Of a stretch of 64,000 bases of DNA, positions 1-64,000 are shown one piece after another. The position numbers and the translations under genes are program-made. The notes under the pieces are model-generated. The model was not told where the DNA came from. It searched no databases and saw only the letters and a program-made list of their open reading frames with translations. Positions within the stretch are counted from its first letter, which is position 1; the number at the start of each line of letters is the position of its first letter. This stretch comes from Nitrospirota bacterium (GTDB lineage Bacteria; Nitrospirota; Thermodesulfovibrionia; Thermodesulfovibrionales; SM23-35), in contig JBFLZS010000008.1 of the NCBI GenBank assembly GCA_040756135.1, positions 5,021 to 69,020 on the forward strand, given 5' to 3'.

Positions 1-422
1 ACAACCACCTCCTTGTCCTCATAAATAGCACCGGCATCCTTCATTTCCTGAGCCACAGATTTATAACAGGTTGCATGCCTTCCCTTCAGCAAACCTGCTG
101 ATATCAATGACTGAGGGCCATGACATATTGCTGAAACAGGTTTATTCTTCTGAAAGAAATCTCTGGCTATCTCAAGGACATTTTTATCTTTCCTGATAGT
201 CTCAGGTGCCTTTCCACCGGGAAGGATAAGAATGTCGTAATCATCAGGATTAATTTCCTTCAGGGTCTTATCTACTTCTACTTCATAGCCATGTTTTCCT
301 TTTATCTTCCCCTTCTTTAAGGAAGCAATATCTACTTGAATTCCCTCCTCTTTTAATCTGTAATAAGGAAAAAGAAGTTCGGAATCCTCAAAATTATCCG
401 CACTAATGATTAAGGCCCTCAT
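1..422 (-). CDS. DJ-1/PfpI family protein (N-terminal part; the C-terminus lies outside the window)
   Basis: Own translation from the ATG at 420-422 on the minus strand: MRALIISADNFEDSELLFPYYRLKEEG...ILILPGGKAPE...PVSAICHGPQSLISAGLL. It has the nucleophile-elbow AICHG motif. It is absent from the ORF track because it is cut by the window edge. Confidence 0.8.
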   Translation of the reverse strand, partial: MRALIISADNFEDSELLFPYYRLKEEGIQVDIASLKKGKIKGKHGYEVEVDKTLKEINPDDYDILILPGGKAPETIRKDKNVLEIARDFFQKNKPVSAICHGPQSLISAGLLKGRHATCYKSVAQEMKDAGAIYEDKEVV

Positions 423-498
423 ATTCCCTCCTCTTTAGTTTTATTTCAATTTGTAAAAAATTGGTTCATTCGTAAAAAGTTGAAAGTAATAAGTGACT

Positions 499-636
499 GG
501 ATTCCCGCCTGCGCGGGAATGACAAAACTGCTTATAAAAAGTGTCATTCCCCGACCCTCTTGTCATTCCCCGACTTGATCGGGGAATCCAGAGGGCAGGC
601 TTGATCCCCCGATCAAGTCGGAGGACGGAATCCAGA
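499..636. repeat. Family-C nested-hairpin (REP-like) cluster
   Basis: Hairpin units ggattcccgcctgcgcgggaatgac, gtcattccccgacttgatcggggaatcc and gatcccccgatcaagtcggaggacggaatcc. The same units recur at 7283, 9668, 25946, 41339, 47109, 48287 and 61234. Confidence 0.85.
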
Positions 637-1039
637 AGCCTTTTCAACTAAAATACGAAAGACACAAAAAATTTGAATTTCTTTCAATTAATATAGTAAA
701 GATATGAACACAAAAAAATAGGCATGTTTCCTATTTTTTTGTAGGCACTTTCAGACATTTATTGTAGGTTCTTTTCGTACATCCCTTTTTTCCCCCTCTC
801 GTAGAGTTACTCTTTCTATTGTACTAACTATTCCGACAGAAAAAAACGACTATTTCCTACAGGAAAAATAGGAACTCTGCGGATAGCTTCTTTTGGTAAT
901 TTGAGATAAAAATAGACAATGAACCAAAGAAGGATCTTCATGAAATGCCATCCGGACAATTATGAGGGAGGGAAATATTTCAAACTCGCCTTTGAGAAAA
1001 TATCTGTTTTTATAATAAAATTAGAAGAGGGAGGTTTCT

Positions 1040-1273
1040 ATGCACTGGGATTATGGATGGGGAATAGGATTTGGATTAGGGTGGATTCTTATGATTCTCT
1101 TCTGGATACTTGTTATCATGGGAATCATTTATCTCATTAAGTTGATTGCTGGAAGTTCAAAAAAGTTAGAGAAAGAAGAGACTGCCCTTGATATTCTGAA
1201 GAAGAGATATGCAAAGGGAGAGATAAGTAAGGAAGAGTTTGAGAAGATAAAGGATGACCTCATGAAAATGTGA
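1040..1273 (+). CDS. SHOCT-domain small membrane protein
   Basis: An N-terminal hydrophobic helix ([20 protein letters not shown]) followed by [26 protein letters not shown], a SHOCT-type C-terminus. A GGAGG lies upstream of the ATG. Confidence 0.7.
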
Positions 1274-1332
1274 GGAATAAATAATAGGGTTAACTGCTGG
1301 AAAAACCTAAATAGCAAAAGGAGGTGATTACT

Positions 1333-1488
1333 TTGGCAAAAGATCCTGTATGCAACATGAATGTAGACGAGAAAAAGGCAGCAGCCACAAGTGTGTACAA
1401 AGGTATGACTTATTATTTCTGTGCAAAGGGCTGTAAAGAAAAGTTTGACAAAGACCCTGAGAAGTTTGTAATAAAAGAAAAGAAATAA
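1333..1488 (+). CDS. YHS/TRASH-domain metal-binding protein (51 aa, TTG start)
   Basis: Own translation: LAKDPVCNMNVDEKKAAATSVYKGMTYYFCAKGCKEKFDKDPEKF. It has the DPVC...YYFC...C pattern and an AGGAGG 6-7 nt upstream of the TTG. It is not in the ORF track. Confidence 0.7.
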   Translation: MAKDPVCNMNVDEKKAAATSVYKGMTYYFCAKGCKEKFDKDPEKFVIKEKK

Positions 1489-1510
1489 GAGATAAAATGG
1501 GGAGAAGATT

Positions 1511-3799
1511 GTGCAAGTCATAGATCCTGTCTGCAAGATGACTATAGAAGATAAGGAGGCGGTAGCCACGTCCACATATAAGGGAACTATCTATTATTTC
1601 TGTTCTCATCCCTGCAAAGAAGATTTTGATAAGAACCCTGAATCATTTATTAATCCCCCCATCCCCCCTTTAATAAAGGGGGGTGAGGGGGGATTAATGG
1701 GTGAGATGGCAAAGGACCCGATATGCGGCATGGTAATCCCTAAAGAGCGTTCCATAAAAAGGGTAGCGGGGGGAAGGGAATATTATTTCTGCAGCGAAAC
1801 CTGTGTAAAGACCTTCGAGGCGCCTGAAGCTGAATTGAAAGATATGAAGAGACGAGTGACTATAGCCCTTACTGGCGTTCTGGCATTAGCGGTTTTCCGT
1901 GCAGCGCTGTTTCTCGGACTTGCTGCAGGCGCAACAGTGCTCACATGGGTTCCTTTTTCGTTCCTCCCGTGGTTCAACGCTGGCGTCTGGCTTTTTATTA
2001 TCACGACACCGATTATGATTTTTGGTGGTAAAGGATTTTTTGTCGGTGCCTATCATGCGATCAGAAACCGCGTGGCCAATATGGATCTGCTAATCGCCAT
2101 GGGTACATCAACAGCCTATATCTATAGTGCCTTTGTTGTCTTTTTTCCAGGGGTATTACCGGTTGAGGAGAAGAATGTATATTTTGACGTATCAGCCATT
2201 ATCATTGCTTTTGTCCTCTTCGGTAAATATATGGAGGAAATAATCAAGAAACGGAGTTCAGCAGCAATTCGGAAACTCCTTGACCTGAAACCGCAGACTG
2301 CAAGGGTTATAAGAGACGGCGCAGAAGTCGAGATACCTGCCGAATCTGCCATGGTGGACGAAACAGTCATTGTGAGACCGGGAGAAAAAATACCGACCGA
2401 CGGGATCGTGCTTGAAGGCCATTCATCTGTGGACGAGAAGATGATCACGGGAGAGAGCGTCCCTGTCGAAAAAAAGCAGGGTGATGAGATAATCGGTGGA
2501 ACGATAAACAAGGTCGGTTCTTTCAAATTCAGGGCAACAAGGGTTGGCGCTGATACGACATTGAACCAGATAATAAAGATGGTGGAAGAAGCTCAGGCAT
2601 CGTCTTCAAATATCCAAAGGCTTGCTGATAAAGTGGCCTCTTATTTTGTACCTGCTGTTATCGGCGTAGCTTTTTTAGCAGTCATTGGGTGGATACTTAT
2701 CGGAAATCCTACGATGGCGCTTCTTTCTTTTGTTGCAGTGCTTATCATCGCCTGTCCGTGCGCCCTTGGTATTGCAACCCCTGCAGCTTTGATGGTCGGA
2801 GTAGGAAAAGGCGCTGAACTGGGGATTCTGATAAGGGGGGGAGAATATCTTGAAAAGGCAGAGAAACTTAAAGCGGTAGTATTTGATAAAACCGGTACCC
2901 TTACCAAAGGTGAACCCGAGGTTACTGAAGTAGTTAGTTTTGACGGAGGTGAAGATGATGTAGTTCTTTCTGCCTCTATAGCAGAAAAAGGTTCTGAACA
3001 TCCCCTTGCAGAAGCGATCATAAAAAGGGCGAATATGAAAGGACTCCCTGTGCCAGATGCTGATTCCTTCGAAGCCATACCGGGGCACGGAGTCAGGGTG
3101 AGTTTCAAAGGGAAGGAAATATTGATCGGCAACAGGAAATTGATGAGAGATAACGGCATACGAATAGAAGACAGAGAAAATATTGTTTCAGACATGGAGG
3201 GAAACGGGAACACAGTGATGATTGTTGCAGAAGATAACTCTCTCAAAGGGCTGATTGCCGTCGCTGATACACTGAAAGAGCATGCAGAGGATGTGGTAAA
3301 AGGGCTTAAGGCTGAGGGTGTTCAAGTTGTTATGCTCACGGGCGATAATGAGAGGACTGCTAAGGCAATAGGTGCAAAGGTAGGCATAGAAAGGATTATA
3401 GCCAATGTCCTTCCCGGTGATAAGGCAAAAGTGATAAAAGATCTTCAGGCAGAGGGTAAGGTTGTGGCAATGGTTGGAGACGGGATAAATGATTCCCCTG
3501 CGCTTGCCCAGTCTGATATCGGCATAGCTATCGGCAGCGGCTCTGATGTCGCAAAGGAGACAGGAGGAATTATTCTTGTCAAAGATGACCTGAGAGATGT
3601 GATAAAAAGCATAAGACTTTCAAGGGCAACAATGAAGAAGATAAAACAAAACCTCTTTTGGGCATTCTTTTATAATACCGCTGCAATTCCCATCGCTGCC
3701 TTTGGTTTTTTGAACCCTATTATTGCAGCAGCGGCAATGTCTATAAGCTCTTTGTCTGTTGTAACCAATTCGGCATTACTTAAAAAGGTAAAGATATAA
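1511..3799 (+). CDS. copA: Copper-translocating P1B-type ATPase with two N-terminal YHS/TRASH domains
   Basis: Motifs seen: CPC ([12 protein letters not shown]), [23 protein letters not shown] and TGES. There are two DPVCKM/DPICGM...YYFC modules in place of CxxC HMA domains. A family-A repeat is inserted between them. Confidence 0.93.
1652..1695. repeat. Family-A G6/C6 palindromic element, in-frame inside copA ([15 protein letters not shown])
   Basis: Sequence aatccccccatcccccctttaataaaggggggtgaggggggatt. It lies between the two YHS domains. Confidence 0.9.
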
Positions 3800-3811
3800 A
3801 AAGGAGTTTAT

Positions 3812-4198
3812 ATGAGTTATTACTTTAGTAAAACTTTAAATATTTCATTTAACGAAGCGATTTCAAGGGTTACGGATGAACTCAAAAAAGAAGGTTTCGG
3901 CATTCTTACTGATATAGATGTTCAGGCAACCCTGAAAAAGAAATTGAATGTGGATTTCAGAAAATATCGCATTCTCGGTGCCTGTAACCCGCCCTTTGCA
4001 TATCAGGCATTGCAAGCGGAAGATAAGATCGGCACAATGCTACCATGTAATGTGATAGTTCAGGAAATGGCAGATGGCAAAGCCGAAGTCGCAGCCATAG
4101 ATCCTGTTGCATCTATGATGGCAATTGAAAATTTCAGATTAAAAGCTGTGGCTGAACAGGTTAAAGTGAAATTGAAAGGGGTGATAGATAATTTATAA
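3812..4198 (+). CDS. DUF302 domain protein
   Basis: Contains GFGILTDIDVQATLKKKLNVDFRKYRILGACNPPFAYQAL, the typical DUF302 core. It is translationally close to the copA stop. Confidence 0.8.
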   Translation: MSYYFSKTLNISFNEAISRVTDELKKEGFGILTDIDVQATLKKKLNVDFRKYRILGACNPPFAYQALQAEDKIGTMLPCNVIVQEMADGKAEVAAIDPVASMMAIENFRLKAVAEQVKVKLKGVIDNL

Positions 4199-4244
4199 AA
4201 ATATCTTTAATAATCAATATGTTATTTTTTATTGTAGATTATTA

Positions 4245-4273
4245 ATGACAAATTTAAATATATATGCTATAAT
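4245..4273 (+). promoter_or_regulatory. Candidate sigma70-type promoter (ATGACA, 17 nt, TATAAT)
   Basis: The -35-like atgaca is at 4245-4250 and a perfect tataat at 4268-4273, separated by a 17-nt AT-rich spacer. This is a sequence match only. Confidence 0.35.
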
Positions 4274-4480
4274 TTTTTTAAATGGAGGAAGAGATAGTAA
4301 AGAGGGATAAGAAGTTTGATGAGAAAGTTCATACATAAATGCAGTTTGAATGCACTCACCTTTTAGCAGTATTCCATAAAAAAACTTCGTAATACCTTCA
4401 TGGTTGTTGAAAACAATGTTCTACTTCCTTTTAAAAACTGATGCAAAAATGAGTGTTGGTATAAAGGATTTAAAGTTTAT

Positions 4481-4735
4481 ATGAAAGCATATCGCATAGG
4501 AAATTCAATAGTTCTGCCACATGTCCGTTTCATAAGTCACGGAAGCCGTAATGGACGTCGTATAATGATGATGTTTCATTCTGTAGTTGTAAAAACCAAT
4601 GGAAAACATAAGACATTGGGATGCGACAAAATGGATAGCTCCGGTTTTTGTTTAGGTCATGAAATAAGCGAAAAAGAGTTTTTAGAGAAATATTGTGACG
4701 TAGCAGAAACGGAAGCAAAGAGAGGCAAGAAATAA
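4481..4735 (+). CDS. Hypothetical protein (84 aa)
   Basis: An open frame only. There is no recognisable motif and the ribosome-binding site is weak. Confidence 0.3.
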   Translation: MKAYRIGNSIVLPHVRFISHGSRNGRRIMMMFHSVVVKTNGKHKTLGCDKMDSSGFCLGHEISEKEFLEKYCDVAETEAKRGKK

Positions 4736-4752
4736 AAAGGGATTAAGGAAGG

Positions 4753-5208
4753 CTATTTATGTTCAAAAAGGGTTTTCACCTCGTTCATGAGTTCATTTAT
4801 ATCTTTGAATTGTCTGTAGACAGAAGCAAACCTGACATATGCAACCTTATCGAGTTCTTTTAATGCACTCATTACCTCTTCACCAATCCACGTACTTGGA
4901 ATCTCCTTAACTCCAAGTCCTATAAGCTTTTTTTCTATAGAGTCCGTTATACCTTCAAGTGTCCCGATGCCTATTGGTCTTTTTTCACATGCCTTTTTCA
5001 ATCCTGTTGATATCTTTGATCGCTCGTAAGGCTCTCGCCTTCCATCTTTCTTAACTACCATGGGGATAATATCCTCCACACGTTCATAAGATGTAAAGCG
5101 TTTCGCACACCTGAGGCATTCACGTCTGCGGCGTATTGCGTTACCTTCTCTGTTTGTCCTCGAGTCAATAACCTTATCTTCTAAGTTTCCACAGAAAGGA
5201 CACTTCAC
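4753..5208 (-). CDS. nrdR: Transcriptional repressor NrdR
   Basis: VKCPFCGNLEDKVIDSR...RRRRECLRCAKRFTSYERVE gives a zinc ribbon, followed by an ATP-cone. The likely start is the GTG at 5208; the ORF-track extension to 5229 is probably spurious. Confidence 0.9.
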   Translation of the reverse strand: MKCPFCGNLEDKVIDSRTNREGNAIRRRRECLRCAKRFTSYERVEDIIPMVVKKDGRREPYERSKISTGLKKACEKRPIGIGTLEGITDSIEKKLIGLGVKEIPSTWIGEEVMSALKELDKVAYVRFASVYRQFKDINELMNEVKTLFEHK

Positions 5209-5223
5209 CGCATAAACTCCAAT

Positions 5224-5350
5224 TACCAATAACCAAACACCAAATAAGCTCCAATGCCTAAAGTAAGAAATTTTATGCTTGCCCCATGTTCGATTATTGG
5301 TGATTGAGTCATTGGTTATTATTTGATAATTGTAATTTGGTCATTGGGTA
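5224..5350. repeat. Tandem-heptamer block module (ccaataacc / ggttattgg type), nrdR-glyA intergenic
   Basis: The left block accaataaccaaacaccaaat and the right blocks ttattggtgattgagtcattggttatt...aatttggtcattgg are roughly inverted. The same unit type occurs at 49886-50005. Confidence 0.7.
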
Positions 5351-5359
5351 TTTTAGTCA

Positions 5360-6598
5360 TCAATATAGAGGAAAACTGTCGCAAAGGATTTTTACTCTTT
5401 TCGAGAGGGCGTCGATTGTTTCTGCGTCTTTCCTGTTTTGTATTACCGATGATATTATATCAGCTATCTCTACCATCTCTGCCTCGCCCATGCCCCTTGC
5501 CGTAACACAAGGCGTTCCAAGCCTTATGCCACTTGTTATTGCAGGTGGTCTTTCATCATAAGGTATTACATTCTTATTTACTGTTATGCCAACCATATCG
5601 AGTGCCTCTTCTGCATCTTTTCCCGTCACATCTTTATTGGTCAGGTCAACAAGCATCATGTGGTTATCGGTACCGCCTGAGATAATCTTGAAACCCCTAC
5701 TTATCAATACCTCTGCAAGTCTTTTTGCATTATTAATAACCTTACTCTGGTAGTCCTTGAATTCCTGGCTCAGTGCATCTTTCAGAGCAACTGCCTTTGC
5801 TGCTATGACATGAACGAGCGGACCACCCTGTATTCCAGGGAATATCATTTTATTCACTGCCCTTGCATATTCTGCCTTGCACATTACTATCCCGCCCCTT
5901 GGACCTCTGAGAGTTTTATGAGTCGTTGTTGTTACAAAATCTGCATGAGGCACAGGGGATGGGTGAAGACCTGCAGCAATAAGTCCTGCTATGTGAGCTA
6001 TATCTGCCATAAGATATGCACCAACTTCCTTTGCAATTTCAGAAAATATCTTGAAATCAATTATCCTCGAGTATGCGCTTGCACCTACAACTATCATCCT
6101 TGGCTTATTTTCTAAGGCAAGACGTCTTACCTCATTATAGTCAATACATCCTGTGTCTCTATTAACACCGTATGTCAAAATCTTATAAAAGATTCCCGAG
6201 AAGCTTATAGATGCGCCGTGTGAGAGATGCCCTCCATGACTTAAGCTCATACTCAGTATCGCATCGCCTGGCTTAAGCACGGAGAAATAGACTGCCATAT
6301 TAGCCTGGGTGCCTGAATGGGGCTGAACATTCACATGCTCTGCACCGAATAGTTTTTTTGCCCTTTCTATTGCCAGATTTTCTACAATGTCAGCATATTC
6401 GCAACCACCGTAATATCTTTTACCAGGATATCCTTCTGCATATTTGTTTGTAAAGACAGAACCCTGTACCTCGAGTACAGATGGGCTTGCATAGTTCTCA
6501 GATGCAATGAGTACTATATTTTTTCTTTCCCTCTCTATCTCTTTCTGTATTGCTTCGAAGACCTCTGGATCGGAGAGCTTAAGATTTTCAAAAACCAT
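5360..6598 (-). CDS. glyA: Serine hydroxymethyltransferase
   Basis: A full-length match in character: [30 protein letters not shown] and [14 protein letters not shown] (the PLP lysine motif). Confidence 0.95.
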
Positions 6599-7046
6599 GT
6601 TTTAATAAACGGTCCTCTATCTCTGTTATTTTTTTAAGTCTTATGCAGTGTCTTTCTCTCTCAAAAAGTGTGCTAACCCATGTCTTTACGATCTCTTTTG
6701 CCAGGTCTTTACCCACTATTCTTCCACCGAAAACAAGGATATTAGCGTCGTTATGCAGTCTGCTCATCTTTGCGGTGAAAAGTTCATTGCATAAGGATGC
6801 CCTTACGTTAGGGAATTTATTGGCTACTATGGACATGCCTATCCCTGTACCGCAAATAAGTATTCCTCTATCTATCTTCCCTGAAGAGACTGCCTCAGAG
6901 ACCTTTTCACCAATATCAGGATAATCTACTGATTCAAGGCTGTCTGTACCATAGTCAATGCACTCAATGCCGAGAGCATTTAACAGTGTGATAATCTCTT
7001 TTTTTAGTTCATATCCTGCATGGTCACAGCCAATCGCAATTGTCAT
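6588..7046 (-). CDS. rpiB: Ribose-5-phosphate isomerase B
   Basis: [18 protein letters not shown]...[17 protein letters not shown]...[11 protein letters not shown]. This is the RpiB/LacAB family. Confidence 0.9.
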
Positions 7047-7282
7047 TTTAAAATTAAATTTAAATAATTAAATATCTTAATCTTATCCGAGAAATTATTT
7101 GGAAGTCAAGAATGGTTTTTCTTATGTGTACCATAAATGTTTTTTACATATCAAATGGTTGTTTTGGACGAATAAAGTCGTACACTAAAAAGCCCTTTTC
7201 AGGAAATTCCTCATCACCTTAATAGAGCATTTGAGACCAATTATGATTGTGCAGCCAAAGTTCACCAAAAGTTAACTCCTTC

Positions 7283-7475
7283 CGTAATTCTCAGGCTTGA
7301 CCGGAGAATCCATGGTTCGACATCCTTCGACAAGCTCAGGATGACATTGTCACTCTGAGCCTGTCGAAGAGTCACCATGACAATTGTCACCCTGAGCCTG
7401 CCGAAGGGTCACCATGACAATTGTCACCCTGAGCCTGCCGAAGGGTGGATTGCCCGATCAAGTCGGGCAATGACG
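7283..7475. repeat. Family-C hairpin cluster with a 37-nt unit in tandem
   Basis: The unit tcaccatgacaattgtcaccctgagcctgccgaaggg is repeated back to back, flanked by ggcttgaccggagaatcc and ggattgcccgatcaagtcgggcaatgac hairpins. A near-identical block lies at 47190-47335. Confidence 0.85.
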
Positions 7476-7590
7476 ATTGGATAACATTTTTATGCAACAT
7501 TTAGGTTTACTTTCGCGCTTTTGCGAATTTGTGTTAATGATGATAAAATTATTACTTTAAATGAGATAAGAAACAAAAAGGAGGTTTAAA

Positions 7591-8886
7591 ATGAACCGTT
7601 TTGTCAAATTATTACGGTTAAATGATCTAATTTTCTTTATAATCATATCATTCCTGCTCATCTGGATAATTTCGATTCCCTCAATTGCCGGAAGCGCTGT
7701 AGACCCTAATAAAATGATCGAACTTATCCTTGATGCTTCCGGAAGTATGAACGGGAAGCTGAAAAGCGGTGACACAAAGATTGAAGCTGCAAAAAAAGCG
7801 GTATCAGATCTAATGAAGAATTTACAAAATGACTTGATAGTTGCATTTAGAGCCTACGGACACCAATCTCCGAGAGAAAAGCACGATTGCCAGGACACTG
7901 AACTGCTTGCACAATTTGGGAAGGTCAGGGGAAATCGCGAGAAAATTTTATCCGGCACAAAAAATATCACTGCGCAGGGTTATACGCCGATTACTTATGT
8001 CCTGCAAAAGGCTGCAGGGGATTTCTCAGCATCGTTTCAAGGAGAGAAGATTATCATTCTTGTGAGTGATGGAAAGGAGACATGTAAGGGCGATCCATGT
8101 GCTACTGCTAAAAGCTTTGCAGAACGAAATGTAAAGCTGGTAATCCATACCATCGGGTTTGGAGTTGATGAAGCAACAAAGCTTCAACTGGAATGTATAG
8201 CACGTGTAACGGGCGGAAAATATTTTGCAGCAGAGAATGCATTGCAGCTTGCACAAGTTCTCAATAGGGCCGTAGATACTTCAAGGACAATTGTTACCGA
8301 AAAAAAAGGAGATGGATGGCTTGAAGTTAAGGGTGCAGATTTATCAGGACATACTGTTACAAAGGCTGAGTCAGGAGAAGAGGTTGGAAATCTGGGTCAT
8401 ACTAAGTCATCTATGAAATTACCTGCGGGCATTTATAATGTAACAATCGGGAAAGCTGTCTGGAAAAGTGTAGAGGTGAAGGCAGGAGAGAAAACCATTC
8501 TTACACCGGGGATACTACATGTTGAGAATGCCTCTCTTTCAGGGCATAATGTTATCGAGCGAGAAACCGGAATTGAACATGGTTCGGTCAGTAGATTAAA
8601 AGAGTCCGTAGCACTTATGCCCGGAGAATATGATGTAATGTTTGGCAGAATCCCATGGCCGGTTATTATATCTCCGGGATCAACGACAGTCTTAAAACCC
8701 GGGACTGTCCAGGTTAAGCATGCAAGTTACAAAGGGCATAAGATTTACAGCAGCAAAGGAGATGTCGTAGCAGAAGTCAGCAATATAATGGACTGGACAC
8801 CCCTTCCACCCGGTAACTATTCAATTGATTTAAACGGAAAGAGAATCTCATTTTCTTTAAAAGAAGGAGAAGATTTAAAATTTTAG
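7591..8886 (+). CDS. von Willebrand factor A domain protein with N-terminal membrane anchor or signal
   Basis: MIDAS motif LILDASGSMNG, then TPITYVL and ILVSDGKETC. The C-terminal half is beta-rich and repetitive (GHxV...). Confidence 0.8.
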   Translation: MNRFVKLLRLNDLIFFIIISFLLIWIISIPSIAGSAVDPNKMIELILDASGSMNGKLKSGDTKIEAAKKAVSDLMKNLQNDLIVAFRAYGHQSPREKHDCQDTELLAQFGKVRGNREKILSGTKNITAQGYTPITYVLQKAAGDFSASFQGEKIIILVSDGKETCKGDPCATAKSFAERNVKLVIHTIGFGVDEATKLQLECIARVTGGKYFAAENALQLAQVLNRAVDTSRTIVTEKKGDGWLEVKGADLSGHTVTKAESGEEVGNLGHTKSSMKLPAGIYNVTIGKAVWKSVEVKAGEKTILTPGILHVENASLSGHNVIERETGIEHGSVSRLKESVALMPGEYDVMFGRIPWPVIISPGSTTVLKPGTVQVKHASYKGHKIYSSKGDVVAEVSNIMDWTPLPPGNYSIDLNGKRISFSLKEGEDLKF

Positions 8887-8902
8887 AGTAAGAAATAAAA
8901 CC

Positions 8903-9631
8903 TTGGAAAAAAGACTTCAGAAGATTCTTTCCGAGATAGGTATCACCTCGAGGAGAAAGGCCGAAGAACTGATACTTGAAGGCAGGGTAACTGTAAACGG
9001 CCGGATTGCGACCCTCGGCATGAAGGCAGATCCAGATAGAGACCACATAAAGGTTGACGGAAAACTACTCATGAGACACGTACCAAAGGTTTACATCATG
9101 TTTAACAAACCCAGGGGTATTGTGACATCCCTTTATGATCCTGAAGGAAGGCCAACTGTTAAAGATTTCCTGAAGGGTGTAAAATACAGGGTCTTCCCTG
9201 TGGGAAGACTTGATTATGACTCTGAAGGTCTGATTTTGTTAACGAATGATGGTGAATTTGCACACGCAGTGCTTCATCCATCAAAAAAAATTTCAAAGAC
9301 ATACCTTGTCAAAGTAAAGGGATATATCGAGGAAGAAGATATTGAGAAACTGGAGAAAGGGATAAAACTCGGAGATGGTATAACATCACCCGCAAAGGTG
9401 AGAAGGATTAGAAAGACAGAAAGCAACTTATGGCTTGAGATGATAATATATGAAGGAAAAAAAAGACAGATTAGAAGGATGCTCGAAAAAATAGGGCATT
9501 CTGTGCTCAAACTCAAGAGGATAAGGATAAACGGCCTTGAATTGGGTAAACTTGAACCAGGGAGATACAGATATTTAACACCCGAGGAAATAAATAAGAT
9601 AAAGAAGGAAATTTTTCAGTTGCAAGTTTAA
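8903..9631 (+). CDS. Pseudouridine synthase, RsuA/RluB family (TTG start)
   Basis: An S4 domain (GITSRRKAEELILEGRVTVNG) followed by VGRLDYDSEGLILLTNDGEFAH and GKKRQIRRM. Confidence 0.88.
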   Translation: MEKRLQKILSEIGITSRRKAEELILEGRVTVNGRIATLGMKADPDRDHIKVDGKLLMRHVPKVYIMFNKPRGIVTSLYDPEGRPTVKDFLKGVKYRVFPVGRLDYDSEGLILLTNDGEFAHAVLHPSKKISKTYLVKVKGYIEEEDIEKLEKGIKLGDGITSPAKVRRIRKTESNLWLEMIIYEGKKRQIRRMLEKIGHSVLKLKRIRINGLELGKLEPGRYRYLTPEEINKIKKEIFQLQV

Positions 9632-9667
9632 TCTAATGTGCTGTCCCATAAATAGCTTTGCAGAGTT

Positions 9668-9761
9668 GTCATTCCTGCGAAGCTTGTCCCCGCAGGTCTT
9701 AAGCGGGGAGCAGGAATCCAGAACCAACGCCACTGGATTCCGTGTCAAGCACGGAATGACG
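9668..9761. repeat. Family-C hairpin pair upstream of aspS
   Basis: Two hairpins: gtcattcctgcgaagcttgtccccgcaggtcttaagcggggagcaggaatcc and ggattccgtgtcaagcacggaatgac. Confidence 0.8.
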
Positions 9762-9809
9762 ACTAAGTGACATCTACGAAAGTTGTATTACCAACTGATT
9801 GGAGGTTAA

Positions 9810-11591
9810 ATGGTTCGAGATAAAGGATGCGGCGAAATAAGGGAATCCGATATAGGTCTAAATCTTAGCCTGTGTGGATGGGTCTTCAGGCGGAGGGATC
9901 ATGGCGGCCTTGTATTTATAGATATGCGCGATATAAGCGGAATACTCCAGATAGTCTTCAGCCCTGATGTATCAGGCGATGCACACAAAGTTGCGCATGA
10001 CCTGAGGAGTGAATATGTAATCTCTGTCTCAGGCGAAATCAGGAAAAGACCTGCTGGCACCGAAAATCCAAATATGTTAACAGGTACAGTGGAGATGTAT
10101 GTAAATAAGCTTGAGGTATTGAATGAATCTTCTCCCCTACCCTTTACCATAGAAGATGCTGCTGATGCATCCGAGACCCTGAGACTCAAACACAGGTATC
10201 TTGATTTAAGAAGGCCTGAGATGCAGAGAAATTTAATCGTAAGACATAAGGTTACGAAGGTTATAAGGGACTATCTTGACGAAAAAGGGTTTCTTGAGAT
10301 AGAGACACCCATGCTCACAAAATCTACACCTGAAGGCGCAAGAGACTATCTTGTGCCGAGTCGTCTGAATCCCGGACATTTTTATGCCTTACCTCAATCT
10401 CCTCAACTTTTCAAACAGATATTAATGGCCTCTGGCCTTGAGAAATATTTCCAGATTGTGAAGTGTTTCAGGGACGAAGACCTCCGTGCAGACCGGCAGC
10501 CTGAGTTCACTCAGGTTGATATGGAGATGTCCTTTGCTGACAGAAACGATGTTATGGAAGTTATAGAAGGTATGATGAAGAGACTCTTTAAAGATGTCCT
10601 TGATATAGAACTCGATATACCATTTCCAAGATTGAGTTTTCATGAGTCTGTGGAGACATACGGGACTGATAAACCTGATTTGCGGTTCGGTCTTGAACTC
10701 AAAGACATGGCTGATCTGTCAGAAAAAGGATCATTTAAAGTATTCCTCGATGCCTTTAATTCAGGAGGGAGGGTAAAGGCAATTAACGGAAAGGGCATGG
10801 CAAATCTTTCGAGAAAAGAGATAGATACGCTTACAGAAGAGGCGGTAGCATTTGGTGCAAAAGGACTCGCATGGATAAAGGTAAAAAATGGTTTTGAGTC
10901 TCCTATAACGAAGTTCTTCGCTGGGGAAATCCTGAGACAGATGGCCCAGAGGCTTGATGCCGAGGAAGGGGATTTGATGCTCTTTGTTGCTGACAGAGAA
11001 ATGATTGTTCACGACGTACTAAGCAGAATGAGAAACGAGTTTGGAAAGAGATTAAATTTGATAAAGCCCGGTTATAAGTTTGTATGGATTATAGATTTTC
11101 CACTCCTTGAATGGAATGAGGAGGAAGGCAGATTTGAGGCAATGCACCACCCCTTCACCTCGCCTACGGATGAGGATATTGAAAAAATGCTTTCAGGAGA
11201 TATTAACAATAAAGAATTACTTTCCTCGCTTAGGGCAAAGGCATATGATATTGTCCTCAATGGCTATGAAATAGGAGGCGGGAGCATCCGTATCCATAGG
11301 CGTGACCTGCAGAGGAAAATGTTTGAGCTTCTGAGGATATCCGAGGAAGAGGCAAGGGTAAAATTTGGTTTTCTACTTGATGCGCTTGAATATGGTGCAC
11401 CTCCACATGGAGGGATTGCGCTTGGGCTTGACAGGCTTGTAATGATTATGGTTGGCGCAACATCCATCAGAGATGTAATAGCATTTCCAAAAACCCAGAA
11501 GGCATTCTGCCTTATGAGCGGCACTCCGTCAACAGTCGAACCAAAACAACTCAGGGAGCTTTATATCAAACTGAATCTGCCAGAAGTGTGA
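9810..11591 (+). CDS. aspS: Aspartate--tRNA ligase
   Basis: Class II motifs FRDEDLRADRQPEFTQ, GGGSIRIH and GGIALGLDRL. A bacterial-type insertion domain is present. Confidence 0.95.
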   Translation: MVRDKGCGEIRESDIGLNLSLCGWVFRRRDHGGLVFIDMRDISGILQIVFSPDVSGDAHKVAHDLRSEYVISVSGEIRKRPAGTENPNMLTGTVEMYVNKLEVLNESSPLPFTIEDAADASETLRLKHRYLDLRRPEMQRNLIVRHKVTKVIRDYLDEKGFLEIETPMLTKSTPEGARDYLVPSRLNPGHFYALPQSPQLFKQILMASGLEKYFQIVKCFRDEDLRADRQPEFTQVDMEMSFADRNDVMEVIEGMMKRLFKDVLDIELDIPFPRLSFHESVETYGTDKPDLRFGLELKDMADLSEKGSFKVFLDAFNSGGRVKAINGKGMANLSRKEIDTLTEEAVAFGAKGLAWIKVKNGFESPITKFFAGEILRQMAQRLDAEEGDLMLFVADREMIVHDVLSRMRNEFGKRLNLIKPGYKFVWIIDFPLLEWNEEEGRFEAMHHPFTSPTDEDIEKMLSGDINNKELLSSLRAKAYDIVLNGYEIGGGSIRIHRRDLQRKMFELLRISEEEARVKFGFLLDALEYGAPPHGGIALGLDRLVMIMVGATSIRDVIAFPKTQKAFCLMSGTPSTVEPKQLRELYIKLNLPEV

Positions 11592-11728
11592 AAGAGCTTA
11601 AAAATTGGTGATATTAAGACAAAATAATTAATAATATGAAGGAATAGGCTCAGACATTCTTTTTCAAAGCTATTTAACCCTTGCAATGTCTTATAAAAGG
11701 AGTAAAATTATAATCAAGAAAAGAAATT

Positions 11729-11891
11729 GCGACTCCCAGAACGGGGTTAGATTTGAGGATCAAGTAAGTCGTATAGGGAGCGGGAGTTAGATGCGGTGAG
11801 CAAGCCTCCAGCAGCGAGGAGGAAGCCAGAAGCATTTACCGAAGCACCCACTTAGACAAAAGAGCTCATGATATCCCGAATCTGGGAGCGC
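11729..11891. ncRNA. Candidate structured small RNA (class and strand unresolved; 6S-like long interrupted helix)
   Basis: A 163-nt non-coding segment whose ends pair over about 17 positions (gcgactcccagaacggg / cccgaatctgggagcgc). It has an internal GC-rich hairpin ccucc...ggagg. No ORF is present and a hairpin follows at 11980. Confidence 0.3.
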
Positions 11892-11979
11892 AAGTTATTC
11901 TAGGGCCATTTAAGGGTAAATGGTTAACTCATCAAAGTAGTCGCAGAAAAGTTTTTGCTGACATAAAGGTTGACCAATC

Positions 11980-12012
11980 AAATAGACCCGGAGAACGGCT
12001 CTATTTATTTTA
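11980..12012. terminator. Hairpin plus T-tract between aspS/RNA candidate (+) and aroC (-)
   Basis: aaatagacccggagaacggctctattt followed by attttat on the plus strand. It sits between convergent transcription units. Confidence 0.4.
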
Positions 12013-12028
12013 TGCCAGAATAGGCTGC

Positions 12029-13327
12029 TCAAAAATTTTTTAAGTAATCAATATATGAATTATAATTCCGTCTATTCTCAGTTATGCTGTCTCCTCCAAA
12101 TTTTTCGAGGAAGGCATCTGCTACAGTCAGGGCAACCATTGACTCTCCTATCACCCCTGCGGCAGGCACTGCGCAAATGTCAGAACGTTCATACGCTGCT
12201 TCCACAGGCTTTTTTGTGATGATGTCAATAGATCGCAATGGTTTCCTTTGTGTCGGTATTGGTTTCATTGCAGCCTTCAGGATTATCGGCATTCCGTTTG
12301 TCATTCCACCCTCAATCCCACCAGCAAAGTTGGTTTTCCGATAGAAGCCGCTTTTACTGAGATCGGGGATATCACCCCCCCTACTCCCCCCCTTAGCAAG
12401 GGGGGGATGGGGGGGTGAATAAAATATTTCATCCATCACCTCTAAGCCGAATCTTTTGCTCATCTCAAAACCAAGACCGATCTCAACCCCTTTCATTGCC
12501 TGAATACTCATCAATGCCTGTGCAAGACGACCATCAAGTCTTCTGTCCCACTGAATATGACTACCGAGACCCATGGGAACACCAATTACAAAAACCTCGA
12601 ATATACCTCCAAGGGAATTGCCTTCTTTAATAGCCCTGTCAATTAATTTGACCATCTTTTTTGATGTCTCTTCATCAGGGCACCTGACAGGTGATTTCTC
12701 CGCTTTTTTAAATATAGATTCGAGGATTCGAGGGTTCGAGGATTCGAAGGTTCGAGTGCTTTCACTTGACCCCTTGCCCCCTTGCCCCTTTGCCCATTGA
12801 AACTTGATTCTGCCTATTTGGATAACATAGCTTCCAATCTTGATATCAAATTCAGATAAAATTTTTTTTGCGATTGCACCCAATGCAACCCTCATAGCTG
12901 TCTCTCTTGCACTTGAGCGCTCCAGTATATTTCTTATGTCATGATGATCATATTTTATCGCACCTGCCAAATCAGCATGGCCTGGCCGAGGACGCGTAAC
13001 AAATCCCCCCATCCCCCCTTTACTAAAGGGGGGTAAGGGGGGATTATCTGCGCTCATAACATCTTGCCAGTTTTTGTAATCTTTATTTTCTATGAGAAGA
13101 GTAATCGGGGACCCGATAGTCTTTCCCCATCTCACTCCTGATAGGATTTCAGCATGGTCAGACTCTATCTTCATCCTGCCCCCTCGCCCATGGCCTACCT
13201 GCCTTCTTTTCAAATCACGGTCAATATCCTCTGCCGAGAGAGAAAGTCCTGAAGGGATCCCCTCGATGATTCCTATCAGTGCCTTCCCATGCGATTCACC
13301 TGCTGTTAAATATCTAATGGTCGCCAT
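12029..13327 (-). CDS. aroC: Chorismate synthase carrying three in-frame repeat insertions
   Basis: [25 protein letters not shown] and [13 protein letters not shown]. The likely start is the ATG at 13327; the track extension to 13351 is unsupported. Length is inflated by insertions at 12372-12418, 12717-12795 and 13002-13045. Confidence 0.92.
12372..12418. repeat. Family-A palindromic element, in-frame in aroC ([14 protein letters not shown])
   Basis: Sequence tcacccccccctactcccccccttagcaagggggggatgggggggtga. Confidence 0.9.
12717..12795. repeat. Tandem-heptamer block module, in-frame in aroC ([25 protein letters not shown])
   Basis: A (gattcgag/ggttcgag) x5 block, then a spacer, then a (cccttgc) x3 block. 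Confidence 0.85.
13002..13045. repeat. Family-A palindromic element, in-frame in aroC ([15 protein letters not shown])
   Basis: Sequence aatccccccatcccccctttactaaaggggggtaaggggggatt, immediately upstream of the RPGHAD motif codons. Confidence 0.9.
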
Positions 13328-13344
13328 CGTTAAAACATTATTTG

Positions 13345-13836
13345 TTAACAATTCTTGACTTCTTTTTCTATTATAAATATAACCTTTTTATCCACCCTCT
13401 GGACTTCGATAATATGGTATGGTTGCGTCACAAGAAACGTTACACCGCAACCTCGCCCTGGAGACATTTCCTTAACAAAAACTTCAAGCGTATTTTCAGT
13501 TTCAACTACTTTTACAATATCAATGGCATAGCCACCTGTGCCCTGAGCACCTTGAAAGACTGCAACAATCATGCTCCGGGAAAAATCAATTTCGGGTAAA
13601 AAAGGTTTGGGAGTTATATTAGAATTAACTTTATCCCATAAATTCTTCCAATCATTATTATTAATTATTGCATAATTTCTTCTTTCGTCATGCCCGCTAT
13701 AATATCCTTTTTCTATTGTCTTGAACACCAACTCTCTTTCTTCAATAATTGGTGGTAGCGGGGTCGAAACAATAGGTCTATTCACTATAAACAAAACAAT
13801 TCCTACAATGGCTAAAAATAATTTTTTCTTTTTCAT
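13345..13836 (-). CDS. PrcB-like (protease complex subunit PrcB C-terminal domain) secreted or anchored protein
   Basis: An N-terminal hydrophobic anchor, then ...NDWKNLW...[30 protein letters not shown]...LEVFVKE...QPYHIIEV. This is the pattern I associate with the PrcB_C domain. It lies just downstream of an S8 protease. Confidence 0.55.
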
Positions 13837-14040
13837 TAAATTAATTATACCAGATTATTATTATCTACCCAAAATAGATAGCGAATTGTGTCAGGTAGCG
13901 TAAATTTTCTGTATAAAATTCTTGAAGTCAATGCACTTGCACAAAGTATTTAGCAGGGCACGTTCAAAAATATGGGCGTAGGGAGGCTTTAGCATCCCAT
14001 CAGCGAATTTATTAAATGGGCGGCTAAAGTCGCCCCTGCT

Positions 14041-14192
14041 ATTTATTAGAATAACTACTAAAGGCATCAAAAGAATTATAGTATCCGCCACTGCTGTCTG
14101 ATAATTATGAACCAGCCCAAAAAACAAACACAAAAAACACAACAATATGTTGTTTCCAGAATTATTCCATTGGAAAATTTTCCTTTCGGATT
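14041..14192 (-). pseudogene. Decayed C-terminal sorting-tag remnant detached from the upstream S8 protease
   Basis: Out of frame with, and after the stop of, the 14193-16442 gene. It reads ...LCLFFGLVHNYQTAVADTIILLMPLVVILI, against GGGACSIGMVHSYQTAVADTIVLITPLLIILIIKRFRKF at 19177-19314. The Gly-rich segment is replaced by T/G-rich low complexity and the basic tail by a repeat. Confidence 0.6.
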
Positions 14193-16442
14193 TTACGGAA
14201 TATAAATGGATACCGTATTACTGGGAGGCGAATCTCCAGATGCATTGTAGGCCTTTACCCGAAAGTAATAAGTAGCTGGGCCTTTGCCTTTACCCATGGT
14301 GTAAGATGTTATATTCTGCCCTACCGTTGCTATTTGCGAAAATAATGTACAGTATCCAATAAATTTTTGTATACACCGCTCTATTTTAAACCCCGTCTCA
14401 TTGTTTGAATTATCTGTCCAATTAAGTTGTAGCCCACCGGTGATCACAGTGAGAGTGAGATTTGAAGGAGCTACAGGTATTCCTTCACTGGTTAAAACGA
14501 TACTATCCAAATAAATCTGCGACTCGCCTGTAGAGTTCTTTACCTTGAAGTAAACAGTCTTGGTCCCATTGCCTGAAGACAGCGTGAATGAAGGGGCTGT
14601 CGAGTAGGTCTGCCAAGAGGCTCGCCTGAAACTTGACGACTCACTCGCCATATAGTGCGTTGGGCTTCCAGTACAAGAGTTATTCAATGTCACGTTCCGG
14701 CTCGCCGTCGAAGAGGCTCCGTTGTTGATTGCAAACGAGGTGACACTAGGAGCTGCCGAAACATGTAACACCAGGTTGCCACCACCGCTGGTGCCATAGT
14801 AGCTGGCAACCTCGATTATTAAAGGCTTTGCCCCAGTCATAGGAACGTTTGTGATCTGTGACTGATAGCCGCCACCAGCGTTGTCATTGCAAGCAATGCG
14901 TATGAGGTCACCAGTACCGGAATCTATATTAAAAACAGCCAGAATGGTATTGTAGTTACTTCCGAAGGTGTCGAGGTTAAGTGATCCATTCGCAGTCGGC
15001 AAATAGTAGAACCACGCTGTATGACCGCCCGTCGACGGAGAGCCAGCACACAGTGTTGGGTCATCCCAAGAGGTGGTATACTCGGTTGTGTCGAGCGAGA
15101 TGGAAGCAGGTAGGGAATTAATAATCGATATACCGGACTGCCAGTCGGGGGTATAAGGCGGTTCTGTCAGGTCGACCCGAGAATACAGTAGGTAGTTCCA
15201 AGAGTTGGAGTCCAGTAGCTGTATGTGTCCAGGCGTAGCATAGGCGTCGATAAGCCAACCAGCTACATACTCAGGAGTATAATTTGGATAACGCTGTAGT
15301 AGCAACGCGGCAACACCAGCGACATGTGGCGCTGCCATAGATGTGCCGCTCAAGGTGTATTTGTCCGTATCGCTTCCATTGTATGCTGAGGTGATCTGGT
15401 TGCCCGGCGCGTAGATGTCGACACAGTATCCATAATTTGAGAATGATGCACGCCAATCATTTTGGTCGGTTGCTCCGACTGTAATTGCTTCGTATACATC
15501 TGCAGGTGATTCGTAACAGGATTTATAGGAACTTGCGTCGTTTCCTGCTGCGACAACATAGGTCACACCATGTGCGATCGATTTCTGCACTGCATCATCA
15601 AGTGAAAGCGAAGAAGGATATACTCCCAAGCTCATATTGGCGACGGCCGGATGGATGTGATTGCTGGTAACCCAGTCAACGCCCCCAATAACCCCAGAGA
15701 TATCCCCGTACCCATAGCAATCCAGAACACGCACTGGTACCACTCTGACATTCTTAGCAACACCATATGTGCTTCCCCCGACTGTACCAGCCACATGTGT
15801 GCCGTGTCCGTTACAATCGTTTGTCCACCGTCCATCATAAATGGTACTGTAGCCCGGATCTACGCGCCCAATAAATTCCATATGTGTCTTCCGAATTCCG
15901 GTATCTATCACATAGACACTTACACCTGTGCCTGTCAGGTTGTAAGTATACTGCCAATCCATAGGAAGATCCCGCCGATCTATGCGGTCTAGACCCCACG
16001 GCGGGGTAACCTGAACAGCTTGGGCCTGAACGTCCTGGGCCTGCATCTCCGGTATCACCTCAAGGCCTACATCCTCGACACGCGGCTCAGGCAGAGAAAC
16101 TATTCGGTCGGCCTCAATGTAAGCAATATGGGGATTTCGTTGTAAGGCCGCCAAGGCTTTAGCGGGAATGGTGGCGGCAAAGCCGCGCAAAGCTGTGTTA
16201 TAGGTAAAATGCAGCTTCCCGCGATGAACCTTGACCACCTCATCTGCGAGGGATTCGATTTCCGGAACAAGAACTTCATCTTTGAACACCACAATATACC
16301 GGTCTGGGATTGCATTCGGCGCATCCATGCCTACAATCGGAACCTCGCCCAGCAGCGTTTCAGCTGGTTCTCCGAAGGTGGTACCAATAGGCAGGGTTAA
16401 TAATACGAGAGCCGTCAGGATAAACGAGTATTTGGTACACAT
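14193..16442 (-). CDS. Secreted S8 serine protease, proteinase-K-like, with I9 propeptide, C-terminal beta domains and an Fn3 domain
   Basis: The likely start is the ATG at 16442, with AAGGAG 7 nt upstream and signal peptide MCTKYSFILTALVLLTLPIGTTFG. I9-type propeptide RYIVVFKD...AYIEADR. Catalytic triad contexts VYVIDTGI, NGHGTHVAGT and GTSMAAPHVAG. Fn3 segment LQLNWTDNSNNETGFKIER. Confidence 0.9.
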   Translation of the reverse strand: MCTKYSFILTALVLLTLPIGTTFGEPAETLLGEVPIVGMDAPNAIPDRYIVVFKDEVLVPEIESLADEVVKVHRGKLHFTYNTALRGFAATIPAKALAALQRNPHIAYIEADRIVSLPEPRVEDVGLEVIPEMQAQDVQAQAVQVTPPWGLDRIDRRDLPMDWQYTYNLTGTGVSVYVIDTGIRKTHMEFIGRVDPGYSTIYDGRWTNDCNGHGTHVAGTVGGSTYGVAKNVRVVPVRVLDCYGYGDISGVIGGVDWVTSNHIHPAVANMSLGVYPSSLSLDDAVQKSIAHGVTYVVAAGNDASSYKSCYESPADVYEAITVGATDQNDWRASFSNYGYCVDIYAPGNQITSAYNGSDTDKYTLSGTSMAAPHVAGVAALLLQRYPNYTPEYVAGWLIDAYATPGHIQLLDSNSWNYLLYSRVDLTEPPYTPDWQSGISIINSLPASISLDTTEYTTSWDDPTLCAGSPSTGGHTAWFYYLPTANGSLNLDTFGSNYNTILAVFNIDSGTGDLIRIACNDNAGGGYQSQITNVPMTGAKPLIIEVASYYGTSGGGNLVLHVSAAPSVTSFAINNGASSTASRNVTLNNSCTGSPTHYMASESSSFRRASWQTYSTAPSFTLSSGNGTKTVYFKVKNSTGESQIYLDSIVLTSEGIPVAPSNLTLTVITGGLQLNWTDNSNNETGFKIERCIQKFIGYCTLFSQIATVGQNITSYTMGKGKGPATYYFRVKAYNASGDSPPSNTVSIYIP

Positions 16443-16830
16443 TGTGAATCTCCTTCTAAGAAGCTTATAAGCTGTTATCAACATAGCAAATCTCATCATA
16501 TGTCTCTTTTTCTTAATACTTTCCATTTCTCCCTCCTACTTAAGTTAAAAATCAAGTTCCTTGCAAGGTTTAAAAAAACCTTATATTTAGCCAATTTCCA
16601 AGCTATATTTCTATTCCAATCTTCCATAGATACCCATGCTTTTACTTTTACAGGCGTGATACTTGATAGTTACAAGTTTTACTTGTTTTGCTTCGCAAGA
16701 TATTACCCTCATCTCCACCTTTACAGGTGAGGAGTTCACACTGAATTTGAAACGGTAAAATAATACATTTTTAAAAACCTAAGACAGCATTTACTGCCAT
16801 AATTTAACAACATCAATCCTGAACTATCAA

Positions 16831-16930
16831 CTGAAAAATTGAAATGTGTTACGGAAAAATTGAAATAGCTGCTCTATACCTAAGTCCCTGAAAAATTGGA
16901 ATTGACAAAATACCCAACATAGCACATATT
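16831..16930 (+). promoter_or_regulatory. Three direct repeats (cTGAAAAATTGrAAT) plus a TTGACA-17-CATATT promoter candidate upstream of the S8 gene at 17014
   Basis: Repeats lie at 16831-16845, 16852-16866 and 16888-16902. The last one overlaps ttgaca at 16902-16907, and catatt is at 16925-16930. Confidence 0.3.
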
Positions 16931-17013
16931 ATCAATGACAACGTAATAGCATTTAGTACGTTTATATTAAATTCAGAGTAATATCAGAAAAAATATTTTA
17001 TAGAGGTGTAATT

Positions 17014-19314
17014 ATGTTTAGATATTTATTCTTTTTATTTATCTTATTGAGTCTTTTTTCATGTGGTAGAGACAGTCAGTTTACTAATAGTAATCCAAGC
17101 AGTGTTTATTCAGATAAAAATATTCAAACGGATGGTTCAATCGCAAAGAGGGGGATGGCAGCAAGATATGTTCCTGGAGAAGTTCTGGTTAAATTCAAGA
17201 CAGGAACCTCTGCAAGCAGAGTGCATGTACTTAACAATGCATTAGGTGCAGTTAAGATAAAAGAAATCGAGCATATCGGAGTTCATCGAATAAAACTCCC
17301 TCACAAAATGAGTGTTGAAGATGCTGTTAAATATTACAAGGCGGAACCTGATGTGGAATATGCAGAACCGAACTATATTGTAAAAAAGGCTACCATCCCA
17401 AATGATCCGGATTTTAGTAAGCTTTGGGGACTCAATAATACAGGACAGATAGGAACCACTGATGCTGATATAGATGCGCCAGAGGCATGGGATATAACAA
17501 CAGGTTCAAATGATGTGATTATAGCTGTTATAGATACAGGAGTTGCTTATAATCATCCTGACCTTGCTGAAAATATATGGATTAACACGGAAGAACAGAA
17601 TGGCACCCCGGGGTCTGATGACGATGGGAATGGCTATATTGATGATATCTATGGATGGGACTTTATAGACAATGATGGCTATCCTGAGGATTATGATAGT
17701 CATGGGACTCATGTGTCAGGAACTATTGCTGCAAAGGGCAATAATGAAATAGGTATTGCTGGTGTGATGTGGTTAGCAAAGATAATGCCCATTAGGTTTT
17801 TAGGTGTGAGCGGTTGGGGTGATACAGGCAAAGCCGCAGAGGCAATAGTATACGCTGCAGATAACGGAGCGCGTATTATAAATGCGAGCTGGGGAAGCAG
17901 GGGTTATTCACAGGCCCTTTATGAGGCTATAGAATATGCACAGTCAAAAAATGTCCTTTTTGTTGCAGCGGCAGGCAATGAGGGAAATAACAATGATACT
18001 AATCCGTTCTATCCTGCCAGTTATAATCTCACAAATATTATCTCTGTTGCTGCTACAGATTATAATGATAAACTTGCCTCTTTTTCTAACTACGGGGCAA
18101 ACTCAGTGGATCTGGCGGCACCAGGAGTAGATATCTATAGCTCAATCCCTCTATTTATATATGATCCTCCTATTACAGTTTATAGTGAGAAGTTCGACAG
18201 TGCATCCGGAGAACTACCACTTCTGGGATGGTCCCGTGGAGGGACAAATTCTACATGGGCCGTAACTACAGGTACAGGAATAGACAACACGAACAGCCTT
18301 GAGGACAGTCCCGGAGGAGATTATCTTCCTAACACAAACTCTTGGGCAGGTTATATGACTCCTATTACATCTGTTAAGAATAACCGTTATACACTTTCGT
18401 TTAAATGGAGAGGGCATATTGACCCTACAATTTATGACTATTTAGATATTAATTACTCTCCTGACGGAATAAATTGGGACTGGGCAGACAGGACAAATGG
18501 AAATAATAGTAATTTTACTCAATACATAACCCGTGAAATCACTGCTGCGGCAGATTTTTACAATAGTTTTTATTTTGGTTTTGGTCTGGAATCTGATTCT
18601 ATTAGTAACTATGATGGTGTATACATTGATGATGTAGTCCTTACAAGAGAACCAATAAGTATAAGTGGGTATAATTATGAATCCTATGGGGGTACGTCAA
18701 TGGTTGCACCACATGTATCAGGGGTTGCAGGATTAATCCTTTCCCTGAATCCCGGTCTTTCTTATTCACAGGTCAAGGATATCATTTTAAACACAGTTGA
18801 TACAATTCCATCTCTTTCTGGCATTACCATGACAGGGGGCAGGGTAAATGCCATGAATGCCCTGCAAAATGCACTTCCTCCTACTGCGCCTGGTAGTCTT
18901 TCAGCCTCAGCGATATCAAGCAGCCAGATAGATCTTTCATGGACAGACAACTCCTCTAATGAAACAGGTTTCAAGATAGAAAGAAAAGTAGACGCAGGCG
19001 GGACATACTCCGAAATTGCAACGGTAGGGGCAAATATTACTACCAATAGCGATACAGGTCTTAGTGCCTCAACAACATATTATTACCGTGTAAGTGCGTA
19101 TAACGTTGCCGGAGATTCTTCTTATTCTAACGAGGTAAGTGTAACAACTCCGGAAGAAGGTACGGAAGAAGGTAAAGGCAGTGGGGGAGGGGCTTGTTCT
19201 ATCGGGATGGTTCATAGTTATCAAACAGCAGTGGCAGATACCATAGTTCTCATCACACCTTTATTAATTATTCTAATAATCAAAAGGTTTAGAAAATTCC
19301 AGGATAAGGCATAA
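17014..19314 (+). CDS. S8 subtilase lipoprotein with fervidolysin-type prodomain, jelly-roll-like insertion, Fn3 domain and Cys-containing C-terminal tag
   Basis: Lipobox LLSLFSC. Prodomain GEVLVKFK...VEYAEPNY. Catalytic contexts AVIDTGV, SHGTHVSGT and GGTSMVAPHVSG. Fn3 segment IDLSWTDNSSNETGFKIER. Tail GSGGGACSIGMVHSYQTAVADTIVLITPLLIILIIKRFRKF. Confidence 0.92.
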   Translation: MFRYLFFLFILLSLFSCGRDSQFTNSNPSSVYSDKNIQTDGSIAKRGMAARYVPGEVLVKFKTGTSASRVHVLNNALGAVKIKEIEHIGVHRIKLPHKMSVEDAVKYYKAEPDVEYAEPNYIVKKATIPNDPDFSKLWGLNNTGQIGTTDADIDAPEAWDITTGSNDVIIAVIDTGVAYNHPDLAENIWINTEEQNGTPGSDDDGNGYIDDIYGWDFIDNDGYPEDYDSHGTHVSGTIAAKGNNEIGIAGVMWLAKIMPIRFLGVSGWGDTGKAAEAIVYAADNGARIINASWGSRGYSQALYEAIEYAQSKNVLFVAAAGNEGNNNDTNPFYPASYNLTNIISVAATDYNDKLASFSNYGANSVDLAAPGVDIYSSIPLFIYDPPITVYSEKFDSASGELPLLGWSRGGTNSTWAVTTGTGIDNTNSLEDSPGGDYLPNTNSWAGYMTPITSVKNNRYTLSFKWRGHIDPTIYDYLDINYSPDGINWDWADRTNGNNSNFTQYITREITAAADFYNSFYFGFGLESDSISNYDGVYIDDVVLTREPISISGYNYESYGGTSMVAPHVSGVAGLILSLNPGLSYSQVKDIILNTVDTIPSLSGITMTGGRVNAMNALQNALPPTAPGSLSASAISSSQIDLSWTDNSSNETGFKIERKVDAGGTYSEIATVGANITTNSDTGLSASTTYYYRVSAYNVAGDSSYSNEVSVTTPEEGTEEGKGSGGGACSIGMVHSYQTAVADTIVLITPLLIILIIKRFRKFQDKA
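19177..19314 (+). other. Candidate C-terminal sorting signal (GGGACSIG, hydrophobic helix, KRFRKF)
   Basis: A tripartite architecture shared with 32441-32563 and, in decayed form, 14041-14145. Confidence 0.6.
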
Positions 19315-19338
19315 AGCTTTTAAAAGGAGTAAGACTAT

Positions 19339-19887
19339 TCATTGAGATGGGTTGTGGACCACATTTGCCAGAAAGTGAAATATAATTCCGGGAAGTATAT
19401 TGTTTGTCTTCATATAAAGCCATCCCATCATAATGGATGGAAAAAAGCTGAGAAGTGATATCCAGTCATCGGCAAAAATAGCCTTTGGCAAGTGTGCAAT
19501 TGAAAACAGCAGGCTCACCAGTAAAACAGCCTTGAAGTTTCTCCCTATTGAATCCTGAAGAAATCCTCTGAAAAAGAACTCCTCTGGCAGAGAGATGATT
19601 AAAAGCTGGAAGATTATACCCCTCACCCATCCCTCTCCCTCAAGGTGAGGGGGGGAGGGCGAAAAGACAATATAGTAGGGCAAAAGTATAACAATAGATA
19701 CGATAAATCCTAAAAAAAAGTCATTTATCGAAAACCATAGTTTTACATTGTGGCCTACGATTATTGGAAACATCAGCATTATAATTGGTAACGAAACGTA
19801 AAAAATATTGTTTGCGGGCTTTATTGAATACAAGAGAAAAGATAAAATGAGAATAACAAAATAACCAGATATAGTCTTTATGTTCAT
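19339..19887 (-). CDS. CPBP-family (CAAX-protease-like) intramembrane glutamic endopeptidase
   Basis: A polytopic membrane protein with all three family motifs: EExxxR (LPEEFFFRGF), FxxxH (FSIAHL) and HxxxN (FHFLAN). A repeat-derived segment SPSPPHLEGEGWVRG precedes motif 1. Confidence 0.85.
   Translation of the reverse strand: MNIKTISGYFVILILSFLLYSIKPANNIFYVSLPIIMLMFPIIVGHNVKLWFSINDFFLGFIVSIVILLPYYIVFSPSPPHLEGEGWVRGIIFQLLIISLPEEFFFRGFLQDSIGRNFKAVLLVSLLFSIAHLPKAIFADDWISLLSFFPSIMMGWLYMKTNNILPGIIFHFLANVVHNPSQ
19620..19662. repeat. Variant G/C-run palindromic element, in-frame in the CPBP gene
   Basis: Sequence ccctcacccatccctctccctcaaggtgagggggggagggcg. Confidence 0.6.
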
Positions 19888-20036
19888 TTATAAATGATTA
19901 AATTAGGCATTTTGTCAATTTATAGTGAACGAATTTTAAAAGTTAAACATTTATAAACTCCTCATGGACACGCGAGACGTCTGTCCTACTGCGGATAAAA
20001 TCACATTTGAACTTATTTTTGTCGTTTATTATAGAT

Positions 20037-20936
20037 TCACAGACTCCCCTTTAAAGGAATCACATAATATCCCGGGGAAATTTTATACCTTTCAAGCTCA
20101 CCGCGAAATAAAGGGTTTTCAATAAAAGATATTCCGGGCATTAATTCCAAATTGAGGTTCATAACAGCATCTTTTACAGCGCCCTTCAACCTCGCATGGA
20201 TATCCTTTCCTTCAAGGGCGATAGAAACAACATTTATCATATTTCCTTTTATGTCTACAGTACCTCTTATGCTATTAAAAAAATTCAGAGGAACATTAAC
20301 CCCTGACAGAATCGCTGGCTCAAGTCTTGAATCTTCAGTAACAAACTCAACATGTCCTGTATCATCTAACATATTAAATCTTCCTGAAACGGTTCCGGTA
20401 CCCTGTATACCGATGAGTTTAAATAAAGGTATCCCATTTATATTAGCTTTGTTAATATCAAGCTCTATCTGCATCTTATTCTTTGTAAGATTCGCGCGCC
20501 CCGAAAAGTTCCCTCCTCCTATACCTCCGTCAAAGGATATATTCAACCATAACATTATAAAACTTAGCGGGCTTATATGGCCATAGATATTATTTAAAGA
20601 GACAAGTTCTTCTCCCGAGCTTTTTAGTGTTAACCTGTCAACAGCCAAATTATAAAATAAGCCTTTTTTAAGTCCTTTAACTTCCAACCCGAGCTTATCA
20701 CTATTAATAGAATCCTCTATGATGGATTGTATTGAGGCATTAGGAAATACTATCCATATCCCATAGAAAAGAACCGGAATGGCAGCAAGAGCGATAAGGA
20801 TCTTTTTGCTCGAAAATCCCTCTTCCCTTCCTGACAAATCCCCCCATCCCCCCTTTGCTAAAGGGGGGCGAGGGGGGATTACTAAAGGGCAGTTAGAGGG
20901 ATTACTTCTATTATTTTTTGTATTGCAACGGGGCAT
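20037..20936 (-). CDS. gspN: Type II secretion system protein GspN (assigned by position; start uncertain)
   Basis: It is the last gene of the gspC-N order and has a single N-terminal TM helix (ILIALAAIPVLFYGIWIVF). The ORF-track N-terminus runs through a family-A repeat, so the true start is probably downstream of 20837. Confidence 0.55.
   Translation of the reverse strand: MPRCNTKNNRSNPSNCPLVIPPRPPLAKGGWGDLSGREEGFSSKKILIALAAIPVLFYGIWIVFPNASIQSIIEDSINSDKLGLEVKGLKKGLFYNLAVDRLTLKSSGEELVSLNNIYGHISPLSFIMLWLNISFDGGIGGGNFSGRANLTKNKMQIELDINKANINGIPLFKLIGIQGTGTVSGRFNMLDDTGHVEFVTEDSRLEPAILSGVNVPLNFFNSIRGTVDIKGNMINVVSIALEGKDIHARLKGAVKDAVMNLNLELMPGISFIENPLFRGELERYKISPGYYVIPLKGSL
20837..20880. repeat. 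Family-A palindromic element in the gspN 5' region (IPPRPPLAKGGWGDL)
   Basis: Sequence aatccccccatcccccctttgctaaaggggggcgaggggggatt. Confidence 0.9.
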
Positions 20937-20943
20937 TATTGCT

Positions 20944-21450
20944 TCACTTTGATTTCAAAAAAGAAAGGGTCAGGGTAATATTCAAAAGTTCCGGGTTTTC
21001 AAAAGATTTTTTTATAGCAGCCTTTCTAATGGTAAGTGACATTGGTGCATTCTCGATTCTATAGAAAATATTCATCATTTCATTCATGTTAACTTTTTCT
21101 ATCTGAAGATCAGCCTCTTCTTCAAATCCGTCCTTAATCTCTCTCCTGCCTGTAGATTTGACTGTTTTTATTTTATCCTTTAATCCGATGGGTAAAAAAA
21201 CCTCATCTATAGCCTGAACAACACCCTGCACATTTGATAGATTTTTTTTTCCTTCCACAGCATCAATTCTTTGTTTGAGAGATAAAAACTCGCCCTTAAG
21301 CATCAGCATCTCTTTTCGCTGTTCTTTAAGTATTTTTAATTCTCTTCTTTCAGATGAAAGAAGATTCATTCCAAGGGCGACAATAATAATGAAACCTGTC
21401 ATCGCTAATAAAACATAGATAAATCTTTTATCCTTTAATAATTCCCTCAA
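20944..21450 (-). CDS. gspM: Type II secretion system protein GspM
   Basis: 168 aa with an N-terminal TM helix (FIYVLLAMTGFIIIVALGMNLL), then a coiled coil and a small periplasmic domain. It lies between gspL and gspN. Confidence 0.65.
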   Translation of the reverse strand: MRELLKDKRFIYVLLAMTGFIIIVALGMNLLSSERRELKILKEQRKEMLMLKGEFLSLKQRIDAVEGKKNLSNVQGVVQAIDEVFLPIGLKDKIKTVKSTGRREIKDGFEEEADLQIEKVNMNEMMNIFYRIENAPMSLTIRKAAIKKSFENPELLNITLTLSFLKSK

Positions 21451-21467
21451 GCCCTTTTCTCCTTCTA

Positions 21468-21552
21468 AACGCAGATTATCGCAGATTATTTACAGATGTT
21501 CACAGATGCATCTGTGGTAATCTGCATCTTTTCATCCGTGTTCATCTGTGTT
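21468..21552. repeat. Tandem-heptamer hairpin module (gcagatta / cagatg units) at the gspL-gspM junction
   Basis: gcagattatcgcagattatttacagatgttcacagatg|catctgtggtaatctgc...catccgtgttcatctgtg. The centre cacagatgcatctgtg is a perfect palindrome. Confidence 0.75.
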
Positions 21553-22606
21553 CCACTTCCTTCGCTGTTATCGCAAACAACATTTTGCCCTGTGTAGATG
21601 CCTTTGAATCAGATATATTTACATCATCAAAGAGACGTTCGAGCTTAACCTTTACCCGTTGAATATCACTCAAAGACGATGCCTCGCCTTTCAGGGTCAG
21701 ATTTCCTCTATCTGCTGTTATTTCATTAAAAATAACACCCTGTCTATCAATCTGAGAAAGATTAAGAAGCAGGTTAAGCGGGTTAACACCAATAAAAAAC
21801 TCCTCTCTGTTTTTTAATTCCTTCATATGGGATTTAAGCTGATAAAGCTCATTTGTTATATTTTTTTCTCCGGGAAAGATCCCTTGATATACCTTTCGCA
21901 TATCACTCTTAAAAGATGCTATCTCCTGCCTTGCAGATACAATTTTTAACAATAAGTCAGATGCAAGAACAATCGCAAGCAATATCGCAAGTACTGCTGT
22001 TACTTTCAGGGATTTCCTGGTTTTTTCAATACCTCGAGTATATGAAAACTCATCTCTTCTTAGATTTATAGTAGGCGCTATTATCTCTTCAATCGCCAGT
22101 GGTATCCTGTCTTTATCCTCTAAAGAAGGTGCAAGAAGTCTCGCTAAGTTAAAATCCTTAAGTACGTTTTTAAGTTCTAAGGAAGTTATAAACTCAGGAT
22201 CTATGTTGTATGATTTTAATCTTTCAAGAATCCTGCTGATAATTGTTTTCTCAATATATACAGCAAGTACCTGATATTTATCGTCAGATTTACCAACGAC
22301 AATATTATCGAAAACCATTTTTTCTACCCCCCCAAATATCACCCCATCGAGTTCGAATGGAAGTATCTCCCTTATCCTATCCTTATCAGAAAATGGCAAA
22401 TCAATGACCCTGAAATTAAGACTGCTTATAGGTAAACTCAAACAGGCATTCTCTATATCCTTTGTTAAATCAATAGAGAAGTCATACCCATCACGCATGG
22501 GATAACTTTTGCTATCCTTTAATTCGAATCTGCCATGCCTGACCTCGAATATGTAAGTCTCTATTTCCCCTTCTTTTATATCAATAAAAATAGATCTGCT
22601 CATCAA
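21542..22606 (-). CDS. gspL: Type II secretion system protein GspL
   Basis: 354 aa: a cytoplasmic actin-like N-domain, a single TM helix (VTAVLAILLAIVLASDLLL) and a periplasmic C-domain. Its start overlaps the gspK stop. Confidence 0.65.
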   Translation of the reverse strand: MMSRSIFIDIKEGEIETYIFEVRHGRFELKDSKSYPMRDGYDFSIDLTKDIENACLSLPISSLNFRVIDLPFSDKDRIREILPFELDGVIFGGVEKMVFDNIVVGKSDDKYQVLAVYIEKTIISRILERLKSYNIDPEFITSLELKNVLKDFNLARLLAPSLEDKDRIPLAIEEIIAPTINLRRDEFSYTRGIEKTRKSLKVTAVLAILLAIVLASDLLLKIVSARQEIASFKSDMRKVYQGIFPGEKNITNELYQLKSHMKELKNREEFFIGVNPLNLLLNLSQIDRQGVIFNEITADRGNLTLKGEASSLSDIQRVKVKLERLFDDVNISDSKASTQGKMLFAITAKEVEHR

Positions 22607-23505
22607 TATTCCTTCCAGTATTCAATCCTGTTATATGATGTATTAAGAACTGTCTCGATTATCCTTTTAACACCACCAGAGTCAGCGGTGGATTTTATGT
22701 AAAAATTCTTCCCCTCAACTGTTATCTTACCCATGAGTGACTGACCTATAGTTGTCTCAAACCCTGCAACTTTAAAAATTTGCTCCACTTTCTCAAAAGG
22801 CGTAACCTTCCTGTAATCAATCACCCTTTGCGCAAGCCCTTCTGTTATATTATCCGAAAGACACCTGAGAACAGGTTTTTCAGCTCCATTAATATTAATT
22901 TGTGGCGATCTCCAATCTCCGTAGGTGGTTATGTATGGCAGTAATTTATCATAATCCTTCCTGCTTATTCCATTTATCAAAAGGATCTCATCAACACTGA
23001 CAAGACGCGAATTTTTTGCGCCCACCTCGGAATCAGTTAGTCTTGACTCGCTATTCGTGTCAATCCAGTCTACTATTCTATCTGCGATCTTCTCATCTAA
23101 TGAAAGAATTTTCAAAAGTCTTTTGAATGAATTATAAGGACTATTCATATCACTTTCATTAATTATCTCATTCTCGGGGACAATAGAATTGATGTTAAAC
23201 TTAGAATTTTCATCTTCTATCCTTACCAATATCGTCCCATTAAAATCTTCAAAGGGATTCTCTACGGGAAGATCTATAGAACCCGGATATGAATAATTAG
23301 ATTTATTTAGCAGGTCTGATAAAAACCTTGCTGATACATTTATACCTGATCTTGCCATTATAGAAAGTCGTTGAGAATCCCGCCAGTTATAAAGATCGCT
23401 TGTACCGGTATAGACCCCATATGAAAATTCCACCACCATAGCAGTAATCAGAACAAGGGCCAACAGGGTTATAACTAATGCTATACCTTTTTGATTATTA
23501 AACAT
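22603..23505 (-). CDS. gspK: Type II secretion system minor pseudopilin GspK
   Basis: QKGIALVITLLALVLITAMVVEF gives a GspK-type N-terminus without the Glu5. The size and position are typical. Confidence 0.8.
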   Translation of the reverse strand: MFNNQKGIALVITLLALVLITAMVVEFSYGVYTGTSDLYNWRDSQRLSIMARSGINVSARFLSDLLNKSNYSYPGSIDLPVENPFEDFNGTILVRIEDENSKFNINSIVPENEIINESDMNSPYNSFKRLLKILSLDEKIADRIVDWIDTNSESRLTDSEVGAKNSRLVSVDEILLINGISRKDYDKLLPYITTYGDWRSPQININGAEKPVLRCLSDNITEGLAQRVIDYRKVTPFEKVEQIFKVAGFETTIGQSLMGKITVEGKNFYIKSTADSGGVKRIIETVLNTSYNRIEYWKEY

Positions 23506-23562
23506 CTCACCCGAAATTCCTTTTTATTAAGGTTCGGATAATAACACATGCAATGATTGAAA

Positions 23563-23635
23563 AATCCCTCCTAACCTCCCTTTGCCAAAGGGAGGTATTA
23601 CCCCTCTTTGGAAAAGAGGGGATAGGGGAGATTTT
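23563..23635. repeat. Family-B double-hairpin element, gspJ-gspK intergenic
   Basis: aaaatccctcctaacctccctttgccaaagggaggtattacccctctttggaaaagaggggataggggagatttt. The reverse-complement copy is at 24754-24827. Confidence 0.85.
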
Positions 23636-23664
23636 ACAAATATAATTTTGATCACAACTTTGCA

Positions 23665-24402
23665 TTAAATCATCTTCCCCACCCTCGGTCTTGACACATC
23701 AAAAAGGTCAACCTTTCTTCCTTTTATTATCATGGACAGACAGATCCTGATCTCACCGGGCATGCCCTTGGTTATGTCAGTATCCCACGTCTTCACCCAT
23801 CTGTCGTTGTATTTCGCTTCAATAGTAAACTCTTCAATATCCTCAATTATATCAACCCCTTCGGTTTCATCTGATAATCCCCCCAGCCCCCCTTTACTAA
23901 AGGGGGGTGAGGGGGGATTATCTTTATTAGCATAAGGGGATTCCACCTTCTTAAAGAGATTTAATTTCCCATCTTTTTCTTCTATGTAGTATGAAATCAT
24001 GGAAAGGCCGGGGCGCAAAGTTGAAAAGGTTGTAAAGGTAAGCTTCGTTGCCTGCTTACCGTAGATATCCCTGTCTTCAATCTTTAAAAATGTATTACTA
24101 TCATCCTTATAGAAAGAAGCCGAATCCAGTTCACGCCTTAAGATGTCAATCGCCTTTCTATATTCCTGAAGTTTCAACAGAGATTCGTCCATGCCTTCAA
24201 TCGCCCTATGGCTTAAGAAAAATGTGCTGTAGATTGCAGCAAGGACTATAGAAAGTATTGCAACAGCGATGAGTATCTCAATAAGGGTGAAACCACCCTG
24301 CCTCCCTTTACTAATAATCCCTCTCAATACCCCTTTATCAAATCCCCCCTTGCCCCCCTTTTCTAAAGGGGGGATGGGGGGATTACTTAAAAACAAACTC
24401 AT
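23665..24402 (-). CDS. gspJ: Type II secretion system minor pseudopilin GspJ (start uncertain; possible TTG at 24327)
   Basis: Prepilin-type site RQGG|FTLIEILIAVAILSIVLAAIYS. Family-A repeats lie in the leader or 5' region and internally (NPPSPPFSKGGLGGL). Confidence 0.8.
   Translation of the reverse strand: MSLFLSNPPIPPLEKGGKGGFDKGVLRGIISKGRQGGFTLIEILIAVAILSIVLAAIYSTFFLSHRAIEGMDESLLKLQEYRKAIDILRRELDSASFYKDDSNTFLKIEDRDIYGKQATKLTFTTFSTLRPGLSMISYYIEEKDGKLNLFKKVESPYANKDNPPSPPFSKGGLGGLSDETEGVDIIEDIEEFTIEAKYNDRWVKTWDTDITKGMPGEIRICLSMIIKGRKVDLFDVSRPRVGKMI
23876..23919. repeat. Family-A palindromic element, in-frame inside gspJ
   Basis: Sequence aatccccccagcccccctttactaaaggggggtgaggggggatt. Confidence 0.9.
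24341..24383. repeat. Family-A palindromic element at the gspI 3' end / gspJ leader
   Basis: Sequence aatccccccttgccccccttttctaaaggggggatggggggatt. Confidence 0.9.
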
Positions 24403-24868
24403 TAAGTTTTACCTCTTCTTTACCGGCCCTGACAGTAACAATAATCTCTGATATGCCAACATATGGTGACTCCTTAACAAAGGTCTCATAAGTATACCCT
24501 TCATAGGGTGTGTCAAATACCCCTTTTTCATTATCACGGCTTTTTTCTGCATCTGCAATCTTATTCTTTGCAAGAAGGGTTGCAATTGTGAGGGTCTCAT
24601 GCCTTTCGATGATACCTAAATGATAGTTCAGGGTATATATAAGGGTTACAAGGAGACCTCCAACAATGGCAAGGGCAAGGAGGACCTCAAGAAGGGTAAA
24701 GCCTGCTTTATAAGAATTATTAAGGGTCTTAAATTTGAATTGAAATTGTTTAAAAAATCTCCCCTTGCCCCTCTTTTCCAAAGAGGGGAATCCCTCCCTT
24801 TGGCAAAGGGAGGTTAGGAGGGATTTTACAATTAATGCCGTTATGATTATGAGACTATTAATAAACAT
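24383..24868 (-). CDS. gspI: Type II secretion system minor pseudopilin GspI
   Basis: Prepilin-type site YKAG|FTLLEVLLALAIVGGLLVTLIY. The long leader contains family-B repeat codons (SLCQREGFPSLEKRGKGRF). Confidence 0.8.
   Translation of the reverse strand: MFINSLIIITALIVKSLLTSLCQREGFPSLEKRGKGRFFKQFQFKFKTLNNSYKAGFTLLEVLLALAIVGGLLVTLIYTLNYHLGIIERHETLTIATLLAKNKIADAEKSRDNEKGVFDTPYEGYTYETFVKESPYVGISEIIVTVRAGKEEVKLNEFVFK
24754..24827. repeat. Family-B double-hairpin element inside the gspI leader-coding region
   Basis: aaaatctccccttgcccctcttttccaaagaggggaatccctccctttggcaaagggaggttaggagggatttt. Confidence 0.85.
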
Positions 24869-24908
24869 TAAAAATTTAAATTTCTGGATTTCCTTAATTT
24901 TGAATCTT

Positions 24909-25460
24909 TCATTTTGAATTTTGAGTTATCTTTATTCTCCCACTCAGATGGTTGAGGGTAATTGTCATCCCTTTATCTCCTTTACCCATATGAACGCTGA
25001 TATTCTCTTGAATCCCAAGGGGGCCAAAAAAAAGTGTAATCTCGCCATCTGAGACCTTTCCTTTTGATTGCGTGGTTACACCGGTCATATCATCGAACCT
25101 TTTCGTCTTTTCCCCATCCGGTCCTACCCAGTAGACGGTACCTTCATCAAGGTCAAATTTCATCGAAAAGGTCTCCTTCCTTGATACAGCGCTGTCGTTC
25201 ATATACCTCAGTATTGAGGCAATCTCTCTTGACTCAGATTTGAGCTTACTCTCGCCAAAACCAGCAAAAGACGGAAAGATAAGAGCCATAACAATAGAGA
25301 TGATGAACATAACAACGATTAGTTCTAACAATGTGAAGCCCATTTCAGGTTGGTTTTTGCTTGGAACTTGGAACTTGGAACTTGGAACTTTTTTATTGCA
25401 TATCCCAGTTCTTGATATCCGCATTCTTGCCATCTCCACCTTCTTTTCCATCAGCGCCAT
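24909..25460 (-). CDS. gspH: Type II secretion system minor pseudopilin GspH (start uncertain)
   Basis: Prepilin-type site PEMG|[24 protein letters not shown]. The candidate ATG starts all overlap the gspG 3' end. The leader includes a (ggaactt)x4 tandem repeat. Confidence 0.75.
25347..25392. repeat. Tandem heptamer (ttggaac)x4 in the gspH leader-coding region
   Basis: ttggaacttggaacttggaacttggaactt at 25361-25390. Confidence 0.85.
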
Positions 25461-25824
25461 AACTTATTAAATCGAAATCACCGTAAAGGCCTGGCGATAT
25501 ATATATATAGGGATTGCCCCATGGGTCAAGCGGAATTTTCTTTTGCTCAAGGTATCCACCTTCCCTGTATTTCTGTGGTATCTGGCCTGCGGTTGGTTTC
25601 TCTATAAGTGATATAAGTCCCTGCTCGGTGTCTGGATAAAAGCCGTTGTCGAGCTTAAAGAGCTTGAGTGCCGTCTCAAAATTTTTTATCTGGACCTTTG
25701 CCTCTGCAATGCGTGCATCATCAGTCCGGCCTATTATCTTTGGTGCAACAATAGCTGCCAGGATGCTGAGTATAAATACAACCACAATTATCTCAAGAAG
25801 GGTAAAACCTTTATTATTAGTCAT
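25393..25824 (-). CDS. gspG: Type II secretion system major pseudopilin GspG
   Basis: MTNNKG|[23 protein letters not shown]...DPWGNPYIY...GADGKEGG. This is canonical GspG. Confidence 0.93.
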
Positions 25825-25840
25825 TTATTCCTCCCATTCT

Positions 25841-25938
25841 ATTCCAAGATTCATGATTCACGATGCAGGATACATGATGCATGATTCGTGTATTTTATTT
25901 ACATGTATCTTGTATCCGTATCTTGCATCCTGTTTCCT
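25841..25938. repeat. Tandem-heptamer block module upstream of gspG
   Basis: A block (catgatt/catgatg) followed by a block (gtatctt/gcatcct). Confidence 0.7.
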
Positions 25939-25945
25939 GACTAAT

Positions 25946-26185
25946 TAGAGTCTGTCCATAAAGTCGTATTTTGTCATTGTCCGGCTTGACCGGACAATCC
26001 AGAACATATTGAAAACACTGGATTCCCCGATCAAGTCGGGGAATGACTAATTGTATAAGTCATAAAGTCAGTTTTATTGTCATTCCTGCGGAGGCAGGAA
26101 TCCAGAACCTTTTGAAAATACTGGATTCCGGCTTAAGGACTGCCGGAATGACAGATAGTAAACATCAGTTTATACATAGACACTA
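25946..26185. repeat. MITE-like nested-hairpin element inside the gsp operon (gspF-gspG spacer)
   Basis: Imperfect terminal inverted repeats tagagtctgtccataaagt ... cagtttatacatagacacta enclose four family-C hairpins. The element ends 1 nt from the gspF stop. Confidence 0.8.
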
Positions 26186-26186
26186 A

Positions 26187-27362
26187 TCATTTTATCAACT
26201 GGTTCAACTGGAATATCGGCAAAAGAACTGCAAGGACTATAAATCCGACAATAAGCCCCATAAAAAGAATCATTGCAGGTTCAAGAAAAGAAAGGGCCTT
26301 CTGTACCTTTCTCGAGAATTCTTCCTCATACGAATCTGCAGCTTTCTTCAGCACCTCAATTAGTCTCCCACTCTTCTCTCCAGTTGCGATTAATTGAAGA
26401 AGCACAGGCGGGAATCCCTCAAGGGATGCAGAAAGCCCTGCCCCTTCTGCAACCCGTTTGCCACCTTCAATCACCTTTGTCTCAAGTATCTTATTCCCGA
26501 TAGACTTTGCAGCAAGCTCAAGCGACCTCAAAACAGGAAGACCCCCTCCGAGCAAAGAACTAAATGTCCTCGTAAATCGTCCAAAATAAAGGCTCTGTAA
26601 TATATTTCCGGGCAAACGTAAAACAAGCCTATCAATAAATAATCTTTTCCTTTCACTCAGTCTTCTAAAACCGAATACACCTGCCAGAATTATTCCCAAT
26701 AAAAGCCACCAGTAGTTTTGAAAAATATCACTAATGGTTATAAGCACAATAGTGATAAAAGGCAGGGCGCTCTCTGTATCCTTAAATATCTTTGTTATCT
26801 TCGGTATAACAAAGATAAACAAAAAGGAGAGAACAACAAAACCAATACAGATCATAAAAATAGGATAAACCATTGAGGTTCTTACCTTTGATCTGAGGTT
26901 AGCCTGTGCCTCCAAAAAATCTGACAGACGTCTGAGAATATCATCAAGATTTCCGCCTGCCTCTCCTGCAGCAACCATATTTACATAAAACTCAGGGAAA
27001 ACCTTTTCATAATCCTCAAGCGCCTTTGAAAAGCTCGACCCTCCGGCGACCCTTTCCTTTATGTTCACTAACATGTTTTTCCAGAAACCCTTATTTTCCT
27101 CAGAGATTGAACTCAGCGCATCCATCAGGGTCACACCTGATGAAAGTAAGGTTGATAACTGCCTTGTTATTGATGGGAGAAGGGATATATCAGACCTGTG
27201 GAATAGACTGAAACCCCTTTTATAAACAGCTTCCTTTACATTTTTTGGGTAAAGACCTGAGTCTTTAAGCCTTAAGACTGCATCCTTGAGGCTGTTTGCC
27301 TCAAGGGTCCCTGCTACCTCCGAGCCGTCTGACCTGTATCCTCTATACTGAAATATCGGCAT
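26187..27362 (-). CDS. gspF: Type II secretion system inner-membrane platform protein GspF
   Basis: A duplicated GspF/PilC domain architecture with three TM segments. It lies between gspE and gspG. Confidence 0.9.
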   Translation of the reverse strand: MPIFQYRGYRSDGSEVAGTLEANSLKDAVLRLKDSGLYPKNVKEAVYKRGFSLFHRSDISLLPSITRQLSTLLSSGVTLMDALSSISEENKGFWKNMLVNIKERVAGGSSFSKALEDYEKVFPEFYVNMVAAGEAGGNLDDILRRLSDFLEAQANLRSKVRTSMVYPIFMICIGFVVLSFLFIFVIPKITKIFKDTESALPFITIVLITISDIFQNYWWLLLGIILAGVFGFRRLSERKRLFIDRLVLRLPGNILQSLYFGRFTRTFSSLLGGGLPVLRSLELAAKSIGNKILETKVIEGGKRVAEGAGLSASLEGFPPVLLQLIATGEKSGRLIEVLKKAADSYEEEFSRKVQKALSFLEPAMILFMGLIVGFIVLAVLLPIFQLNQLIK

Positions 27363-27386
27363 ATATTATAAATACCTAAAATATAA

Positions 27387-27430
27387 ATCCCCCCTCACCC
27401 CCCTTTACTAAAGGGGGGAGTGGGGGGATT
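27387..27430. repeat. Family-A palindromic element, gspE-gspF intergenic
   Basis: Sequence aatcccccctcacccccctttactaaaggggggagtggggggatt. Confidence 0.9.
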
Positions 27431-27436
27431 TTTCAT

Positions 27437-29005
27437 TTATATTTCAACAGCATCCTTTTGCGTTACTCGCAGGACTTCTTCAAGTGTAGTAATGCCCATC
27501 ATAACCTTTTCGATGCCGTCCTGACGCAGTGTCTTCATCCCTCTTGAGACTGCATAATTTTTTATGCTCTGAGAATCTATCTTCTCTGTAATCATGGGTC
27601 GTATCTCGTTATCTATCACAAGAAGCTCAAAGATTCCTGTTCTTCCAAAATATCCCTTGCCTTTACAATTATCACAGCCTTTACCTTTGTAAAGCATAAA
27701 AGGGGCAAGGGGGAAGGGGGAAGGGGCAAGTTTATCATGACCCATGACCCATGACCCATGACCCCTAAAATATTCAATTTCTACATCAGAAGGCTCATAC
27801 GATACCTTGCAGTGAGGACATATTGTCCTTACAAGTCTTTGCGCAATAACAGTCGTGAGTGATGATGCAACAAGAAATGGTTCAATGCCCATATCTATGA
27901 GTCTGACAAGGGCACTTGGTGCATCATTCGTATGAAGGGTGCTTAAAACGAGGTGGCCTGTGAGCGATGCCTGCATTGCGATTTCAGCAGTCTCGAGGTC
28001 CCTTATCTCACCGACCATTATTACATCCGGGTCCTGCCTCAATATTGATCTAAGTCCAGAGGCGAATGTAAGCCCTATTTTAGGATTCACATGAACCTGG
28101 CCAATACCCTTCAATTGATATTCAATGGGATCCTCGACTGTTATTATATTTTTCTCCTCTGTATGAATCCTGTTAAGGGCTGCATAGAGGGTTGTAGTCT
28201 TACCGCTTCCTGTAGGACCTGTGACAAGTATAATCCCATCAGGTTTTTGAAGGTATTCTTCAAGCCTTTTTTCGTCATCCTTGCTGAAACCAACCTCCCA
28301 TAGACCCAGTAGGCCATGCCTCCTGTCAAGAAGCCTGAGTACCGCCCTCTCGCCATAAGATGTAGGTATTACAGAGACCCTTATGTCTATATCCCTTCCA
28401 CCGAGCAGGAGTCTTATCCTTCCATCCTGTGGCAGCCTCTTTTCAGCGATATCAAGATTTGACATTATCTTAACCCTGCTTATCAGGGCTTCCTGAATTA
28501 TCTTTGGAGGTGTCAACACCCTGTGCAATACTCCGTCTATCCTGAACCTGACATCGAGTTCTCTCTCGAAAGGTTCGATATGGATATCGCTTGCCCTTTC
28601 TTTTACTGCCTGAAGAAGAAGGGCATTGAGGAGTCTTATGATGGGAGCCTCTTCTGTTAACTCAAGTAGGTCCTTTGGCGCCTCAAATTCTGTTGCAACA
28701 GATGAAAGGTCCTCCCCGCTTATGGTATCCATTACTTCTTCTGCAGAACCTATCTGGCCATAAAACCTGTTAATTGCATTTAGAATAACACCTGCTGTTG
28801 CCTTTAACGCCCTCGGCTTCAAACCAAGAGATCTCGAGATCTCAGCAAGCGCCAGTATCCCTCTATCATCTGCAACAGCTCCGAATAGTTCAGAATTATT
28901 TTTCTTTATGGGGAATATCCGATTGTTTTTAACAAAGCTGACAGGAATATCCTTCAAAATGGATAACTCTACATCCTCATCTTTTATTATTTCGATAGTT
29001 TCCAT
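27437..29005 (-). CDS. gspE: Type II secretion system ATPase GspE
   Basis: Walker A GPTGSGKTTT, Asp box, Walker B ILRQDPDVIMVGEIRD, His box and a tetracysteine CPHC...CDNC. A repeat-derived insertion lies between the Cys pairs. Confidence 0.93.
   Translation of the reverse strand: METIEIIKDEDVELSILKDIPVSFVKNNRIFPIKKNNSELFGAVADDRGILALAEISRSLGLKPRALKATAGVILNAINRFYGQIGSAEEVMDTISGEDLSSVATEFEAPKDLLELTEEAPIIRLLNALLLQAVKERASDIHIEPFERELDVRFRIDGVLHRVLTPPKIIQEALISRVKIMSNLDIAEKRLPQDGRIRLLLGGRDIDIRVSVIPTSYGERAVLRLLDRRHGLLGLWEVGFSKDDEKRLEEYLQKPDGIILVTGPTGSGKTTTLYAALNRIHTEEKNIITVEDPIEYQLKGIGQVHVNPKIGLTFASGLRSILRQDPDVIMVGEIRDLETAEIAMQASLTGHLVLSTLHTNDAPSALVRLIDMGIEPFLVASSLTTVIAQRLVRTICPHCKVSYEPSDVEIEYFRGHGSWVMGHDKLAPSPFPLAPFMLYKGKGCDNCKGKGYFGRTGIFELLVIDNEIRPMITEKIDSQSIKNYAVSRGMKTLRQDGIEKVMMGITTLEEVLRVTQKDAVEI
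27700..27765. repeat. Tandem-heptamer block module, in-frame in gspE (HGSWVMGHDKLAPSPFPLAPF)
   Basis: A (gggg[c/a]aa) x4 block, a spacer gtttatc, then (atgaccc) x4. Confidence 0.85.
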
Positions 29006-29059
29006 ATCTATGAAAACATTAATGATGATTTATTGTCACAAACGAACATGAAAATCAGT

Positions 29060-29104
29060 AATCCCCCCATGCCCCCCTTTAGTAAAGGGGGGTTAGAGGG
29101 GATT
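29060..29104. repeat. Family-A palindromic element, gspD-gspE intergenic
   Basis: Sequence aatccccccatgcccccctttagtaaaggggggttagaggggatt. Confidence 0.9.
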
Positions 29105-29110
29105 TGTCCT

Positions 29111-31405
29111 TCATCTAATCTTCATTATATAATTCGGCTCTGCGTATTCTACTTCATTATATTTGCTGAATATCTTAACTGCCTCTTTAACGTCCTGCCC
29201 CTTCTTCAGTTTTATATGATAAAGCCCCCTCGGTTTCAATATGGATATAATAGATGCACCTTCAGTTGACAGTATTTCAGATATCCTCTCCTCAGAGGTC
29301 TCTTCCTTGAATTTTATAAGCAACTCCCCTTGTTTATATCTTTCCTCGGATTTAGCGAACTCTAACCCTTTATTATTGGTCAACCTCGAAAGTTGTTCGG
29401 CCTCTTTAATTATATGCGGGGTCAGAAACACAAGCAGGTTAGTCTTCTTCTTTTCCATTGTCTTGTTTTTGAACAGCCATCCAAGGATAGGAATATCCCC
29501 AAGCAATGGAACCTTGGCTATACTCTCTTCTTCCCTCTCCTCCATAAGGCCACCTATCACTACTGTCTGGTTATCCTTAACAACCACGGATGTCTTTGTC
29601 GAGCGTTTTGTTGTAGTCGGACCTATTGTCGTTATAATCTCTGTTGATTCCTGCTTTACGGCTGATATCTCCTGATAAATATCGAGCTTAATATAATCGC
29701 CCTCAGTAATCTGCGGCGTAATGCGCAATGTTATACCCACATCCTTCCTCTCGACAGAGGTCAATACAGTGGTGGTTGTTGAAAGGTCCCCCTGTCTTTG
29801 CGTTATGAAGGGTACATTCTCGCCGACAAGAATCTCAGCCTCCTTATTGTCAGATGTGAGGATCTGTGGTGTTGAAAGAACATTCACCGCACCATTGAAC
29901 TCGTTAAGGCTGAAAAGGACAGCAAATCCAGGAATTGTAAGGGTTGATGTTGTAATTGTTCCATCTGAATCAACCGTTGTTAAAGGCACATCTAAGAAGT
30001 TCCCCATGCCTCCGGCTGTTAGCCCTGTAAGTCCATAGATAACATTCTGTAGCGATGTGGCATCCATAGTTCCAAAACCACCTATTACTACAGGTTCTCC
30101 ATCTTTCTCCGCAGTAACCCTCCATTTTGTGCCAAGTTCTCTCAGTTTATCAATCGATGCCTCGACAATCATCGCCTCTACATAAACCTGCTTTCTTCTT
30201 TTATCGAGTTGCTTAATAACCTGTATAAGATTCTGATAATCAGATGGTGACGCAACTATTACAAGTGAATTAGTTGCCTTATCAGGTGTTATAGTTATAC
30301 CACCGGCTGCCTCAAATGGTGTAACCGGAGCCCCTGTTGCACCAGAGGCGACCTGTCTAACAGGTTGTACACCTTTCAGTATTCCTTCAAGGACCTTTGA
30401 TAACTCGGTTGCATCTGCATTCTCAAGGAAATATACATTTATCCTTCCCTGTGCCTCGGGTGATGGTACGTCAAGGAGGGCAATAAGTCCCTTAAGCGAT
30501 TCCCTCATGCCTCTATCTCCAAAGAGGACAACGGCATTCAGCCTTGAGTCAGCTACTGCCTTTGCCTCCTCCGCTGCTGGCTGTCCAGGCACAGCCTTTG
30601 TCTTTCTACTTATACCATCATTGAGTATTTTTGTAATAGCATCAGCGCTTGAGTATTTAAGAAGAACAATCTCGGGTTCTTCCCTTACTGATGGCTGGTC
30701 AATAGCCTCAACGATGGAGAGGATCTTCTCTATATTCAGGCCTGAATCAATCACTAAAAGTAAGTTGCCAGGGCCAAAGGCTGAAATATGCCCATCCTTT
30801 GACACGACAGGTTGGAGAAACTTGAGCGCATCATCTGAAGATATATATCTTAAAGAAATCAACCTTGCCATATAACTTTCGTTAACAGGCAATCTTTCTG
30901 TAGCAATCTGCATTCCCCTCTGCTTTGCCTCGGAGGCAGGAATAATCTTGTATGCATCAACACCTGAAGGAATAACCGTGAAGCCCTTAAGCTCAAGCAC
31001 CGCTGTGAAGAGATCAAAGGCATCATCAACAGATAATTTTGAAGGAGCTATTATTGTTATCTTACCTTTCACCCTCTCATCAAAGATAAAATTTTTCCCT
31101 GTAATCTCACTTATAAATTTTGTTATAGTTGAAAGCTCGACATCTACAAAGTTAAATGTAACCTTCTTATCCTTGACTAAATCCTTTTTACTCTCTGTTA
31201 CATCTGTCTCAGCTATGGAATCGGTTACAACAATGATTGACATATAACAGCCAAAGAATATTAGGCATGCAACAAGTGAAAGGGCAGTTATTGATTTTCT
31301 AAATATTTTCACCTTAAAATCCCCCCATCCCCCCTTTTCTAAAGGGGGGCGAGGGGGGATTACTTCTATTGTTTTTTGTGTCTCTATAGGACAAATTTGT
31401 TTCAT
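29111..31405 (-). CDS. gspD: Type II secretion system secretin GspD with a C-terminal subtilase-prodomain-like module (alternative GTG start at 31312)
   Basis: N0 domain (VTFNFVDVELSTITKFISEITGKNFIFD), N1-N3 domains and a secretin core (VVIGGLMEE...VPLLGDIPILGWLFKN...LLVFLTPHII). The last 75 aa align to the S8 prodomains. Confidence 0.93.
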   Translation of the reverse strand: MKQICPIETQKTIEVIPPRPPLEKGGWGDFKVKIFRKSITALSLVACLIFFGCYMSIIVVTDSIAETDVTESKKDLVKDKKVTFNFVDVELSTITKFISEITGKNFIFDERVKGKITIIAPSKLSVDDAFDLFTAVLELKGFTVIPSGVDAYKIIPASEAKQRGMQIATERLPVNESYMARLISLRYISSDDALKFLQPVVSKDGHISAFGPGNLLLVIDSGLNIEKILSIVEAIDQPSVREEPEIVLLKYSSADAITKILNDGISRKTKAVPGQPAAEEAKAVADSRLNAVVLFGDRGMRESLKGLIALLDVPSPEAQGRINVYFLENADATELSKVLEGILKGVQPVRQVASGATGAPVTPFEAAGGITITPDKATNSLVIVASPSDYQNLIQVIKQLDKRRKQVYVEAMIVEASIDKLRELGTKWRVTAEKDGEPVVIGGFGTMDATSLQNVIYGLTGLTAGGMGNFLDVPLTTVDSDGTITTSTLTIPGFAVLFSLNEFNGAVNVLSTPQILTSDNKEAEILVGENVPFITQRQGDLSTTTTVLTSVERKDVGITLRITPQITEGDYIKLDIYQEISAVKQESTEIITTIGPTTTKRSTKTSVVVKDNQTVVIGGLMEEREEESIAKVPLLGDIPILGWLFKNKTMEKKKTNLLVFLTPHIIKEAEQLSRLTNNKGLEFAKSEERYKQGELLIKFKEETSEERISEILSTEGASIISILKPRGLYHIKLKKGQDVKEAVKIFSKYNEVEYAEPNYIMKIR
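29114..29338 (-). other. Subtilase-prodomain-like module fused to the GspD C-terminus
   Basis: GspD YKQGELLIKFKEETSEERISEILSTEGASIISILKPRGLYHIKLKKGQDVKEAVKIFSKYNEVEYAEPNYIMKIR, against S8 YVPGEVLVKFKTGTSASRV...HRIKLPHKMSVEDAVKYYKAEPDVEYAEPNYIVKK, and YKEGELLVKFKSG...ERVKLPQGLSVKDAIMQYMSDPNVEYAEPNYIKR. Confidence 0.8.
31318..31361. repeat. Family-A palindromic element in the gspD 5' region (IPPRPPLEKGGWGDF)
   Basis: Sequence aatccccccatccccccttttctaaaggggggcgaggggggatt. Confidence 0.9.
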
Positions 31406-31418
31406 GTTTACCCATATC

Positions 31419-32294
31419 TTACTTTATCTGGTAAGTCATTGTCATCTTTGATCCACCCCTTATTAAATCAATCTGAACCCTTTCCAGACCTTTCAAGGCT
31501 GTAAATGCCTGAAGGGCCCTCTCAGGGTTAGATATCTCATATTCATTAATCCTGAGAAGTACGTCGCCGTTCTGGAGACCGAGGCTGTGGTAGATACCGC
31601 CTGGTTTAACCTCACTCAAAATAAAGCCTTCCTGTTTGCCATTAATAATATTAGGTTTAAGCCTTGCATCAGTCATTATCTGGTTTGGATTAGAGATCGC
31701 CTGCTGAACCCTTCCCTGATCAACTATATAAGTGCCCCTTCCCACCTTCTGGGCAAATGTAGAGGTAAAAGAGTGTTCCCCCGAAGCAGGTCTTTTGATC
31801 TCTTTTACCTTTACATCTTCAAGGAGAATCTCTGTTGTCTTTTCCCCCTGCCTGAGCAGTACCTTATCTTTTTTAACGCTATAAAGTTTCCCGAGGCCAA
31901 ACACAGAGTCTCCGACCTTAAAGACATCCTGCATCCCCGATCTGTCCATAAAAACCCCGTAGCTCATTTTTTTAGGCCCCACTACTGTCCCGATAAGTTC
32001 AATATCTATCTTTTGTGCTTTATCATTCATCGAAGCGGTTAATAGCCTTATCTCTTCTCCGGAGAAGCCAAAAGGGTTATTCTTGAGTATCGAAGAATAC
32101 TCTGTAAGTTGCATTTTTTGCCGGCTTGCGCCAACATTTTTTGATACGGCTATCTCTCTCTTCAGGGTTTTCTCTTTATAAAAATAGTTAGAGATTATAT
32201 CTCGTATAAGGAAAAGGGTTGAAAGAATAAGAAATATGCCTATTAAGATGTTTAGATAAAAGATGTTTCTCTCTGTGAAAAGGCCTGATTTCAA
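31419..32294 (-). CDS. gspC: Type II secretion system protein GspC (TM helix plus PDZ domain)
   Basis: N-terminal TM helix IFYLNILIGIFLILSTLFLI and a C-terminal PDZ-like segment GFILSEVKPGGIYHSLGLQNGDVLLRINEYEISNPERALQAF. It lies directly upstream of gspD. Confidence 0.8.
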   Translation of the reverse strand: MKSGLFTERNIFYLNILIGIFLILSTLFLIRDIISNYFYKEKTLKREIAVSKNVGASRQKMQLTEYSSILKNNPFGFSGEEIRLLTASMNDKAQKIDIELIGTVVGPKKMSYGVFMDRSGMQDVFKVGDSVFGLGKLYSVKKDKVLLRQGEKTTEILLEDVKVKEIKRPASGEHSFTSTFAQKVGRGTYIVDQGRVQQAISNPNQIMTDARLKPNIINGKQEGFILSEVKPGGIYHSLGLQNGDVLLRINEYEISNPERALQAFTALKGLERVQIDLIRGGSKMTMTYQIK

Positions 32295-32368
32295 TAAATA
32301 TCCTCTAAAAATATTTATCTCTAAAAATTTAGTCTATTGAAAATTTTCCATGTCTGTCAAGCTTGGGT

Positions 32369-32413
32369 AATCCCCCTTAATCCCCCTTTACTAAAGGGGG
32401 ATTAAGGGGGATT
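32369..32413. repeat. Family-A variant (C5/G5) palindromic element, S8-gspC intergenic
   Basis: Sequence aatcccccttaatccccctttactaaagggggattaagggggatt. Confidence 0.9.
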
Positions 32414-32440
32414 CTAAGGGGCTTGTATAATCAGAATAAC

Positions 32441-32563
32441 TTATCTCCTTCGCCTCATTAATGCTATAACAACCAAAGGTATCATCATCACTGCAAGGTC
32501 AGCGATTGCTGTTGGCGTATTTTGCCTCGGGCCTATGGAACAACTTCCTCCGCCGCCACTATG
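32441..32563 (-). other. Candidate C-terminal sorting signal (GGGGSCSIG, hydrophobic helix, RRRR)
   Basis: The same tripartite layout as 19177-19314. Confidence 0.6.
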
Positions 32564-34396
32564 CCCACTTTCTGGTAAGGGGGTTGTAGTAGATACCTCG
32601 GTTGAATAAAAAGACTCTGCAATGTCGTTATATGCCTTTATCCTGTAAACATATATCGTATTAGGTGTCAATCCGCTATCTGTAAAGGATAAGGAATTCG
32701 GCGGCAATGAAGGCTGTATATCTGTGTAAGTGCCTCCGCTAATCTTTCTTTCTATCTTATATCCACCTTCACCTGTTGCATTATCTGACCATGTAAGTGA
32801 GATCTGGGTTGGAGATATACCAGTGGCAGTAAGATTTGTTGGAGTCCTTAAAAACGATAGTGCCTTATATGCATTAATCCTTCCGCCAGTCTGTATCCAG
32901 CCGCTCAGTGTCGGCAATGGATCTACCATCCTGAGAATTGCGGTACGAATCTGAGAATAATCAAACTGTGTATTATGAATCCCATCATAATAACTGTAAA
33001 GCAATCCTGCAAGACCTGATACGTGGGGGGCTGCCATGGAAGTCCCTTCGAAAAACTCTAAAATTCCATATTCATTCAGAAGAATTGTGCTGAGGATATA
33101 TACACCAGGCGCTGCTACATCTACAGAGGTTGGGCCGAAATTACTGAAAGATGCCCGCTGGTCATTCTGGTCAGTAGCAGCAACAGAAATGATATTGGGG
33201 AGGTCATAGCTGGCCGGATACATCGGCGTCAGATCATTATTGTACCCTTCGTTACCAGCAGCAGCTATAAGCAAAATACCCGCTGTGTTTGCCTCTGCTA
33301 TGGTATCGTATTCGGCCTGAGAATATCCATAGCCACCGAAACTGGCATTTATTGCCTTTATGTCTATACCACTATTTTTCAATAGTATCGCATAATCCAA
33401 GGCTTCAATCTCGTCATCTGTTGTCCCATATCCATCTGCATTAAGAAATTTAAGGGCCATTAGCTTCACATACCACATTACCCCTGATACCCCTGTTCCG
33501 TTGTTTCCTACAGCCCCTATAATGCCAGCAACATGTGTCCCGTGTCCATATTCATCCATAGGGTCATTGTCTGGTGATTTTGAAGTCGTACAATTTCCCT
33601 CATCATCAAATTCTTCACATGTCGTGAAGTCCCATCCCTTGCAGTCATCTATAAATCCATTTTCATCATCGTCATCTTCTAAATCATTAGTATAGCCGGC
33701 TTCCCCGGGTTGCAGACCGGTGGAATCCTCATCAACCTTGCCATCTCCGTCATCGTCTACCTCACATATCCCTGGGCATCCATCGCCGTTTGCGTCACCA
33801 ATAGCCTCTTTATTATTAGTCCATATATTTCCAGCCAAATCGGCATGATTATAATCAATCCCTGTATCAAGGACAGCTATAACAACGCTGTAACTACCTG
33901 TTGAGATATCCCATGCCTCCGGTGCATCTATATCGGCATCAACAGTGCCACCAGCATACGTGCCCGTATTGTGCAGGGCCCATTGGTTTCCGAAATAAGT
34001 GTCATTCGGTATCCTGGACAAGGCGCGCTTTATATAATTAGGCTCTGCGTATTCCACATTCGGGTCAGACATATACTGCATTATTGCATCCTTTACTGAC
34101 AGACCCTGTGGCAGTTTTACACGCTCAAGATTAGGCACAATAGTAAACCTCTTCTTCACAGATGCACCAACCGCCTGATGGATTTTAAGTGACGATGTTG
34201 TTACAACGCCGGATTTGAATTTAACGAGCAACTCTCCCTCTTTGTACTTCCCTTTTTCCATCTGAGAGATTATGGATTGTGCGGTGATTTTTGTACCACT
34301 AATCTCCTTTGAAGTATCTGAAGAGATGCTTGTGGTCTTTTCATTGCCGCATGAGGCAAGAATCAAAACCATTAACAGATAGAATAATTTCTTCAT
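32441..34396 (-). CDS. S8 subtilase lipoprotein with fervidolysin-type prodomain, acidic Ca-binding-like insertion, Fn3 domain and Cys-containing C-terminal tag
   Basis: Lipobox LILASC. Prodomain GELLVKFK...VEYAEPNY. Catalytic contexts AVLDTGI, YGHGTHVAG and EGTSMAAPHVSG. A D-rich insertion lies between the Asp and His. Fn3 segment ISLTWSDNATGEGGYKIER. Tail HSGGGGSCSIGPRQNTPTAIADLAVMMIPLVVIALMRRRR. Confidence 0.92.
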   Translation of the reverse strand: MKKLFYLLMVLILASCGNEKTTSISSDTSKEISGTKITAQSIISQMEKGKYKEGELLVKFKSGVVTTSSLKIHQAVGASVKKRFTIVPNLERVKLPQGLSVKDAIMQYMSDPNVEYAEPNYIKRALSRIPNDTYFGNQWALHNTGTYAGGTVDADIDAPEAWDISTGSYSVVIAVLDTGIDYNHADLAGNIWTNNKEAIGDANGDGCPGICEVDDDGDGKVDEDSTGLQPGEAGYTNDLEDDDDENGFIDDCKGWDFTTCEEFDDEGNCTTSKSPDNDPMDEYGHGTHVAGIIGAVGNNGTGVSGVMWYVKLMALKFLNADGYGTTDDEIEALDYAILLKNSGIDIKAINASFGGYGYSQAEYDTIAEANTAGILLIAAAGNEGYNNDLTPMYPASYDLPNIISVAATDQNDQRASFSNFGPTSVDVAAPGVYILSTILLNEYGILEFFEGTSMAAPHVSGLAGLLYSYYDGIHNTQFDYSQIRTAILRMVDPLPTLSGWIQTGGRINAYKALSFLRTPTNLTATGISPTQISLTWSDNATGEGGYKIERKISGGTYTDIQPSLPPNSLSFTDSGLTPNTIYVYRIKAYNDIAESFYSTEVSTTTPLPESGHSGGGGSCSIGPRQNTPTAIADLAVMMIPLVVIALMRRRR

Positions 34397-34536
34397 ATTC
34401 TCACTCCTTTATAAATTATGTCGTCTGCATTTTTTCATCAACATCCAGAATCCTTCAAATATTACCAATCTTATTAATCTTACCAATCTTTAACCTCTTC
34501 TTCTCCTTTGTAACCCAGGCTCATTGTTTTGTAACG

Positions 34537-34562
34537 GAGAGGCGGGTAAAAACCCGCCCCTC
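34537..34562 (-). terminator. GC-rich hairpin downstream of the 1357-aa gene
   Basis: gagaggcgggtaaaaacccgcccctc gives a 10-bp stem with one mismatch. There is no clear U-tract, so terminator function is uncertain. Confidence 0.3.
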
Positions 34563-34600
34563 TTCATACGCTCTTCTAATTTAATATACTATCAAATCTA

Positions 34601-37600
34601 TTATCTTATACCCTTACCAGTTAATGTTACTTTAGCCTTAGGTGTATCCGGGTCATTGGATGAAATAGTGAGATAATAAGGGTTATAGTATGCTACCCGT
34701 GTTGGATTAAACACAAGTGTAATAGTACACGATGCAGAAGATGCAAGTGTTTTTCCTTTACATGTATCTGAAGTAACCCTGAAAGGCGTTCCAGGATATT
34801 GTATCGAGCTTATTACAAGGTCAGCACCGCCTGTATTTGTAACGGTTACTGTTGATGGTGAAGAGGTAGTTCCAACTCTATAAGTTCCAAAGTTTATTGA
34901 TGTCGGATTTACTTGTATATTCGTTTGCCCAACTCCGGTGCCAGTCATAGTGACAGTTACATTAGGCGTATCCGGATCATTCGATGAAATGGTGGTACTT
35001 GAATTAAATGTACCTGTGCTTGTTGGAGCAAATCTCACGGTTATTTGGCATGTCGCTCCTGCAGATATAGAAGCGCCAAGGCAGGTGTTATTCGTTATAC
35101 TGAAAGGAGCAGACGGACTCGTAACAGAGGAAATTGTGAGATTTCCTGTCCCGTTGTTAGTAACCGTTATGTTCTGATCAGATGATGACGCTACCATAAC
35201 TGTCCCGATGCCACTACCCGTTATGCCCTGACCAGGTGATCCTACCATAACATTCCCAAAGTTCAATGTTGTAGGTACTACACTGATATCAGGGATTACC
35301 GAACCTGTTCCTGATAAAAACACAGTATATGCAGGTGTATCCGGATCATTCGAGTTTATTACAAATGATGATTGTTTAAATCCAGCACTTGTCGGGGCGA
35401 ATACAATTGTTATAGTACAGGTTGCCAGTGGAATAAGGGTTCCCGGACAGTCACTTGCTGATATGCTGAAACCTTCTGACGGGTTTGTCAGTCCTGTGAT
35501 ATTTAGATTTGCAGAACCATTATTAGTCACTGTAATATTCTGACTTGATGTTGAACCAACAGGGGTGCTCGGGAAATTAAGAAAACTTGGAGATACATTT
35601 ATGTCCGGCGTCACTACTCCTTCGCCGCTGAGATTTACAGTAACTGTGCCTTCATCAGGGTCACTTGATACAATGGTTATGTTTGATGCAACACCACCGT
35701 CTGTTACAGGAGCAAAACGCACACTTATCTGACAGCTATTCCCTACGGCAAGGGTAAATGGAACCGGTGAGCAGGTATTGCTTACAATGCTGAAAGGCGC
35801 AACAGGACTGCTAACAGAATTGATTGTTAACACAGCAGTTCCATCGTTTCTGACGGTGATATTCTGCTGAACGTTCTGTCCTACCTGGACATCCCCAAAA
35901 TTGATATTTAGCGGGTTAACAGTTATATCCTCAGCGCCTTGACCAGTTCCTGAAATCGCTACATTCAGTGTTGGCGTATCAGGATCGTTCGAGTTTATAC
36001 CAAACTGTGAATTGAAAGGCCCTACGGCTGTTGGTGTAAATCGTACGACGATATTACACGTTGAACCCGGAGCAATATCCTGTCCGGAACAGCCATCGCT
36101 CTGGATGCTGAATGGTGTAACAGGATTATTCAAAGAAGTTATTCTTAAGGTTGCAATACCTGTGTTCTTCACAACAAATGTCTGGTCCTTATAACTACCG
36201 ATGTAAACAGTTCCAAAATCGTATGGTACTGCTGGTGAGAAGATCGTTATATCAGCCTCTTTTGAGAGTGCTGAAAGATTTACCTGGGGACTTCCACCGT
36301 CAGATTCAATGATAAAACATCTGTTAAAACTTCCACCTGCTGTTGGAGTAAATCTTACAGTAAGTATGAGCTCTGCTGAAGGCACAAGATCAAGAGTAAT
36401 CCCATCATCATACATAAGCTGAGAAGGAAGACCATCGAATGAGAAAGGCGTGATATCCCTCGGAGGCGCTGGGCCATTGCATGACAGATCTTCATTAATA
36501 AAGTCTATCAGTAATGTTGTATCACCTGTATTCCTTATCTTGAAAGATACTGCATCAGTAAGTCCTACCTCAACTCCTCCACTGCCAACAGGATTTTCGT
36601 AATCAGAAAGTAAAGGCGGCGTTAATGGTGTATCATCCATCTTCAAAAGTGTTAGAGACGGCTGGCCGAGGGTAAACCTCTGACCATAAACATCTGAGCT
36701 GCAAGGTCGGATACCTGTACCAACTCCTCCTGTCAGACTGCAAGTACTTATGTCTGTATTCCTCGCATCTTTCCACACAGTAAGGAACTGATTGGTAACA
36801 TCGTTATATGCAATTGTGGGAATATACTGGTTATAGGGAAGTGTAAACACAGCATAATTATATCCCCTCAATGAACCCTCTGCGTCAACCTTTTGACCAT
36901 AAATGTCAAGGTTTTCAAGGGAAAGCGTGCCGTTTCTTCCATCCTGCCATATCACAAAGAACCTCTGATTCACACCGTCATAAGAGACAAACGGCTTAGT
37001 CTGTTTTGAATTCATAACGTTTGCATCATTTTCCCCATCCCCATCAGTGTCTTCATAGCTTATGATGAGATTATCATTATAGGGACCGCCTCCTGAATAG
37101 ACAATCTGTCCATATATCTTTGTATTCGCACCACCCCTCAGGTCTTCCCATCCAACAAGGAATCTCTTTGTTACAGGGTCAAATGCAACTGATGGATAGT
37201 AAGCTGTTGAGGTATTTGCGGGATCCAATGAAAGCCTTTTAGAAAGTATAACACTTTCGGAAATCTCTTTATCAAAAAGCCCGAATATATTTGCAAACCC
37301 TTCATTATCCTCCTCAAAAAATAATGATTCGAAAGAAGATGTTATCGTGTCTGCTGAGTCACATACCTCATTATTATTATTATCCTTACACGTACAGGTA
37401 AGAACTCCTTTTCGTCTTACACCTTCCCATACTATAAAATCCTCGGGAGATGTTGTATCATTTGAGGTGGTTATATTATTAGAGTCTGTAAAATACTCAT
37501 AGGTATATGTTTCTTTCATTGCCTCATGACTGGCACATAGCAGCCTGTTTGTCCTTACCCGCGCATTTCTTATGATATCTGCGCCGTTTACACCTATATC

Positions 37601-38674
37601 GTTTGTAAGCTCTGCAAAGGTAGCGCCATCAAGCATCACATAGCCCGGGAAAGAGTTATCACCAAACTGCCAATTATGAACTTCAAGACCAAAACAAATC
37701 TGGGAGATTCTGTTCAACGTGTTTCTTGACTCAATCCATACAATCCAGAACATGTCTCTAACAGGGTCATAGGATATCTTTGGTAATTTTCTTGAGAGAA
37801 GATCGTCACCCGCTGAAATCTCAGGGAAGGTATATATTAGAAGATTATAGGTATAAGTTGCGGTGATCATAGCTAAGGGAGGAGGACCTGTACCAAATGT
37901 AACAGTCATGGCACCGGTGTCATAATCTATTGCACCGGTCGCAGTCCCGTCAGCCCCCGGCATGAAATGACCAAATCCATCGTCAATTGCTTGTTGTGGT
38001 GTTAATGGATCATCAATAGTAACACTTGTTGGAACCACATTGGGTTCCAAAAATGCACTAAATTGTGCAGTAGTTCCATCGCCCATACCAATAAGCTGGG
38101 TAGTTGGAGTTGGTATTTGGTTTATAATCCTATCATATTCATTAGTATCATTGAAGGCTATCGGTGTCCCGCTCGAAGGAGCTGGAGGTACGTAAGCAGC
38201 ACAGTTGCTTGGATCCGGGAAGGAAGTTATTGATGAGTAATAAACATATCCAGCATTTGTAGTACCTCTCGTATCCTGCCATACCACAAGTACAGTGTCA
38301 TCTCCAGATGGAGCGGCAAGGAGGTCTTTATCCCTGTATGCTGACCATGGTACTGTCTGATTCCCTTGCACATTAACAATGGCGAATTCATCACCGCATA
38401 AATTTCCATCGTCTCCATTGATAAACTGACCATAAATATCCGCACCAGAGGTTGTGAAATTCCTCCGGTCCTCCCAGACCACAAACCATAGATTCTTGTC
38501 GGGTAAATATATTGTGTGGGGATTCTGCTGGTCGTATGCCTTACTCGCTATTGCTATGTTATCTCCTACATAACCTGCTGTCACCAGAGAGGGGGAAAGA
38601 AGTGATATCACTATGAAAAGGATTACCGGGATGGTATTTAATAACCCTTTTTTCTTTGAATTTCGGTTATTCAT
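34601..38674 (-). CDS. Very large secreted or surface protein: N-terminal W-x-D-x-R...IYGQ repeat region plus about six choice-of-anchor-D/ASH-type beta-sandwich repeats
   Basis: Signal or anchor LLNTIPVILFIVISLLSPSLVTA. Six copies of a VxWxDxR..(D)IYGQ motif lie in the first 700 aa. The C-terminal half has repeats of FG.V.VG......TV.N.G...L.I.S......PFS.....C.......C.I.V.F.PT..G......I.SNDPDTP...V.L.GTG. Confidence 0.8.
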   Translation of the reverse strand: MNNRNSKKKGLLNTIPVILFIVISLLSPSLVTAGYVGDNIAIASKAYDQQNPHTIYLPDKNLWFVVWEDRRNFTTSGADIYGQFINGDDGNLCGDEFAIVNVQGNQTVPWSAYRDKDLLAAPSGDDTVLVVWQDTRGTTNAGYVYYSSITSFPDPSNCAAYVPPAPSSGTPIAFNDTNEYDRIINQIPTPTTQLIGMGDGTTAQFSAFLEPNVVPTSVTIDDPLTPQQAIDDGFGHFMPGADGTATGAIDYDTGAMTVTFGTGPPPLAMITATYTYNLLIYTFPEISAGDDLLSRKLPKISYDPVRDMFWIVWIESRNTLNRISQICFGLEVHNWQFGDNSFPGYVMLDGATFAELTNDIGVNGADIIRNARVRTNRLLCASHEAMKETYTYEYFTDSNNITTSNDTTSPEDFIVWEGVRRKGVLTCTCKDNNNNEVCDSADTITSSFESLFFEEDNEGFANIFGLFDKEISESVILSKRLSLDPANTSTAYYPSVAFDPVTKRFLVGWEDLRGGANTKIYGQIVYSGGGPYNDNLIISYEDTDGDGENDANVMNSKQTKPFVSYDGVNQRFFVIWQDGRNGTLSLENLDIYGQKVDAEGSLRGYNYAVFTLPYNQYIPTIAYNDVTNQFLTVWKDARNTDISTCSLTGGVGTGIRPCSSDVYGQRFTLGQPSLTLLKMDDTPLTPPLLSDYENPVGSGGVEVGLTDAVSFKIRNTGDTTLLIDFINEDLSCNGPAPPRDITPFSFDGLPSQLMYDDGITLDLVPSAELILTVRFTPTAGGSFNRCFIIESDGGSPQVNLSALSKEADITIFSPAVPYDFGTVYIGSYKDQTFVVKNTGIATLRITSLNNPVTPFSIQSDGCSGQDIAPGSTCNIVVRFTPTAVGPFNSQFGINSNDPDTPTLNVAISGTGQGAEDITVNPLNINFGDVQVGQNVQQNITVRNDGTAVLTINSVSSPVAPFSIVSNTCSPVPFTLAVGNSCQISVRFAPVTDGGVASNITIVSSDPDEGTVTVNLSGEGVVTPDINVSPSFLNFPSTPVGSTSSQNITVTNNGSANLNITGLTNPSEGFSISASDCPGTLIPLATCTITIVFAPTSAGFKQSSFVINSNDPDTPAYTVFLSGTGSVIPDISVVPTTLNFGNVMVGSPGQGITGSGIGTVMVASSSDQNITVTNNGTGNLTISSVTSPSAPFSITNNTCLGASISAGATCQITVRFAPTSTGTFNSSTTISSNDPDTPNVTVTMTGTGVGQTNIQVNPTSINFGTYRVGTTSSPSTVTVTNTGGADLVISSIQYPGTPFRVTSDTCKGKTLASSASCTITLVFNPTRVAYYNPYYLTISSNDPDTPKAKVTLTGKGIR

Positions 38675-38817
38675 AACTACCTCCTTCTGATTTTCAATTT
38701 ACTATTAAACAGCCTTAAAATAAGGAAATATAACTATCACCCTCCTCTCTATTCAGGGTGGAGAGGTAATAACGCCCTATTTCCACCCTGATAAAGAAGC
38801 AATTTTTATGCCATAAT

Positions 38818-40686
38818 TTACTCTATTGTTACAATTGCTTCGACCATCCTGCCATTTGCATCCCTTACCGTAATAGTGACTGATCCTGTCTCAATTCCAA
38901 CCACTGTGAAGCTTCGTGGATCTTCAGTTTCATCATACTGTATGTCAACTTTCATATTATCCTGGAATATATCGAATGGCTCTACTCCGCCGAATATAGT
39001 GAATGCCATTGCTCCATCTACTATAATTGTTGCACTTTCAGGTAGCAGATAGTAATCAGTTGTAACTGATGTAATATTGAGAGTTGCGGTTGCTGTTGAT
39101 CCGACAGAATCCATGACAATATATGTAACTGTTGTCACAGGTGTATTTGGTGGAACATCAACAGTAAACGCACCACCGCTTGTGATGCCAGATTCAGGGT
39201 CTGGAGGGAACGACGGATTGTTTGTGTATACACTATATGGCTCAACCCCTCCAAAGATAGTAAAGGTCGCTGTTCCGCCTGGAGCACCATTCACAGTTTG
39301 CGATGAAGGCACCACCGATATTGGCCTTATAGGCGGCACATCAAGAATAAGCGATGCTGACACATGATCGCCATTACTCGTATCGTAGACTGTTATGGTA
39401 ACAGTTGTGTCTTCTGTTGGAACACTTGCTACTGTTGCTGTCAAAGTAGAGTCTGTGACTGCTACTATAACCAGTGAAGGATGACTTGAGTATGCAGAGA
39501 ATGGGCCTGTACCGCCTAATATTGTGTAAGTTGCAGTATCACTTACTGCTGGATCCGCAATGGTCTGTGTAGTTGGTATTACTGAAAGAGGTACAGAAAG
39601 TTTCACGGTCACATTTGTTGAACCGCTCATGCCACCTGCTGTAGCAGTGATTTTACATGTACCTGCTGTAGAAGGTGCAGTAAAGTCAGCCGTTGCAACG
39701 CCACCACTTGTCTGGGCAAAAGGAGTAACAAACCCACATGTTGATGTACAGGTTGCGGCATCGCAGGTTGTAAAACCCACTGTTGTTCCATCAGGAGCAG
39801 TACTGCCAGTATTGAGCGTTACAACAGCATTTATTATGGAAGAGCCTTCAGTCTCTACGATTGAAGGATTGGCAGTTACAGCAATGTTGGTCACAGTCAC
39901 GGCCTCAAGGAATAGTGTCACCATGTTTGCAGCACCATTGTCTGCTGAAGCAGTGACATTCAATACCGTTTGAAAGTCTCTAATAGTAGTTGGATTAACC
40001 ATTATGTAGGCAAATGCCTGTCCTTCACTATTTGTAGTTTTAATATATTCATCATTAAGGAACGATGCCTCTGTGCTGTCAGTGCCAAAGGTAACAGTGC
40101 TATTAGATACAGGATTATCATATCCATCATAGACTGTTGCCATTATCTTTACCCAGATGTCTTCCTCATCCTGTAATAAAATATAATCATCTGGCTCATT
40201 ATAAAGTCCATTATATGGAGTGCCATCCACATCGAGTGTAAGATGGGGTAAAAATGCTGTTGTTGGCCATGTAAGATCATAAATCGAGAAATATACTGTC
40301 TTCCTGTCTCTTATCTTACCTGTTCCATTATCTACCTCAGCCTGTACTGTCATAAATCCATATGATGTTGAAGATGCAGTTACTGTTGCATATCCAGAGC
40401 TGTCAGTATTTGCGGACGTTGCACTTAATCCTGGAACTAATGAGGAAAGGTTCGTAAAATAGACAGGTATATTACTAATCGGATTTCCGTTTCCGTTGAG
40501 AACCCTTGCTTTCATATAAATAAATCCGTTTGTCTGTACAACATACTGGGAAGGCCTTAGTTCTACGCTGAAGGGGACATCAGTGTCTTCCCCGGGAGGC
40601 GAACTTGACGAGCCGGCTCCCCCTCCACAGCTTATCATCGAAAATATAGCAGAAATGAGAATCAATAATATTAAATTTTTTTTCAT
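38818..40686 (-). CDS. Lipoprotein with Big-1-like and three further Ig-like repeat domains
   Basis: The likely start is the ATG at 40686, with GGAGGTGGAG upstream and an ATGA overlap with the upstream stop. Lipobox IFSMISC. Big-1-like segment YMKARVLNGNGNPISNIPVYF...TDSSGYATVT. Three repeats contain TxTIxGGxxPF/Y. Confidence 0.75.
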   Translation of the reverse strand: MKKNLILLILISAIFSMISCGGGAGSSSSPPGEDTDVPFSVELRPSQYVVQTNGFIYMKARVLNGNGNPISNIPVYFTNLSSLVPGLSATSANTDSSGYATVTASSTSYGFMTVQAEVDNGTGKIRDRKTVYFSIYDLTWPTTAFLPHLTLDVDGTPYNGLYNEPDDYILLQDEEDIWVKIMATVYDGYDNPVSNSTVTFGTDSTEASFLNDEYIKTTNSEGQAFAYIMVNPTTIRDFQTVLNVTASADNGAANMVTLFLEAVTVTNIAVTANPSIVETEGSSIINAVVTLNTGSTAPDGTTVGFTTCDAATCTSTCGFVTPFAQTSGGVATADFTAPSTAGTCKITATAGGMSGSTNVTVKLSVPLSVIPTTQTIADPAVSDTATYTILGGTGPFSAYSSHPSLVIVAVTDSTLTATVASVPTEDTTVTITVYDTSNGDHVSASLILDVPPIRPISVVPSSQTVNGAPGGTATFTIFGGVEPYSVYTNNPSFPPDPESGITSGGAFTVDVPPNTPVTTVTYIVMDSVGSTATATLNITSVTTDYYLLPESATIIVDGAMAFTIFGGVEPFDIFQDNMKVDIQYDETEDPRSFTVVGIETGSVTITVRDANGRMVEAIVTIE

Positions 40687-41294
40687 TCTCCACCTCCGCA
40701 CATATTAAAATCTGCTAAATAAATGTCATATTCCGTCTGGAAACTACCCTCTTCTCCAAAATTATTCACATATTTGCAATTGTACTGTGCTATATAATGC
40801 GTGGGATACTCTCCAGGTACATTTGTACCATAATATATAGCATTCCAATAAGCCTGTTTTCTGTCTATATCAATTAAGGTAACGTTGCATGAATTAGAAC
40901 CTTCTATGATAGGACAGTTCGGATAGATATTCAAAGATTCAATTATAGGTGAAGATGGATCCTCAATAGCTTTTTTGTAAGTTATCGTACATTGTTCAAC
41001 ACTTGCAGGATAAGGATCAACTGTGCTGTCTGGATTCAGTTTTTCAGATTCTATAGAAATTGTTGCATCTTCCCTTGTAAGGCCTGGCTCAGATGTCCCA
41101 CCAGCACAACAATCAGGACAGGAATATACATCAAGATCAGGAGTTTCACTTGTTATACTGACTGACTTAATATTGATCCCTGTGTCCTCACTTCCTGAAG
41201 AACCCGGTGAGCCCGGACCTTCACCACACCCCCAAAGAAAGACTGAAAGCAGAAGATAGAAAATAGAAAACAGGAAAAAATACTTTCTCTTCAT
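40683..41294 (-). CDS. Hypothetical lipoprotein
   Basis: The likely start is the ATG at 41294, with AGGAGG 5 nt upstream. Signal MKRKYFFLFSIFYLLLSVFLWGC (lipobox). Cys-rich, with no recognised domain. Confidence 0.65.
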   Translation of the reverse strand: MKRKYFFLFSIFYLLLSVFLWGCGEGPGSPGSSGSEDTGINIKSVSITSETPDLDVYSCPDCCAGGTSEPGLTREDATISIESEKLNPDSTVDPYPASVEQCTITYKKAIEDPSSPIIESLNIYPNCPIIEGSNSCNVTLIDIDRKQAYWNAIYYGTNVPGEYPTHYIAQYNCKYVNNFGEEGSFQTEYDIYLADFNMCGGGE

Positions 41295-41338
41295 TTTTCC
41301 TCCTGAATAAAATTTTTCATAATTTATGTTCAACCTTA

Positions 41339-41640
41339 TTTAGAGTCTGTTTCTAAATTGCTATTCAAATAGTCCGTCATTCCCCGACTTGATCGGGGAA
41401 TCCAGTATTTTCAATATGTTCTGGATTATCCGGTCAAGCCGGATAATGACAAAATACGACTTTATACACAGATACTATTTAGAGTCTGTTTATAACCTAA
41501 TACTTGTGTCACCCTGAGCATGTCGAAGGGTGGCTAACCGCTTGATTTTATGTCATGGTTCGACAGGCCTTCGGCGTGAGCTCAGTCGAACGCTCACCAT
41601 GACATTCAGGCATTATACCAGCATTTATAAACAGACACTA
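41339..41640. repeat. Two tandem MITE-like nested-hairpin elements between pilQ and the lipoprotein operon
   Basis: Unit 1 is 41339-41479 and unit 2 is 41480-41640. Each is bounded by ttagagtctgtttMtaa ... tttataMacagaYacta inverted termini. Unit 2 is homologous to 48287-48400. Confidence 0.8.
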
Positions 41641-41685
41641 TTTATAATCATTTTGAGTATTTCCTTCTCTCATCCATCTCCTTCT

Positions 41686-44061
41686 TTATTTCTCCACAAT
41701 CCTCGGTGTAATAAATATCATAAGCTCGCTTACGTCCTCAGTAATGGATTTATTCTTGAACAACCATCCAAGAACAGGGATATTCATTAATCCCGGTACA
41801 CCAGAAAATGAATCTCTTTCTGTTCTCTTATAGACCCCGCCGATAACTAAGGTCTCTCCATTTTTTACAAGAACCTTTGTATTTCCTTCTATCTTAGATG
41901 TCCTTGGGACATCAGAGCCGGCAATCTTAACTGTTCCTAAAACATCTTCTTTTTTTACAACAACTGACATACTTATGGAACCAGCAGGCGTTATGTGTGG
42001 TGTTACCTCTGTACTAATTGCGACATCCTTAAACTCAGTTGATATTTGTCCTGACTGCGGGTCTATTTTAGGAAAAGGTTCACTTGTACCTTGCATTATT
42101 GTGGCCTTTTCATTGTCAGTTGTAACAATCTTAGGATTAGAGATTATCTTACTTTTGCCAACCTTCTCAAGGGCAGAAATCTGTAGGTCAAGACCCATAG
42201 TCTTTGCAGGGTTCAGGATTCCGAAAGTAAATCCTGAGCCAGAGCCTGCACCTGCACCTCCTGGAAAGTCAACAATATAGTTTTCCCCAGTGAATGTCCC
42301 TGTACTAAGCCCTGAATACCCACCTATGGAGGATAAGGTGTTGGGACTATTAAAGAAGCCTCCCCACTGAATCCCTAAATCTCTGGCATCTGAAGTATTA
42401 ACCTCAACAATCCTTGCCTCTATCAATACCTGCGGGGTTGGCTTGTCGAGGGTCGCAAGGAGATTTTCTACCTCGGGGAAAACCGATGCTGCATCCTTGA
42501 TGAGCATGGTACTTGTTCTTTCATCAACACTTAAACTTCCCCTTGGTGTAAGTATCTTTGCGTTCTTCACCGCTGTTTCTATGTCTTTGACCTTTGCGTA
42601 GCTTATAGGGAATATTCTGGTTGCTAATGGCTCTGCCTTTATTTCCGCTTCCATTGCCTTAGCCGCCTCTTCACTTTCCTTCGCAAAGACTGTGTGTGGA
42701 GCAATCCTTACGATGTTTCCTTCGATGGACTTACCCAGGCTAAAGGTTTTAAGTATGGTATCAAGCGCCTGATTCCATGGCACATCTTTAAACTTCATGG
42801 TACATCTGCCTTTTACATCAGGATGCAAAAACAGGTTACATCCGCTTATATCAGCAAATAACCTGAATATCGGCACTATGTCTTGATCCTGAAAATCAAA
42901 GTTGATGTTCTCCTTGCCCTCTAAATATGCCTTACACCTGTCTTCTACGAGCATTTCAGGCTTCTTTGCCTCTTCAGTTGCTGTTTTTACAACAGGCATC
43001 TGGGTTGTCGGCAGTGCCAACGCTATTACAATAGAGTTCCCGACTGCTGCAACATCAAAATTTGTCTTTTCTTCAAGGTCGAGGACAATTCTGATCTTGT
43101 CATCATGTTTTCCTGAACGTATTCCTTTCACGGGCGAGACCACAACAGATGGAAGCGGGGTATTCAAGACCACATCAGGGATATCTATCACAATGCGGTT
43201 CTCTAAGGGGAAGACATCGGGCATCATGAAGCCATTGCCCGTAATCAAGACCTTAACACCCCCTACAGACTCTTCAAATGAGATGCTGGATATCTCTGTA
43301 GCCTCAGGAAGTTGTTCCTGCTCGGTTTCAGAAGGTTCAGGTATTTCTACCTCTGGTATCTCTTCAGGTGGTTCCTCTTTTGTCGGTAATAACTCTTCTT
43401 TTGGTATCTCTTCAGGTAGTTCTTCCTTTGTTGGTAGTAACTCTTCTTTTAATACCTCTTTAAGGGGTTCTTCCTTTATCTTCACTATCAGTACATTGTT
43501 TTTATATTCCTGTTCAATTATAGAAGGTGTCTGAAGCAGCATCTCGAGTCTTGCTATAAAAGATGGCGCCTTAATCTGGGAAGGCACTATCTCAGTTATA
43601 CCAGCCTTGTCAGAGACGATCCTGCTGTTGAAAGCACCGACGTCAACATCAGGAAGGTCAACGACAATTTTATAAGGGTCGCCCGGTCTGTATATAGTGT
43701 AGATAAACGGTTTATTGACTGCTATACTTACTGTATAATCCTGAATATCTATGCCGGTTATTGTAGGCACTTCCTTGGGCTCTAAAGACTCTTTAACTTC
43801 GGTTTCTACAGTTGCACAACCCCCAAAAGCAATAAGCATAAAGCAAAGAGCAAAGAGCAATAATCCCCCCATCCCCCCTTTTAAATCCCCCTTAGCCCCC
43901 CTTTTCCAAAGGGGGGTGTGGGGGGATTCAGGGGGATTTTGGTAACGAAGCTCGTTTCGTTTAATAAGTTTATTGGGTTTTTTGAGTTCATTGAGTTTCT
44001 TGAGTTTTATAACCCAAGAAACTATGTAAACCCAAAAAACTGTGTAAACATTCTGTTTCAT
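41686..44061 (-). CDS. pilQ: Type IV pilus secretin PilQ with AMIN domains (alternative start ATG at 43872)
   Basis: Two AMIN-like domains, N0/N1 domains and a secretin core (VIGGVYKRTERDSFSGVPGLMNIPVLGWLFKN...MIFITPRIV). It follows pilMNOP. The ORF-track N-terminus runs through repeats. Confidence 0.9.
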   Translation of the reverse strand: MKQNVYTVFWVYIVSWVIKLKKLNELKKPNKLIKRNELRYQNPPESPHTPLWKRGAKGDLKGGMGGLLLFALCFMLIAFGGCATVETEVKESLEPKEVPTITGIDIQDYTVSIAVNKPFIYTIYRPGDPYKIVVDLPDVDVGAFNSRIVSDKAGITEIVPSQIKAPSFIARLEMLLQTPSIIEQEYKNNVLIVKIKEEPLKEVLKEELLPTKEELPEEIPKEELLPTKEEPPEEIPEVEIPEPSETEQEQLPEATEISSISFEESVGGVKVLITGNGFMMPDVFPLENRIVIDIPDVVLNTPLPSVVVSPVKGIRSGKHDDKIRIVLDLEEKTNFDVAAVGNSIVIALALPTTQMPVVKTATEEAKKPEMLVEDRCKAYLEGKENINFDFQDQDIVPIFRLFADISGCNLFLHPDVKGRCTMKFKDVPWNQALDTILKTFSLGKSIEGNIVRIAPHTVFAKESEEAAKAMEAEIKAEPLATRIFPISYAKVKDIETAVKNAKILTPRGSLSVDERTSTMLIKDAASVFPEVENLLATLDKPTPQVLIEARIVEVNTSDARDLGIQWGGFFNSPNTLSSIGGYSGLSTGTFTGENYIVDFPGGAGAGSGSGFTFGILNPAKTMGLDLQISALEKVGKSKIISNPKIVTTDNEKATIMQGTSEPFPKIDPQSGQISTEFKDVAISTEVTPHITPAGSISMSVVVKKEDVLGTVKIAGSDVPRTSKIEGNTKVLVKNGETLVIGGVYKRTERDSFSGVPGLMNIPVLGWLFKNKSITEDVSELMIFITPRIVEK
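43355..43450. repeat. 48-nt tandem duplication in the pilQ inter-AMIN linker
   Basis: The two units are 43355-43402 and 43403-43450. They encode KEELLPTKEELPEEIP / KEELLPTKEEPPEEIP. Confidence 0.85.
43862..43935. repeat. Composite/nested family-A elements in the pilQ 5' region
   Basis: aatccccccatccccccttttaaatcccccttagccccccttttccaaaggggggtgtggggggattcagggggatttt. Confidence 0.85.
43971..44050. repeat. Tandem-heptamer block module at the pilP-pilQ junction
   Basis: A (tgagttY) x3 block and (gtaaacM) units, flanked by ttgggtttttt / aaacccaaaaaa. Confidence 0.65.
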
Positions 44062-44582
44062 TATTCCTCCTCCTTATGGAGTTTCAATACTGTATCCTTT
44101 GGTTTCATGTTACCCCTGTAATCTCTTACATACTCCCTGATCAGTACCATGTTTTCCGTTATCTTCTCCACCTTTCCGCCTTGCAGTCCCAATGTCATAC
44201 CTTCAGTGATCGTAAAGTTCTTCCTATCCGGCAACATTATAAGGGCATAATATTTTCCTTTGTCGCGAGCGATTGCCAACAGATTTATCTCATCTATGGC
44301 AAAACTTTCAATAGGGCTTGCTCCTTTTTTCTTGGTAGGCTTTTGTTTTGATATTGATATTGTTATAAGGGAAAGGAAAGGGTCCCTCCTACCCCTTGCG
44401 TCATATATATATGCTTCCTGAGCAGCCCCCTTTGCCTCTTCGGGCGGTTTTATATCTTTCTTTACTTCTGCCTGTTTAACCTTTTCGGACATCGGTTTTT
44501 TAACAGGCGCCTGCTCTTTTTTGCAGCCTCCGAAAGGCAATAATAGAAAAAGTACAATTATAAGGCAGGTTACCCTCTTCAT
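44061..44582 (-). CDS. pilP: Type IV pilus assembly lipoprotein PilP
   Basis: Lipobox LLLPFGGC and a C-terminal beta-domain (LLAIARDKGKYYALIMLPDRKNFTITEGMTLG). It lies between pilO and pilQ. Confidence 0.8.
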   Translation of the reverse strand: MKRVTCLIIVLFLLLPFGGCKKEQAPVKKPMSEKVKQAEVKKDIKPPEEAKGAAQEAYIYDARGRRDPFLSLITISISKQKPTKKKGASPIESFAIDEINLLAIARDKGKYYALIMLPDRKNFTITEGMTLGLQGGKVEKITENMVLIREYVRDYRGNMKPKDTVLKLHKEEE

Positions 44583-44597
44583 CCGAAAATTACCATT

Positions 44598-44676
44598 CTG
44601 ACAGGCGAGACGCCTGTCCTACTAATATCGAGGTTATTACCACCAACAGTGGTAGGACAGCCGTCTCGGCTGTCCC
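44598..44676. repeat. Family-D hairpin pair (gacaggcgagacgcctgtcctac type), pilO-pilP intergenic
   Basis: ctgacaggcgagacgcctgtcctac ... gtaggacagccgtctcggctgtccc. A single related hairpin lies at 19966-19989. Confidence 0.7.
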
Positions 44677-44715
44677 ATGTTCTATTTCTATTCTCCTTTG
44701 TACAGCATGAATGTT

Positions 44716-45312
44716 TCATTTTTTCCCCATCTCTTCCTCAGGAATCGCCGAAAACGTTGTAGCAGTAAATGTCACTCTAACTATGGCATTTTCTTTTTCT
44801 ATTTTAGGTTCACTGAGTTTTATCTCAGAAAGGTTTATTATCCTGTTGAGCCTTGTCAAGCTGCTGAAGAAATAACCAAGGCTATGGTAGCTGCCTGTAA
44901 GCTCAACCTTTACTGGAATCTCATAAACTATACCGCTTGGATGTGTTTTCTTCTGTTCAGGTTTCCAGAGCGTTATCTCAAGCCCTGACTTGATGCAAAG
45001 ATCTGAAACCTGTTTCAGCAAGCTCGAGACCTCTTTTTCTTCTGGCAATTGTTCTTTTAATTCAACAAGCCTTTTTCTAAGTCTTTCGTTCTCTGTGGTT
45101 AGTTCAGAAAGTTTTGCAGCCTTTGACTCATTTTTTGCTATCTCATTTACCTGTGCTGAAATCTTATTCTCAAGGGCTTTGATCTCTTTATTTTTCGGTA
45201 AGATCAGGAGGATAATCACAACGATTGATATTACTAAGGAAGGGGCAATTGATATTATCACCTTAACGTATCGGGGTAATTTCTTAAAATCAATATTAAT
45301 TTTTATGGCCAT
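44716..45312 (-). CDS. pilO: Type IV pilus assembly protein PilO
   Basis: A TM helix, a coiled coil and a ferredoxin-like C-domain. It lies between pilN and pilP. Confidence 0.8.
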   Translation of the reverse strand: MAIKINIDFKKLPRYVKVIISIAPSLVISIVVIILLILPKNKEIKALENKISAQVNEIAKNESKAAKLSELTTENERLRKRLVELKEQLPEEKEVSSLLKQVSDLCIKSGLEITLWKPEQKKTHPSGIVYEIPVKVELTGSYHSLGYFFSSLTRLNRIINLSEIKLSEPKIEKENAIVRVTFTATTFSAIPEEEMGKK

Positions 45313-45321
45313 ATCAGACCC

Positions 45322-45882
45322 TTAGGACATTGATATTTTATCTATGTTCTTTATCTTAAATGTTAATTTAAACGTATAAAGCGGTATCTTTTCTATAGTT
45401 GTGCTCTTGGATTCCTGTAAGTAAACCTCAGTGAATATTTTTGAATTCTTGAGATTCTCTACATACGAAACAATATCAGAATTTGTGAAGCCTGAACCTT
45501 CTATATTTATGTTTTCTCCAGATATCGACAGTGTCTGAAGCCACACACCATTAGGCAAAAGGGCACTTATTTCATCGAGGAGTTTAACCGGAACGCTCTT
45601 GTTCCTGCTGAGCTGCTCGATAATATCGTTTCTCTGCTGGAAGGTCTTGTTAATCTGCTCGAAGTTCTCGACTGCCTTTATCTTTTCCTTAAGCTCTGCT
45701 ATCTTTTTTTCATTATCTGCAACCTGTGCCCTTTTCATAGACAGACGGGAGTTAAAAAAGAAGACGAGATAAGCCATCGCGATGCTTACAACAATGGTCA
45801 CAACCACCATTGTAATAAAAAATGTTGGTACTGGCTTGGGTTTCTTTTTCCTCTTAACAGGTAAAAGATTGACCTTGATCAT
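45322..45882 (-). CDS. pilN: Type IV pilus assembly protein PilN
   Basis: The MIKVNLLP N-terminal motif (PilM-binding) followed by a TM helix and a coiled coil. Confidence 0.85.
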   Translation of the reverse strand: MIKVNLLPVKRKKKPKPVPTFFITMVVVTIVVSIAMAYLVFFFNSRLSMKRAQVADNEKKIAELKEKIKAVENFEQINKTFQQRNDIIEQLSRNKSVPVKLLDEISALLPNGVWLQTLSISGENINIEGSGFTNSDIVSYVENLKNSKIFTEVYLQESKSTTIEKIPLYTFKLTFKIKNIDKISMS

Positions 45883-46919
45883 CTGTCACCCGGCCTCCTG
45901 AGAGCCAATCCTGCAGCGACAGATAGCATTGGGGCAATTTCCTCTATGTAAGTTACATCAAATCTTTTAGGTATCTTAATATTTTTGAATGGTTCCATAA
46001 CCATAGTCTCTGCCCCTATTTTTTCTGCAAGGAGACTCGGGAAGTCTTTTATGAGAGCACAGCCGCCACTTAATATCACCTCATTGACATCCTCATGGAA
46101 GTACTCTAATGAACGGCTAACTTCTCCGATTATTTCCTCTGATGCTAATTCCATTACAGGAAGGACATCCTCCGGGGCTACATTCTCAACAGGTTCACCC
46201 TTTTTGAGTCTTTCGGCGGTTTCATAAGTCAGATTAAATTCTCTTTGAAGGGCCTCTGTATGGAGATTACTACCAACCGCACTATCTCTCGTAAAAACAG
46301 AGATGCCTCCTTTGAGAATGTTCATGTTTATTGTACTTGCTCCTATATTTACAATGGCAATATTCCTATCTGGATCAATTTCATAATTAATCTCATAAAT
46401 ATTCTCAAGCGCGAATGAGTTGACATCAACAATCAAGGGATTTAGACCTACCTCTTTAACAACAGAGAGGTATTCATTTATTACGTCTTTCTTTACAGCA
46501 ACAAGGATGACGTCCATCTGATCAGGCTCTTCTTTTGGTCCGAGGATCTGGAAGTCAAGGTTTACATCTTCTATATCGAATGGGATATACTGCTCTGCCT
46601 CAAACTTTATGGACTCGGATAGCTCCTCCTCTGACATCTCAGGCAGTGAGACCCTTTTAATTATTACTGAAGAGTGGCCAGCCAGGCTAATAGTAGCATC
46701 CTTTGTCTTTATCTTAGTCTTTCTTATCAACTCTTTCAAGGAGTCTATAAGACGGAGGGAATCTATTATTGAACCATCAACAATAAGTTCTGGAGGGAGA
46801 GGCAACATATCAAATAGCTCAAGTTCATAACCCCCTTTTATATCTTTAAACTGTACAATCTTAAGATAACCTGAGCCTATGTCCAGACCAATAGGGCTTC
46901 TCCCTCTGCCGAGAACCAT
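45879..46919 (-). CDS. pilM: Type IV pilus assembly ATPase-fold protein PilM
   Basis: Actin-like fold motifs IGLDIGSGYLKIV and IVNIGASTINM. Its stop overlaps the pilN start. Confidence 0.9.
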   Translation of the reverse strand: MVLGRGRSPIGLDIGSGYLKIVQFKDIKGGYELELFDMLPLPPELIVDGSIIDSLRLIDSLKELIRKTKIKTKDATISLAGHSSVIIKRVSLPEMSEEELSESIKFEAEQYIPFDIEDVNLDFQILGPKEEPDQMDVILVAVKKDVINEYLSVVKEVGLNPLIVDVNSFALENIYEINYEIDPDRNIAIVNIGASTINMNILKGGISVFTRDSAVGSNLHTEALQREFNLTYETAERLKKGEPVENVAPEDVLPVMELASEEIIGEVSRSLEYFHEDVNEVILSGGCALIKDFPSLLAEKIGAETMVMEPFKNIKIPKRFDVTYIEEIAPMLSVAAGLALRRPGDR

Positions 46920-47013
46920 AGCTTATGATTACCAGAAAAAAACCATATTGTCAAGTATTTTTTTATATAATATCAGAAGATTTGCTACAAATATTAAGAA
47001 ATTAGTTTAACAA

Positions 47014-47029
47014 TGTGATACAAATCACA
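47014..47029. promoter_or_regulatory. Perfect TGTGA-N6-TCACA palindrome (CRP/FNR-family consensus) upstream of pilM
   Basis: Sequence tgtgatacaaatcaca, centred about 102 nt upstream of the pilM ATG. Confidence 0.35.
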
Positions 47030-47108
47030 TACATTTTTATGTAAACCCCGTTAAAAACCTCAGATGAGGTTTACGGCTGACTTTCTTTCTAACAGGGTAA
47101 AAGTGTTA

Positions 47109-47405
47109 AAGTGTGTCTGTCCATAAATTGCTATTCAAATAGTCCGTCATTCCCCGACTCGATCCCCCGATCAAGTCGGAGGACGGAATCCATGGTTCGA
47201 CATCCTTCGACAAGCTCAGGATGACATTGTCACCTGAGCCTGCCGAAGAGTCACCATGACAATTGTCACCCTGAGCCTGCCGAAGAGTCACCATGACAAT
47301 TGTCACCCTGAGCCTGTCGAAGGGTGGATTGTCCGGTCAAGCGTTCGACTGAGCTCACGCCGAAGGCCGGACAATGACAAAACATTACTTTATGGATAGA
47401 CATTA
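47109..47405. repeat. MITE-like nested-hairpin cluster with 37-nt tandem units; its right terminus supplies the truB stop region
   Basis: Left terminus aagtgtgtctgtccataaattg. Internal units as at 7283-7475. The right terminus tttatggatagacatta overlaps the last truB codons and stop (47390-47392). Confidence 0.8.
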
Positions 47406-48280
47406 AAGAGTCTTTCTATTTTTATTATGTTATTTTCTAATCTGCCTATTCCGAATAATTTATTTTCAGGGTTCTTAAGCCTGATATATTGCACCTCACC
47501 TCCTTTTAATTCCCCCTTTAGTAAAGCGGGATTCAGAGGGGTCACTGGCATGCCATTTCTTGCCTTACGATAAGAATCTTCATCGAGTACTATTTCATTC
47601 ATATGTGAGAGTACCGAATCTATTGAATGGCAGGTAGTTTTTTTATTTTTTAGTTCCTCTATCGAGATTGAATCCTCAATCCTGAAGCTGCCTATTCTGG
47701 TTCGCTCTAATAAAACCATATGGGCACCTACACCGAGAACCTTACCAACATCATCACAAAGAGTTCTGATATAAGTTCCTTTTGAACATGATACTTTTAG
47801 ATCAAGATGGGGTAGATTGAAGCCCACAAGGTCTATCCTGTGAATAATTACTGTCCTTTCAGGTATTTTCATCTTTATACCCCTTCTTGCGAGTTTATAG
47901 AGGGGATTTCCACCTATCTTAATTGCAGAGTACATAGGTGGTGTCTGTTTTATCTGTCCTGTAAAATTTTTTATGACCCTATTGATATCTACCTCTTTTA
48001 ATGAAGAGCAATCTCTCTTTTCTAATATCCTGCCGGTTATATCGTATGTATCTGTTCTTTCGCCAAGTTTTAATCTTACACTGTACTCCTTATCCAAATC
48101 TGATAAAAACCCTGTTATCTTCGTTGCCTCATTTAAACAGACAAGTAGTACACCGGTTGCAATGGGATCGAGTGTTCCAGCATGCCCGGCCTTTCTAACA
48201 GCAAATATCTTTTTAACCTTTATTACAGCCTGCTGTGAAGATATATCTTTGGGTTTATTGAGGTTTATGACAATGTTCAT
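47390..48280 (-). CDS. truB: tRNA pseudouridine(55) synthase TruB
   Basis: NLNKPKDISSQQAV...KAGHAGTLDPIATGVLLVCL plus a PUA-like C-terminus. The likely start is the ATG at 48280; the track TTG at 48286 is less likely. A degenerate family-A insertion lies at 47491-47545. Confidence 0.9.
   Translation of the reverse strand: MNIVINLNKPKDISSQQAVIKVKKIFAVRKAGHAGTLDPIATGVLLVCLNEATKITGFLSDLDKEYSVRLKLGERTDTYDITGRILEKRDCSSLKEVDINRVIKNFTGQIKQTPPMYSAIKIGGNPLYKLARRGIKMKIPERTVIIHRIDLVGFNLPHLDLKVSCSKGTYIRTLCDDVGKVLGVGAHMVLLERTRIGSFRIEDSISIEELKNKKTTCHSIDSVLSHMNEIVLDEDSYRKARNGMPVTPLNPALLKGELKGGEVQYIRLKNPENKLFGIGRLENNIIKIERLFNVYP
47491..47545. repeat. Degenerate family-A-like element, in-frame in truB (LNPALLKGELKGGEV)
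   Basis: cacctcacctccttttaattccccctttagtaaagcgggattcagaggggtcac. The arms are eroded. Confidence 0.5.
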
Positions 48281-48286
48281 AAACAA

Positions 48287-48560
48287 ATACTTGTGTCACC
48301 CTGAGCTTGTCGAAGGGTGGCTAACCGCTTGATTTTATGTCATGGTTCGACACGCTCACCATGACATTCAGGCATTATAGCAGCATTTATACACAGACCC
48401 TACTTAGAACCTGTGTATAAACTGCAAATTGAATATTCCGTCATTCCCTGACTTGATCCCCCGATCAAGTCGGAGGACGGAATCCAGTATTTTCAATAGT
48501 TTCTGGATTGTCCGGTCAAGCCGGACAATGACAAAACCCGACTTTATACACAGACACTAC
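48287..48560. repeat. MITE-like nested-hairpin cluster between truB and nrnA; the nrnA stop codon lies inside its terminus
   Basis: The first unit lacks its left terminus and abuts the truB start. The final terminus tttatacacagacactac contains the nrnA TAG at 48557-48559. Confidence 0.8.
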
Positions 48561-49531
48561 TTAGTACTCATAATTGTTTTTATCAGGGCTTCTTTTGCAG
48601 ATTTTAGATTCGCCTTTATCTTACAACCTGCGGCATTTTTATGTCCGCCGCCTTCAAAAAGTGTGGCGATCCTGGCAACATTTATATCTCCTTTGGAACG
48701 CAGGCTTACCCTCCAGTAATTTTCACCCATCTCTCTAAAAAATGCGGATACCTTAATATCCTTTATCATCCTGGGGAAATTGGAAAAATTCTCGGTATCC
48801 TCAGGACCTGTCCCCGTCTTTTCATACATCTCTTTTGTAACAACGGTAATAGCAACATTGTCTCTTATTTCAAGGGTATTTAAGGCCATTACAAGCAAAG
48901 CGAATCTCTTTTCGGACCATGCCTCATAAAGGCTATTTGATATATATGCAGGGTCTGCACCAGCTTCTATAAGTTCAGCACTAACCTTTAAAACCTCCGC
49001 AGTTGTGTTGCTATACCTGAATGTCCCTGTATCAATGACAATGGCAGTGTAAAGGTTTATGGCCATCTCTTTTGTTATCTTAATTCCCAATCCCTTTATT
49101 AGATAAAATACCATTATTCCAGTTGCTGCAACCTCCGCTTCTACCCACCTTATATTGCCGAAGTCATTTTCAGTCTCATGGTGGTCTATAACAGCAGAAT
49201 GCTTAAAGGTCAGGTTATCAATACCGGCCCTTTCAGGAGTGTTACAGTCAAGAAGAATCAGTGACCAGTGATCAGTGACTATTGATGGAATTGAATTTAT
49301 AAATCTCTCATGACCCGGCAAAAACCTGTAAAACTCAGGTATGATGTCACGGTCATAAACGATGGTATTTTTTCCCATGGATTCAAGCGCCGTAGAAAGA
49401 GCAAGGGAAGAACCGAGTGCATCACCTTCAGGATTAATATGGGTTGCTAAAAAAAACTTATCTTTTTCCTTCAAAAAAGAGAGGACGTCAGAAGGAACCT
49501 TCAGGACGTTAAATTTATCTACGTCCTTCAC
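48557..49531 (-). CDS. nrnA: DHH/DHHA1 phosphoesterase NrnA (oligoribonuclease / pAp phosphatase)
   Basis: Motifs HINPEGDALGS, DHH (VIDHHE) and GGGHKNAAG. Confidence 0.85.
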   Translation of the reverse strand: MKDVDKFNVLKVPSDVLSFLKEKDKFFLATHINPEGDALGSSLALSTALESMGKNTIVYDRDIIPEFYRFLPGHERFINSIPSIVTDHWSLILLDCNTPERAGIDNLTFKHSAVIDHHETENDFGNIRWVEAEVAATGIMVFYLIKGLGIKITKEMAINLYTAIVIDTGTFRYSNTTAEVLKVSAELIEAGADPAYISNSLYEAWSEKRFALLVMALNTLEIRDNVAITVVTKEMYEKTGTGPEDTENFSNFPRMIKDIKVSAFFREMGENYWRVSLRSKGDINVARIATLFEGGGHKNAAGCKIKANLKSAKEALIKTIMSTK

Positions 49532-49533
49532 CT

Positions 49534-49881
49534 TTAGCCTTTTCCCTTAATCTCTCTCAGTAGTTTATCTATCCTGCTTCCATAATCTATAGAAACATCC
49601 AGCCTGAACTCTATGCTTGGAATGAATTTCATCCTGAGTCTTTTTGATAATTCAGAACGTATAAAGCTTTTCGCTGTATTCAAGATCTCCAGTGTGGTCT
49701 CTTTATCTTCATTTTTAAGAATACTTACATAAACCTTTGCGTTCTTAATATCGTCTGAGACATCAACACCGGTGACTGTTATAAAACCGATCCTGGGGTC
49801 TTTAAGTTTGTAAATAACTATATCTGCTATCTCTTCTCTTAATAGATCCCCAACCCTCTGGGAACGTTTATAAGGAAGCAT
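49534..49881 (-). CDS. rbfA: Ribosome-binding factor A
   Basis: RSQRVGDLLREEIADII...DPRIGFITVTGVDVSDDIKNAKVYVS. Confidence 0.92.
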   Translation of the reverse strand: MLPYKRSQRVGDLLREEIADIVIYKLKDPRIGFITVTGVDVSDDIKNAKVYVSILKNEDKETTLEILNTAKSFIRSELSKRLRMKFIPSIEFRLDVSIDYGSRIDKLLREIKGKG

Positions 49882-49885
49882 ATTA

Positions 49886-50005
49886 ACTCCAAATCACCAA
49901 TAACCAAATTCCAAGTTCCAAACTTGTCTGGTTTATTGTAATTTGGTTATTGGTGATTGAATCATTGATTATTATTTGGTTATTGTAATTTGGTTATTGG
50001 TTATT
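49886..50005. repeat. Tandem-heptamer hairpin module (ccaataacc / ggttattgg type), infB-rbfA intergenic
   Basis: ctccaaatcaccaataaccaaattccaagttccaa ... aatttggttattggtgattg ... aatttggttattggttatt. It fills the whole spacer. Confidence 0.8.
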
Positions 50006-52258
50006 CTAAAGCTTTGCTGCTATCTTTTCGATTATATAATTTTCGAGTATATCGCCGACCTTTATATCATTAAAATTCTCTACGAGTATTCCGCACTCGT
50101 ATCCTGCTTGAACTTCTCTAACATCTTCCTTGAATCTTTTAAGAGTAGCGATCTTACCATCATATACAACAATGCTGTCCCTGATAATCCTTATACCGTC
50201 ACTTGAGCGGCTCATCGTACCGTCAAGCACATAACATCCTGCAACTGTTCCGACTTTTGATATCGGAAATAATTGACGAACCTCAGCCCTTCCAATAGGC
50301 TTTTCTTTAAACGTAGGCTCAAGGAGACCCTCAAGTGCCTTCTTAACATCCTCGATCGCTTCGTATATCACATTGTAGAGCCTGATATCAACGCCTTCTT
50401 TTTCTGCCGCATGCGAGGCCTTAAGTTCAGGCCTTACATTAAAACCTATTATAATTGCGCTTGAGGCAGCTGCAAGCATAATGTCTGACTCATTTATGCC
50501 ACCAACAGATGAGTGTATAACCTTCACCTTTACCTGCGGATGCGTAATATTCTCGAGGGCGTCTTTTAACGCCTCAACAGAGCCTTGAACGTCACCTTTT
50601 ATAATAATATCGAGCTCCTTTATCTCTCCTTCTTTTATCTTTGCATACAGCTCATCGAGGGTAAGTTTTTTTGTCTTTGCCATCACAGCAAGCTTTTCTT
50701 TCTGTTGTCTTGCAAGTGCTATCTGTCTCGCCCTTTTCTCGTCTTCAACGACTGTAAAGATATCTCCTGCTGAAGGGACCTCTGGAAACCCTATTACCTC
50801 AACTGGTGTTGACGGGCCTGACTCTGCTAACCTTCTACCCGTCTCGTCAATCAATGCCCTGACTTTCCCTGCATGAATACCTGCAATGAATGCATCTCCT
50901 ATCCTTAGCGTGCCTGATTGCACGAGTACAGTTGCAACAGGCCCTCTTCCTCTGTCAAGCTTTGCCTCGATAATCGTACCCCGTGCCTTCCTATCAGGGT
51001 TGGCCTTGAGTTCCATTACCTCCGCCTGCAGGAGTATCATCTCAAGCACGTTCTCTATGCCTATGCGTTTTTTGGCTGAGACCTCAACAAAGATATTCTG
51101 CCCACCCCACTCCTCCGGGATTATTCCATGTTCTGCAAGTTCATTCCTCACCTTTGAAGGATTCGCCTCAGGCTTATCAATCTTGTTTATCGCTACAACA
51201 ATCGGGACATCTGCTGCCTTCGCATGGTTAATTGCTTCAACAGTCTGCGGCATTACGCCATCATCTGCAGCAACAACAAGGACGACTATATCTGTAACCT
51301 TTGCCCCCCTTGCTCTCATCGAGGTAAATGCCTCATGCCCCGGTGTATCAAGAAAAACAATATCCTTGCCTTTCAGATTAACCTTGTATGCACCTATATG
51401 TTGTGTGATACCGCCAGCCTCGGTCTCCGTAACCTTCGTCTCTCTTATTGCATCTAAGAGAGACGTCTTCCCATGATCTACATGCCCCATTATCGTTATA
51501 ACAGGAGGACGTGGTAATAATTTACTAATATCTTCAGGCGCCTCTGTTACAACTGTATCTTCTTCAATGGGTGAAGGCTCAAGCTTTATCCCGAAACCCT
51601 CTGCAACTAACAAGGCTGCATCAGTGTCAACAGGCTGGTTTATTGTAGGCATATATCCGAGTTCCATAAACTTCTTTATAACATCAGGCAGCTTAACCCC
51701 TATAAGTTCTGCAAATTCTTTTACCGTAGTTCCTTCAGAGAGTTTCAGCGTTTTTTTCCTCGGTACTACAAGCTGGATCTGGGGTTTACGTTCTGCCTTC
51801 TGAAATACCCTAACCCTCCCAGCCTTCTTGACCGGTCTTTGCTCATACCATCTTTTTGGCTCTATCTTTCTGATTGTCTGGAATGCCCTTTGCATTCCTG
51901 GTTTTGTCTTGAATTTTTCTATCTTTTCTGTCTCCATCTCCTTTTTGAATCTATCCGGAATCTTTAACTCTTCCTCCTCAGGGAGTAAAGGGGCTTCTTG
52001 TTTCTCTATCTCTATCACTACTTCGGGCTCTTTTTCTATTGACGGCACCGTTGGTTCCATATGCTCCTCAGGTAATTTTTCGACCGACGTTTCAACAGCC
52101 TCTTTGAGCAATAAATCTTCTATTGTCTTTGCAATCTCGAGTTCGATATTTGAGGAATGGGTCTTACCTTCTACCCCAAGTTTTGAAAGCTCGCTGAGTA
52201 TAATCTTGTTTGTCACACCTATCTTCTTTGCAAGTTCATAAATTCTTATCTTGGGCAT
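50006..52258 (-). CDS. infB: Translation initiation factor IF-2
   Basis: G-domain [20 protein letters not shown] and NKID. The IF-2 C-terminal domains are present. Confidence 0.96.
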
Positions 52259-52357
52259 TTATTTTCAGACCTCTATCTTTTCCGTGATCTCTTTTTCTAT
52301 AACTCTTGTAACATTAATTCTAACATGTTATCATATCATACCTTTTTAATGCAATGG

Positions 52358-52446
52358 AACCACAAAAAAAGATTTCACCACAGAGCACCCAGAGAAAAAG
52401 ATTTTAAGGTTTAAAAAACTCTGTGAACTCTGTGGTCTCTGTGGTT
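52358..52446. repeat. Tandem-heptamer hairpin module (ccacagag / ctctgtgg type) between infB and rpmB
   Basis: aaccac...caccacagagcacccagag ... ctctgtgaactctgtggtctctgtggtt. A related copy lies at 55137-55234. Confidence 0.8.
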
Positions 52447-52488
52447 AAGTTTTGACAATCCGTAACATTCATAATTAGGAGGTGAAGA

Positions 52489-52677
52489 ATGGCAAGTTGT
52501 GCTATTTGTGGGAAAAAAAGGATTATCGGTAATAATGTCAGCCATGCTAACAATAAGACCAAAAGGCTGATAATGCCCAACCTGCAAAGGATGCGTATAA
52601 TTACCGGAAGCGGGATTAAAAGACTCTATGTATGTACCAGGTGTCTCCGTTCCGGTACAGTTAAGAAGGCGGTTTAG
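52489..52677 (+). CDS. rpmB: 50S ribosomal protein L28
   Basis: [30 protein letters not shown]. An AGGAGG lies upstream. Confidence 0.93.
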
Positions 52678-53144
52678 TGAAGAGGGTAGATTCCTTGTTA
52701 ATCCCTTTCGTCAGGGAACTCGGGATAGAAGATGGTGTAAGACTTGCTAAGATTAAAATGAACTGGCATAACCTGTTCAATAAACCTCTTTCATATCATA
52801 TGTCGCCATATATGCTATCAGGTGATGAGATCGTTCTTAATGTTGACTCACACCTCTGGCTTCAGGAGTTGAATTTTTACAAAGAGGATATAATAAAAAA
52901 GTTGAGTGCTTATAGTGTCAAGGCTGTACGGTTCAGGCTTGGGACGTTGATGACATCTACGTCCCGAGGCAGGGTTTCAAAAAAGTCAGAAGTCACAAGT
53001 CAGAAGTCACAAGTCAGAAGATTCACACATGAAGAGCTCTCTTATATAGAAGATACAATTTCTAAAATAAACGAACCGGAACTTAGAGAGACTGTGAGAA
53101 GGACGATACAAAAGGCACTCATCTCGAGACGAATAAGACAATAA
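52677..53144 (+). CDS. DUF721 (DciA-like) domain protein with a repeat-derived C-terminal insertion
   Basis: LAKIKMNWHNLF...SPYMLSGDEIVLNVDSHLWLQELNFYKEDIIKKL is the typical DUF721 core. GTG start overlaps the rpmB stop. The tandem agtcaSa units at 52982-53020 are read as SKKSEVTSQKSQVRRF. Confidence 0.6.
   Translation: MKRVDSLLIPFVRELGIEDGVRLAKIKMNWHNLFNKPLSYHMSPYMLSGDEIVLNVDSHLWLQELNFYKEDIIKKLSAYSVKAVRFRLGTLMTSTSRGRVSKKSEVTSQKSQVRRFTHEELSYIEDTISKINEPELRETVRRTIQKALISRRIRQ
52982..53020. repeat. Tandem heptamer (agtcaga/agtcaca) x5, in-frame in the DUF721 gene
   Basis: aagtcagaagtcacaagtcagaagtcacaagtcagaag. Confidence 0.85.
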
Positions 53145-53204
53145 CCAATAACTCCAAACTCTGAACTATAGTAAACGTCTAAAATAAGTAAATATGCCTA
53201 AACA

Positions 53205-53249
53205 AATCCCCCTTAATCCCCCTTTGCTAAAGGGGGACTGAGGGGGATT
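53205..53249. repeat. Family-A variant palindromic element between convergent DUF721 and clpX genes (possible bidirectional terminator)
   Basis: Sequence aatcccccttaatccccctttgctaaagggggactgagggggatt. Confidence 0.85.
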
Positions 53250-53276
53250 ACTAATAAATAACTTTTTTACCTTATT

Positions 53277-54518
53277 TTATGCTGATTCTGCTTTCTTTTC
53301 GTATATAAGTACAGGCTTTTCGTTCTTGAGAATAGTTTCTTCATTTATCAGACACTCCCTGATGCCTTTCTGTGAAGGGATCTCATACATTACATCGAGC
53401 ATTATCTCCTCGAGTATAGCCCTTAATCCTCTCGCTCCGGTCTTTCTCTGCATCGCCTTTTTTGCTATTGCTGACAGTGCTCCATCTGTAAATCTAAGCC
53501 TGACATTGTCAAACGAGAGGAGCCTCTGATATTGCTTTATGAGGGCATTTTTGGGGCCTGTTAGTATCTTTACCAAGGCTGGCTCGTCAAGTTCGTCGAG
53601 GGCTGCTACAACAGGCATCCTTCCTACAAATTCAGGTATAAACCCATATTTTATCAGATCTTCAGGTTCAACAAGGCTGAGTATTTCACCTATCTTTCTT
53701 TCCTTTCTCATCTTAATATCAGAAACAAATCCCACTGTCTTTTGTCCAATCCTCTGTTCTATAACAGTATCAAGGCCGATAAAGGCACCACCGCATATAA
53801 AGAGGACATTTGTTGTGTCCACCTGAATGAATTCCTGTTGAGGATGTTTCCTTCCACCCTGGGGTGGAATATTGGCCACTGTCCCTTCAACGATCTTAAG
53901 AAGGGCCTGCTGGACCCCCTCGCCTGATACATCCCGTGTTATAGAGGGATTCTCCGATTTCCTGCTTATTTTGTCAATTTCGTCAATATATACAATACCC
54001 CTTTGTGCCTTTTCAACATCGTACTCTGCTGCCTGCAGTAACTTCAGGATTATGTTTTCGACATCTTCTCCAACATACCCTGCCTCTGTAAGGGTCGTCG
54101 CATCTGCTATGGCGAATGGCACATCGAGTATCCTTGCTAATGTCTGTGCAAAAAGGGTCTTCCCTGTGCCTGAAGGTCCTATCAAGAGTATGTTACTTTT
54201 CTGGAGTTCTATATCTGATTCCACAGGACTGTATATCCTCTTGTAGTGATTATGAACAGCAACTGAGAGTATCCTTTTTGCCCTCTCCTGGCCTACAACA
54301 TAATCGTTAAGGAATTGATGAATCTCCCTTGGCGTCGGGAGCTTCGGGAGTACAGGACCCCTCACCTCCTCATGGAATGAATCTGCAATTATCTCGTTAC
54401 ACAGATCAACGCATTCATTGCATATATAAACGGCTGGCCCTGCAATAAGCTTTTTTACCTCAACGTGTCCCTTACCGCAGAACGAGCATTTAAGCGCATT
54501 CTCATCCCTTTTAGCCAT
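53277..54518 (-). CDS. clpX: ATP-dependent Clp protease ATP-binding subunit ClpX
   Basis: Zinc finger CSFCGK...CNEC, Walker A GPSGTGKT and IVYIDEIDK. The likely start is the ATG at 54518, an 8-nt overlap with the clpP stop. Confidence 0.95.
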
Positions 54519-55113
54519 ATATCCTCTCGTGCTTGACGCTGGCAATCACCTCATCAACTATCCCGTATTCTTTTGCCTCTTCTCCTGACATAAAGAAATC
54601 TCTGTCAGTATCCGCCTGTATCTTTTCAATAGATTGCCCCGTATGGCTTGCGATTATCTTGTTGAGCGTATCCTTCATCCTTAATATTTCCCGGGCATGG
54701 ATTTCTATATCGGTAGCCTGTCCCTGGAACCCCCCCATTGGCTGGTGTAACATGATCCTTGAGTGAGGTAACGCAAACCTCTTGCCCTTTGTGCCCGCCG
54801 CGAGCAAGAGTGCCCCCATACTCGCTGCCTGCCCGATGCAGTAAGTTGCTATGCCCGGTTTCACATACTGCATCGTGTCGTATATTGCAAGGCCAGATGA
54901 TACTATGCCGCCTGGCGTATTAATATATAGATGGATATCCTTCTCAGGGTCTTCCGACTGAAGAAACAGCATCTGAGCGATAACTATGTTTGCAACATAA
55001 TCATCTATTATAGTACCAATAAAGATGATCCTGTCTTTGAGGAGTCTTGAATAAATGTCATAGGCCCTCTCTGTACGCCCTGTCTGTTCAATAACGATAG
55101 GGATGATACTCAT
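54511..55113 (-). CDS. clpP: ATP-dependent Clp protease proteolytic subunit ClpP
   Basis: Active-site contexts [11 protein letters not shown] and MLHQP. Confidence 0.96.
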
Positions 55114-55136
55114 TTACTCTCCTTTCTCGATGCATA

Positions 55137-55234
55137 AACCACAGAGACACTGAGACACAGAGATTTTTAAGAACAAAAACTTTAAAAAACTTATAAATTA
55201 TTTTTTCTCTGTGCCCTCTGTGTTCTCTGTGGTT
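55137..55234. repeat. Tandem-heptamer hairpin module (ccacagag / ctctgtgg type), tig-clpP intergenic
   Basis: aaccacagagacactgagacacagag ... ctctgtgccctctgtgttctctgtggtt. The tig stop codon overlaps its right end. Confidence 0.8.
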
Positions 55235-56579
55235 AAATTAAGTTTTCGTTCATGGTGGCTTTAGATAAAAGCATATCCATAACTTTTTCTTCAAAGATTG
55301 AATGCCTCAGGCCTTCAAGAGAACCTTCTTTGTATTTATAGAAGTTCATAACCGCCTCTGGTGTAGCTGAAAGCCTCTGAGCTAACAAAGAGACCCGATC
55401 TTTCAGTTCATCATCGGTTACCATAATTCCCTCTTTTCGACCGATCGCATCAACGATTATTGATGCCTGTACATTCCTCACTGCCCTGTTTCCCATATCA
55501 GCATGGAGATTTTCGAGATCCTTCTTTTCCTGTTCAGGGCTCTTCGTCTCTGATATTGTCTCTTTGGGTTCTTTTTGAGACAAGCTCTCCTCCATCATAA
55601 GGGATTCCATTTCTTTACTTACGAGGACATCAGGCACCTCAAAATTATGTGATTCGATAAGCTTACTTACGATCTCTGCCTTTTGTATTCTTTTAATATG
55701 TTCCTTTTTGGCTGCATATATTCTTTCTTTTATTTTCTCCCTCATCTCAGAGATATTTTCAAAACCGACATCTTTTGCAAACTCATCATCAATTGCAGGC
55801 AGGTTTTTTTTCTTTATCTCTTTTATCACAAACTTCATCTCAGCCGTCTTCCCTGCAAGTACTTTTGATTTACAAATTTCATTGAATGTGGTAGTGAACT
55901 CAACTATATCATCCTTCTTCTTTCCCATCACCCTCTCCATTATGTCCGGAGGGAATATCTCGTTACCAATCTTTAATACCTCTTCCTTGAGGACGTTGAT
56001 ATTATCTACGTCCTTGATAGATGGAGGATTTTCTTCCCAGATTATCTTACAGTCTGAATACTCAAATGTAACCAAGTCATCTAACTCTACCTCTTTTTCA
56101 GCAACCTCATATATAACTTTTTCTTCCTGAAGTCTTTTAAGGTAAGCTTCTATTTCAGCCTCATTGACAACTGCTGGAATATCCTTTATTTTTATATTCT
56201 CGTAATTAAGATTCTCGATCTTTGGCATCACCTCAATAGTAAATGAGAGGTTAAGAGGATTGTTTCTTTTAAAGTCGAGACGTTCATCAAATACAGGCGT
56301 TGTTACAGGTATGAGTTCAGCCTCTTTTAATGCCTTGGTGTAATATTCAGGGATTACCTTATCAAGCACCTCTGCTTCGACCTCTTTGCCGAAGCGTTTT
56401 TCTATTAGATTGATTGGTGCCATCCCCGATCTGAAACCAGGAATTTTAGCCTTGTGCTTAAGTTTCTCTAAAGAATTACTTATTTCCTTTTCAATTACAT
56501 CTGCTGGTATCTCAATTTTTAAACGCTTCTTTGTCGCCTTTACATCTTCTACTGATTTGAGCAATTTAATCTCCTTCAA
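55233..56579 (-). CDS. tig: Trigger factor
   Basis: N-terminal ribosome-binding motif GFRSGMAP, an FKBP-like middle domain and the tig-clpP-clpX order. Confidence 0.92.
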   Translation of the reverse strand: MKEIKLLKSVEDVKATKKRLKIEIPADVIEKEISNSLEKLKHKAKIPGFRSGMAPINLIEKRFGKEVEAEVLDKVIPEYYTKALKEAELIPVTTPVFDERLDFKRNNPLNLSFTIEVMPKIENLNYENIKIKDIPAVVNEAEIEAYLKRLQEEKVIYEVAEKEVELDDLVTFEYSDCKIIWEENPPSIKDVDNINVLKEEVLKIGNEIFPPDIMERVMGKKKDDIVEFTTTFNEICKSKVLAGKTAEMKFVIKEIKKKNLPAIDDEFAKDVGFENISEMREKIKERIYAAKKEHIKRIQKAEIVSKLIESHNFEVPDVLVSKEMESLMMEESLSQKEPKETISETKSPEQEKKDLENLHADMGNRAVRNVQASIIVDAIGRKEGIMVTDDELKDRVSLLAQRLSATPEAVMNFYKYKEGSLEGLRHSIFEEKVMDMLLSKATMNENLI

Positions 56580-56675
56580 GATTCATTGTTTTATTATAAT
56601 GTAGATCGCTGAAATTTTGTCAATTTGTCGATGACTCGTCGAGAAGAAAGATTTGAGATTTGCTATTGAATTCTA

Positions 56676-57113
56676 TTAAAGAGATTCAGAAATCTCTTTA
56701 ATAGTTGTATTTATTGCAGGATTCCATGCCTCGCCTATTGAACTCCTGAAGTAGGGGAGGGCTTCTTCAAGCCATACAAGATATCCCTGGACATCCTCTT
56801 TCGAGAATTCTATAAAAAACTTGTAATCTGCCTCTGCCCTTCTTGACATAAGGTTCGAAAAATATGTTGCAATCTTCTTTGGGAATACCTCTCCTTTTAC
56901 AAAATGGAGGGCGAACATCCTCTCTGCACCCTCGTGGGTTTTTGGATAGATACCTTTTTCTGCAAGGGTGGCTCTTATAAGATTCAGAAAGACATAATAG
57001 ATGTTTGCTACAGCCTTCCTCCATACAGATTCTCTGATATTCCCCTTAAGGCTTTTAAGTTCTGTTAGTGCCAGATCTACAAAGCCTTTTGCAAATTCAA
57101 ACCCTTCTTCCAT
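56676..57113 (-). CDS. HEPN domain protein (toxin-like partner of the upstream nucleotidyltransferase)
   Basis: An all-helical protein of about 145 aa with a C-terminal SRRAEADY segment at the position of the HEPN R-x4-6-H motif. It overlaps the MNT gene by 37 nt. Confidence 0.6.
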   Translation of the reverse strand: MEEGFEFAKGFVDLALTELKSLKGNIRESVWRKAVANIYYVFLNLIRATLAEKGIYPKTHEGAERMFALHFVKGEVFPKKIATYFSNLMSRRAEADYKFFIEFSKEDVQGYLVWLEEALPYFRSSIGEAWNPAINTTIKEISESL

Positions 57114-57439
57114 AAAAGTATCCCTTTCCCCTCTATCTCTTTGCCAATGGGAAGATGTTTTATATCCTCTTCTGCGAAGCCAAATACCTCGACCCTTAAT
57201 TCTCCCAATATACTCATTTCTTCCATAATCTCATCTTTTATGTTGTCTAATTTATGCTGTGGGAAAGACCTGTCTGTTATGAGGGCTAAATCGAGGTCGC
57301 TGTCTTCATCTGAGAATCCACCTGCCCTTGAGCCATAAAGGATGAGTGCTTTCACACCTTCTATCGGCCCAATCCTATCCACAAGTTTGGTTATAAATCT
57401 ATTCTCTAAGGGTGTAATATGGCCTGTTATCATATCCAT
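57077..57439 (-). CDS. Minimal nucleotidyltransferase (MNT) domain protein
   Basis: LILYGSRAGGFSDEDSDLDLALI matches the GSxxxGxxxxxSDxDL pol-beta-type NTase motif. Confidence 0.8.
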   Translation of the reverse strand: MDMITGHITPLENRFITKLVDRIGPIEGVKALILYGSRAGGFSDEDSDLDLALITDRSFPQHKLDNIKDEIMEEMSILGELRVEVFGFAEEDIKHLPIGKEIEGKGILLWKKGLNLQKAL

Positions 57440-57633
57440 AGCGAACTCTGTTCCAATGATTTGTCATGCTGAACTTGCTTCAGCATCTCTTTGGATCCCG
57501 AAACGAGTTCTGGATGACACACTAATAAATTCATAAGTAAGACGTCATCCTTCACGTATTAAATATAGCATATGCACACTTAGTTGACAAAGGAAAGATT
57601 TTGAGAAATGGTAGGTGAAATAGTCTTATTGAG

Positions 57634-58747
57634 TTAAGGATTCTGACTCTTCCGAGTATGGCAGGTAAAGCAACCACCTGAGCCACCACCACCAGCAATC
57701 ATAGTAGAATAATCCCACCTCAATATATCTGGATAATTAGTACCATGGGCTCCATGACAGGAGAGGCACATGACAATGTCGTCGGTGCTGCCAGTAGGGT
57801 CAACAGTAGAGCTTGGAGAATCAGGGACTGTTGTCCTGGCAACAGGTGCCACCACACTGTAAGTTGTATATGCTGTATATTCGCCGCTTGCTGGCAGAGA
57901 AATGTCAGTTGGGTGTCTTGTAAAGGGTGAAACAGTATCACCCCCTATCCCTCCTATTCTATGAAAGTCTCCATGACATGTACCGCAGAAAACACTTATC
58001 GAACCATTAGAGGAAAATACCCCGTTACCACCATGACAGTCAACAGAAGAACATGTTGAAAAAGTTTTAGGGGATGTCGCCCCAAAATATTCATTATGAC
58101 TATTTTTATCCTTGTTCTGCCATTTATCTGTTGTATTTTCAAGACCCTTTACTCCTGAAAGGAATCTATAGCTATTCGCGATTGTATTTGCAGTGTCGCA
58201 CTTGCCATCTACATTCTGATGGTGGGCTCCTTTTAAAGCGCGAATTCCTGTCCCAAAAGTAGAAGAGCGATTACCATGACACCCGACATCACCTGCACAT
58301 GTGAGGTTTGTATCGATAATTTTCATATTATGACCACTTGCTGGGTAAAGACCTGGGGCAGCGTTCAGAACATCATCAGCATTGCCAATGTCCTTTATAT
58401 TATGCCCCCTGCTATCGCTGGTAGTTAGATACCTGAAATTCCCACCTGCCAAATCCCCGACGGATCTGTGTGTAAAACTTGTGGAAAATCGCAACCACCG
58501 ATAGTTATGATCTTATTAGCAGTTCCCTGTCCATGACAACCTAAACAGGTACCACGTACCAATGCTGGCTGGGGTAAGCTACTCCCACCATATGCCAGTT
58601 CCCCACTCGTGCCATTCTGGGAAGCATGCATGGTATGACAGTTGGCACAATTACCTGTAATTTTGGCATCTCCAGAACTATATACCAAAAATAAGGATAA
58701 TATGGATAACAAGCGATGGTTGATAAATTTTTGCTTCTGTAATTCAT
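57634..58747 (-). pseudogene. Multiheme c-type cytochrome split by two single-base homopolymer frameshifts
   Basis: Three frames together give a signal peptide plus CANCH, CLGCH, CAGDVGCH, CSSVDCH, CGTCH, CLSCH and CFTCH. The frame changes map to a G4 run (58455-58458) and an A5 run (58728-58732). Confidence 0.65.
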
Positions 58748-58868
58748 TTCAGCCTTTCAATGTTTTTGTATATAACATTTTACATCTTATTTGTCTGTCA
58801 TGAGAGTTTGACATTTAATCATACATGGTAATTATAATTTAAAAAGCAATTATCATGCCAGTCACACT

Positions 58869-61217
58869 CTACTTATCCAGTACCTCCCTCACCTTTCTTA
58901 AAAGCTCTTTTGGTGAAAGAGGTTTTGAGATGAAATCAAATTCTTCATCAAGAAAGCCCTTTCTCCTGACAATATCAACTGCGTAACCGCTTACAAAAAG
59001 GGCTTTAATATCATGTCTTATTTTCTTTATTTCATCATAAGCCTCTTTACCACTCTTCTTTGGCATTACTACATCAAGGATTAAAAGCTGGATTTTATCT
59101 TTATCTTCTATAAATTTTTTTATCGCATCCTCTCCATCCACAGCCTCTAAAACCTTATATCCAAATTTCTGAAGTATATCTTTTGTGAGTTTTCTCACCT
59201 CCAGATCATCCTCTACTAACAATATTGTCTCTGTGCCACCGGTTGGGATGGTAACAGTCGAAGGTTTTATTTCTTCAACGTATGATTTAATCACCGGCAG
59301 ATATATCTTGAATGTTGTGCCTTTCCCTGATTCACTATTTACATTGATATAGCCGTTATGCTGTTTAATTATCCCGTATACCATCGAAAGCCCGAGCCCT
59401 GTGCCTCTCCCCACTTCTTTTGTTGTAAAAAATGGTTCAAATATCTTTTTGACTATCTTTTTATCCATGCCAGTACCTGTATCTGTTACGGATATAAGCG
59501 CATATCTACCGGGCTTTTTATATTTAAATGCACTTAAAAACTCTTCATCTAATTCTACAAGTTCAGTGCTTATAGTCAAACAACCTCCGTCAGGCATCGC
59601 ATCCCTTGCATTTGTAGCAAGATTCACCAAGACCTGCTCTATCTGACCTTGATCTGCCATAACAACTACATCTTCAATCCCCCCTTGCCCCCCTTTATCA
59701 AAGGGGGGTGTGGGGGGATTAAGTATGACTTTAAGTTCAACGTCTTCACCAATAACCCTTAATAAAAGTTTCTCTACCTTTTTTATAATCTCATTGAGAC
59801 TCACTGGCATTGGTTTGATTATCTGTTCTCTGCTAAATGCAAGCAGACTCTGTATCAGGTTAGCTGCCCTCTCTGATGAGACAAGTATCATTTCTACATT
59901 ATGCTTTAAAGGGTCATCTTCAACCATCTCCTCTTGCAGGAGTTTTCCATAGCCTATAATTGTTGTGAGCATATTGTTAAATTCATGAGCAATGCCACCA
60001 GTCAGTGTTCCGACAGCCTCCATCTTCTGGGCTTGAAGGAGTTGCGATTCGAGTCTCCTCTGATCAGTCACGTCTCGCATCATCCCCCGATATGACACGA
60101 TGTTGCCTTTCTCATCGTGGACAGCCGTAGTTGTCGCAAGCACAATTAGTCTCTTACCGTCTTTCTTCTTCAAAACCAACTCATAATCTTTTACGAATCC
60201 ATGCTGCTTTAAAGCTTGTTGATACTTTTCTCTGTCTTGAGGATTAAAATAAAGATCCTGCGCAATATCAATTCTCAGAAGTTCATCTTTTGAAGAATAT
60301 CCGAGCAATTCAACCCCGGAAGGATTGATATCCAGAAACCTTCCTTCAGGTGTACTAATAAAGACTGCGTCTTTTGATTCTTCGAACAGGGTACGATATT
60401 TTTCTTCGGACATTCGCAACTCTTTCTCTGCCTTTCTATGTTCTGTGATATCACGGAAGACCAAGACTACACCGATAATATTGCCATCTCTGTCCTTGAT
60501 AGGGGCGCCGCTGTCTGCTATGATCCTTTCCGTGCCATCCCTGGCAATAAGTATGGTATGGTTGGCAAGCCCGACAATCAAACCAGTCGTGATGACCCTT
60601 GTAACAGGGTCTTCAGGAATCTTACGGGTTTTTTCATTAATGATATGGAAGATCTCATAATGAGGTTTGCCTGCAGCCTCTTGTTGAGTCCAGCCTGTGA
60701 GCTCTTCTGCTACCTTATTGATTAAGAGTATTTTCCCTTCCCTGTCGGTGGCAATAACACCATCGCCTATAGAGCGGAGGGTCACGAGGAGGCGTTCTTT
60801 TTCGACTGCAAGCTCCATGGTCTTTTTTTCAATTTCCTTTTTTAATTCTAATTGATTCAAACAATGTGCAATAGTGTTCAGTATTTCTTTTGATTCAAAA
60901 GGCTTTTCAATAAAGTCATAGACACCGAGACGAAATGTAGCTATGGCTTTCTCTTTATCAGCATAGCCGGTAATTATGATTACTTCTGTATCTTTGTATT
61001 CCTCTTTGATCTTTTGCAATACCTCGATCCCATCCATACCGGGCATCACGATATCGAGAATAACAAGGTCAAAAGTTTGAGAAGACATGATCTGAAGGCA
61101 TTCCGGACCGCTCGAAGCAGTTGCTACCTCATAGTCATAGTCCTGTAATAAACCGCTCAGACTCTTTCTAATCTTTTCTTCATCATCAACTACCAGAATC
61201 CTATATGGGGATGACAC
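58869..61217 (-). CDS. Hybrid sensor histidine kinase (REC, two PAS, HisKA, HATPase, REC) with an in-frame family-A insertion
   Basis: N-terminal REC (ILVVDDEE...DLVILDIVMPGMDG), two PAS domains, H-box GGIAHEFNN, N/G boxes (NLATNARDAM, DTGTGM, GTGLGLS) and a C-terminal REC (ILLVEDD...LLILDVVMPKKSG). Confidence 0.9.
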   Translation of the reverse strand: MSSPYRILVVDDEEKIRKSLSGLLQDYDYEVATASSGPECLQIMSSQTFDLVILDIVMPGMDGIEVLQKIKEEYKDTEVIIITGYADKEKAIATFRLGVYDFIEKPFESKEILNTIAHCLNQLELKKEIEKKTMELAVEKERLLVTLRSIGDGVIATDREGKILLINKVAEELTGWTQQEAAGKPHYEIFHIINEKTRKIPEDPVTRVITTGLIVGLANHTILIARDGTERIIADSGAPIKDRDGNIIGVVLVFRDITEHRKAEKELRMSEEKYRTLFEESKDAVFISTPEGRFLDINPSGVELLGYSSKDELLRIDIAQDLYFNPQDREKYQQALKQHGFVKDYELVLKKKDGKRLIVLATTTAVHDEKGNIVSYRGMMRDVTDQRRLESQLLQAQKMEAVGTLTGGIAHEFNNMLTTIIGYGKLLQEEMVEDDPLKHNVEMILVSSERAANLIQSLLAFSREQIIKPMPVSLNEIIKKVEKLLLRVIGEDVELKVILNPPTPPFDKGGQGGIEDVVVMADQGQIEQVLVNLATNARDAMPDGGCLTISTELVELDEEFLSAFKYKKPGRYALISVTDTGTGMDKKIVKKIFEPFFTTKEVGRGTGLGLSMVYGIIKQHNGYINVNSESGKGTTFKIYLPVIKSYVEEIKPSTVTIPTGGTETILLVEDDLEVRKLTKDILQKFGYKVLEAVDGEDAIKKFIEDKDKIQLLILDVVMPKKSGKEAYDEIKKIRHDIKALFVSGYAVDIVRRKGFLDEEFDFISKPLSPKELLRKVREVLDK
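59676..59720. repeat. Family-A palindromic element, in-frame in the kinase catalytic region (NPPTPPFDKGGQGGI)
   Basis: Sequence aatccccccttgcccccctttatcaaaggggggtgtggggggatt. Confidence 0.9.
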
Positions 61218-61233
61218 CTTTTTCTCTCCTACT

Positions 61234-61386
61234 TAGTGTCTGTTTATAAATTATGACTTATACAATTAGTCATTCCCCGACTTGATCCCCCGATCAAGTC
61301 GGAGGACGGAATCCAGTGTTTTCAATAGGTTCTGGATTGTCCGGTCAAGCCGGACAATGACAAAATACGAGTTTATAAACAGACTC
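61234..61386. repeat. MITE-like nested-hairpin element filling the spacer between two kinase genes
   Basis: Termini tagtgtctgtttataaa ... tttataaacagactct enclose family-C hairpins. The element ends 1 nt from the stop at 61388. Confidence 0.85.
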
Positions 61387-61387
61387 T

Positions 61388-62803
61388 TTATTTTATGGGC
61401 AGGTATACCCTGAAGGTTGTACCTACCCCCAACTCGCTTTCAAAATCTATCTTGCCGCCATGTCTTTCAATAATTCCATAACTAACGCTCAAACCAAGAC
61501 CTACACCTCGCGGCGCCTTTGTAGTAAAGAATGGATCAAATATCTTTCCCTGAATCTCTTCTCGAATACCGGTACCTGTATCCTGGATGCTTATAACTGC
61601 ATATGGATCTTTCTTATTTACGGAAATGGTTATGATTCCCCCTTTCTTCTTCTCGAGAATTGATTCGCAGCCATTGTTGATTATATTTATTAAAACCTGC
61701 TCAATCTGCCTTTTATCAGCAAAAATTTCCTCAACCTCTATTTCTTCTACTGATATAAGGACATTAACACGTTTGCAATCAGACTGGTGGAGAGCTACAA
61801 CACTTTCTATGGAGTCTCTAAGATTGTAATGGCTAAATTCCGGCTTGCTTTCCCTGGCATAGTCAAGCATAGCCATAGTGATCTTGTTGGCGGTTCGACT
61901 GGCCTCCTCGATAGTCCTTGCACGCTCCATCATGTATTGAGTAGAAAGTTCTTTTCCGCTTTCTATCATACTTAAAATCCTCTGGGCCTCGGTTAGCACA
62001 GGTGTCAACTGGTTTTTAATCTCATGTGCTATGCCTGCGGCAAGGCGGCCGAGGCCAACATGTTTCTCAGCCATAATTAACCCCTGCTGGACTTCGCTCA
62101 GTTTGCGGGTGCGTTTCTCAACCAGCTCTTCAAGATGGTCGTGGTGTTTTTGTAAGGCTTCCTCGGCCCGCTTACGCTCGGTTATGTCCTTGAAATCTTC
62201 AACAATGCCAATTAACTTTCCATCAGACCGACGAAATGGAGTCGCTGTCACAATGCAAGGTACTTCTGTACCGTCTCTTCGTTTTTTTATTGCCTCGAAT
62301 TCGACTCGCTCCTCACCACTGAAAATCCGTTTCAAAGAACAAATGGGAGTATGACATTGTGGGCCTGGAAACACCTCATAACATTTCTTCCCCACAGCTT
62401 CTTGTTTATCTATACCTGAAAGATTTGCAAATGTCTCATTAACTCTAAGTGTATTATAGTCTTTATCAATTACACGCATACCATCTGCTGCTGTCTGGAA
62501 TACCTGATTGAGTTCAGCATATGCGAGTTTGGCTGTCTCTTCAGCATGCTTGCGTCCAGTAATATGCAAGTTCATCGGCCGGAATAAAGAAAAATAAAGT
62601 ACTGGAAAGCACATGGTGGTTAGAATCAATGCATCGAAAATTGCCTCAAGAAGCAAAGGCAAAGGCGGCATGGATAGACTAATGAATATCATAATAAGAA
62701 CCTCTGCCAGAAATAAAGAGATTACCGTTATTATCAATAAACCAAAGGGCTTTTGATATCCCTTCATCGACGACGCAACCGATTGATCTTCTAAATGAGG
62801 CAC
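61388..62803 (-). CDS. Membrane sensor histidine kinase (2 TM, PAS, HisKA, HATPase); start uncertain
   Basis: TM helices FGLLIITVISLFLAEVLIMIFISL and LLEAIFDALILTTMCFPVLYF, a PAS domain, H-box AGIAHEIKN, and NIINNGCES, DTGTGI and GVGLGLS. The ORF-track start is a GTG. Confidence 0.85.
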   Translation of the reverse strand: MPHLEDQSVASSMKGYQKPFGLLIITVISLFLAEVLIMIFISLSMPPLPLLLEAIFDALILTTMCFPVLYFSLFRPMNLHITGRKHAEETAKLAYAELNQVFQTAADGMRVIDKDYNTLRVNETFANLSGIDKQEAVGKKCYEVFPGPQCHTPICSLKRIFSGEERVEFEAIKKRRDGTEVPCIVTATPFRRSDGKLIGIVEDFKDITERKRAEEALQKHHDHLEELVEKRTRKLSEVQQGLIMAEKHVGLGRLAAGIAHEIKNQLTPVLTEAQRILSMIESGKELSTQYMMERARTIEEASRTANKITMAMLDYARESKPEFSHYNLRDSIESVVALHQSDCKRVNVLISVEEIEVEEIFADKRQIEQVLINIINNGCESILEKKKGGIITISVNKKDPYAVISIQDTGTGIREEIQGKIFDPFFTTKAPRGVGLGLSVSYGIIERHGGKIDFESELGVGTTFRVYLPIK

Positions 62804-62871
62804 TGCAAATCGCTCCTCAATAGGCCGACTATTGGATCATCAACAACAAGTATCCTGTCTAAGAATGGCAT
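62791..62871 (-). pseudogene. 26-codon remnant of a response-regulator receiver N-terminus
   Basis: Own translation: MPFLDRILVVDDPIVGLLRSDLQCLI*. It has the ILVVDD beta1 motif, then stops. It overlaps the kinase start. Confidence 0.45.
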
Positions 62872-62977
62872 TTTTCTGTAAGAATTTAAGAATCTCTTCT
62901 TTATTACTAATATCTTGGCGTAAATCATACTTTTTGTCTACCATGAGAGTTTGACATTGATGTCTATCATGGCGGAG

Positions 62978-63973
62978 TTAATCCATCCGAATAGCAAATT
63001 TGATGAGATCCGGAAGGTTTCTGATAGCTAACTTCGCCATCAGACGACTGCGATAAGTCTCGACGGTTTTAGGTGAGAGGGAAAGAATTTCGGCGATATC
63101 TGTGCTCGTTTTGCCCTCAACAACAAATTGTAGGATTTCCTTTTCGCGTGGGCTGAGTCTGCGTAGTGCCTGCTCCACCTCCCTGCGCTTGGTAATGTCA
63201 CGCGAGACGCCAAGAACCTCAATAGGCCGACCATCCGGATCGCGCATGAAGGTCATTTTGGCCTCTGTCCAGACTGTAGAGCCATCCTTACATTTACTCT
63301 CAAGCTCCAGCGTCCGTGTTCTGAACATATCTTTATGCTCCATTTTTTCAATAGCCATCTCTTCTTCAAAAGTCTTCAAGGCAACATTAAGGGAAGAAGG
63401 AGTTAAGATTTCTTCCAAAGTCTGTGCCATCACTTCCTCAACGCTATACCCTCGAAGACGTGTTACGGAAGGACTTACGTATGTGGTTTTCAGACTCTTG
63501 ATATCCAAAGTCCATATGACATCTGCTACGTTTTCAGCAAGTAGACGGTAGCGCTCCCCGGATTCCTTCAGTTCTCTGTTCTTCCTTTCAATCTCTCTTC
63601 TTAATTCCAGTTGATTCAAACAGTGAGAAATGGTATTCAGTATTTCACTGGATTCAAAAGGCTTTTCAATAAAGTCATAAGCACCAAGCCGGAAGGTAGC
63701 AATAGCCTTTTCTTTATCAGCGTAGCCAGTGATTATGATTACTTCAGTATCCCTATATTTCTCCTTGATTTTCTGCAGTACCTCGACCCCGCCCCTGCCG
63801 GGTATAACGATATCAAGAATCACTAAGTCAAAGTTTTGAGAAGACATGATTTGGAGACATTCAGAGCCACTTCCAGCAATTATTACATCATAGCCTTGAT
63901 CCTGGAGTAATCCACTCAGGCTCTTACTTACCTTCTCTTCATCATCAACAACAAGTATTTTATGCGGAGGCAT
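62978..63973 (-). CDS. Response regulator (REC, PAS, LuxR-type HTH)
   Basis: The REC domain is nearly identical to that of 58869-61217. There is a PAS domain, and the C-terminal LSPREKEILQFVVEGKTSTDIAEILSLSPKTVETYRSRLMAKL is a LuxR/GerE HTH. Confidence 0.9.
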   Translation of the reverse strand: MPPHKILVVDDEEKVSKSLSGLLQDQGYDVIIAGSGSECLQIMSSQNFDLVILDIVIPGRGGVEVLQKIKEKYRDTEVIIITGYADKEKAIATFRLGAYDFIEKPFESSEILNTISHCLNQLELRREIERKNRELKESGERYRLLAENVADVIWTLDIKSLKTTYVSPSVTRLRGYSVEEVMAQTLEEILTPSSLNVALKTFEEEMAIEKMEHKDMFRTRTLELESKCKDGSTVWTEAKMTFMRDPDGRPIEVLGVSRDITKRREVEQALRRLSPREKEILQFVVEGKTSTDIAEILSLSPKTVETYRSRLMAKLAIRNLPDLIKFAIRMD

Positions 63974-64000
63974 CTTTCATTAATACCTATAGTAAACGAC

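Follow-up and report, generated by a model that had tools for sequence, protein, structure and literature searches.

The minus-strand block at 41294-19339 of the 64,000-nt stretch of Nitrospirota (Thermodesulfovibrionales) DNA analysed here (the window) probably encodes a type II secretion system (T2SS) and, in physical linkage with it, a C-terminal sorting system of myxosortase-like kind. Read downstream, the block consists of genes for a small lipoprotein, a Big_1 lipoprotein, a 1357-aa protein and a tagged S8 protease, then gspC to gspN and a CPBP intramembrane protease gene, and a second tagged S8 gene converges on its far end. Every gene, the ATGA overlap and the lipoboxes listed in the initial annotation were found where it had placed them. 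Its overall reading of the block, as a T2SS coupled to cargo and to the CPBP protease, is supported by the synteny in relatives, the content of the slot upstream of gspC, three loci of different gene order, the nearness of the CPBP protein to myxosortases and the portability of the tag.

All machine genes lie on the minus strand. gspC (31419-32294) encodes an HR domain and a PDZ domain (Pfam T2SSC, PDZ); its best model is the 'delta' GspC (NF041515; 145 bits, cut-off 150) and its third-best is the Synergistota GspC NF041616, which was built for the T2SS associated with Synerg-CTERM, and this ranking favours the sorting reading. The secretin gene gspD (29111-31405; TIGR02517, 555 bits, cut-off 351), the ATPase gene gspE (27437-29005; TIGR02533, 700 bits, cut-off 630), the major pseudopilin gene gspG (25393-25824; TIGR01710, 171 bits, cut-off 89), gspK (22603-23505; NF037980, 149 bits, cut-off 130) and the Leptospira-type gspN (20037-20936; TIGR04411, 82 bits, cut-off 50) exceed their cut-offs, and the platform protein gene gspF (26187-27362) has TIGR02120 as its best match at 394 bits against a cut-off of 424. 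The minor pseudopilin genes gspH (24909-25460), gspI (24383-24868) and gspJ (23665-24402), whose order is kept in relatives, each encode a prepilin N-methyl domain and match best the model of the corresponding type, and gspL (21542-22606) is identified by TIGR01709 (61 bits) and Pfam GspL_C. The putative gspM (20944-21450) is assigned by its position and one N-terminal TM helix; the product matched no family, and an orthologue of 164-169 aa is found in all relatives. The gspD and gspN ORFs begin with long N-terminal extensions that are probably artefacts of repeats, and the true start of gspD is likely the GTG at 31312. Family searches of the window, covering ORFs of at least 150 aa not nested in a longer assigned gene, found neither a prepilin peptidase (gspO) nor a pilotin (gspS), in agreement with the initial annotation.

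That annotation had also described short spacers or overlaps throughout; the small lipoprotein and Big_1 genes do overlap, but six spacers measure 143-362 nt, and repeat elements occupy several of the intergenic spacers. Because the co-directional run extends past 41294, through pilM-N-O-P-Q (41686-46919, minus strand) and every further real gene to 64 kb, the shared strand is weak evidence of coupling. Promoter and terminator scans of the block gave results at chance level, which counts against the sorting reading, and the CPBP gene of relatives is convergent; the coupling of these genes holds as a conserved neighbourhood, not as co-transcription. The co-directional CPBP gene of the window is a local inversion of the pair that it forms with the second S8 gene.

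Both tagged proteases, S8a (32441-34396, minus strand; tag coded at 32444-32554) and S8b (17014-19314, plus strand; tag coded at 19183-19311), are lipoprotein subtilases of a common architecture, namely a lipobox, a Fervidolysin_NPro pro-domain, an S8 domain, fn3 and the C-terminal Cys tag. S8b converges on the CPBP gene across a gap of 24 nt and is the orthologue of the S8 placed after gspN in relatives, and a tagged orthologue of S8a is present in the related locus L008. A third subtilase, S8c (14193-16526, minus strand), identified by its I9 pro-domain, S8 and fn3 matches, is untagged, and beside it an out-of-frame 76-nt relic of tag-coding DNA remains at 14043-14118. The tag is tripartite with an invariant Cys, which favours the sorting reading: poly-Gly, Cys-[S/A]-[I/V]-Gly and a QTAxAD spacer of about 12 residues are followed by a TM helix with Pro in it and then by a cluster of basic residues. 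In a search of 1.84 billion representative proteins, a tag-only profile, which is biased to the S8a-type tag, picked out 41 cluster representatives, and no match lay more than about 25 residues from the C-terminus. The passengers are otherwise unrelated (S8, He_PIG, HYDIN/ASH, Temptin_C, TSP3 and proteins of no family), most carry a signal peptide or lipobox, and in L094 further tagged proteins are encoded outside such a locus. None of the curated CTERM models matched the tag (MYXO-CTERM, TIGR03901, gave 7.9 bits and the others nothing), and this counts against the sorting reading.

The CPBP/Rce1-like glutamic intramembrane protease (19339-19887, minus strand; PF02517, 70.5 bits) is about 180 aa long and retains the motifs EExxxR, FxxxH and HxxxN, which are invariant in 23 homologues; its AF2 model has the Rce1 fold, with MmRce1 (4cad) as the sole confident PDB match. 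The initial annotation was right about a CPBP protease in the block but had not recognised the myxosortase-like character of the system. Myxosortase-family models (MrtS, Mrt_core, MrtP, MrtC, MrtJ and MrtX) take six of the seven best NCBIfam scores of this protein, including the top five, all under cut-off. Its score on Mrt_core (65 bits against a cut-off of 100), like its position under every Mrt equivalog cut-off, counts against the assignment, whereas more distant homologues from Myxococcota and Nitrospirales with the same peptide patterns pass Mrt_core (107-116 against 100). We propose that the protein is a myxosortase-like enzyme that may cleave the tag.

The conserved neighbourhood is seen most clearly around gspN. 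Of the 25 related loci with enough sequence, 24 have the CPBP gene within 2.9 kb of gspN; an S8 gene, usually tagged, stands between the two in 22 of these loci, and CPBP directly adjoins gspN in three further ones, so that the gsp genes and their flanking genes do not assort independently, in line with the coupling that the initial annotation proposed. Against this stands L009, the closest secretin relative, in which no CPBP or S8 gene occurs in the 1.5 kb past gspN. Since aroC and aspS are equally conserved beside CPBP, much of this synteny may reflect vertical inheritance within one order. It could accordingly be argued that the neighbourhood persists by descent only, the CPBP protein being an unrelated housekeeping or immunity-type membrane protease that happens to lie between aroC and gsp and the C-terminal segments being uncleaved membrane anchors, and the sub-cut-off myxosortase scores would agree with this, as would the homologues of at most 45% identity (Thermodesulfobacteriota, Dadabacteria and Myxococcota), which have no T2SS within 10 kb of the CPBP gene. 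We regard this explanation as unlikely, because CPBP is paired with a tagged protein in other contexts that lack aroC: in the distant relative L034 a tagged Ig protein gene, CPBP and gspC-gspD follow one another inside a reshuffled T2SS operon, and in L035 and L054 CPBP adjoins a tagged S8 gene with no T2SS nearby. The differing gene order of these three loci gives independent support to the initial annotation's reading. Moreover, the invariant Gly-Cys, the conserved spacer and TM residues and the portability of the tag exceed what a simple anchor needs, and the best family matches of CPBP are specifically sorting proteases.

The slot between pilQ and gspC, whose upstream edge is conserved (pilM-N-O-P-Q has the same order in L008-L010 and L092), is in relatives always taken up by large proteins that are secreted or lipidated. 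In the window the first gene after pilQ encodes a small Cys-rich lipoprotein of 203 aa with the lipobox LWGC (40683-41294), for which no family was found; a lipoprotein of 145-210 aa directly follows pilQ also in L008, L009, L010 and L092. The next gene, overlapping it by ATGA, encodes a 622-aa lipoprotein with an invasin/intimin-like Ig domain (38818-40686; Pfam Big_1, 64 bits) and has an orthologue in the same slot of L008. The third encodes a 1357-aa secreted Ig-repeat protein (34601-38674; NF012200, 304 bits; PF22544, 198 bits) with choice-of-anchor D, HYDIN/VesB-like, ASH and DUF1573 domains and a signal peptide; it has no C-terminal tag, and no tag relic was found 3' of its gene. All three genes are on the minus strand. 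The three untagged proteins have no direct link to CPBP, which counts against the sorting reading, and with their position directly after pilQ and a slot content that differs among genomes and includes TPR, FecR and DsbC_N genes, it is a substantial, though not the favoured, possibility that they are pilus-associated or independent surface proteins and that the S8 genes alone are part of the system. On the other hand, proteins of the same architecture or slot as the 1357-aa protein are Cys-tagged elsewhere (P0275, P0274 in L092, and L034), and two of the three are lipoproteins, a class exposed at the surface through the T2SS in PulA and SslE (PMC5012682). In other genomes giant Ig proteins with the tag occupy this slot, in L092 a tagged 1575-aa protein is in the slot after pilQ, and a tagged S8 is in the slot of L008.

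The secretin itself carries a cargo-related domain, as the initial annotation had pointed out: a subtilase-pro-domain-like module coded at 29114-29368 matches PF22148 at GspD residues 680-758 (E=4e-15) and has 43% identity with the S8b pro-domain in an ungapped alignment of 74 residues. It is present in all 119 full-length secretin homologues among the top 120 matches, the best matches of its AF2 model are subtilisin prosegments, and its end falls no more than one residue away from the point at which the pro-domain is inferred to be cleaved. It shares its fold and the C-terminal motif YAEPNY with subtilase pro-domains and I9 inhibitors (BPN' prosegment, 1spb; fervidolysin, 1r6v) but is attached at the C-terminal end of a secretin and not at the N-terminus of a protease, and this fusion is the most novel element of the system. 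The module also bears on whether CPBP and the tag form a sorting pair whose export route is not the T2SS, the tagged proteases acting in the periplasm or inner membrane or reaching the surface by another path while the T2SS exports other proteins. L035 and L054, together with the two-gene JDVT-CTERM units for which no T2SS link is reported, would fit such a route, which we nevertheless hold to be quite improbable, considering the adjacency of CPBP and gspN in relatives, the position of CPBP within the T2SS operon of L034, the cargo's pro-domain on the secretin and the need for the T2SS in both experimentally studied analogues, MYXO-CTERM and GlyGly-CTERM.

Among known systems, MYXO-CTERM/MrtX of Myxococcus xanthus, in which MrtX cuts MYXO-CTERM in a Cys-dependent manner (PMC11980579; 10.1101/2023.06.07.544157), shares with the window a CPBP glutamic protease, a Gram-negative host, a 'delta' GspC, a tripartite signal in which Gly residues precede an invariant Cys and a proposed order of Sec export, Cys modification, cleavage and surface display by the T2SS. 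It differs in phylum, in the sub-cut-off Mrt_core score and unmatched TIGR03901, and in the tag, since the window's has one Cys, the QTAxAD spacer and, within or close to the TM helix, both Pro and Asp, whereas MYXO-CTERM is there without Pro or charged residues. Enzyme, targets and T2SS adjoin here, whereas according to Haft mrtX never shares an operon with a target, and targets are few (the 41 clusters) compared with dozens per genome in myxobacteria. Synerg-CTERM/MrtS of Synergistota resembles the window in MrtS being the best NCBIfam model of CPBP, in association with a divergent T2SS, in a signal whose Gly/Ser-rich run ends with a single Cys and whose TM helix has a conserved Pro, and in weak matches of GspC and GspL to the Synergistota-specific models; it has no spacer between Cys and helix, the scores are far under cut-off (MrtS 68 vs 130, GspC 63 vs 200, GspL 21 vs 150), and its published T2SS link was drawn from a phylogenetic profile and not from adjacency. 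JDVT-CTERM/MrtJ likewise has a protease gene adjoining a target gene, few targets per genome and an acidic residue before the TM helix, but its signature motif differs, CPBP reaches 45 on MrtJ, whose cut-off is 75, and the present locus has at least two targets, with tagged proteins elsewhere in L094. GlyGly-CTERM of Vibrio cholerae also joins a secreted serine protease (VesB) bearing a Gly-rich tripartite tag to an intramembrane protease and T2SS surface anchoring, yet rhombosortase is a rhomboid serine protease, the tag has no Cys and the cargo is S1, not S8. The view in the initial annotation that T2SS loci usually carry no substrates in line was overstated, as E. coli encodes sslE/yghJ with its T2SS-beta (PMC3707838, PMC5012682); sslE/yghJ and Klebsiella pulA are surface-displayed lipoprotein substrates encoded with the machine, but these clusters encode prepilin peptidase and pilotin and have no C-terminal tag, CPBP or cargo-derived secretin domain.

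By analogy with MYXO-CTERM/MrtX (PMC11980579; 10.1101/2023.06.07.544157), the following pathway can be proposed. Sec would export the tagged proteins (S8a and S8b in the window, tagged giant Ig-repeat proteins in relatives), which the TM helix of the tag would hold in the inner membrane with the basic cluster in the cytoplasm. The invariant Cys after poly-Gly would be modified, probably lipidated, by a putative enzyme (no lipid-transfer enzyme was identified, which counts against the sorting reading), and CPBP would then cut off the TM helix, so that the GspC-N machine might carry the protein, folded and lipid-anchored, out through the GspD secretin and onto the cell surface. The pro-domain copy on the secretin may bind the S8 catalytic domain as a cleaved pro-domain does, serving as a dock, chaperone or inhibitor, and the mature protease would stay attached to the cell by its C-terminal anchor once its N-terminally lipidated pro-domain is cut away. 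Together the T2SS, the CPBP protease and the tagged proteases appear to form a hitherto undescribed pathway related to "myxosortase" surface anchoring in myxobacteria.

The 22-kb block at 41294–19339 on the minus strand, from a metagenome-assembled genome of Nitrospirota (Thermodesulfovibrionales), is, in our judgment, probably a myxosortase-like sorting system linked to a type II secretion system (T2SS), with an undescribed C-terminal tag and an undescribed protease subfamily. ORF listing and family scans confirmed the minus-strand gene list of the initial annotation: a 203-aa lipoprotein (41294–40683), a Big_1 lipoprotein whose gene overlaps the former by ATGA (40686–38818), a 1357-aa choice-of-anchor-D/HYDIN-type Ig-repeat protein (38674–34601), the tagged subtilase S8a (34396–32441), gspC, D, E, F, G, H, I, J, K, L, M and N (32294–20037) and a CPBP/Rce1-like protease of PF02517, here called CPBP (19887–19339). 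The second tagged subtilase, S8b (17014–19314, plus strand), converges at the far end, as had been stated, the gap to CPBP being 24 nt, and family scans placed a third subtilase without the tag, S8c, at 16526–14193 on the minus strand. Prepilin peptidase (GspO) and pilotin families, whose absence had also been reported, were found among none of the window ORFs of at least 150 aa; the T2SS and the type IV pilus probably use a common prepilin peptidase. The small lipoproteins after pilQ, which we weighed as pilotin candidates, look like beta-rich Ig-type proteins by sequence and match no family.

As for the secretion machine, GspD (TIGR02517, 555 bits against a cut-off of 351; Pfam N0, three Secretin_N and Secretin domains), GspE (700 against 630), GspG (171 against 89), GspK and GspN exceed the NCBIfam equivalog cut-offs. 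GspC (145 bits against 150) and GspL (61 against 65) fall slightly short, GspF is a best match at 394 bits under a cut-off of 424, its orthologues in relatives carrying Pfam T2SSF, and GspH, I and J are best matches with scores under the cut-off; GspM has no family match and is assigned from position only. The idea of a liposecretin was rejected because the Cys in the signal peptide of the window GspD is not conserved among homologues. In the neighboring pilQ, three tandem 48-nt repeats (43346–43489) code for a repeated Glu/Pro-rich segment (…EELLPTKEE(L/P)PEEIP…) that links the AMIN-type N-terminal region to the secretin core.

The initial annotation had described a co-directional block with short spacers. 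Its genes do all lie on the minus strand, but six spacers measure 143–362 nt and the minus-strand run extends past the block through pilMNOPQ to the window end, so that co-directionality alone says little. Scans for sigma-70 promoters and intrinsic terminators were no better than shuffled controls (63 vs 57±6, 20 vs 16±5, 21 vs 21.5±5.4 and 8 vs 4.8±2.0), and therefore no transcription units can be drawn. The two largest gaps around the block, gspF–gspG (362 nt) and pilQ–lipoprotein (352 nt), are occupied by a mosaic, hairpin-rich intergenic repeat family with the core GTCATTCCCCGACTTGATCGGGGAATCCAG, copies of which lie at 562–635, 7284–7462, 25942–26053, 41337–41650, 47107–47430, 48274–48580 and 61228–61409; the only coding-strand terminator-like match in an intergenic gap (26044–26022) comes from one of these copies.

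Another repeat is a palindromic element of about 45 nt, AATCCCCCC-nnn-CCCCCCTTTnnTAAAGGGGGG-nnn-GGGGGGATT, whose core occurs 13 times where chance predicts 0. Its copies lie at 1641–1704, 12364–12415, 12991–13054, 19630–19670, 20825–20889, 23864–23928, 24330–24381, 24745–24821, 27375–27439, 29049–29113, 31306–31370, 32358–32422, 43873–43937, 53194–53245 and 59665–59729. Being a palindrome, the element reads as …PPxPPLxKGGxGG… when translated from either strand. Orthologue alignments identified true in-frame insertions in a loop of CPBP, in GspE and GspJ, and at two points in AroC, and the insertions vary in presence and absence across related genomes. Further copies fill three spacers (gspE/F, gspD/E and S8a/gspC) or lengthen the gspD, gspN and pilQ ORFs on the upstream side of their true starts. 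In this the element behaves like the Rickettsia palindromic elements.

The tag occurs twice in the window, at the C-terminal ends of S8a (...GGGGSCSIGPRQNTPTAIADLAVMMIPLVVIALMRRRR) and S8b (...GSGGGACSIGMVHSYQTAVADTIVLITPLLIILIIKRFRKFQDKA), and its plan is kept in orthologues of more than 20 loci. It consists of a poly-Gly run followed by an invariant Cys and [S/A]-[I/V]-Gly, then a roughly 12-residue spacer that closes with QTAxAD, a TM helix containing a conserved Pro, and a Lys/Arg cluster; the conserved residues are G, G and C, with T, D, P and R downstream. A tag-only alignment searched against a 5.8-billion-protein index gave just two fragments, and an exhaustive search of 1.84 billion cluster representatives with a tag-only profile was used instead; it retrieved 41 proteins at E≤1e-3, all matched at the C-terminus or at most about 25 residues from it. 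The tagged passengers are mutually unrelated (subtilases, He_PIG Ig giants, Temptin_C-like and TSP3-repeat proteins, and proteins of no family), most of the proteins found with the profile have an N-terminal lipobox or signal peptide, and passenger homologues without the tag or with a different tail occur. A tagged 1397-aa HYDIN/ASH/DUF1573 protein matches the window's 1357-aa protein in architecture. In one tagged subtilase from this search (P0262, 868 aa), a metallo-beta-lactamase-fold domain (Lactamase_B_2/3) interrupts the S8 domain. The tag thus shows the attributes 1–8 that Haft lists for genuine prokaryotic tripartite C-terminal sorting signals, namely C-terminal position, several copies per genome, at least three near-invariant signature residues, a TM helix, a basic cluster, signal peptides, unrelated passengers, and homologues without the signal or with another.

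No curated model recognises the tag, and scanning the isolated tails against NCBIfam yielded nothing usable. MYXO-CTERM (TIGR03901, threshold at least 20 bits) scores only 7.9 bits (E=4.1); its TM helix has no Pro or charge, it often contains GCGC and it is known from Myxococcota only, whereas the present tag has a single Cys, a Pro in the TM helix, an Asp before the helix and a Nitrospirota host. Synerg-CTERM (TIGR04564), which gives no match, shares the TM Pro, but its Ser/Gly cluster ends in Cys with no spacer, unlike the roughly 12-residue spacer found here after the Cys.

CPBP is the proposed cutter of the tag. It matches PF02517 with 70.5 bits (cut-off 22.4), and all 23 aligned homologues keep the EExxxR, FxxxH and HxxxN motifs without change. 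Its AlphaFold model (pLDDT 84) has a single confident PDB match, the archaeal CAAX protease MmRce1 (4cad; probability 1.0, TM 0.60), and over 144 residues its sequence is identical to that of a "Nitrospirota bacterium" protein at NCBI, whose annotated start is later. Myxosortase-family (Mrt) models are its top five NCBIfam matches and six of its top seven, and it reaches neither the Mrt_core (NF040914) cut-off (65.3 bits against 100) nor that of any Mrt equivalog tested in NCBIfam: MrtS (68 against 130), MrtP (65 against 250), MrtC (53 against 195), MrtJ (45 against 75) or MrtX (43 against 180). Remoter homologues from Myxococcota and Nitrospirales, retrieved through the same peptide patterns, do exceed the Mrt_core cut-off (107–116 against 100), so that we regard the CPBP family as related to the myxosortases, though divergent and uncurated, and not as a member by the curated test. 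Two tagged proteins are encoded within 15 kb of CPBP, one of them directly adjoining, and adjacency of tag and CPBP recurs in at least 20 loci spanning 10 kb on each side, which is suggestive of the co-occurrence expected of an enzyme and its signal.

We examined the neighborhood in 30 loci whose CPBP is at least 50% identical, of which 25 (on 23 distinct contigs) reach at least 3.5 kb downstream; the related loci all belong to Thermodesulfovibrionales or Thermodesulfovibrionia. In 24 of the 25, gspN is encoded on the opposite strand no more than 2.9 kb from CPBP; in the remaining one the distance is 5.2 kb. Between the two is an S8 gene in 22 loci, tagged wherever intact; in the other three CPBP directly abuts gspN. 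The consensus order is aspS(+), aroC(−), CPBP(+), S8-tag(−), gspN...gspC(−), a variable slot and pilQPONM(−). The gsp genes and their flanking genes accordingly do not assort independently among relatives, and the linkage of cargo, T2SS and CPBP proposed by the initial annotation holds as a conserved neighborhood, though not as a conserved operon. Part of this synteny appears to be plain inheritance, since aroC and aspS are likewise conserved. Three other loci, in differing contexts, lend independent support: in a Thermodesulfovibrio sp. (L034, CPBP 43% identical), a tagged Ig-repeat protein, CPBP and gspC–gspD lie within a reshuffled T2SS operon; in L035 CPBP converges on a tagged S8 next to pilQ; and in a Thermodesulfobacteriota locus (L054) CPBP is followed by a tagged S8. 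The other, remoter CPBP homologues (at most 45% identity) have no T2SS within 10 kb. The locus with the closest secretin (L009, 88% identity; region 19914–22205) has no S8 or CPBP in the 1.5 kb after gspN, and the junction there seems to be rearrangement-prone in this sub-lineage; gspN is followed by a gene for an unrelated 183-aa lipoprotein and a larger gene on the opposite strand.

The orientation in the window is seen in no relative: the CPBP–S8 pair is inverted, which makes CPBP co-directional with gsp and S8b convergent, and S8c is added. A 76-nt inverted repeat (14043–14118/19204–19279, 83% complementary) has as its first arm an out-of-frame relic of tag-coding DNA (…GLVHNYQTAVADTIILLMPLVVILI…), 75 nt past the S8c stop, without the poly-Gly-Cys motif and the basic cluster; this points to loss of a tag or to a recent rearrangement. 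A simple inversion between the relic and the S8b tag was considered and rejected, because it fails to regenerate the arrangement of the relatives. An 18-nt inverted repeat (16900–16917/19903–19920), AATTGACAAAAT(A/G)CC(C/T)AA with TTGACA inside, has one arm upstream of S8b and the other upstream of CPBP. The arms bracket the stretch that is inverted here in comparison with every relative; the repeat could be a promoter element common to the two genes, a recombination site or chance. S8c (14193–16526) is followed by a PrcB_C-domain lipoprotein (13345–13836), a pair resembling prcB/prtP of the Treponema dentilisin complex, and the PrtP model is weakly matched by all three S8 proteins.

The slot between pilQ and gspC in relatives always contains a small lipoprotein and then large secreted proteins, the set of which varies: Big_1, tagged S8, TPR and FecR genes in L008, and HYDIN-type giants (1505 and 2024 aa, respectively) with a DsbC_N protein in L009 and L010. 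In L092 the order is infB, rbfA, a DHH-family gene, truB, pilMNOPQ, a small lipoprotein and a Cys-tagged 1575-aa He_PIG protein, and in L091 a similar small gene precedes the one for P0275, a tagged protein of HYDIN type. The slot therefore holds clients of the tag system in some genomes. This supports the view of the initial annotation that the upstream genes encode putative cargo, although the window's own three upstream proteins are untagged, with no tag relic downstream of the 1357-aa gene. The gene for a tagged Temptin_C-like protein maps to an unrelated locus, and CPBP therefore probably serves a small set of targets, not a single one. The HYDIN giants of L009 (4170–8687) and L010 (2626–8700) end in another kind of tail, in which a TM helix and a basic cluster are present and Cys is missing (…YPFLAGGLLLVGISIAGTRFVRRE…). 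With the tailless window copy and the Cys-tagged homologues elsewhere, this passenger family is thus seen with three alternative C-termini.

The most novel and most testable element is the fusion of the secretin with a subtilase pro-domain, which bears out the cargo-related domain noted earlier on GspD. Residues 680–758 match PF22148, the Fervidolysin N-terminal pro-domain (56.3 bits against 21, E=4e-15); they share 43% identity with the pro-domain of S8b in a 74-residue ungapped alignment, and 39% with the S8a pro-domain. In the AlphaFold model this C-terminal domain (pLDDT 85–93) has a beta-alpha-beta-beta-alpha-beta fold; a PDB sequence search gave no match and a fold search was needed, the top matches of which (1spb_P, 3whi, 1scj_B, 9fid and 1r6v) comprise the subtilisin BPN' prosegment, pro-subtilisin E, the furin/PC1 pro-domain and fervidolysin. 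All 119 full-length GspD homologues among the best 120 (65–90% identity) have the domain; in L034, where the local cargo is something other than a subtilase, GspD lacks it. Alignment to the crystallised catalytic domain of deseasin MCP-01 places the start of mature S8b at about residue 126–127, so that its pro-domain ends in AEPNYIVKK(A); the secretin ends in AEPNYIMKIR-COOH, and most homologues likewise end five residues past NY. In subtilisins the C-terminus of the cleaved pro-domain remains in the active-site cleft as a product-like inhibitor (in structures such as 1spb and 1scj), and in known secretins the C-terminus is outside the barrel. The secretin domain may therefore bind the S8 catalytic domain like a cleaved pro-domain, and may act as a dock, chaperone, inhibitor or assembly aid. 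A more specific reading, which we offer as a speculative possibility, is a built-in cargo-specific receptor or inhibitor, in which about fifteen mimics per pore would bind the S8 active-site cleft through their free product-like C-termini, docking the protease at the T2SS, chaperoning it or silencing it there. No relevant paper on a secretin–subtilase pro-peptide fusion came up in a literature search.

We infer all enzymatic steps of the pathway by analogy with MYXO-CTERM and its protease MrtX: tagged proteins would be exported by Sec and held in the inner membrane by the tag, the tag Cys would become modified, and CPBP would cleave the protein, which the T2SS would then carry to the cell surface. 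Such a C-terminal anchor would explain how a mature subtilase stays on the cell, because its N-terminal lipobox sits on a pro-domain due for removal. To our knowledge, experimental proof of myxosortase-type sorting comes from Myxococcus only, where the link to T2SS is genetic. It was supposed in the initial annotation that T2SS loci usually do not carry their substrates in line, but in-line cargo has a precedent in sslE with the E. coli T2SS-beta (PMC3707838, PMC5012682). What is unusual in the window is that machine, protease and targets lie side by side: mrtX is never in an operon with a target (Haft; PMC11980579; 10.1101/2023.06.07.544157), JDVT-CTERM is a two-gene unit (Haft), and the link of Synerg-CTERM to T2SS is by phylogenetic profile only (Haft).

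Both the signal and the protease subfamily defined by this locus are uncurated; current annotation calls the proteins merely "CPBP family" and "S8 family". The occurrence of protease, tagged targets and T2SS together in another phylum provides gene-neighborhood evidence for a three-way partnership, and the compact 22-kb unit could be transferred to a heterologous host for studies of Cys modification, cleavage and secretion. Recognition of cargo by the T2SS is a long-standing open question, and a secretin with a cargo pro-domain makes one specific answer directly testable. If the proposed role of this domain is true, this would be the first secretin with a module from its own substrate, and would give a direct handle on T2SS cargo recognition.

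Follow-up and report, generated by a model that had tools for sequence, protein, structure and literature searches.

A type II secretion system secretin of the Thermodesulfovibrionia ends in a module homologous to the prodomains of neighbouring subtilases

The 64,000-nucleotide stretch of Nitrospirota DNA analysed here (referred to as the window) carries a type II secretion system (T2SS) operon with a subtilase gene on either side, and raises the question of why the secretin of this system, GspD, should end in a module that resembles the N-terminal prodomains of both proteases. The operon (21542..32294, minus strand) includes gspC with its PDZ domain (31419–32294), gspD, gspE (27437–29005) and gspF (26187–27362), all on the minus strand, together with pseudopilin genes, gspK and gspL, and the same T2SS gene order was found in two related loci (L001 and L002). 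No pilotin gene or homologue was identified among the genes of the window. We note that the window also encodes a second secretin, which has an AMIN domain.

The open reading frame at 29111..31405 (minus strand, with the stop codon at 29111–29113) translates without interruption into 764 residues and its C-terminus is exactly the sequence quoted in the first-pass annotation, which had described the module as joined in frame at the domain boundaries with no intervening stop. This over-long frame is unlikely to be used in full because it reads across a palindromic repeat (31318..31361) between gspC and gspD, and because the N-termini of GspD orthologues (710–750 aa) correspond to V32; translation almost certainly starts at the GTG at 31312 and yields a 733-aa product (29111..31312, minus strand), and the 764-aa numbering is used throughout. 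Pfam identified the N0 domain (aa 84–154; PF21305, E 1.4e-24), three Secretin_N repeats (PF03958, E 4.8e-35), the secretin core (aa 503–667, 29405..29899, minus strand; PF00263, E 7.5e-53) and finally PF22148 (aa 680–758, E 4e-15 in the full-length protein), with no S8 domain. The protein therefore has the N0 domain, repeated Secretin_N domains (N1–N3) and C-terminal barrel of a T2SS secretin and matches the solved GspD 6i1x (E 3e-43); no lipobox was seen on it.

The prodomain-like module corresponds to aa 690–764 (29114..29338, minus strand), with the Pfam match starting a little earlier at aa 680 (29368). Searched alone, this tail matched PF22148 (Fervidolysin_NPro-like) over model positions 4–81 of 81 with 60.6 bits (E 2e-16), where the curated cut-off is 21 bits. 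The homology to both neighbouring S8 prodomains that had been claimed from the sequence was borne out by BLASTP, in which the tail was 43% identical to the prodomain of the 17014–19314 protease (32/74 residues without gaps, E 6e-17) and 39% identical to that of the 32441–34396 protease (31/79 residues with one gap, E 6e-13). An HMM built from GspD tails only and run against the six-frame translation of the window found three modules and no others, namely the tail itself and the two neighbouring prodomains (E 1.5e-22 and 4.7e-18).

The predicted structure agrees with this assignment. AlphaFold2 folded the tail as β-α-β-β-α-β (pLDDT about 90), with a four-stranded antiparallel sheet and two helices on one face as in the I9-like fold, and the best Foldseek matches of this model in the PDB were the prodomains of pro-subtilisin E, BPN′ (prosegment), PC1/3, fervidolysin and PCSK9 (the matches include 3whi, 1spb_P, 1scj_B and 1r6v), plus the free inhibitor POIA1. 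The Foldseek probability was 1.00 for the prodomains and 0.91 for POIA1, with target-normalised TM scores of 0.7–0.83 for stand-alone prodomain chains; the E-values were modest (about 4e-3), as expected for a domain of 75 aa. It should be noted that phmmer with the tail alone found no match among PDB sequences at E ≤ 10, and that a 46-module profile was required to reach 1r6v, 1scj and 1spb. By sequence, profile and predicted fold, the homology of the GspD tail to subtilase prodomains is real, and on these sequence and model comparisons the tail is assigned as a derivative of the fervidolysin-type (PF22148, I9-like) family.

The fusion is not peculiar to this genome. The same module was carried by 119 of the 120 best GspD homologues and was found in more than 119 protein clusters, and in GTDB species of the Thermodesulfovibrionia (Nitrospirota) the tail was intact in 75 of 80 loci and present in all 77 species-level loci in which the 3′ end of gspD lies on the contig. 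It was fused to GspD in all orthologues; the most diverged tail, from Ca. Magnetobacterium, retains 53% identity, and the two tails that looked split, the only such cases, trace to a frameshift within a run of alanines and to a masked stretch of Ns. The dN/dS ratio of the tail was 0.13–0.14, compared with 0.10–0.15 for the rest of GspD. We conclude that selection maintains the tail as a genuine C-terminal domain of the Thermodesulfovibrionia T2SS secretin.

The module had been described as standing in the place of the S-domain, and this is right for the distal part of that domain and wrong for its start. The first 22 or so residues past the secretin core form a linker (aa 668–689, 29339..29404, minus strand) which aligns with the beginning of the S-domain, the α11 region, of the solved GspDs 6i1x, 5wq7 and 5wln, and in which AlphaFold2 predicts a low-confidence helix. 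The alignment to these proteins ends at aa 683–693, still in the α11 region, and the remainder is the PF22148 module; a complete S-domain with a pilotin-binding α12 helix is absent from this GspD. As aa 668–689 remain S-domain-like, the module replaces only the distal, pilotin-binding part. In other T2SS secretins a pilotin-binding helix occupies this site, and in PulD–PulS, GspD–AspS and EpsD–EpsS the S-domain or pilotin segment likewise follows the barrel and an α11-like helix, but these secretins have α12 where the GspD described here has a 75-aa globular domain of unrelated fold.

Because the tail follows the α11-like start of the S-domain we place it in the periplasm under the outer membrane, and it should lie outside the secretin barrel, just below the membrane, with one copy on each subunit (solved GspD pores have about 15 subunits per multimer). 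It is therefore expected to be off the presumed route of cargo through the periplasmic vestibule, which makes the suggestion that proteases are handed over at the channel the least supported part of the earlier proposal. In secretins the β-lip region is the only part in the membrane (PMC6532946). In some variants within this GspD clade the module is followed by a peptidoglycan-binding SPOR domain, and we count this in favour of a periplasmic placement. The AMIN domain of PilQ and the peptidoglycan links made by GspAB/GspB similarly provide secretins with an extra periplasmic domain or a link to the envelope, as does SPOR in these tailed GspDs; unlike the tail, they are not homologous to cargo of their own system. 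We know of no peptidoglycan-binding activity for PF22148.

Both neighbouring subtilases are lipoproteins with the architecture PF22148, Peptidase_S8 and fn3, and with intact Asp, His and Ser catalytic-site motifs. One lies directly upstream of gspC (32441..34396, minus strand; lipobox LILASC, prodomain at about 34028–34246) and the other downstream of the operon (17014..19314, plus strand; lipobox SLFSC, prodomain at about 17167–17382), the latter with a large insertion of roughly 170–220 aa ahead of the catalytic Ser. PF22148 S8 genes were found no more than 10 kb away in 18 of 83 related loci and immediately ahead of gspC, in the same orientation, in 10 of 49, so that a subtilase adjoins the T2SS operon in between about a fifth and a third of related genomes and is absent within 10 kb in about 70–80% of related loci. 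Almost all of the linked PF22148 subtilases with complete N-termini have a lipobox (18/19), and such lipoprotein subtilases are the probable cargo of this T2SS. Tails and prodomains were slightly more alike within a locus (37.1% identity) than across loci (35.7%, permutation p 0.005), an excess which is tiny, amounting to about one residue, and for which a single lineage may account. We also considered the tail as a foldase acting in trans on subtilases without prodomains and rejected this, as each of the three S8 genes in the window encodes its own prodomain; where S8 ORFs of related loci seem to lack one, they are fragments produced by frameshifts.

Among PF22148 modules the tail is less close to prodomains acting in cis, including those of the neighbouring proteases, than to modules that stand free or at a C-terminus. 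Its nearest relatives are small secreted or lipoprotein single-module proteins with the same end position, and extra C-terminal modules on S8 proteases, the latter being natural fusions of module and protease. Per-column conservation in the tails correlated with that of the free modules (r 0.74) and of the prodomains (r 0.66), the tail was closer to the free-standing modules at the conserved positions Y44, E66 and R22, and no strong tail-specific conserved patch emerged from the per-column comparison with either group.

The end of the chain also has a counterpart in the prodomains. The YAEPNY motif (aa 754–759, 29129..29146, minus strand) aligns with YVEEDH in the propeptides of subtilisin E and BPN′, and its E, P and N are near-invariant across tails, prodomains and free-standing modules; E69 and D71 of 1SPB cap the two surface helices of subtilisin. 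The motif is followed by a C-terminal extension, IMKIR (aa 760–764, 29114..29128, minus strand), which is disordered in the AlphaFold2 model (pLDDT below 50 for the last three residues, with a mean of 61 over the last residue block). Profile alignment to 1scj_B and 1spb_P places the final GspD residue on the prodomain P1 Tyr. Relative to EPNY, tails end at +5 aa in 46 homologues and +8 aa in 47 and are hardly ever shorter, so that GspD tails stop at the P1-equivalent position or three residues beyond it, with the window protein exactly at +5; the exceptions are the SPOR-bearing and two-module GspD variants, in which the chain does not end at the P1-equivalent position. The +5 residue is Q, K, R or H in 110 of 115 homologues, and a basic residue at +3 is kept in tails, prodomains and free modules, so that the five-residue extension is conserved in pattern despite the disorder of its last three residues. 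In the C-terminal and free modules +5 is the commonest end (28/99), with a further 20 at +6. We set aside the possibility that IMKIR is a ligand of the GspC PDZ domain, because the tails end in Q, K or R instead of a hydrophobic residue.

These sequence features argue for retained protease binding, and we tentatively favour, at somewhat less than even confidence, a maintained PF22148-derived domain which still binds subtilase catalytic domains in trans in the manner of a product inhibitor. On this view, a PF22148-type subtilase would dock through its catalytic domain on the β-sheet face and E-P-N turn of the tail, with the flexible last five residues occupying the active-site cleft much as a propeptide does after cleavage (the product form), and the mature subtilase would in this way be tethered and silenced at the secretin, the lipoprotein subtilases which are the probable T2SS cargo being the candidate partners. 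Counting against this reading are the many related loci with no subtilase gene within 10 kb, the expected place of the tail off the cargo route, and the SPOR-bearing and two-module variants, whose chains do not stop at the P1 equivalent. With a folded prodomain copy on GspD across the class, the secretion pore probably binds such proteases directly, and from the data above we infer the periplasmic location, the protease binding and a physiological role as safety catch or docking site.

The subtilase prodomains and free I9 inhibitors provide the closest comparisons. The tail matches the N-terminal prodomains (PF22148, related to Inhibitor_I9; 1R6V, 1SPB, 1SCJ and the Tk-subtilisin propeptide complexes) in sequence and β-α-β-β-α-β fold, with the same E-P-N turn (E-x-D in subtilisin) and an equal C-terminal extension to P1. 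These prodomains precede an S8 catalytic domain and are chaperones of their own chain which are removed by autoprocessing, whereas the module forms the C-terminus of a secretin and can be neither. In the I9 inhibitors (MEROPS; Pleurotus POIA1, yeast PBI2/IB2 and plant SPI-1), as in the tail, no protease domain follows the fold and the free C-terminus lies a few residues past the last strand; these inhibitors act in trans, with the free C-terminus thought to fill the active site. They are soluble and single-domain, in contrast to the GspD module, which is tethered to an outer-membrane channel in presumably about 15 copies per multimer.

An explanation which we consider unlikely, if by no means far-fetched, is that the role of the tail is structural, with a prodomain fold co-opted in place of the distal S-domain or pilotin and protease binding lost, so that it forms a collar around the barrel or contacts the outer membrane, peptidoglycan or another part of the T2SS. 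The tail takes the place of the pilotin-binding segment where neither a pilotin gene nor a GspD lipobox was seen, it is kept irrespective of nearby subtilase genes, the SPOR-bearing variants suggest that the C-terminal region serves in envelope anchoring, and small α/β domains are the usual ring-forming units of secretins; the E-P-N motif could also be required for the fold itself. Against this, the strictest residues (E-P-N, the basic +3 and Q/K/R at +5) are the ones through which prodomains in complexes touch the protease, the end of the chain holds its position with respect to P1, the tail has no conserved surface that sets it apart from the free-standing modules, and these and the C-terminal modules on S8 proteases are its closest relatives.

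Every argument for protease binding would apply equally if the tails served as cargo receptors, recruiting subtilases or swapping with the lipid-anchored prodomain and so feeding the T2SS, and the operon opens with a lipoprotein subtilase gene in the window and in the 10/49 loci; cargo lipoproteins anchored in the outer membrane's inner leaflet would be level with the tails. We think this improbable, as the tail is outside the barrel and distant from the periplasmic entrance, and a tightly bound prodomain is usually released only through its own degradation (PMC10580911), a costly way to use a secretin subunit. The boldest form of this idea, a secretin using a copy of the cargo prodomain as a built-in receptor, in which fifteen tethered mimics would couple inhibition, docking and export and capture the mature domain, possibly by exchange with the lipid-anchored prodomain, is in our estimation a doubtful one. 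One could go further still and suppose that the secretin is in turn piloted by its lipoprotein cargo; pilotins are lipoproteins, as are the candidate partners, and a piloting function for these subtilases is pure speculation.

We regard it as very unlikely that the tail is a substrate or sensor, trimmed or removed by a subtilase so that the maturation or anchoring of the secretin becomes tied to protease activity, for example through a cut at the +5/+6 bond where a tail continues for three or more residues or into SPOR. About half of the tails do run three residues beyond the P1-equivalent residue, the variants have a conserved Q or K at +5 before a P/E-rich linker and SPOR, and the residues after +5 (VPPEGSD, IPEGSD) are similar to the xIPNDP with which mature subtilases begin, but this is a sequence analogy and the window protein stops exactly at +5, leaving nothing to cleave. 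Finally, the earlier alternative of a non-functional subtilase fossil joined by a deletion at the repeat just past the stop codon (29060..29104, between gspD and gspE), or of an assembly or frameshift artefact, can be discarded despite the paralogous prodomains close by, because the fusion is class-wide and under purifying selection, and the repeat is the same generic REP-like palindrome as at 31318..31361 (neither with an assigned strand), which occurs 15 or more times in the window, separates most of the operon's genes and has no part in the fusion.

The literature on the fusion, PF22148 and secretin C-terminal architectures yielded no publication describing a secretin–prodomain fusion, in keeping with the first-pass view that it was undescribed, and a paper on the Deinococcus T2SS makes no link to proteases; to our knowledge, no secretin described so far has a domain homologous to part of its own cargo. 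How the T2SS recognises folded cargo is a long-standing question, and a clade-wide, selected fusion offers a concrete and testable physical link between the channel and a defined class of substrate, as well as a hint of how dangerous proteases may be silenced in the periplasm. Were the built-in receptor to prove true, a secretin's recognition of its cargo could for the first time be read from the sequence of a T2SS, and a tail with only a structural role would still represent a new route to pilotin-independent secretin assembly.

The analysis also draws attention to the PF22148 modules that stand free or at a C-terminus, a large family as yet uncharacterised. Its members probably represent propeptide-like subtilase inhibitors of bacteria, a type so far studied chiefly in fungi and plants. 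A homology search with one free-standing module (P0128) returned two proteins and one usable locus (L084), in which the module is followed by a real stop codon and the neighbouring gene, for a glycosyltransferase, is uninformative.

The gspD gene is carried by a minus-strand ORF at 29111..31405 within an operon with the order gspC-D-E-F-pseudopilin-K-L, and encodes a 764-aa protein ending in ...YKQGELLIKFKEETSEERISEILSTEGASIISILKPRGLYHIKLKKGQDVKEAVKIFSKYNEVEYAEPNYIMKIR before the stop codon. Pfam assigns N0, three Secretin_N repeats and Secretin (aa 503–667), which judged by its domains is a complete T2SS secretin, followed by PF22148, the 'Fervidolysin N-terminal prodomain' (aa 680–758, E 4e-15), and the tail alone (29114–29338) matches model positions 4–81 of 81 of this family with E 2e-16 and 60.6 bits (the cut-off is 21 bits). 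The long ORF includes an intergenic palindrome (31318–31361), and since the orthologues begin at the equivalent of V32, translation most likely starts at the GTG at 31312 and not at the ATG at 31405, giving a protein of 733 aa (we retain the numbering of the longer ORF). The signal peptide of the shorter form reads VKIFRKSITALSL... with likely cleavage between SIA and ETD; the orthologues have SPase I-type signals and no conserved lipobox, so this GspD is not a liposecretin. Relative to the two closest orthologues (loci L004 and L005), dS along 29111–31312 is 0.32–0.35 in N0–N3 and 0.8–1.1, or approximately threefold higher, in the secretin and tail part, which hints at recombination inside the gene.

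The first-pass annotation had proposed that this tail is homologous to the prodomains of two neighbouring S8 proteases and lies where an S-domain or pilotin-binding tail normally sits. The position is correct for the distal part of the tail but not for aa 668–689, which remain S-domain-like and align with the post-barrel segment of solved GspDs where the S-domain starts, and therefore only the distal S-domain has been replaced by the module. The homology is confirmed by Pfam, BLASTP and a tail HMM and is far beyond chance. Both proteases (17014–19314, plus strand, and 32441–34396, minus strand) have a PF22148, Peptidase_S8 and fn3 architecture, and the tail shares 43% identity with the first over 74 aa without gaps (E 6e-17) and 39% with the second with one gap (E 6e-13), while an HMM built solely from GspD tails picked out three modules and no others in the window's six-frame translation, namely the tail and these two prodomains. 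A third S8 protease (14193–16526) has an Inhibitor_I9 prodomain instead of PF22148, and the Asp, His and Ser catalytic-site motifs are kept in all three enzymes. The 17014–19314 protease also has a large insertion of roughly 170–220 aa (17970–18690, aa ~320–560) between the oxyanion Asn (AAGN at 319) and the catalytic Ser (GTSMVAP at 560). The arms of a 76-nt inverted repeat (14043–14118 and 19204–19279, 83% complementary) lie immediately downstream of the I9-type gene and within the 3' end of the 17014–19314 gene, respectively.

An AlphaFold2 model of aa 668–764, made with an alignment of 78 orthologues, has a low-confidence helix corresponding to the S-domain remnant followed by a beta-alpha-beta-beta-alpha-beta fold with block pLDDT values of 87–93, falling to a mean of 61 in the final block and below 50 for the last three residues. 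The best PDB matches found by Foldseek were subtilase prodomains (probability 1.00, E from ~4e-3 upward, and target-normalised TM 0.7–0.83 for stand-alone prodomain chains), including pro-subtilisin E (3whi), the subtilisin BPN' prosegment (1spb_P), the PC1/3 prodomain bound to furin, the subtilisin E propeptide (1scj_B), fervidolysin (1r6v), PCSK9 prodomains and the Tk-subtilisin propeptide, with the free inhibitor POIA1 also among the matches (probability 0.91).

An exhaustive search with the tail against 1.84 billion cluster representatives returned 789 matches at E <= 1e-3. The secretin-type matches all come from the same GspD clade, with 48–70% identity in the secretin part, and in this clade P0124, P0123, P0162, P0143 and P0139 are variants with either two tandem modules or a linker and SPOR after the module, the linker being long, acidic and P/E-rich and the C-terminal SPOR a peptidoglycan-binding domain. 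The best non-secretin matches fall into three groups, the first being one-module proteins of 100–140 aa that carry a signal or lipoprotein peptide and end 5–6 residues past the conserved EPNY motif, the second tandem two-module proteins (P0132, P0133, P0207 and P0226), and the third S8 proteases which, besides a normal N-terminal prodomain, have another module at the extreme C-terminus (P0141, P0154, P0157 and P0200), in which the C-terminal copy is the best match to the GspD tail. The single-module secreted or lipoprotein family is large and uncharacterised (P0128, P0131, P0135, P0137, P0138, P0158, P0181 and others; also 103–432 of locus L084). In these small proteins, which probably are free-standing bacterial subtilase inhibitors of the propeptide-like kind, the chain ends at the P1-equivalent position.

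A profile of 46 modules matches fervidolysin (E 6e-5) and the subtilisin E and BPN' propeptides, and places GspD YAEPNY (aa 754–759) opposite YVEEDH of the latter two; continued without gaps, R764, the last GspD residue, falls on the P1 tyrosine which ends the cleaved propeptide. In the BPN' complex 1SPB, the enzyme's two surface helices are capped by E69 and D71 of the YVEEDH motif, and propeptide residues 72–77 sit in the S-sites. Mature N-termini place the processing site 4–5 residues past EPNY, with deseasin MCP-01 (3vv3) and thermitase as anchors. More generally, prodomains bind with their sheet on helices alpha3/alpha4 and the C-terminal extension in the cleft (PMC10580911). The chain ends at +5 after EPNY in 46 of 121 GspD sequences, at +8 in 47, at +6 in ten and earlier than +5 in only four, with Q, K, R or H at +5 in 110/115. 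Only the E, P and N plus one Phe are near-invariant across all module classes; a basic residue at +3 is common to tails, cis prodomains and free modules, and Y44, E66 and R22 are common to tails and free modules, not cis prodomains. Column by column, conservation in the tails correlates with conservation in cis prodomains (r 0.66) and in free modules (r 0.74), and this comparison revealed no strong tail-specific conserved patch.

S8 genes with PF22148 prodomains were found within 10 kb in 18 of 83 loci, directly before gspC on the same strand in 10/49 with enough upstream sequence, as in the window, and within 10 kb downstream in 12/46 with enough downstream sequence; two distant orthologous loci retain the operon with no subtilase within 10 kb. 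S8 ORFs in these loci that seem to lack a prodomain are frameshift fragments. Among the adjacent subtilases, 18 of the 19 whose N-terminus is complete have a lipobox of the [LIV]x[AGS]C-G type, as do both PF22148 proteases of the window. The lipid anchor lies on the same side of the processing site as the prodomain, so that after autoprocessing the mature enzyme would be held by a prodomain still anchored by its lipid. Such lipoproteins, with a conserved lipobox followed by Gly, are encoded at 17014–17070 and 34340–34396 and by S8 genes of loci L011, L016, L027, L028, L030, L032, L034, L035, L038, L039, L051, L066, L070 and L072. Tail–prodomain identity is 37.1% within loci and 35.7% across loci (permutation p 0.005), which is weak evidence, as the excess amounts to approximately one residue and may stem from a single lineage.

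The tail is best read as a functional, tethered member of an 'in-trans' branch of the PF22148 prodomain family, because the contact motif is retained, the chain end is fixed, the C-terminal extension is conserved though partly disordered, the tail resembles free modules, and natural module–S8 fusions exist. We suggest tentatively that its core function is protease binding, in which it would hold the catalytic domain of a subtilase as a cleaved propeptide does. Lipoprotein subtilases are plausible partners given the recurrent operonic link, and binding might serve to trap enzyme that has been activated too early, to shield the secretin, or to enrich lipoprotein cargo at the pore. In a secretin, the outer membrane holds only the beta-lip region; everything else is periplasmic, including the S-domain on the outside of the barrel, whose C-terminal helix binds lipoprotein pilotins (PMC6532946). 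The module should then be periplasmic, immediately beneath the outer membrane, outside the channel and off the cargo path, as the linker is only ~22 residues long and SPOR-bearing variants exist. The main rival, a purely structural role replacing the distal S-domain or pilotin, accounts for conservation of the tail where no subtilase gene is nearby, but is a poorer explanation for the strongest conservation being that of the protease-contact features, and we regard it as less likely; other variants of tail function share what is left after these two readings. Public annotations name the tailed proteins simply GspD, and no mention of the fusion, of PF22148 or of a prodomain-like secretin tail was found in the literature searched; the component families are known and the combination is new.

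The fusion is clade-wide, occurring in no fewer than 77 species-level genomes, and gives experiments direct access to secretin–cargo contact. PF22148 and secretin domains occur together in 119 of the 120 best GspD homologues (65–90% identity), the exception being a truncated entry. Scanning one genome per GTDB species gave 80 loci; almost all carry the label Nitrospirota, Thermodesulfovibrionia or Thermodesulfovibrionales, and Ca. Sulfobium and Ca. Magnetobacterium are among them. Secretin and module share one ORF in 75 of these and the module is present but split off in two (by a frameshift in an alanine run or a masked N-run), and the fusion therefore persists down to 53% identity; in the remaining three the contig ends before the module. 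Tail dN/dS relative to the two closest orthologues is 0.13 and 0.14, compared with 0.10–0.12 for the secretin domain and 0.14–0.15 for N0–N3. The alternative raised initially, a fossil 5' subtilase fragment fused by a deletion beside the repeat at 29060–29104, is excluded by this conservation and purifying-range dN/dS, and an assembly or frameshift artefact by the recurrence of the fusion across species genomes.

The repeat itself, after the gspD stop codon, is a ~44-nt REP-like palindrome (AATCCCCCC-n-CCCCCCTTT-n-AAAGGGGGG-n-GGGGGGATT) that occurs at least 15 times in the window, nearly always between genes, its other copies including 1655–1698, 12997–13045, 20837–20880, 23879–23920, 24341–24384, 27383–27426, 31318–31361, 32369–32413, 43874–43930, 53205–53251 and 59676–59722. 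It lies between most of the T2SS operon genes and is therefore unrelated to the fusion. Read-through of the palindrome produces spurious 'PPLEKGGWGDF'-type peptides and over-long ORF calls, as at the gspD start. A second intergenic family of 85–160 nt with nested hairpins (GTCATTCCCCGACTTGATCGGGGAATCCAG...) looks MITE-like and occurs in both orientations (41343–41482, 47113–47197, 48399–48564, 61228–61393, 25939–26065 and 562–635). Upstream of the subtilase/T2SS block are three genes (34601–38674, 38818–40701 and 41686–44061), which encode a 1357-aa protein with five HYDIN/ASH-type Ig-like domains, a Big_1/invasin-like protein, and a second secretin of the PilQ type with an AMIN domain and without a prodomain tail.
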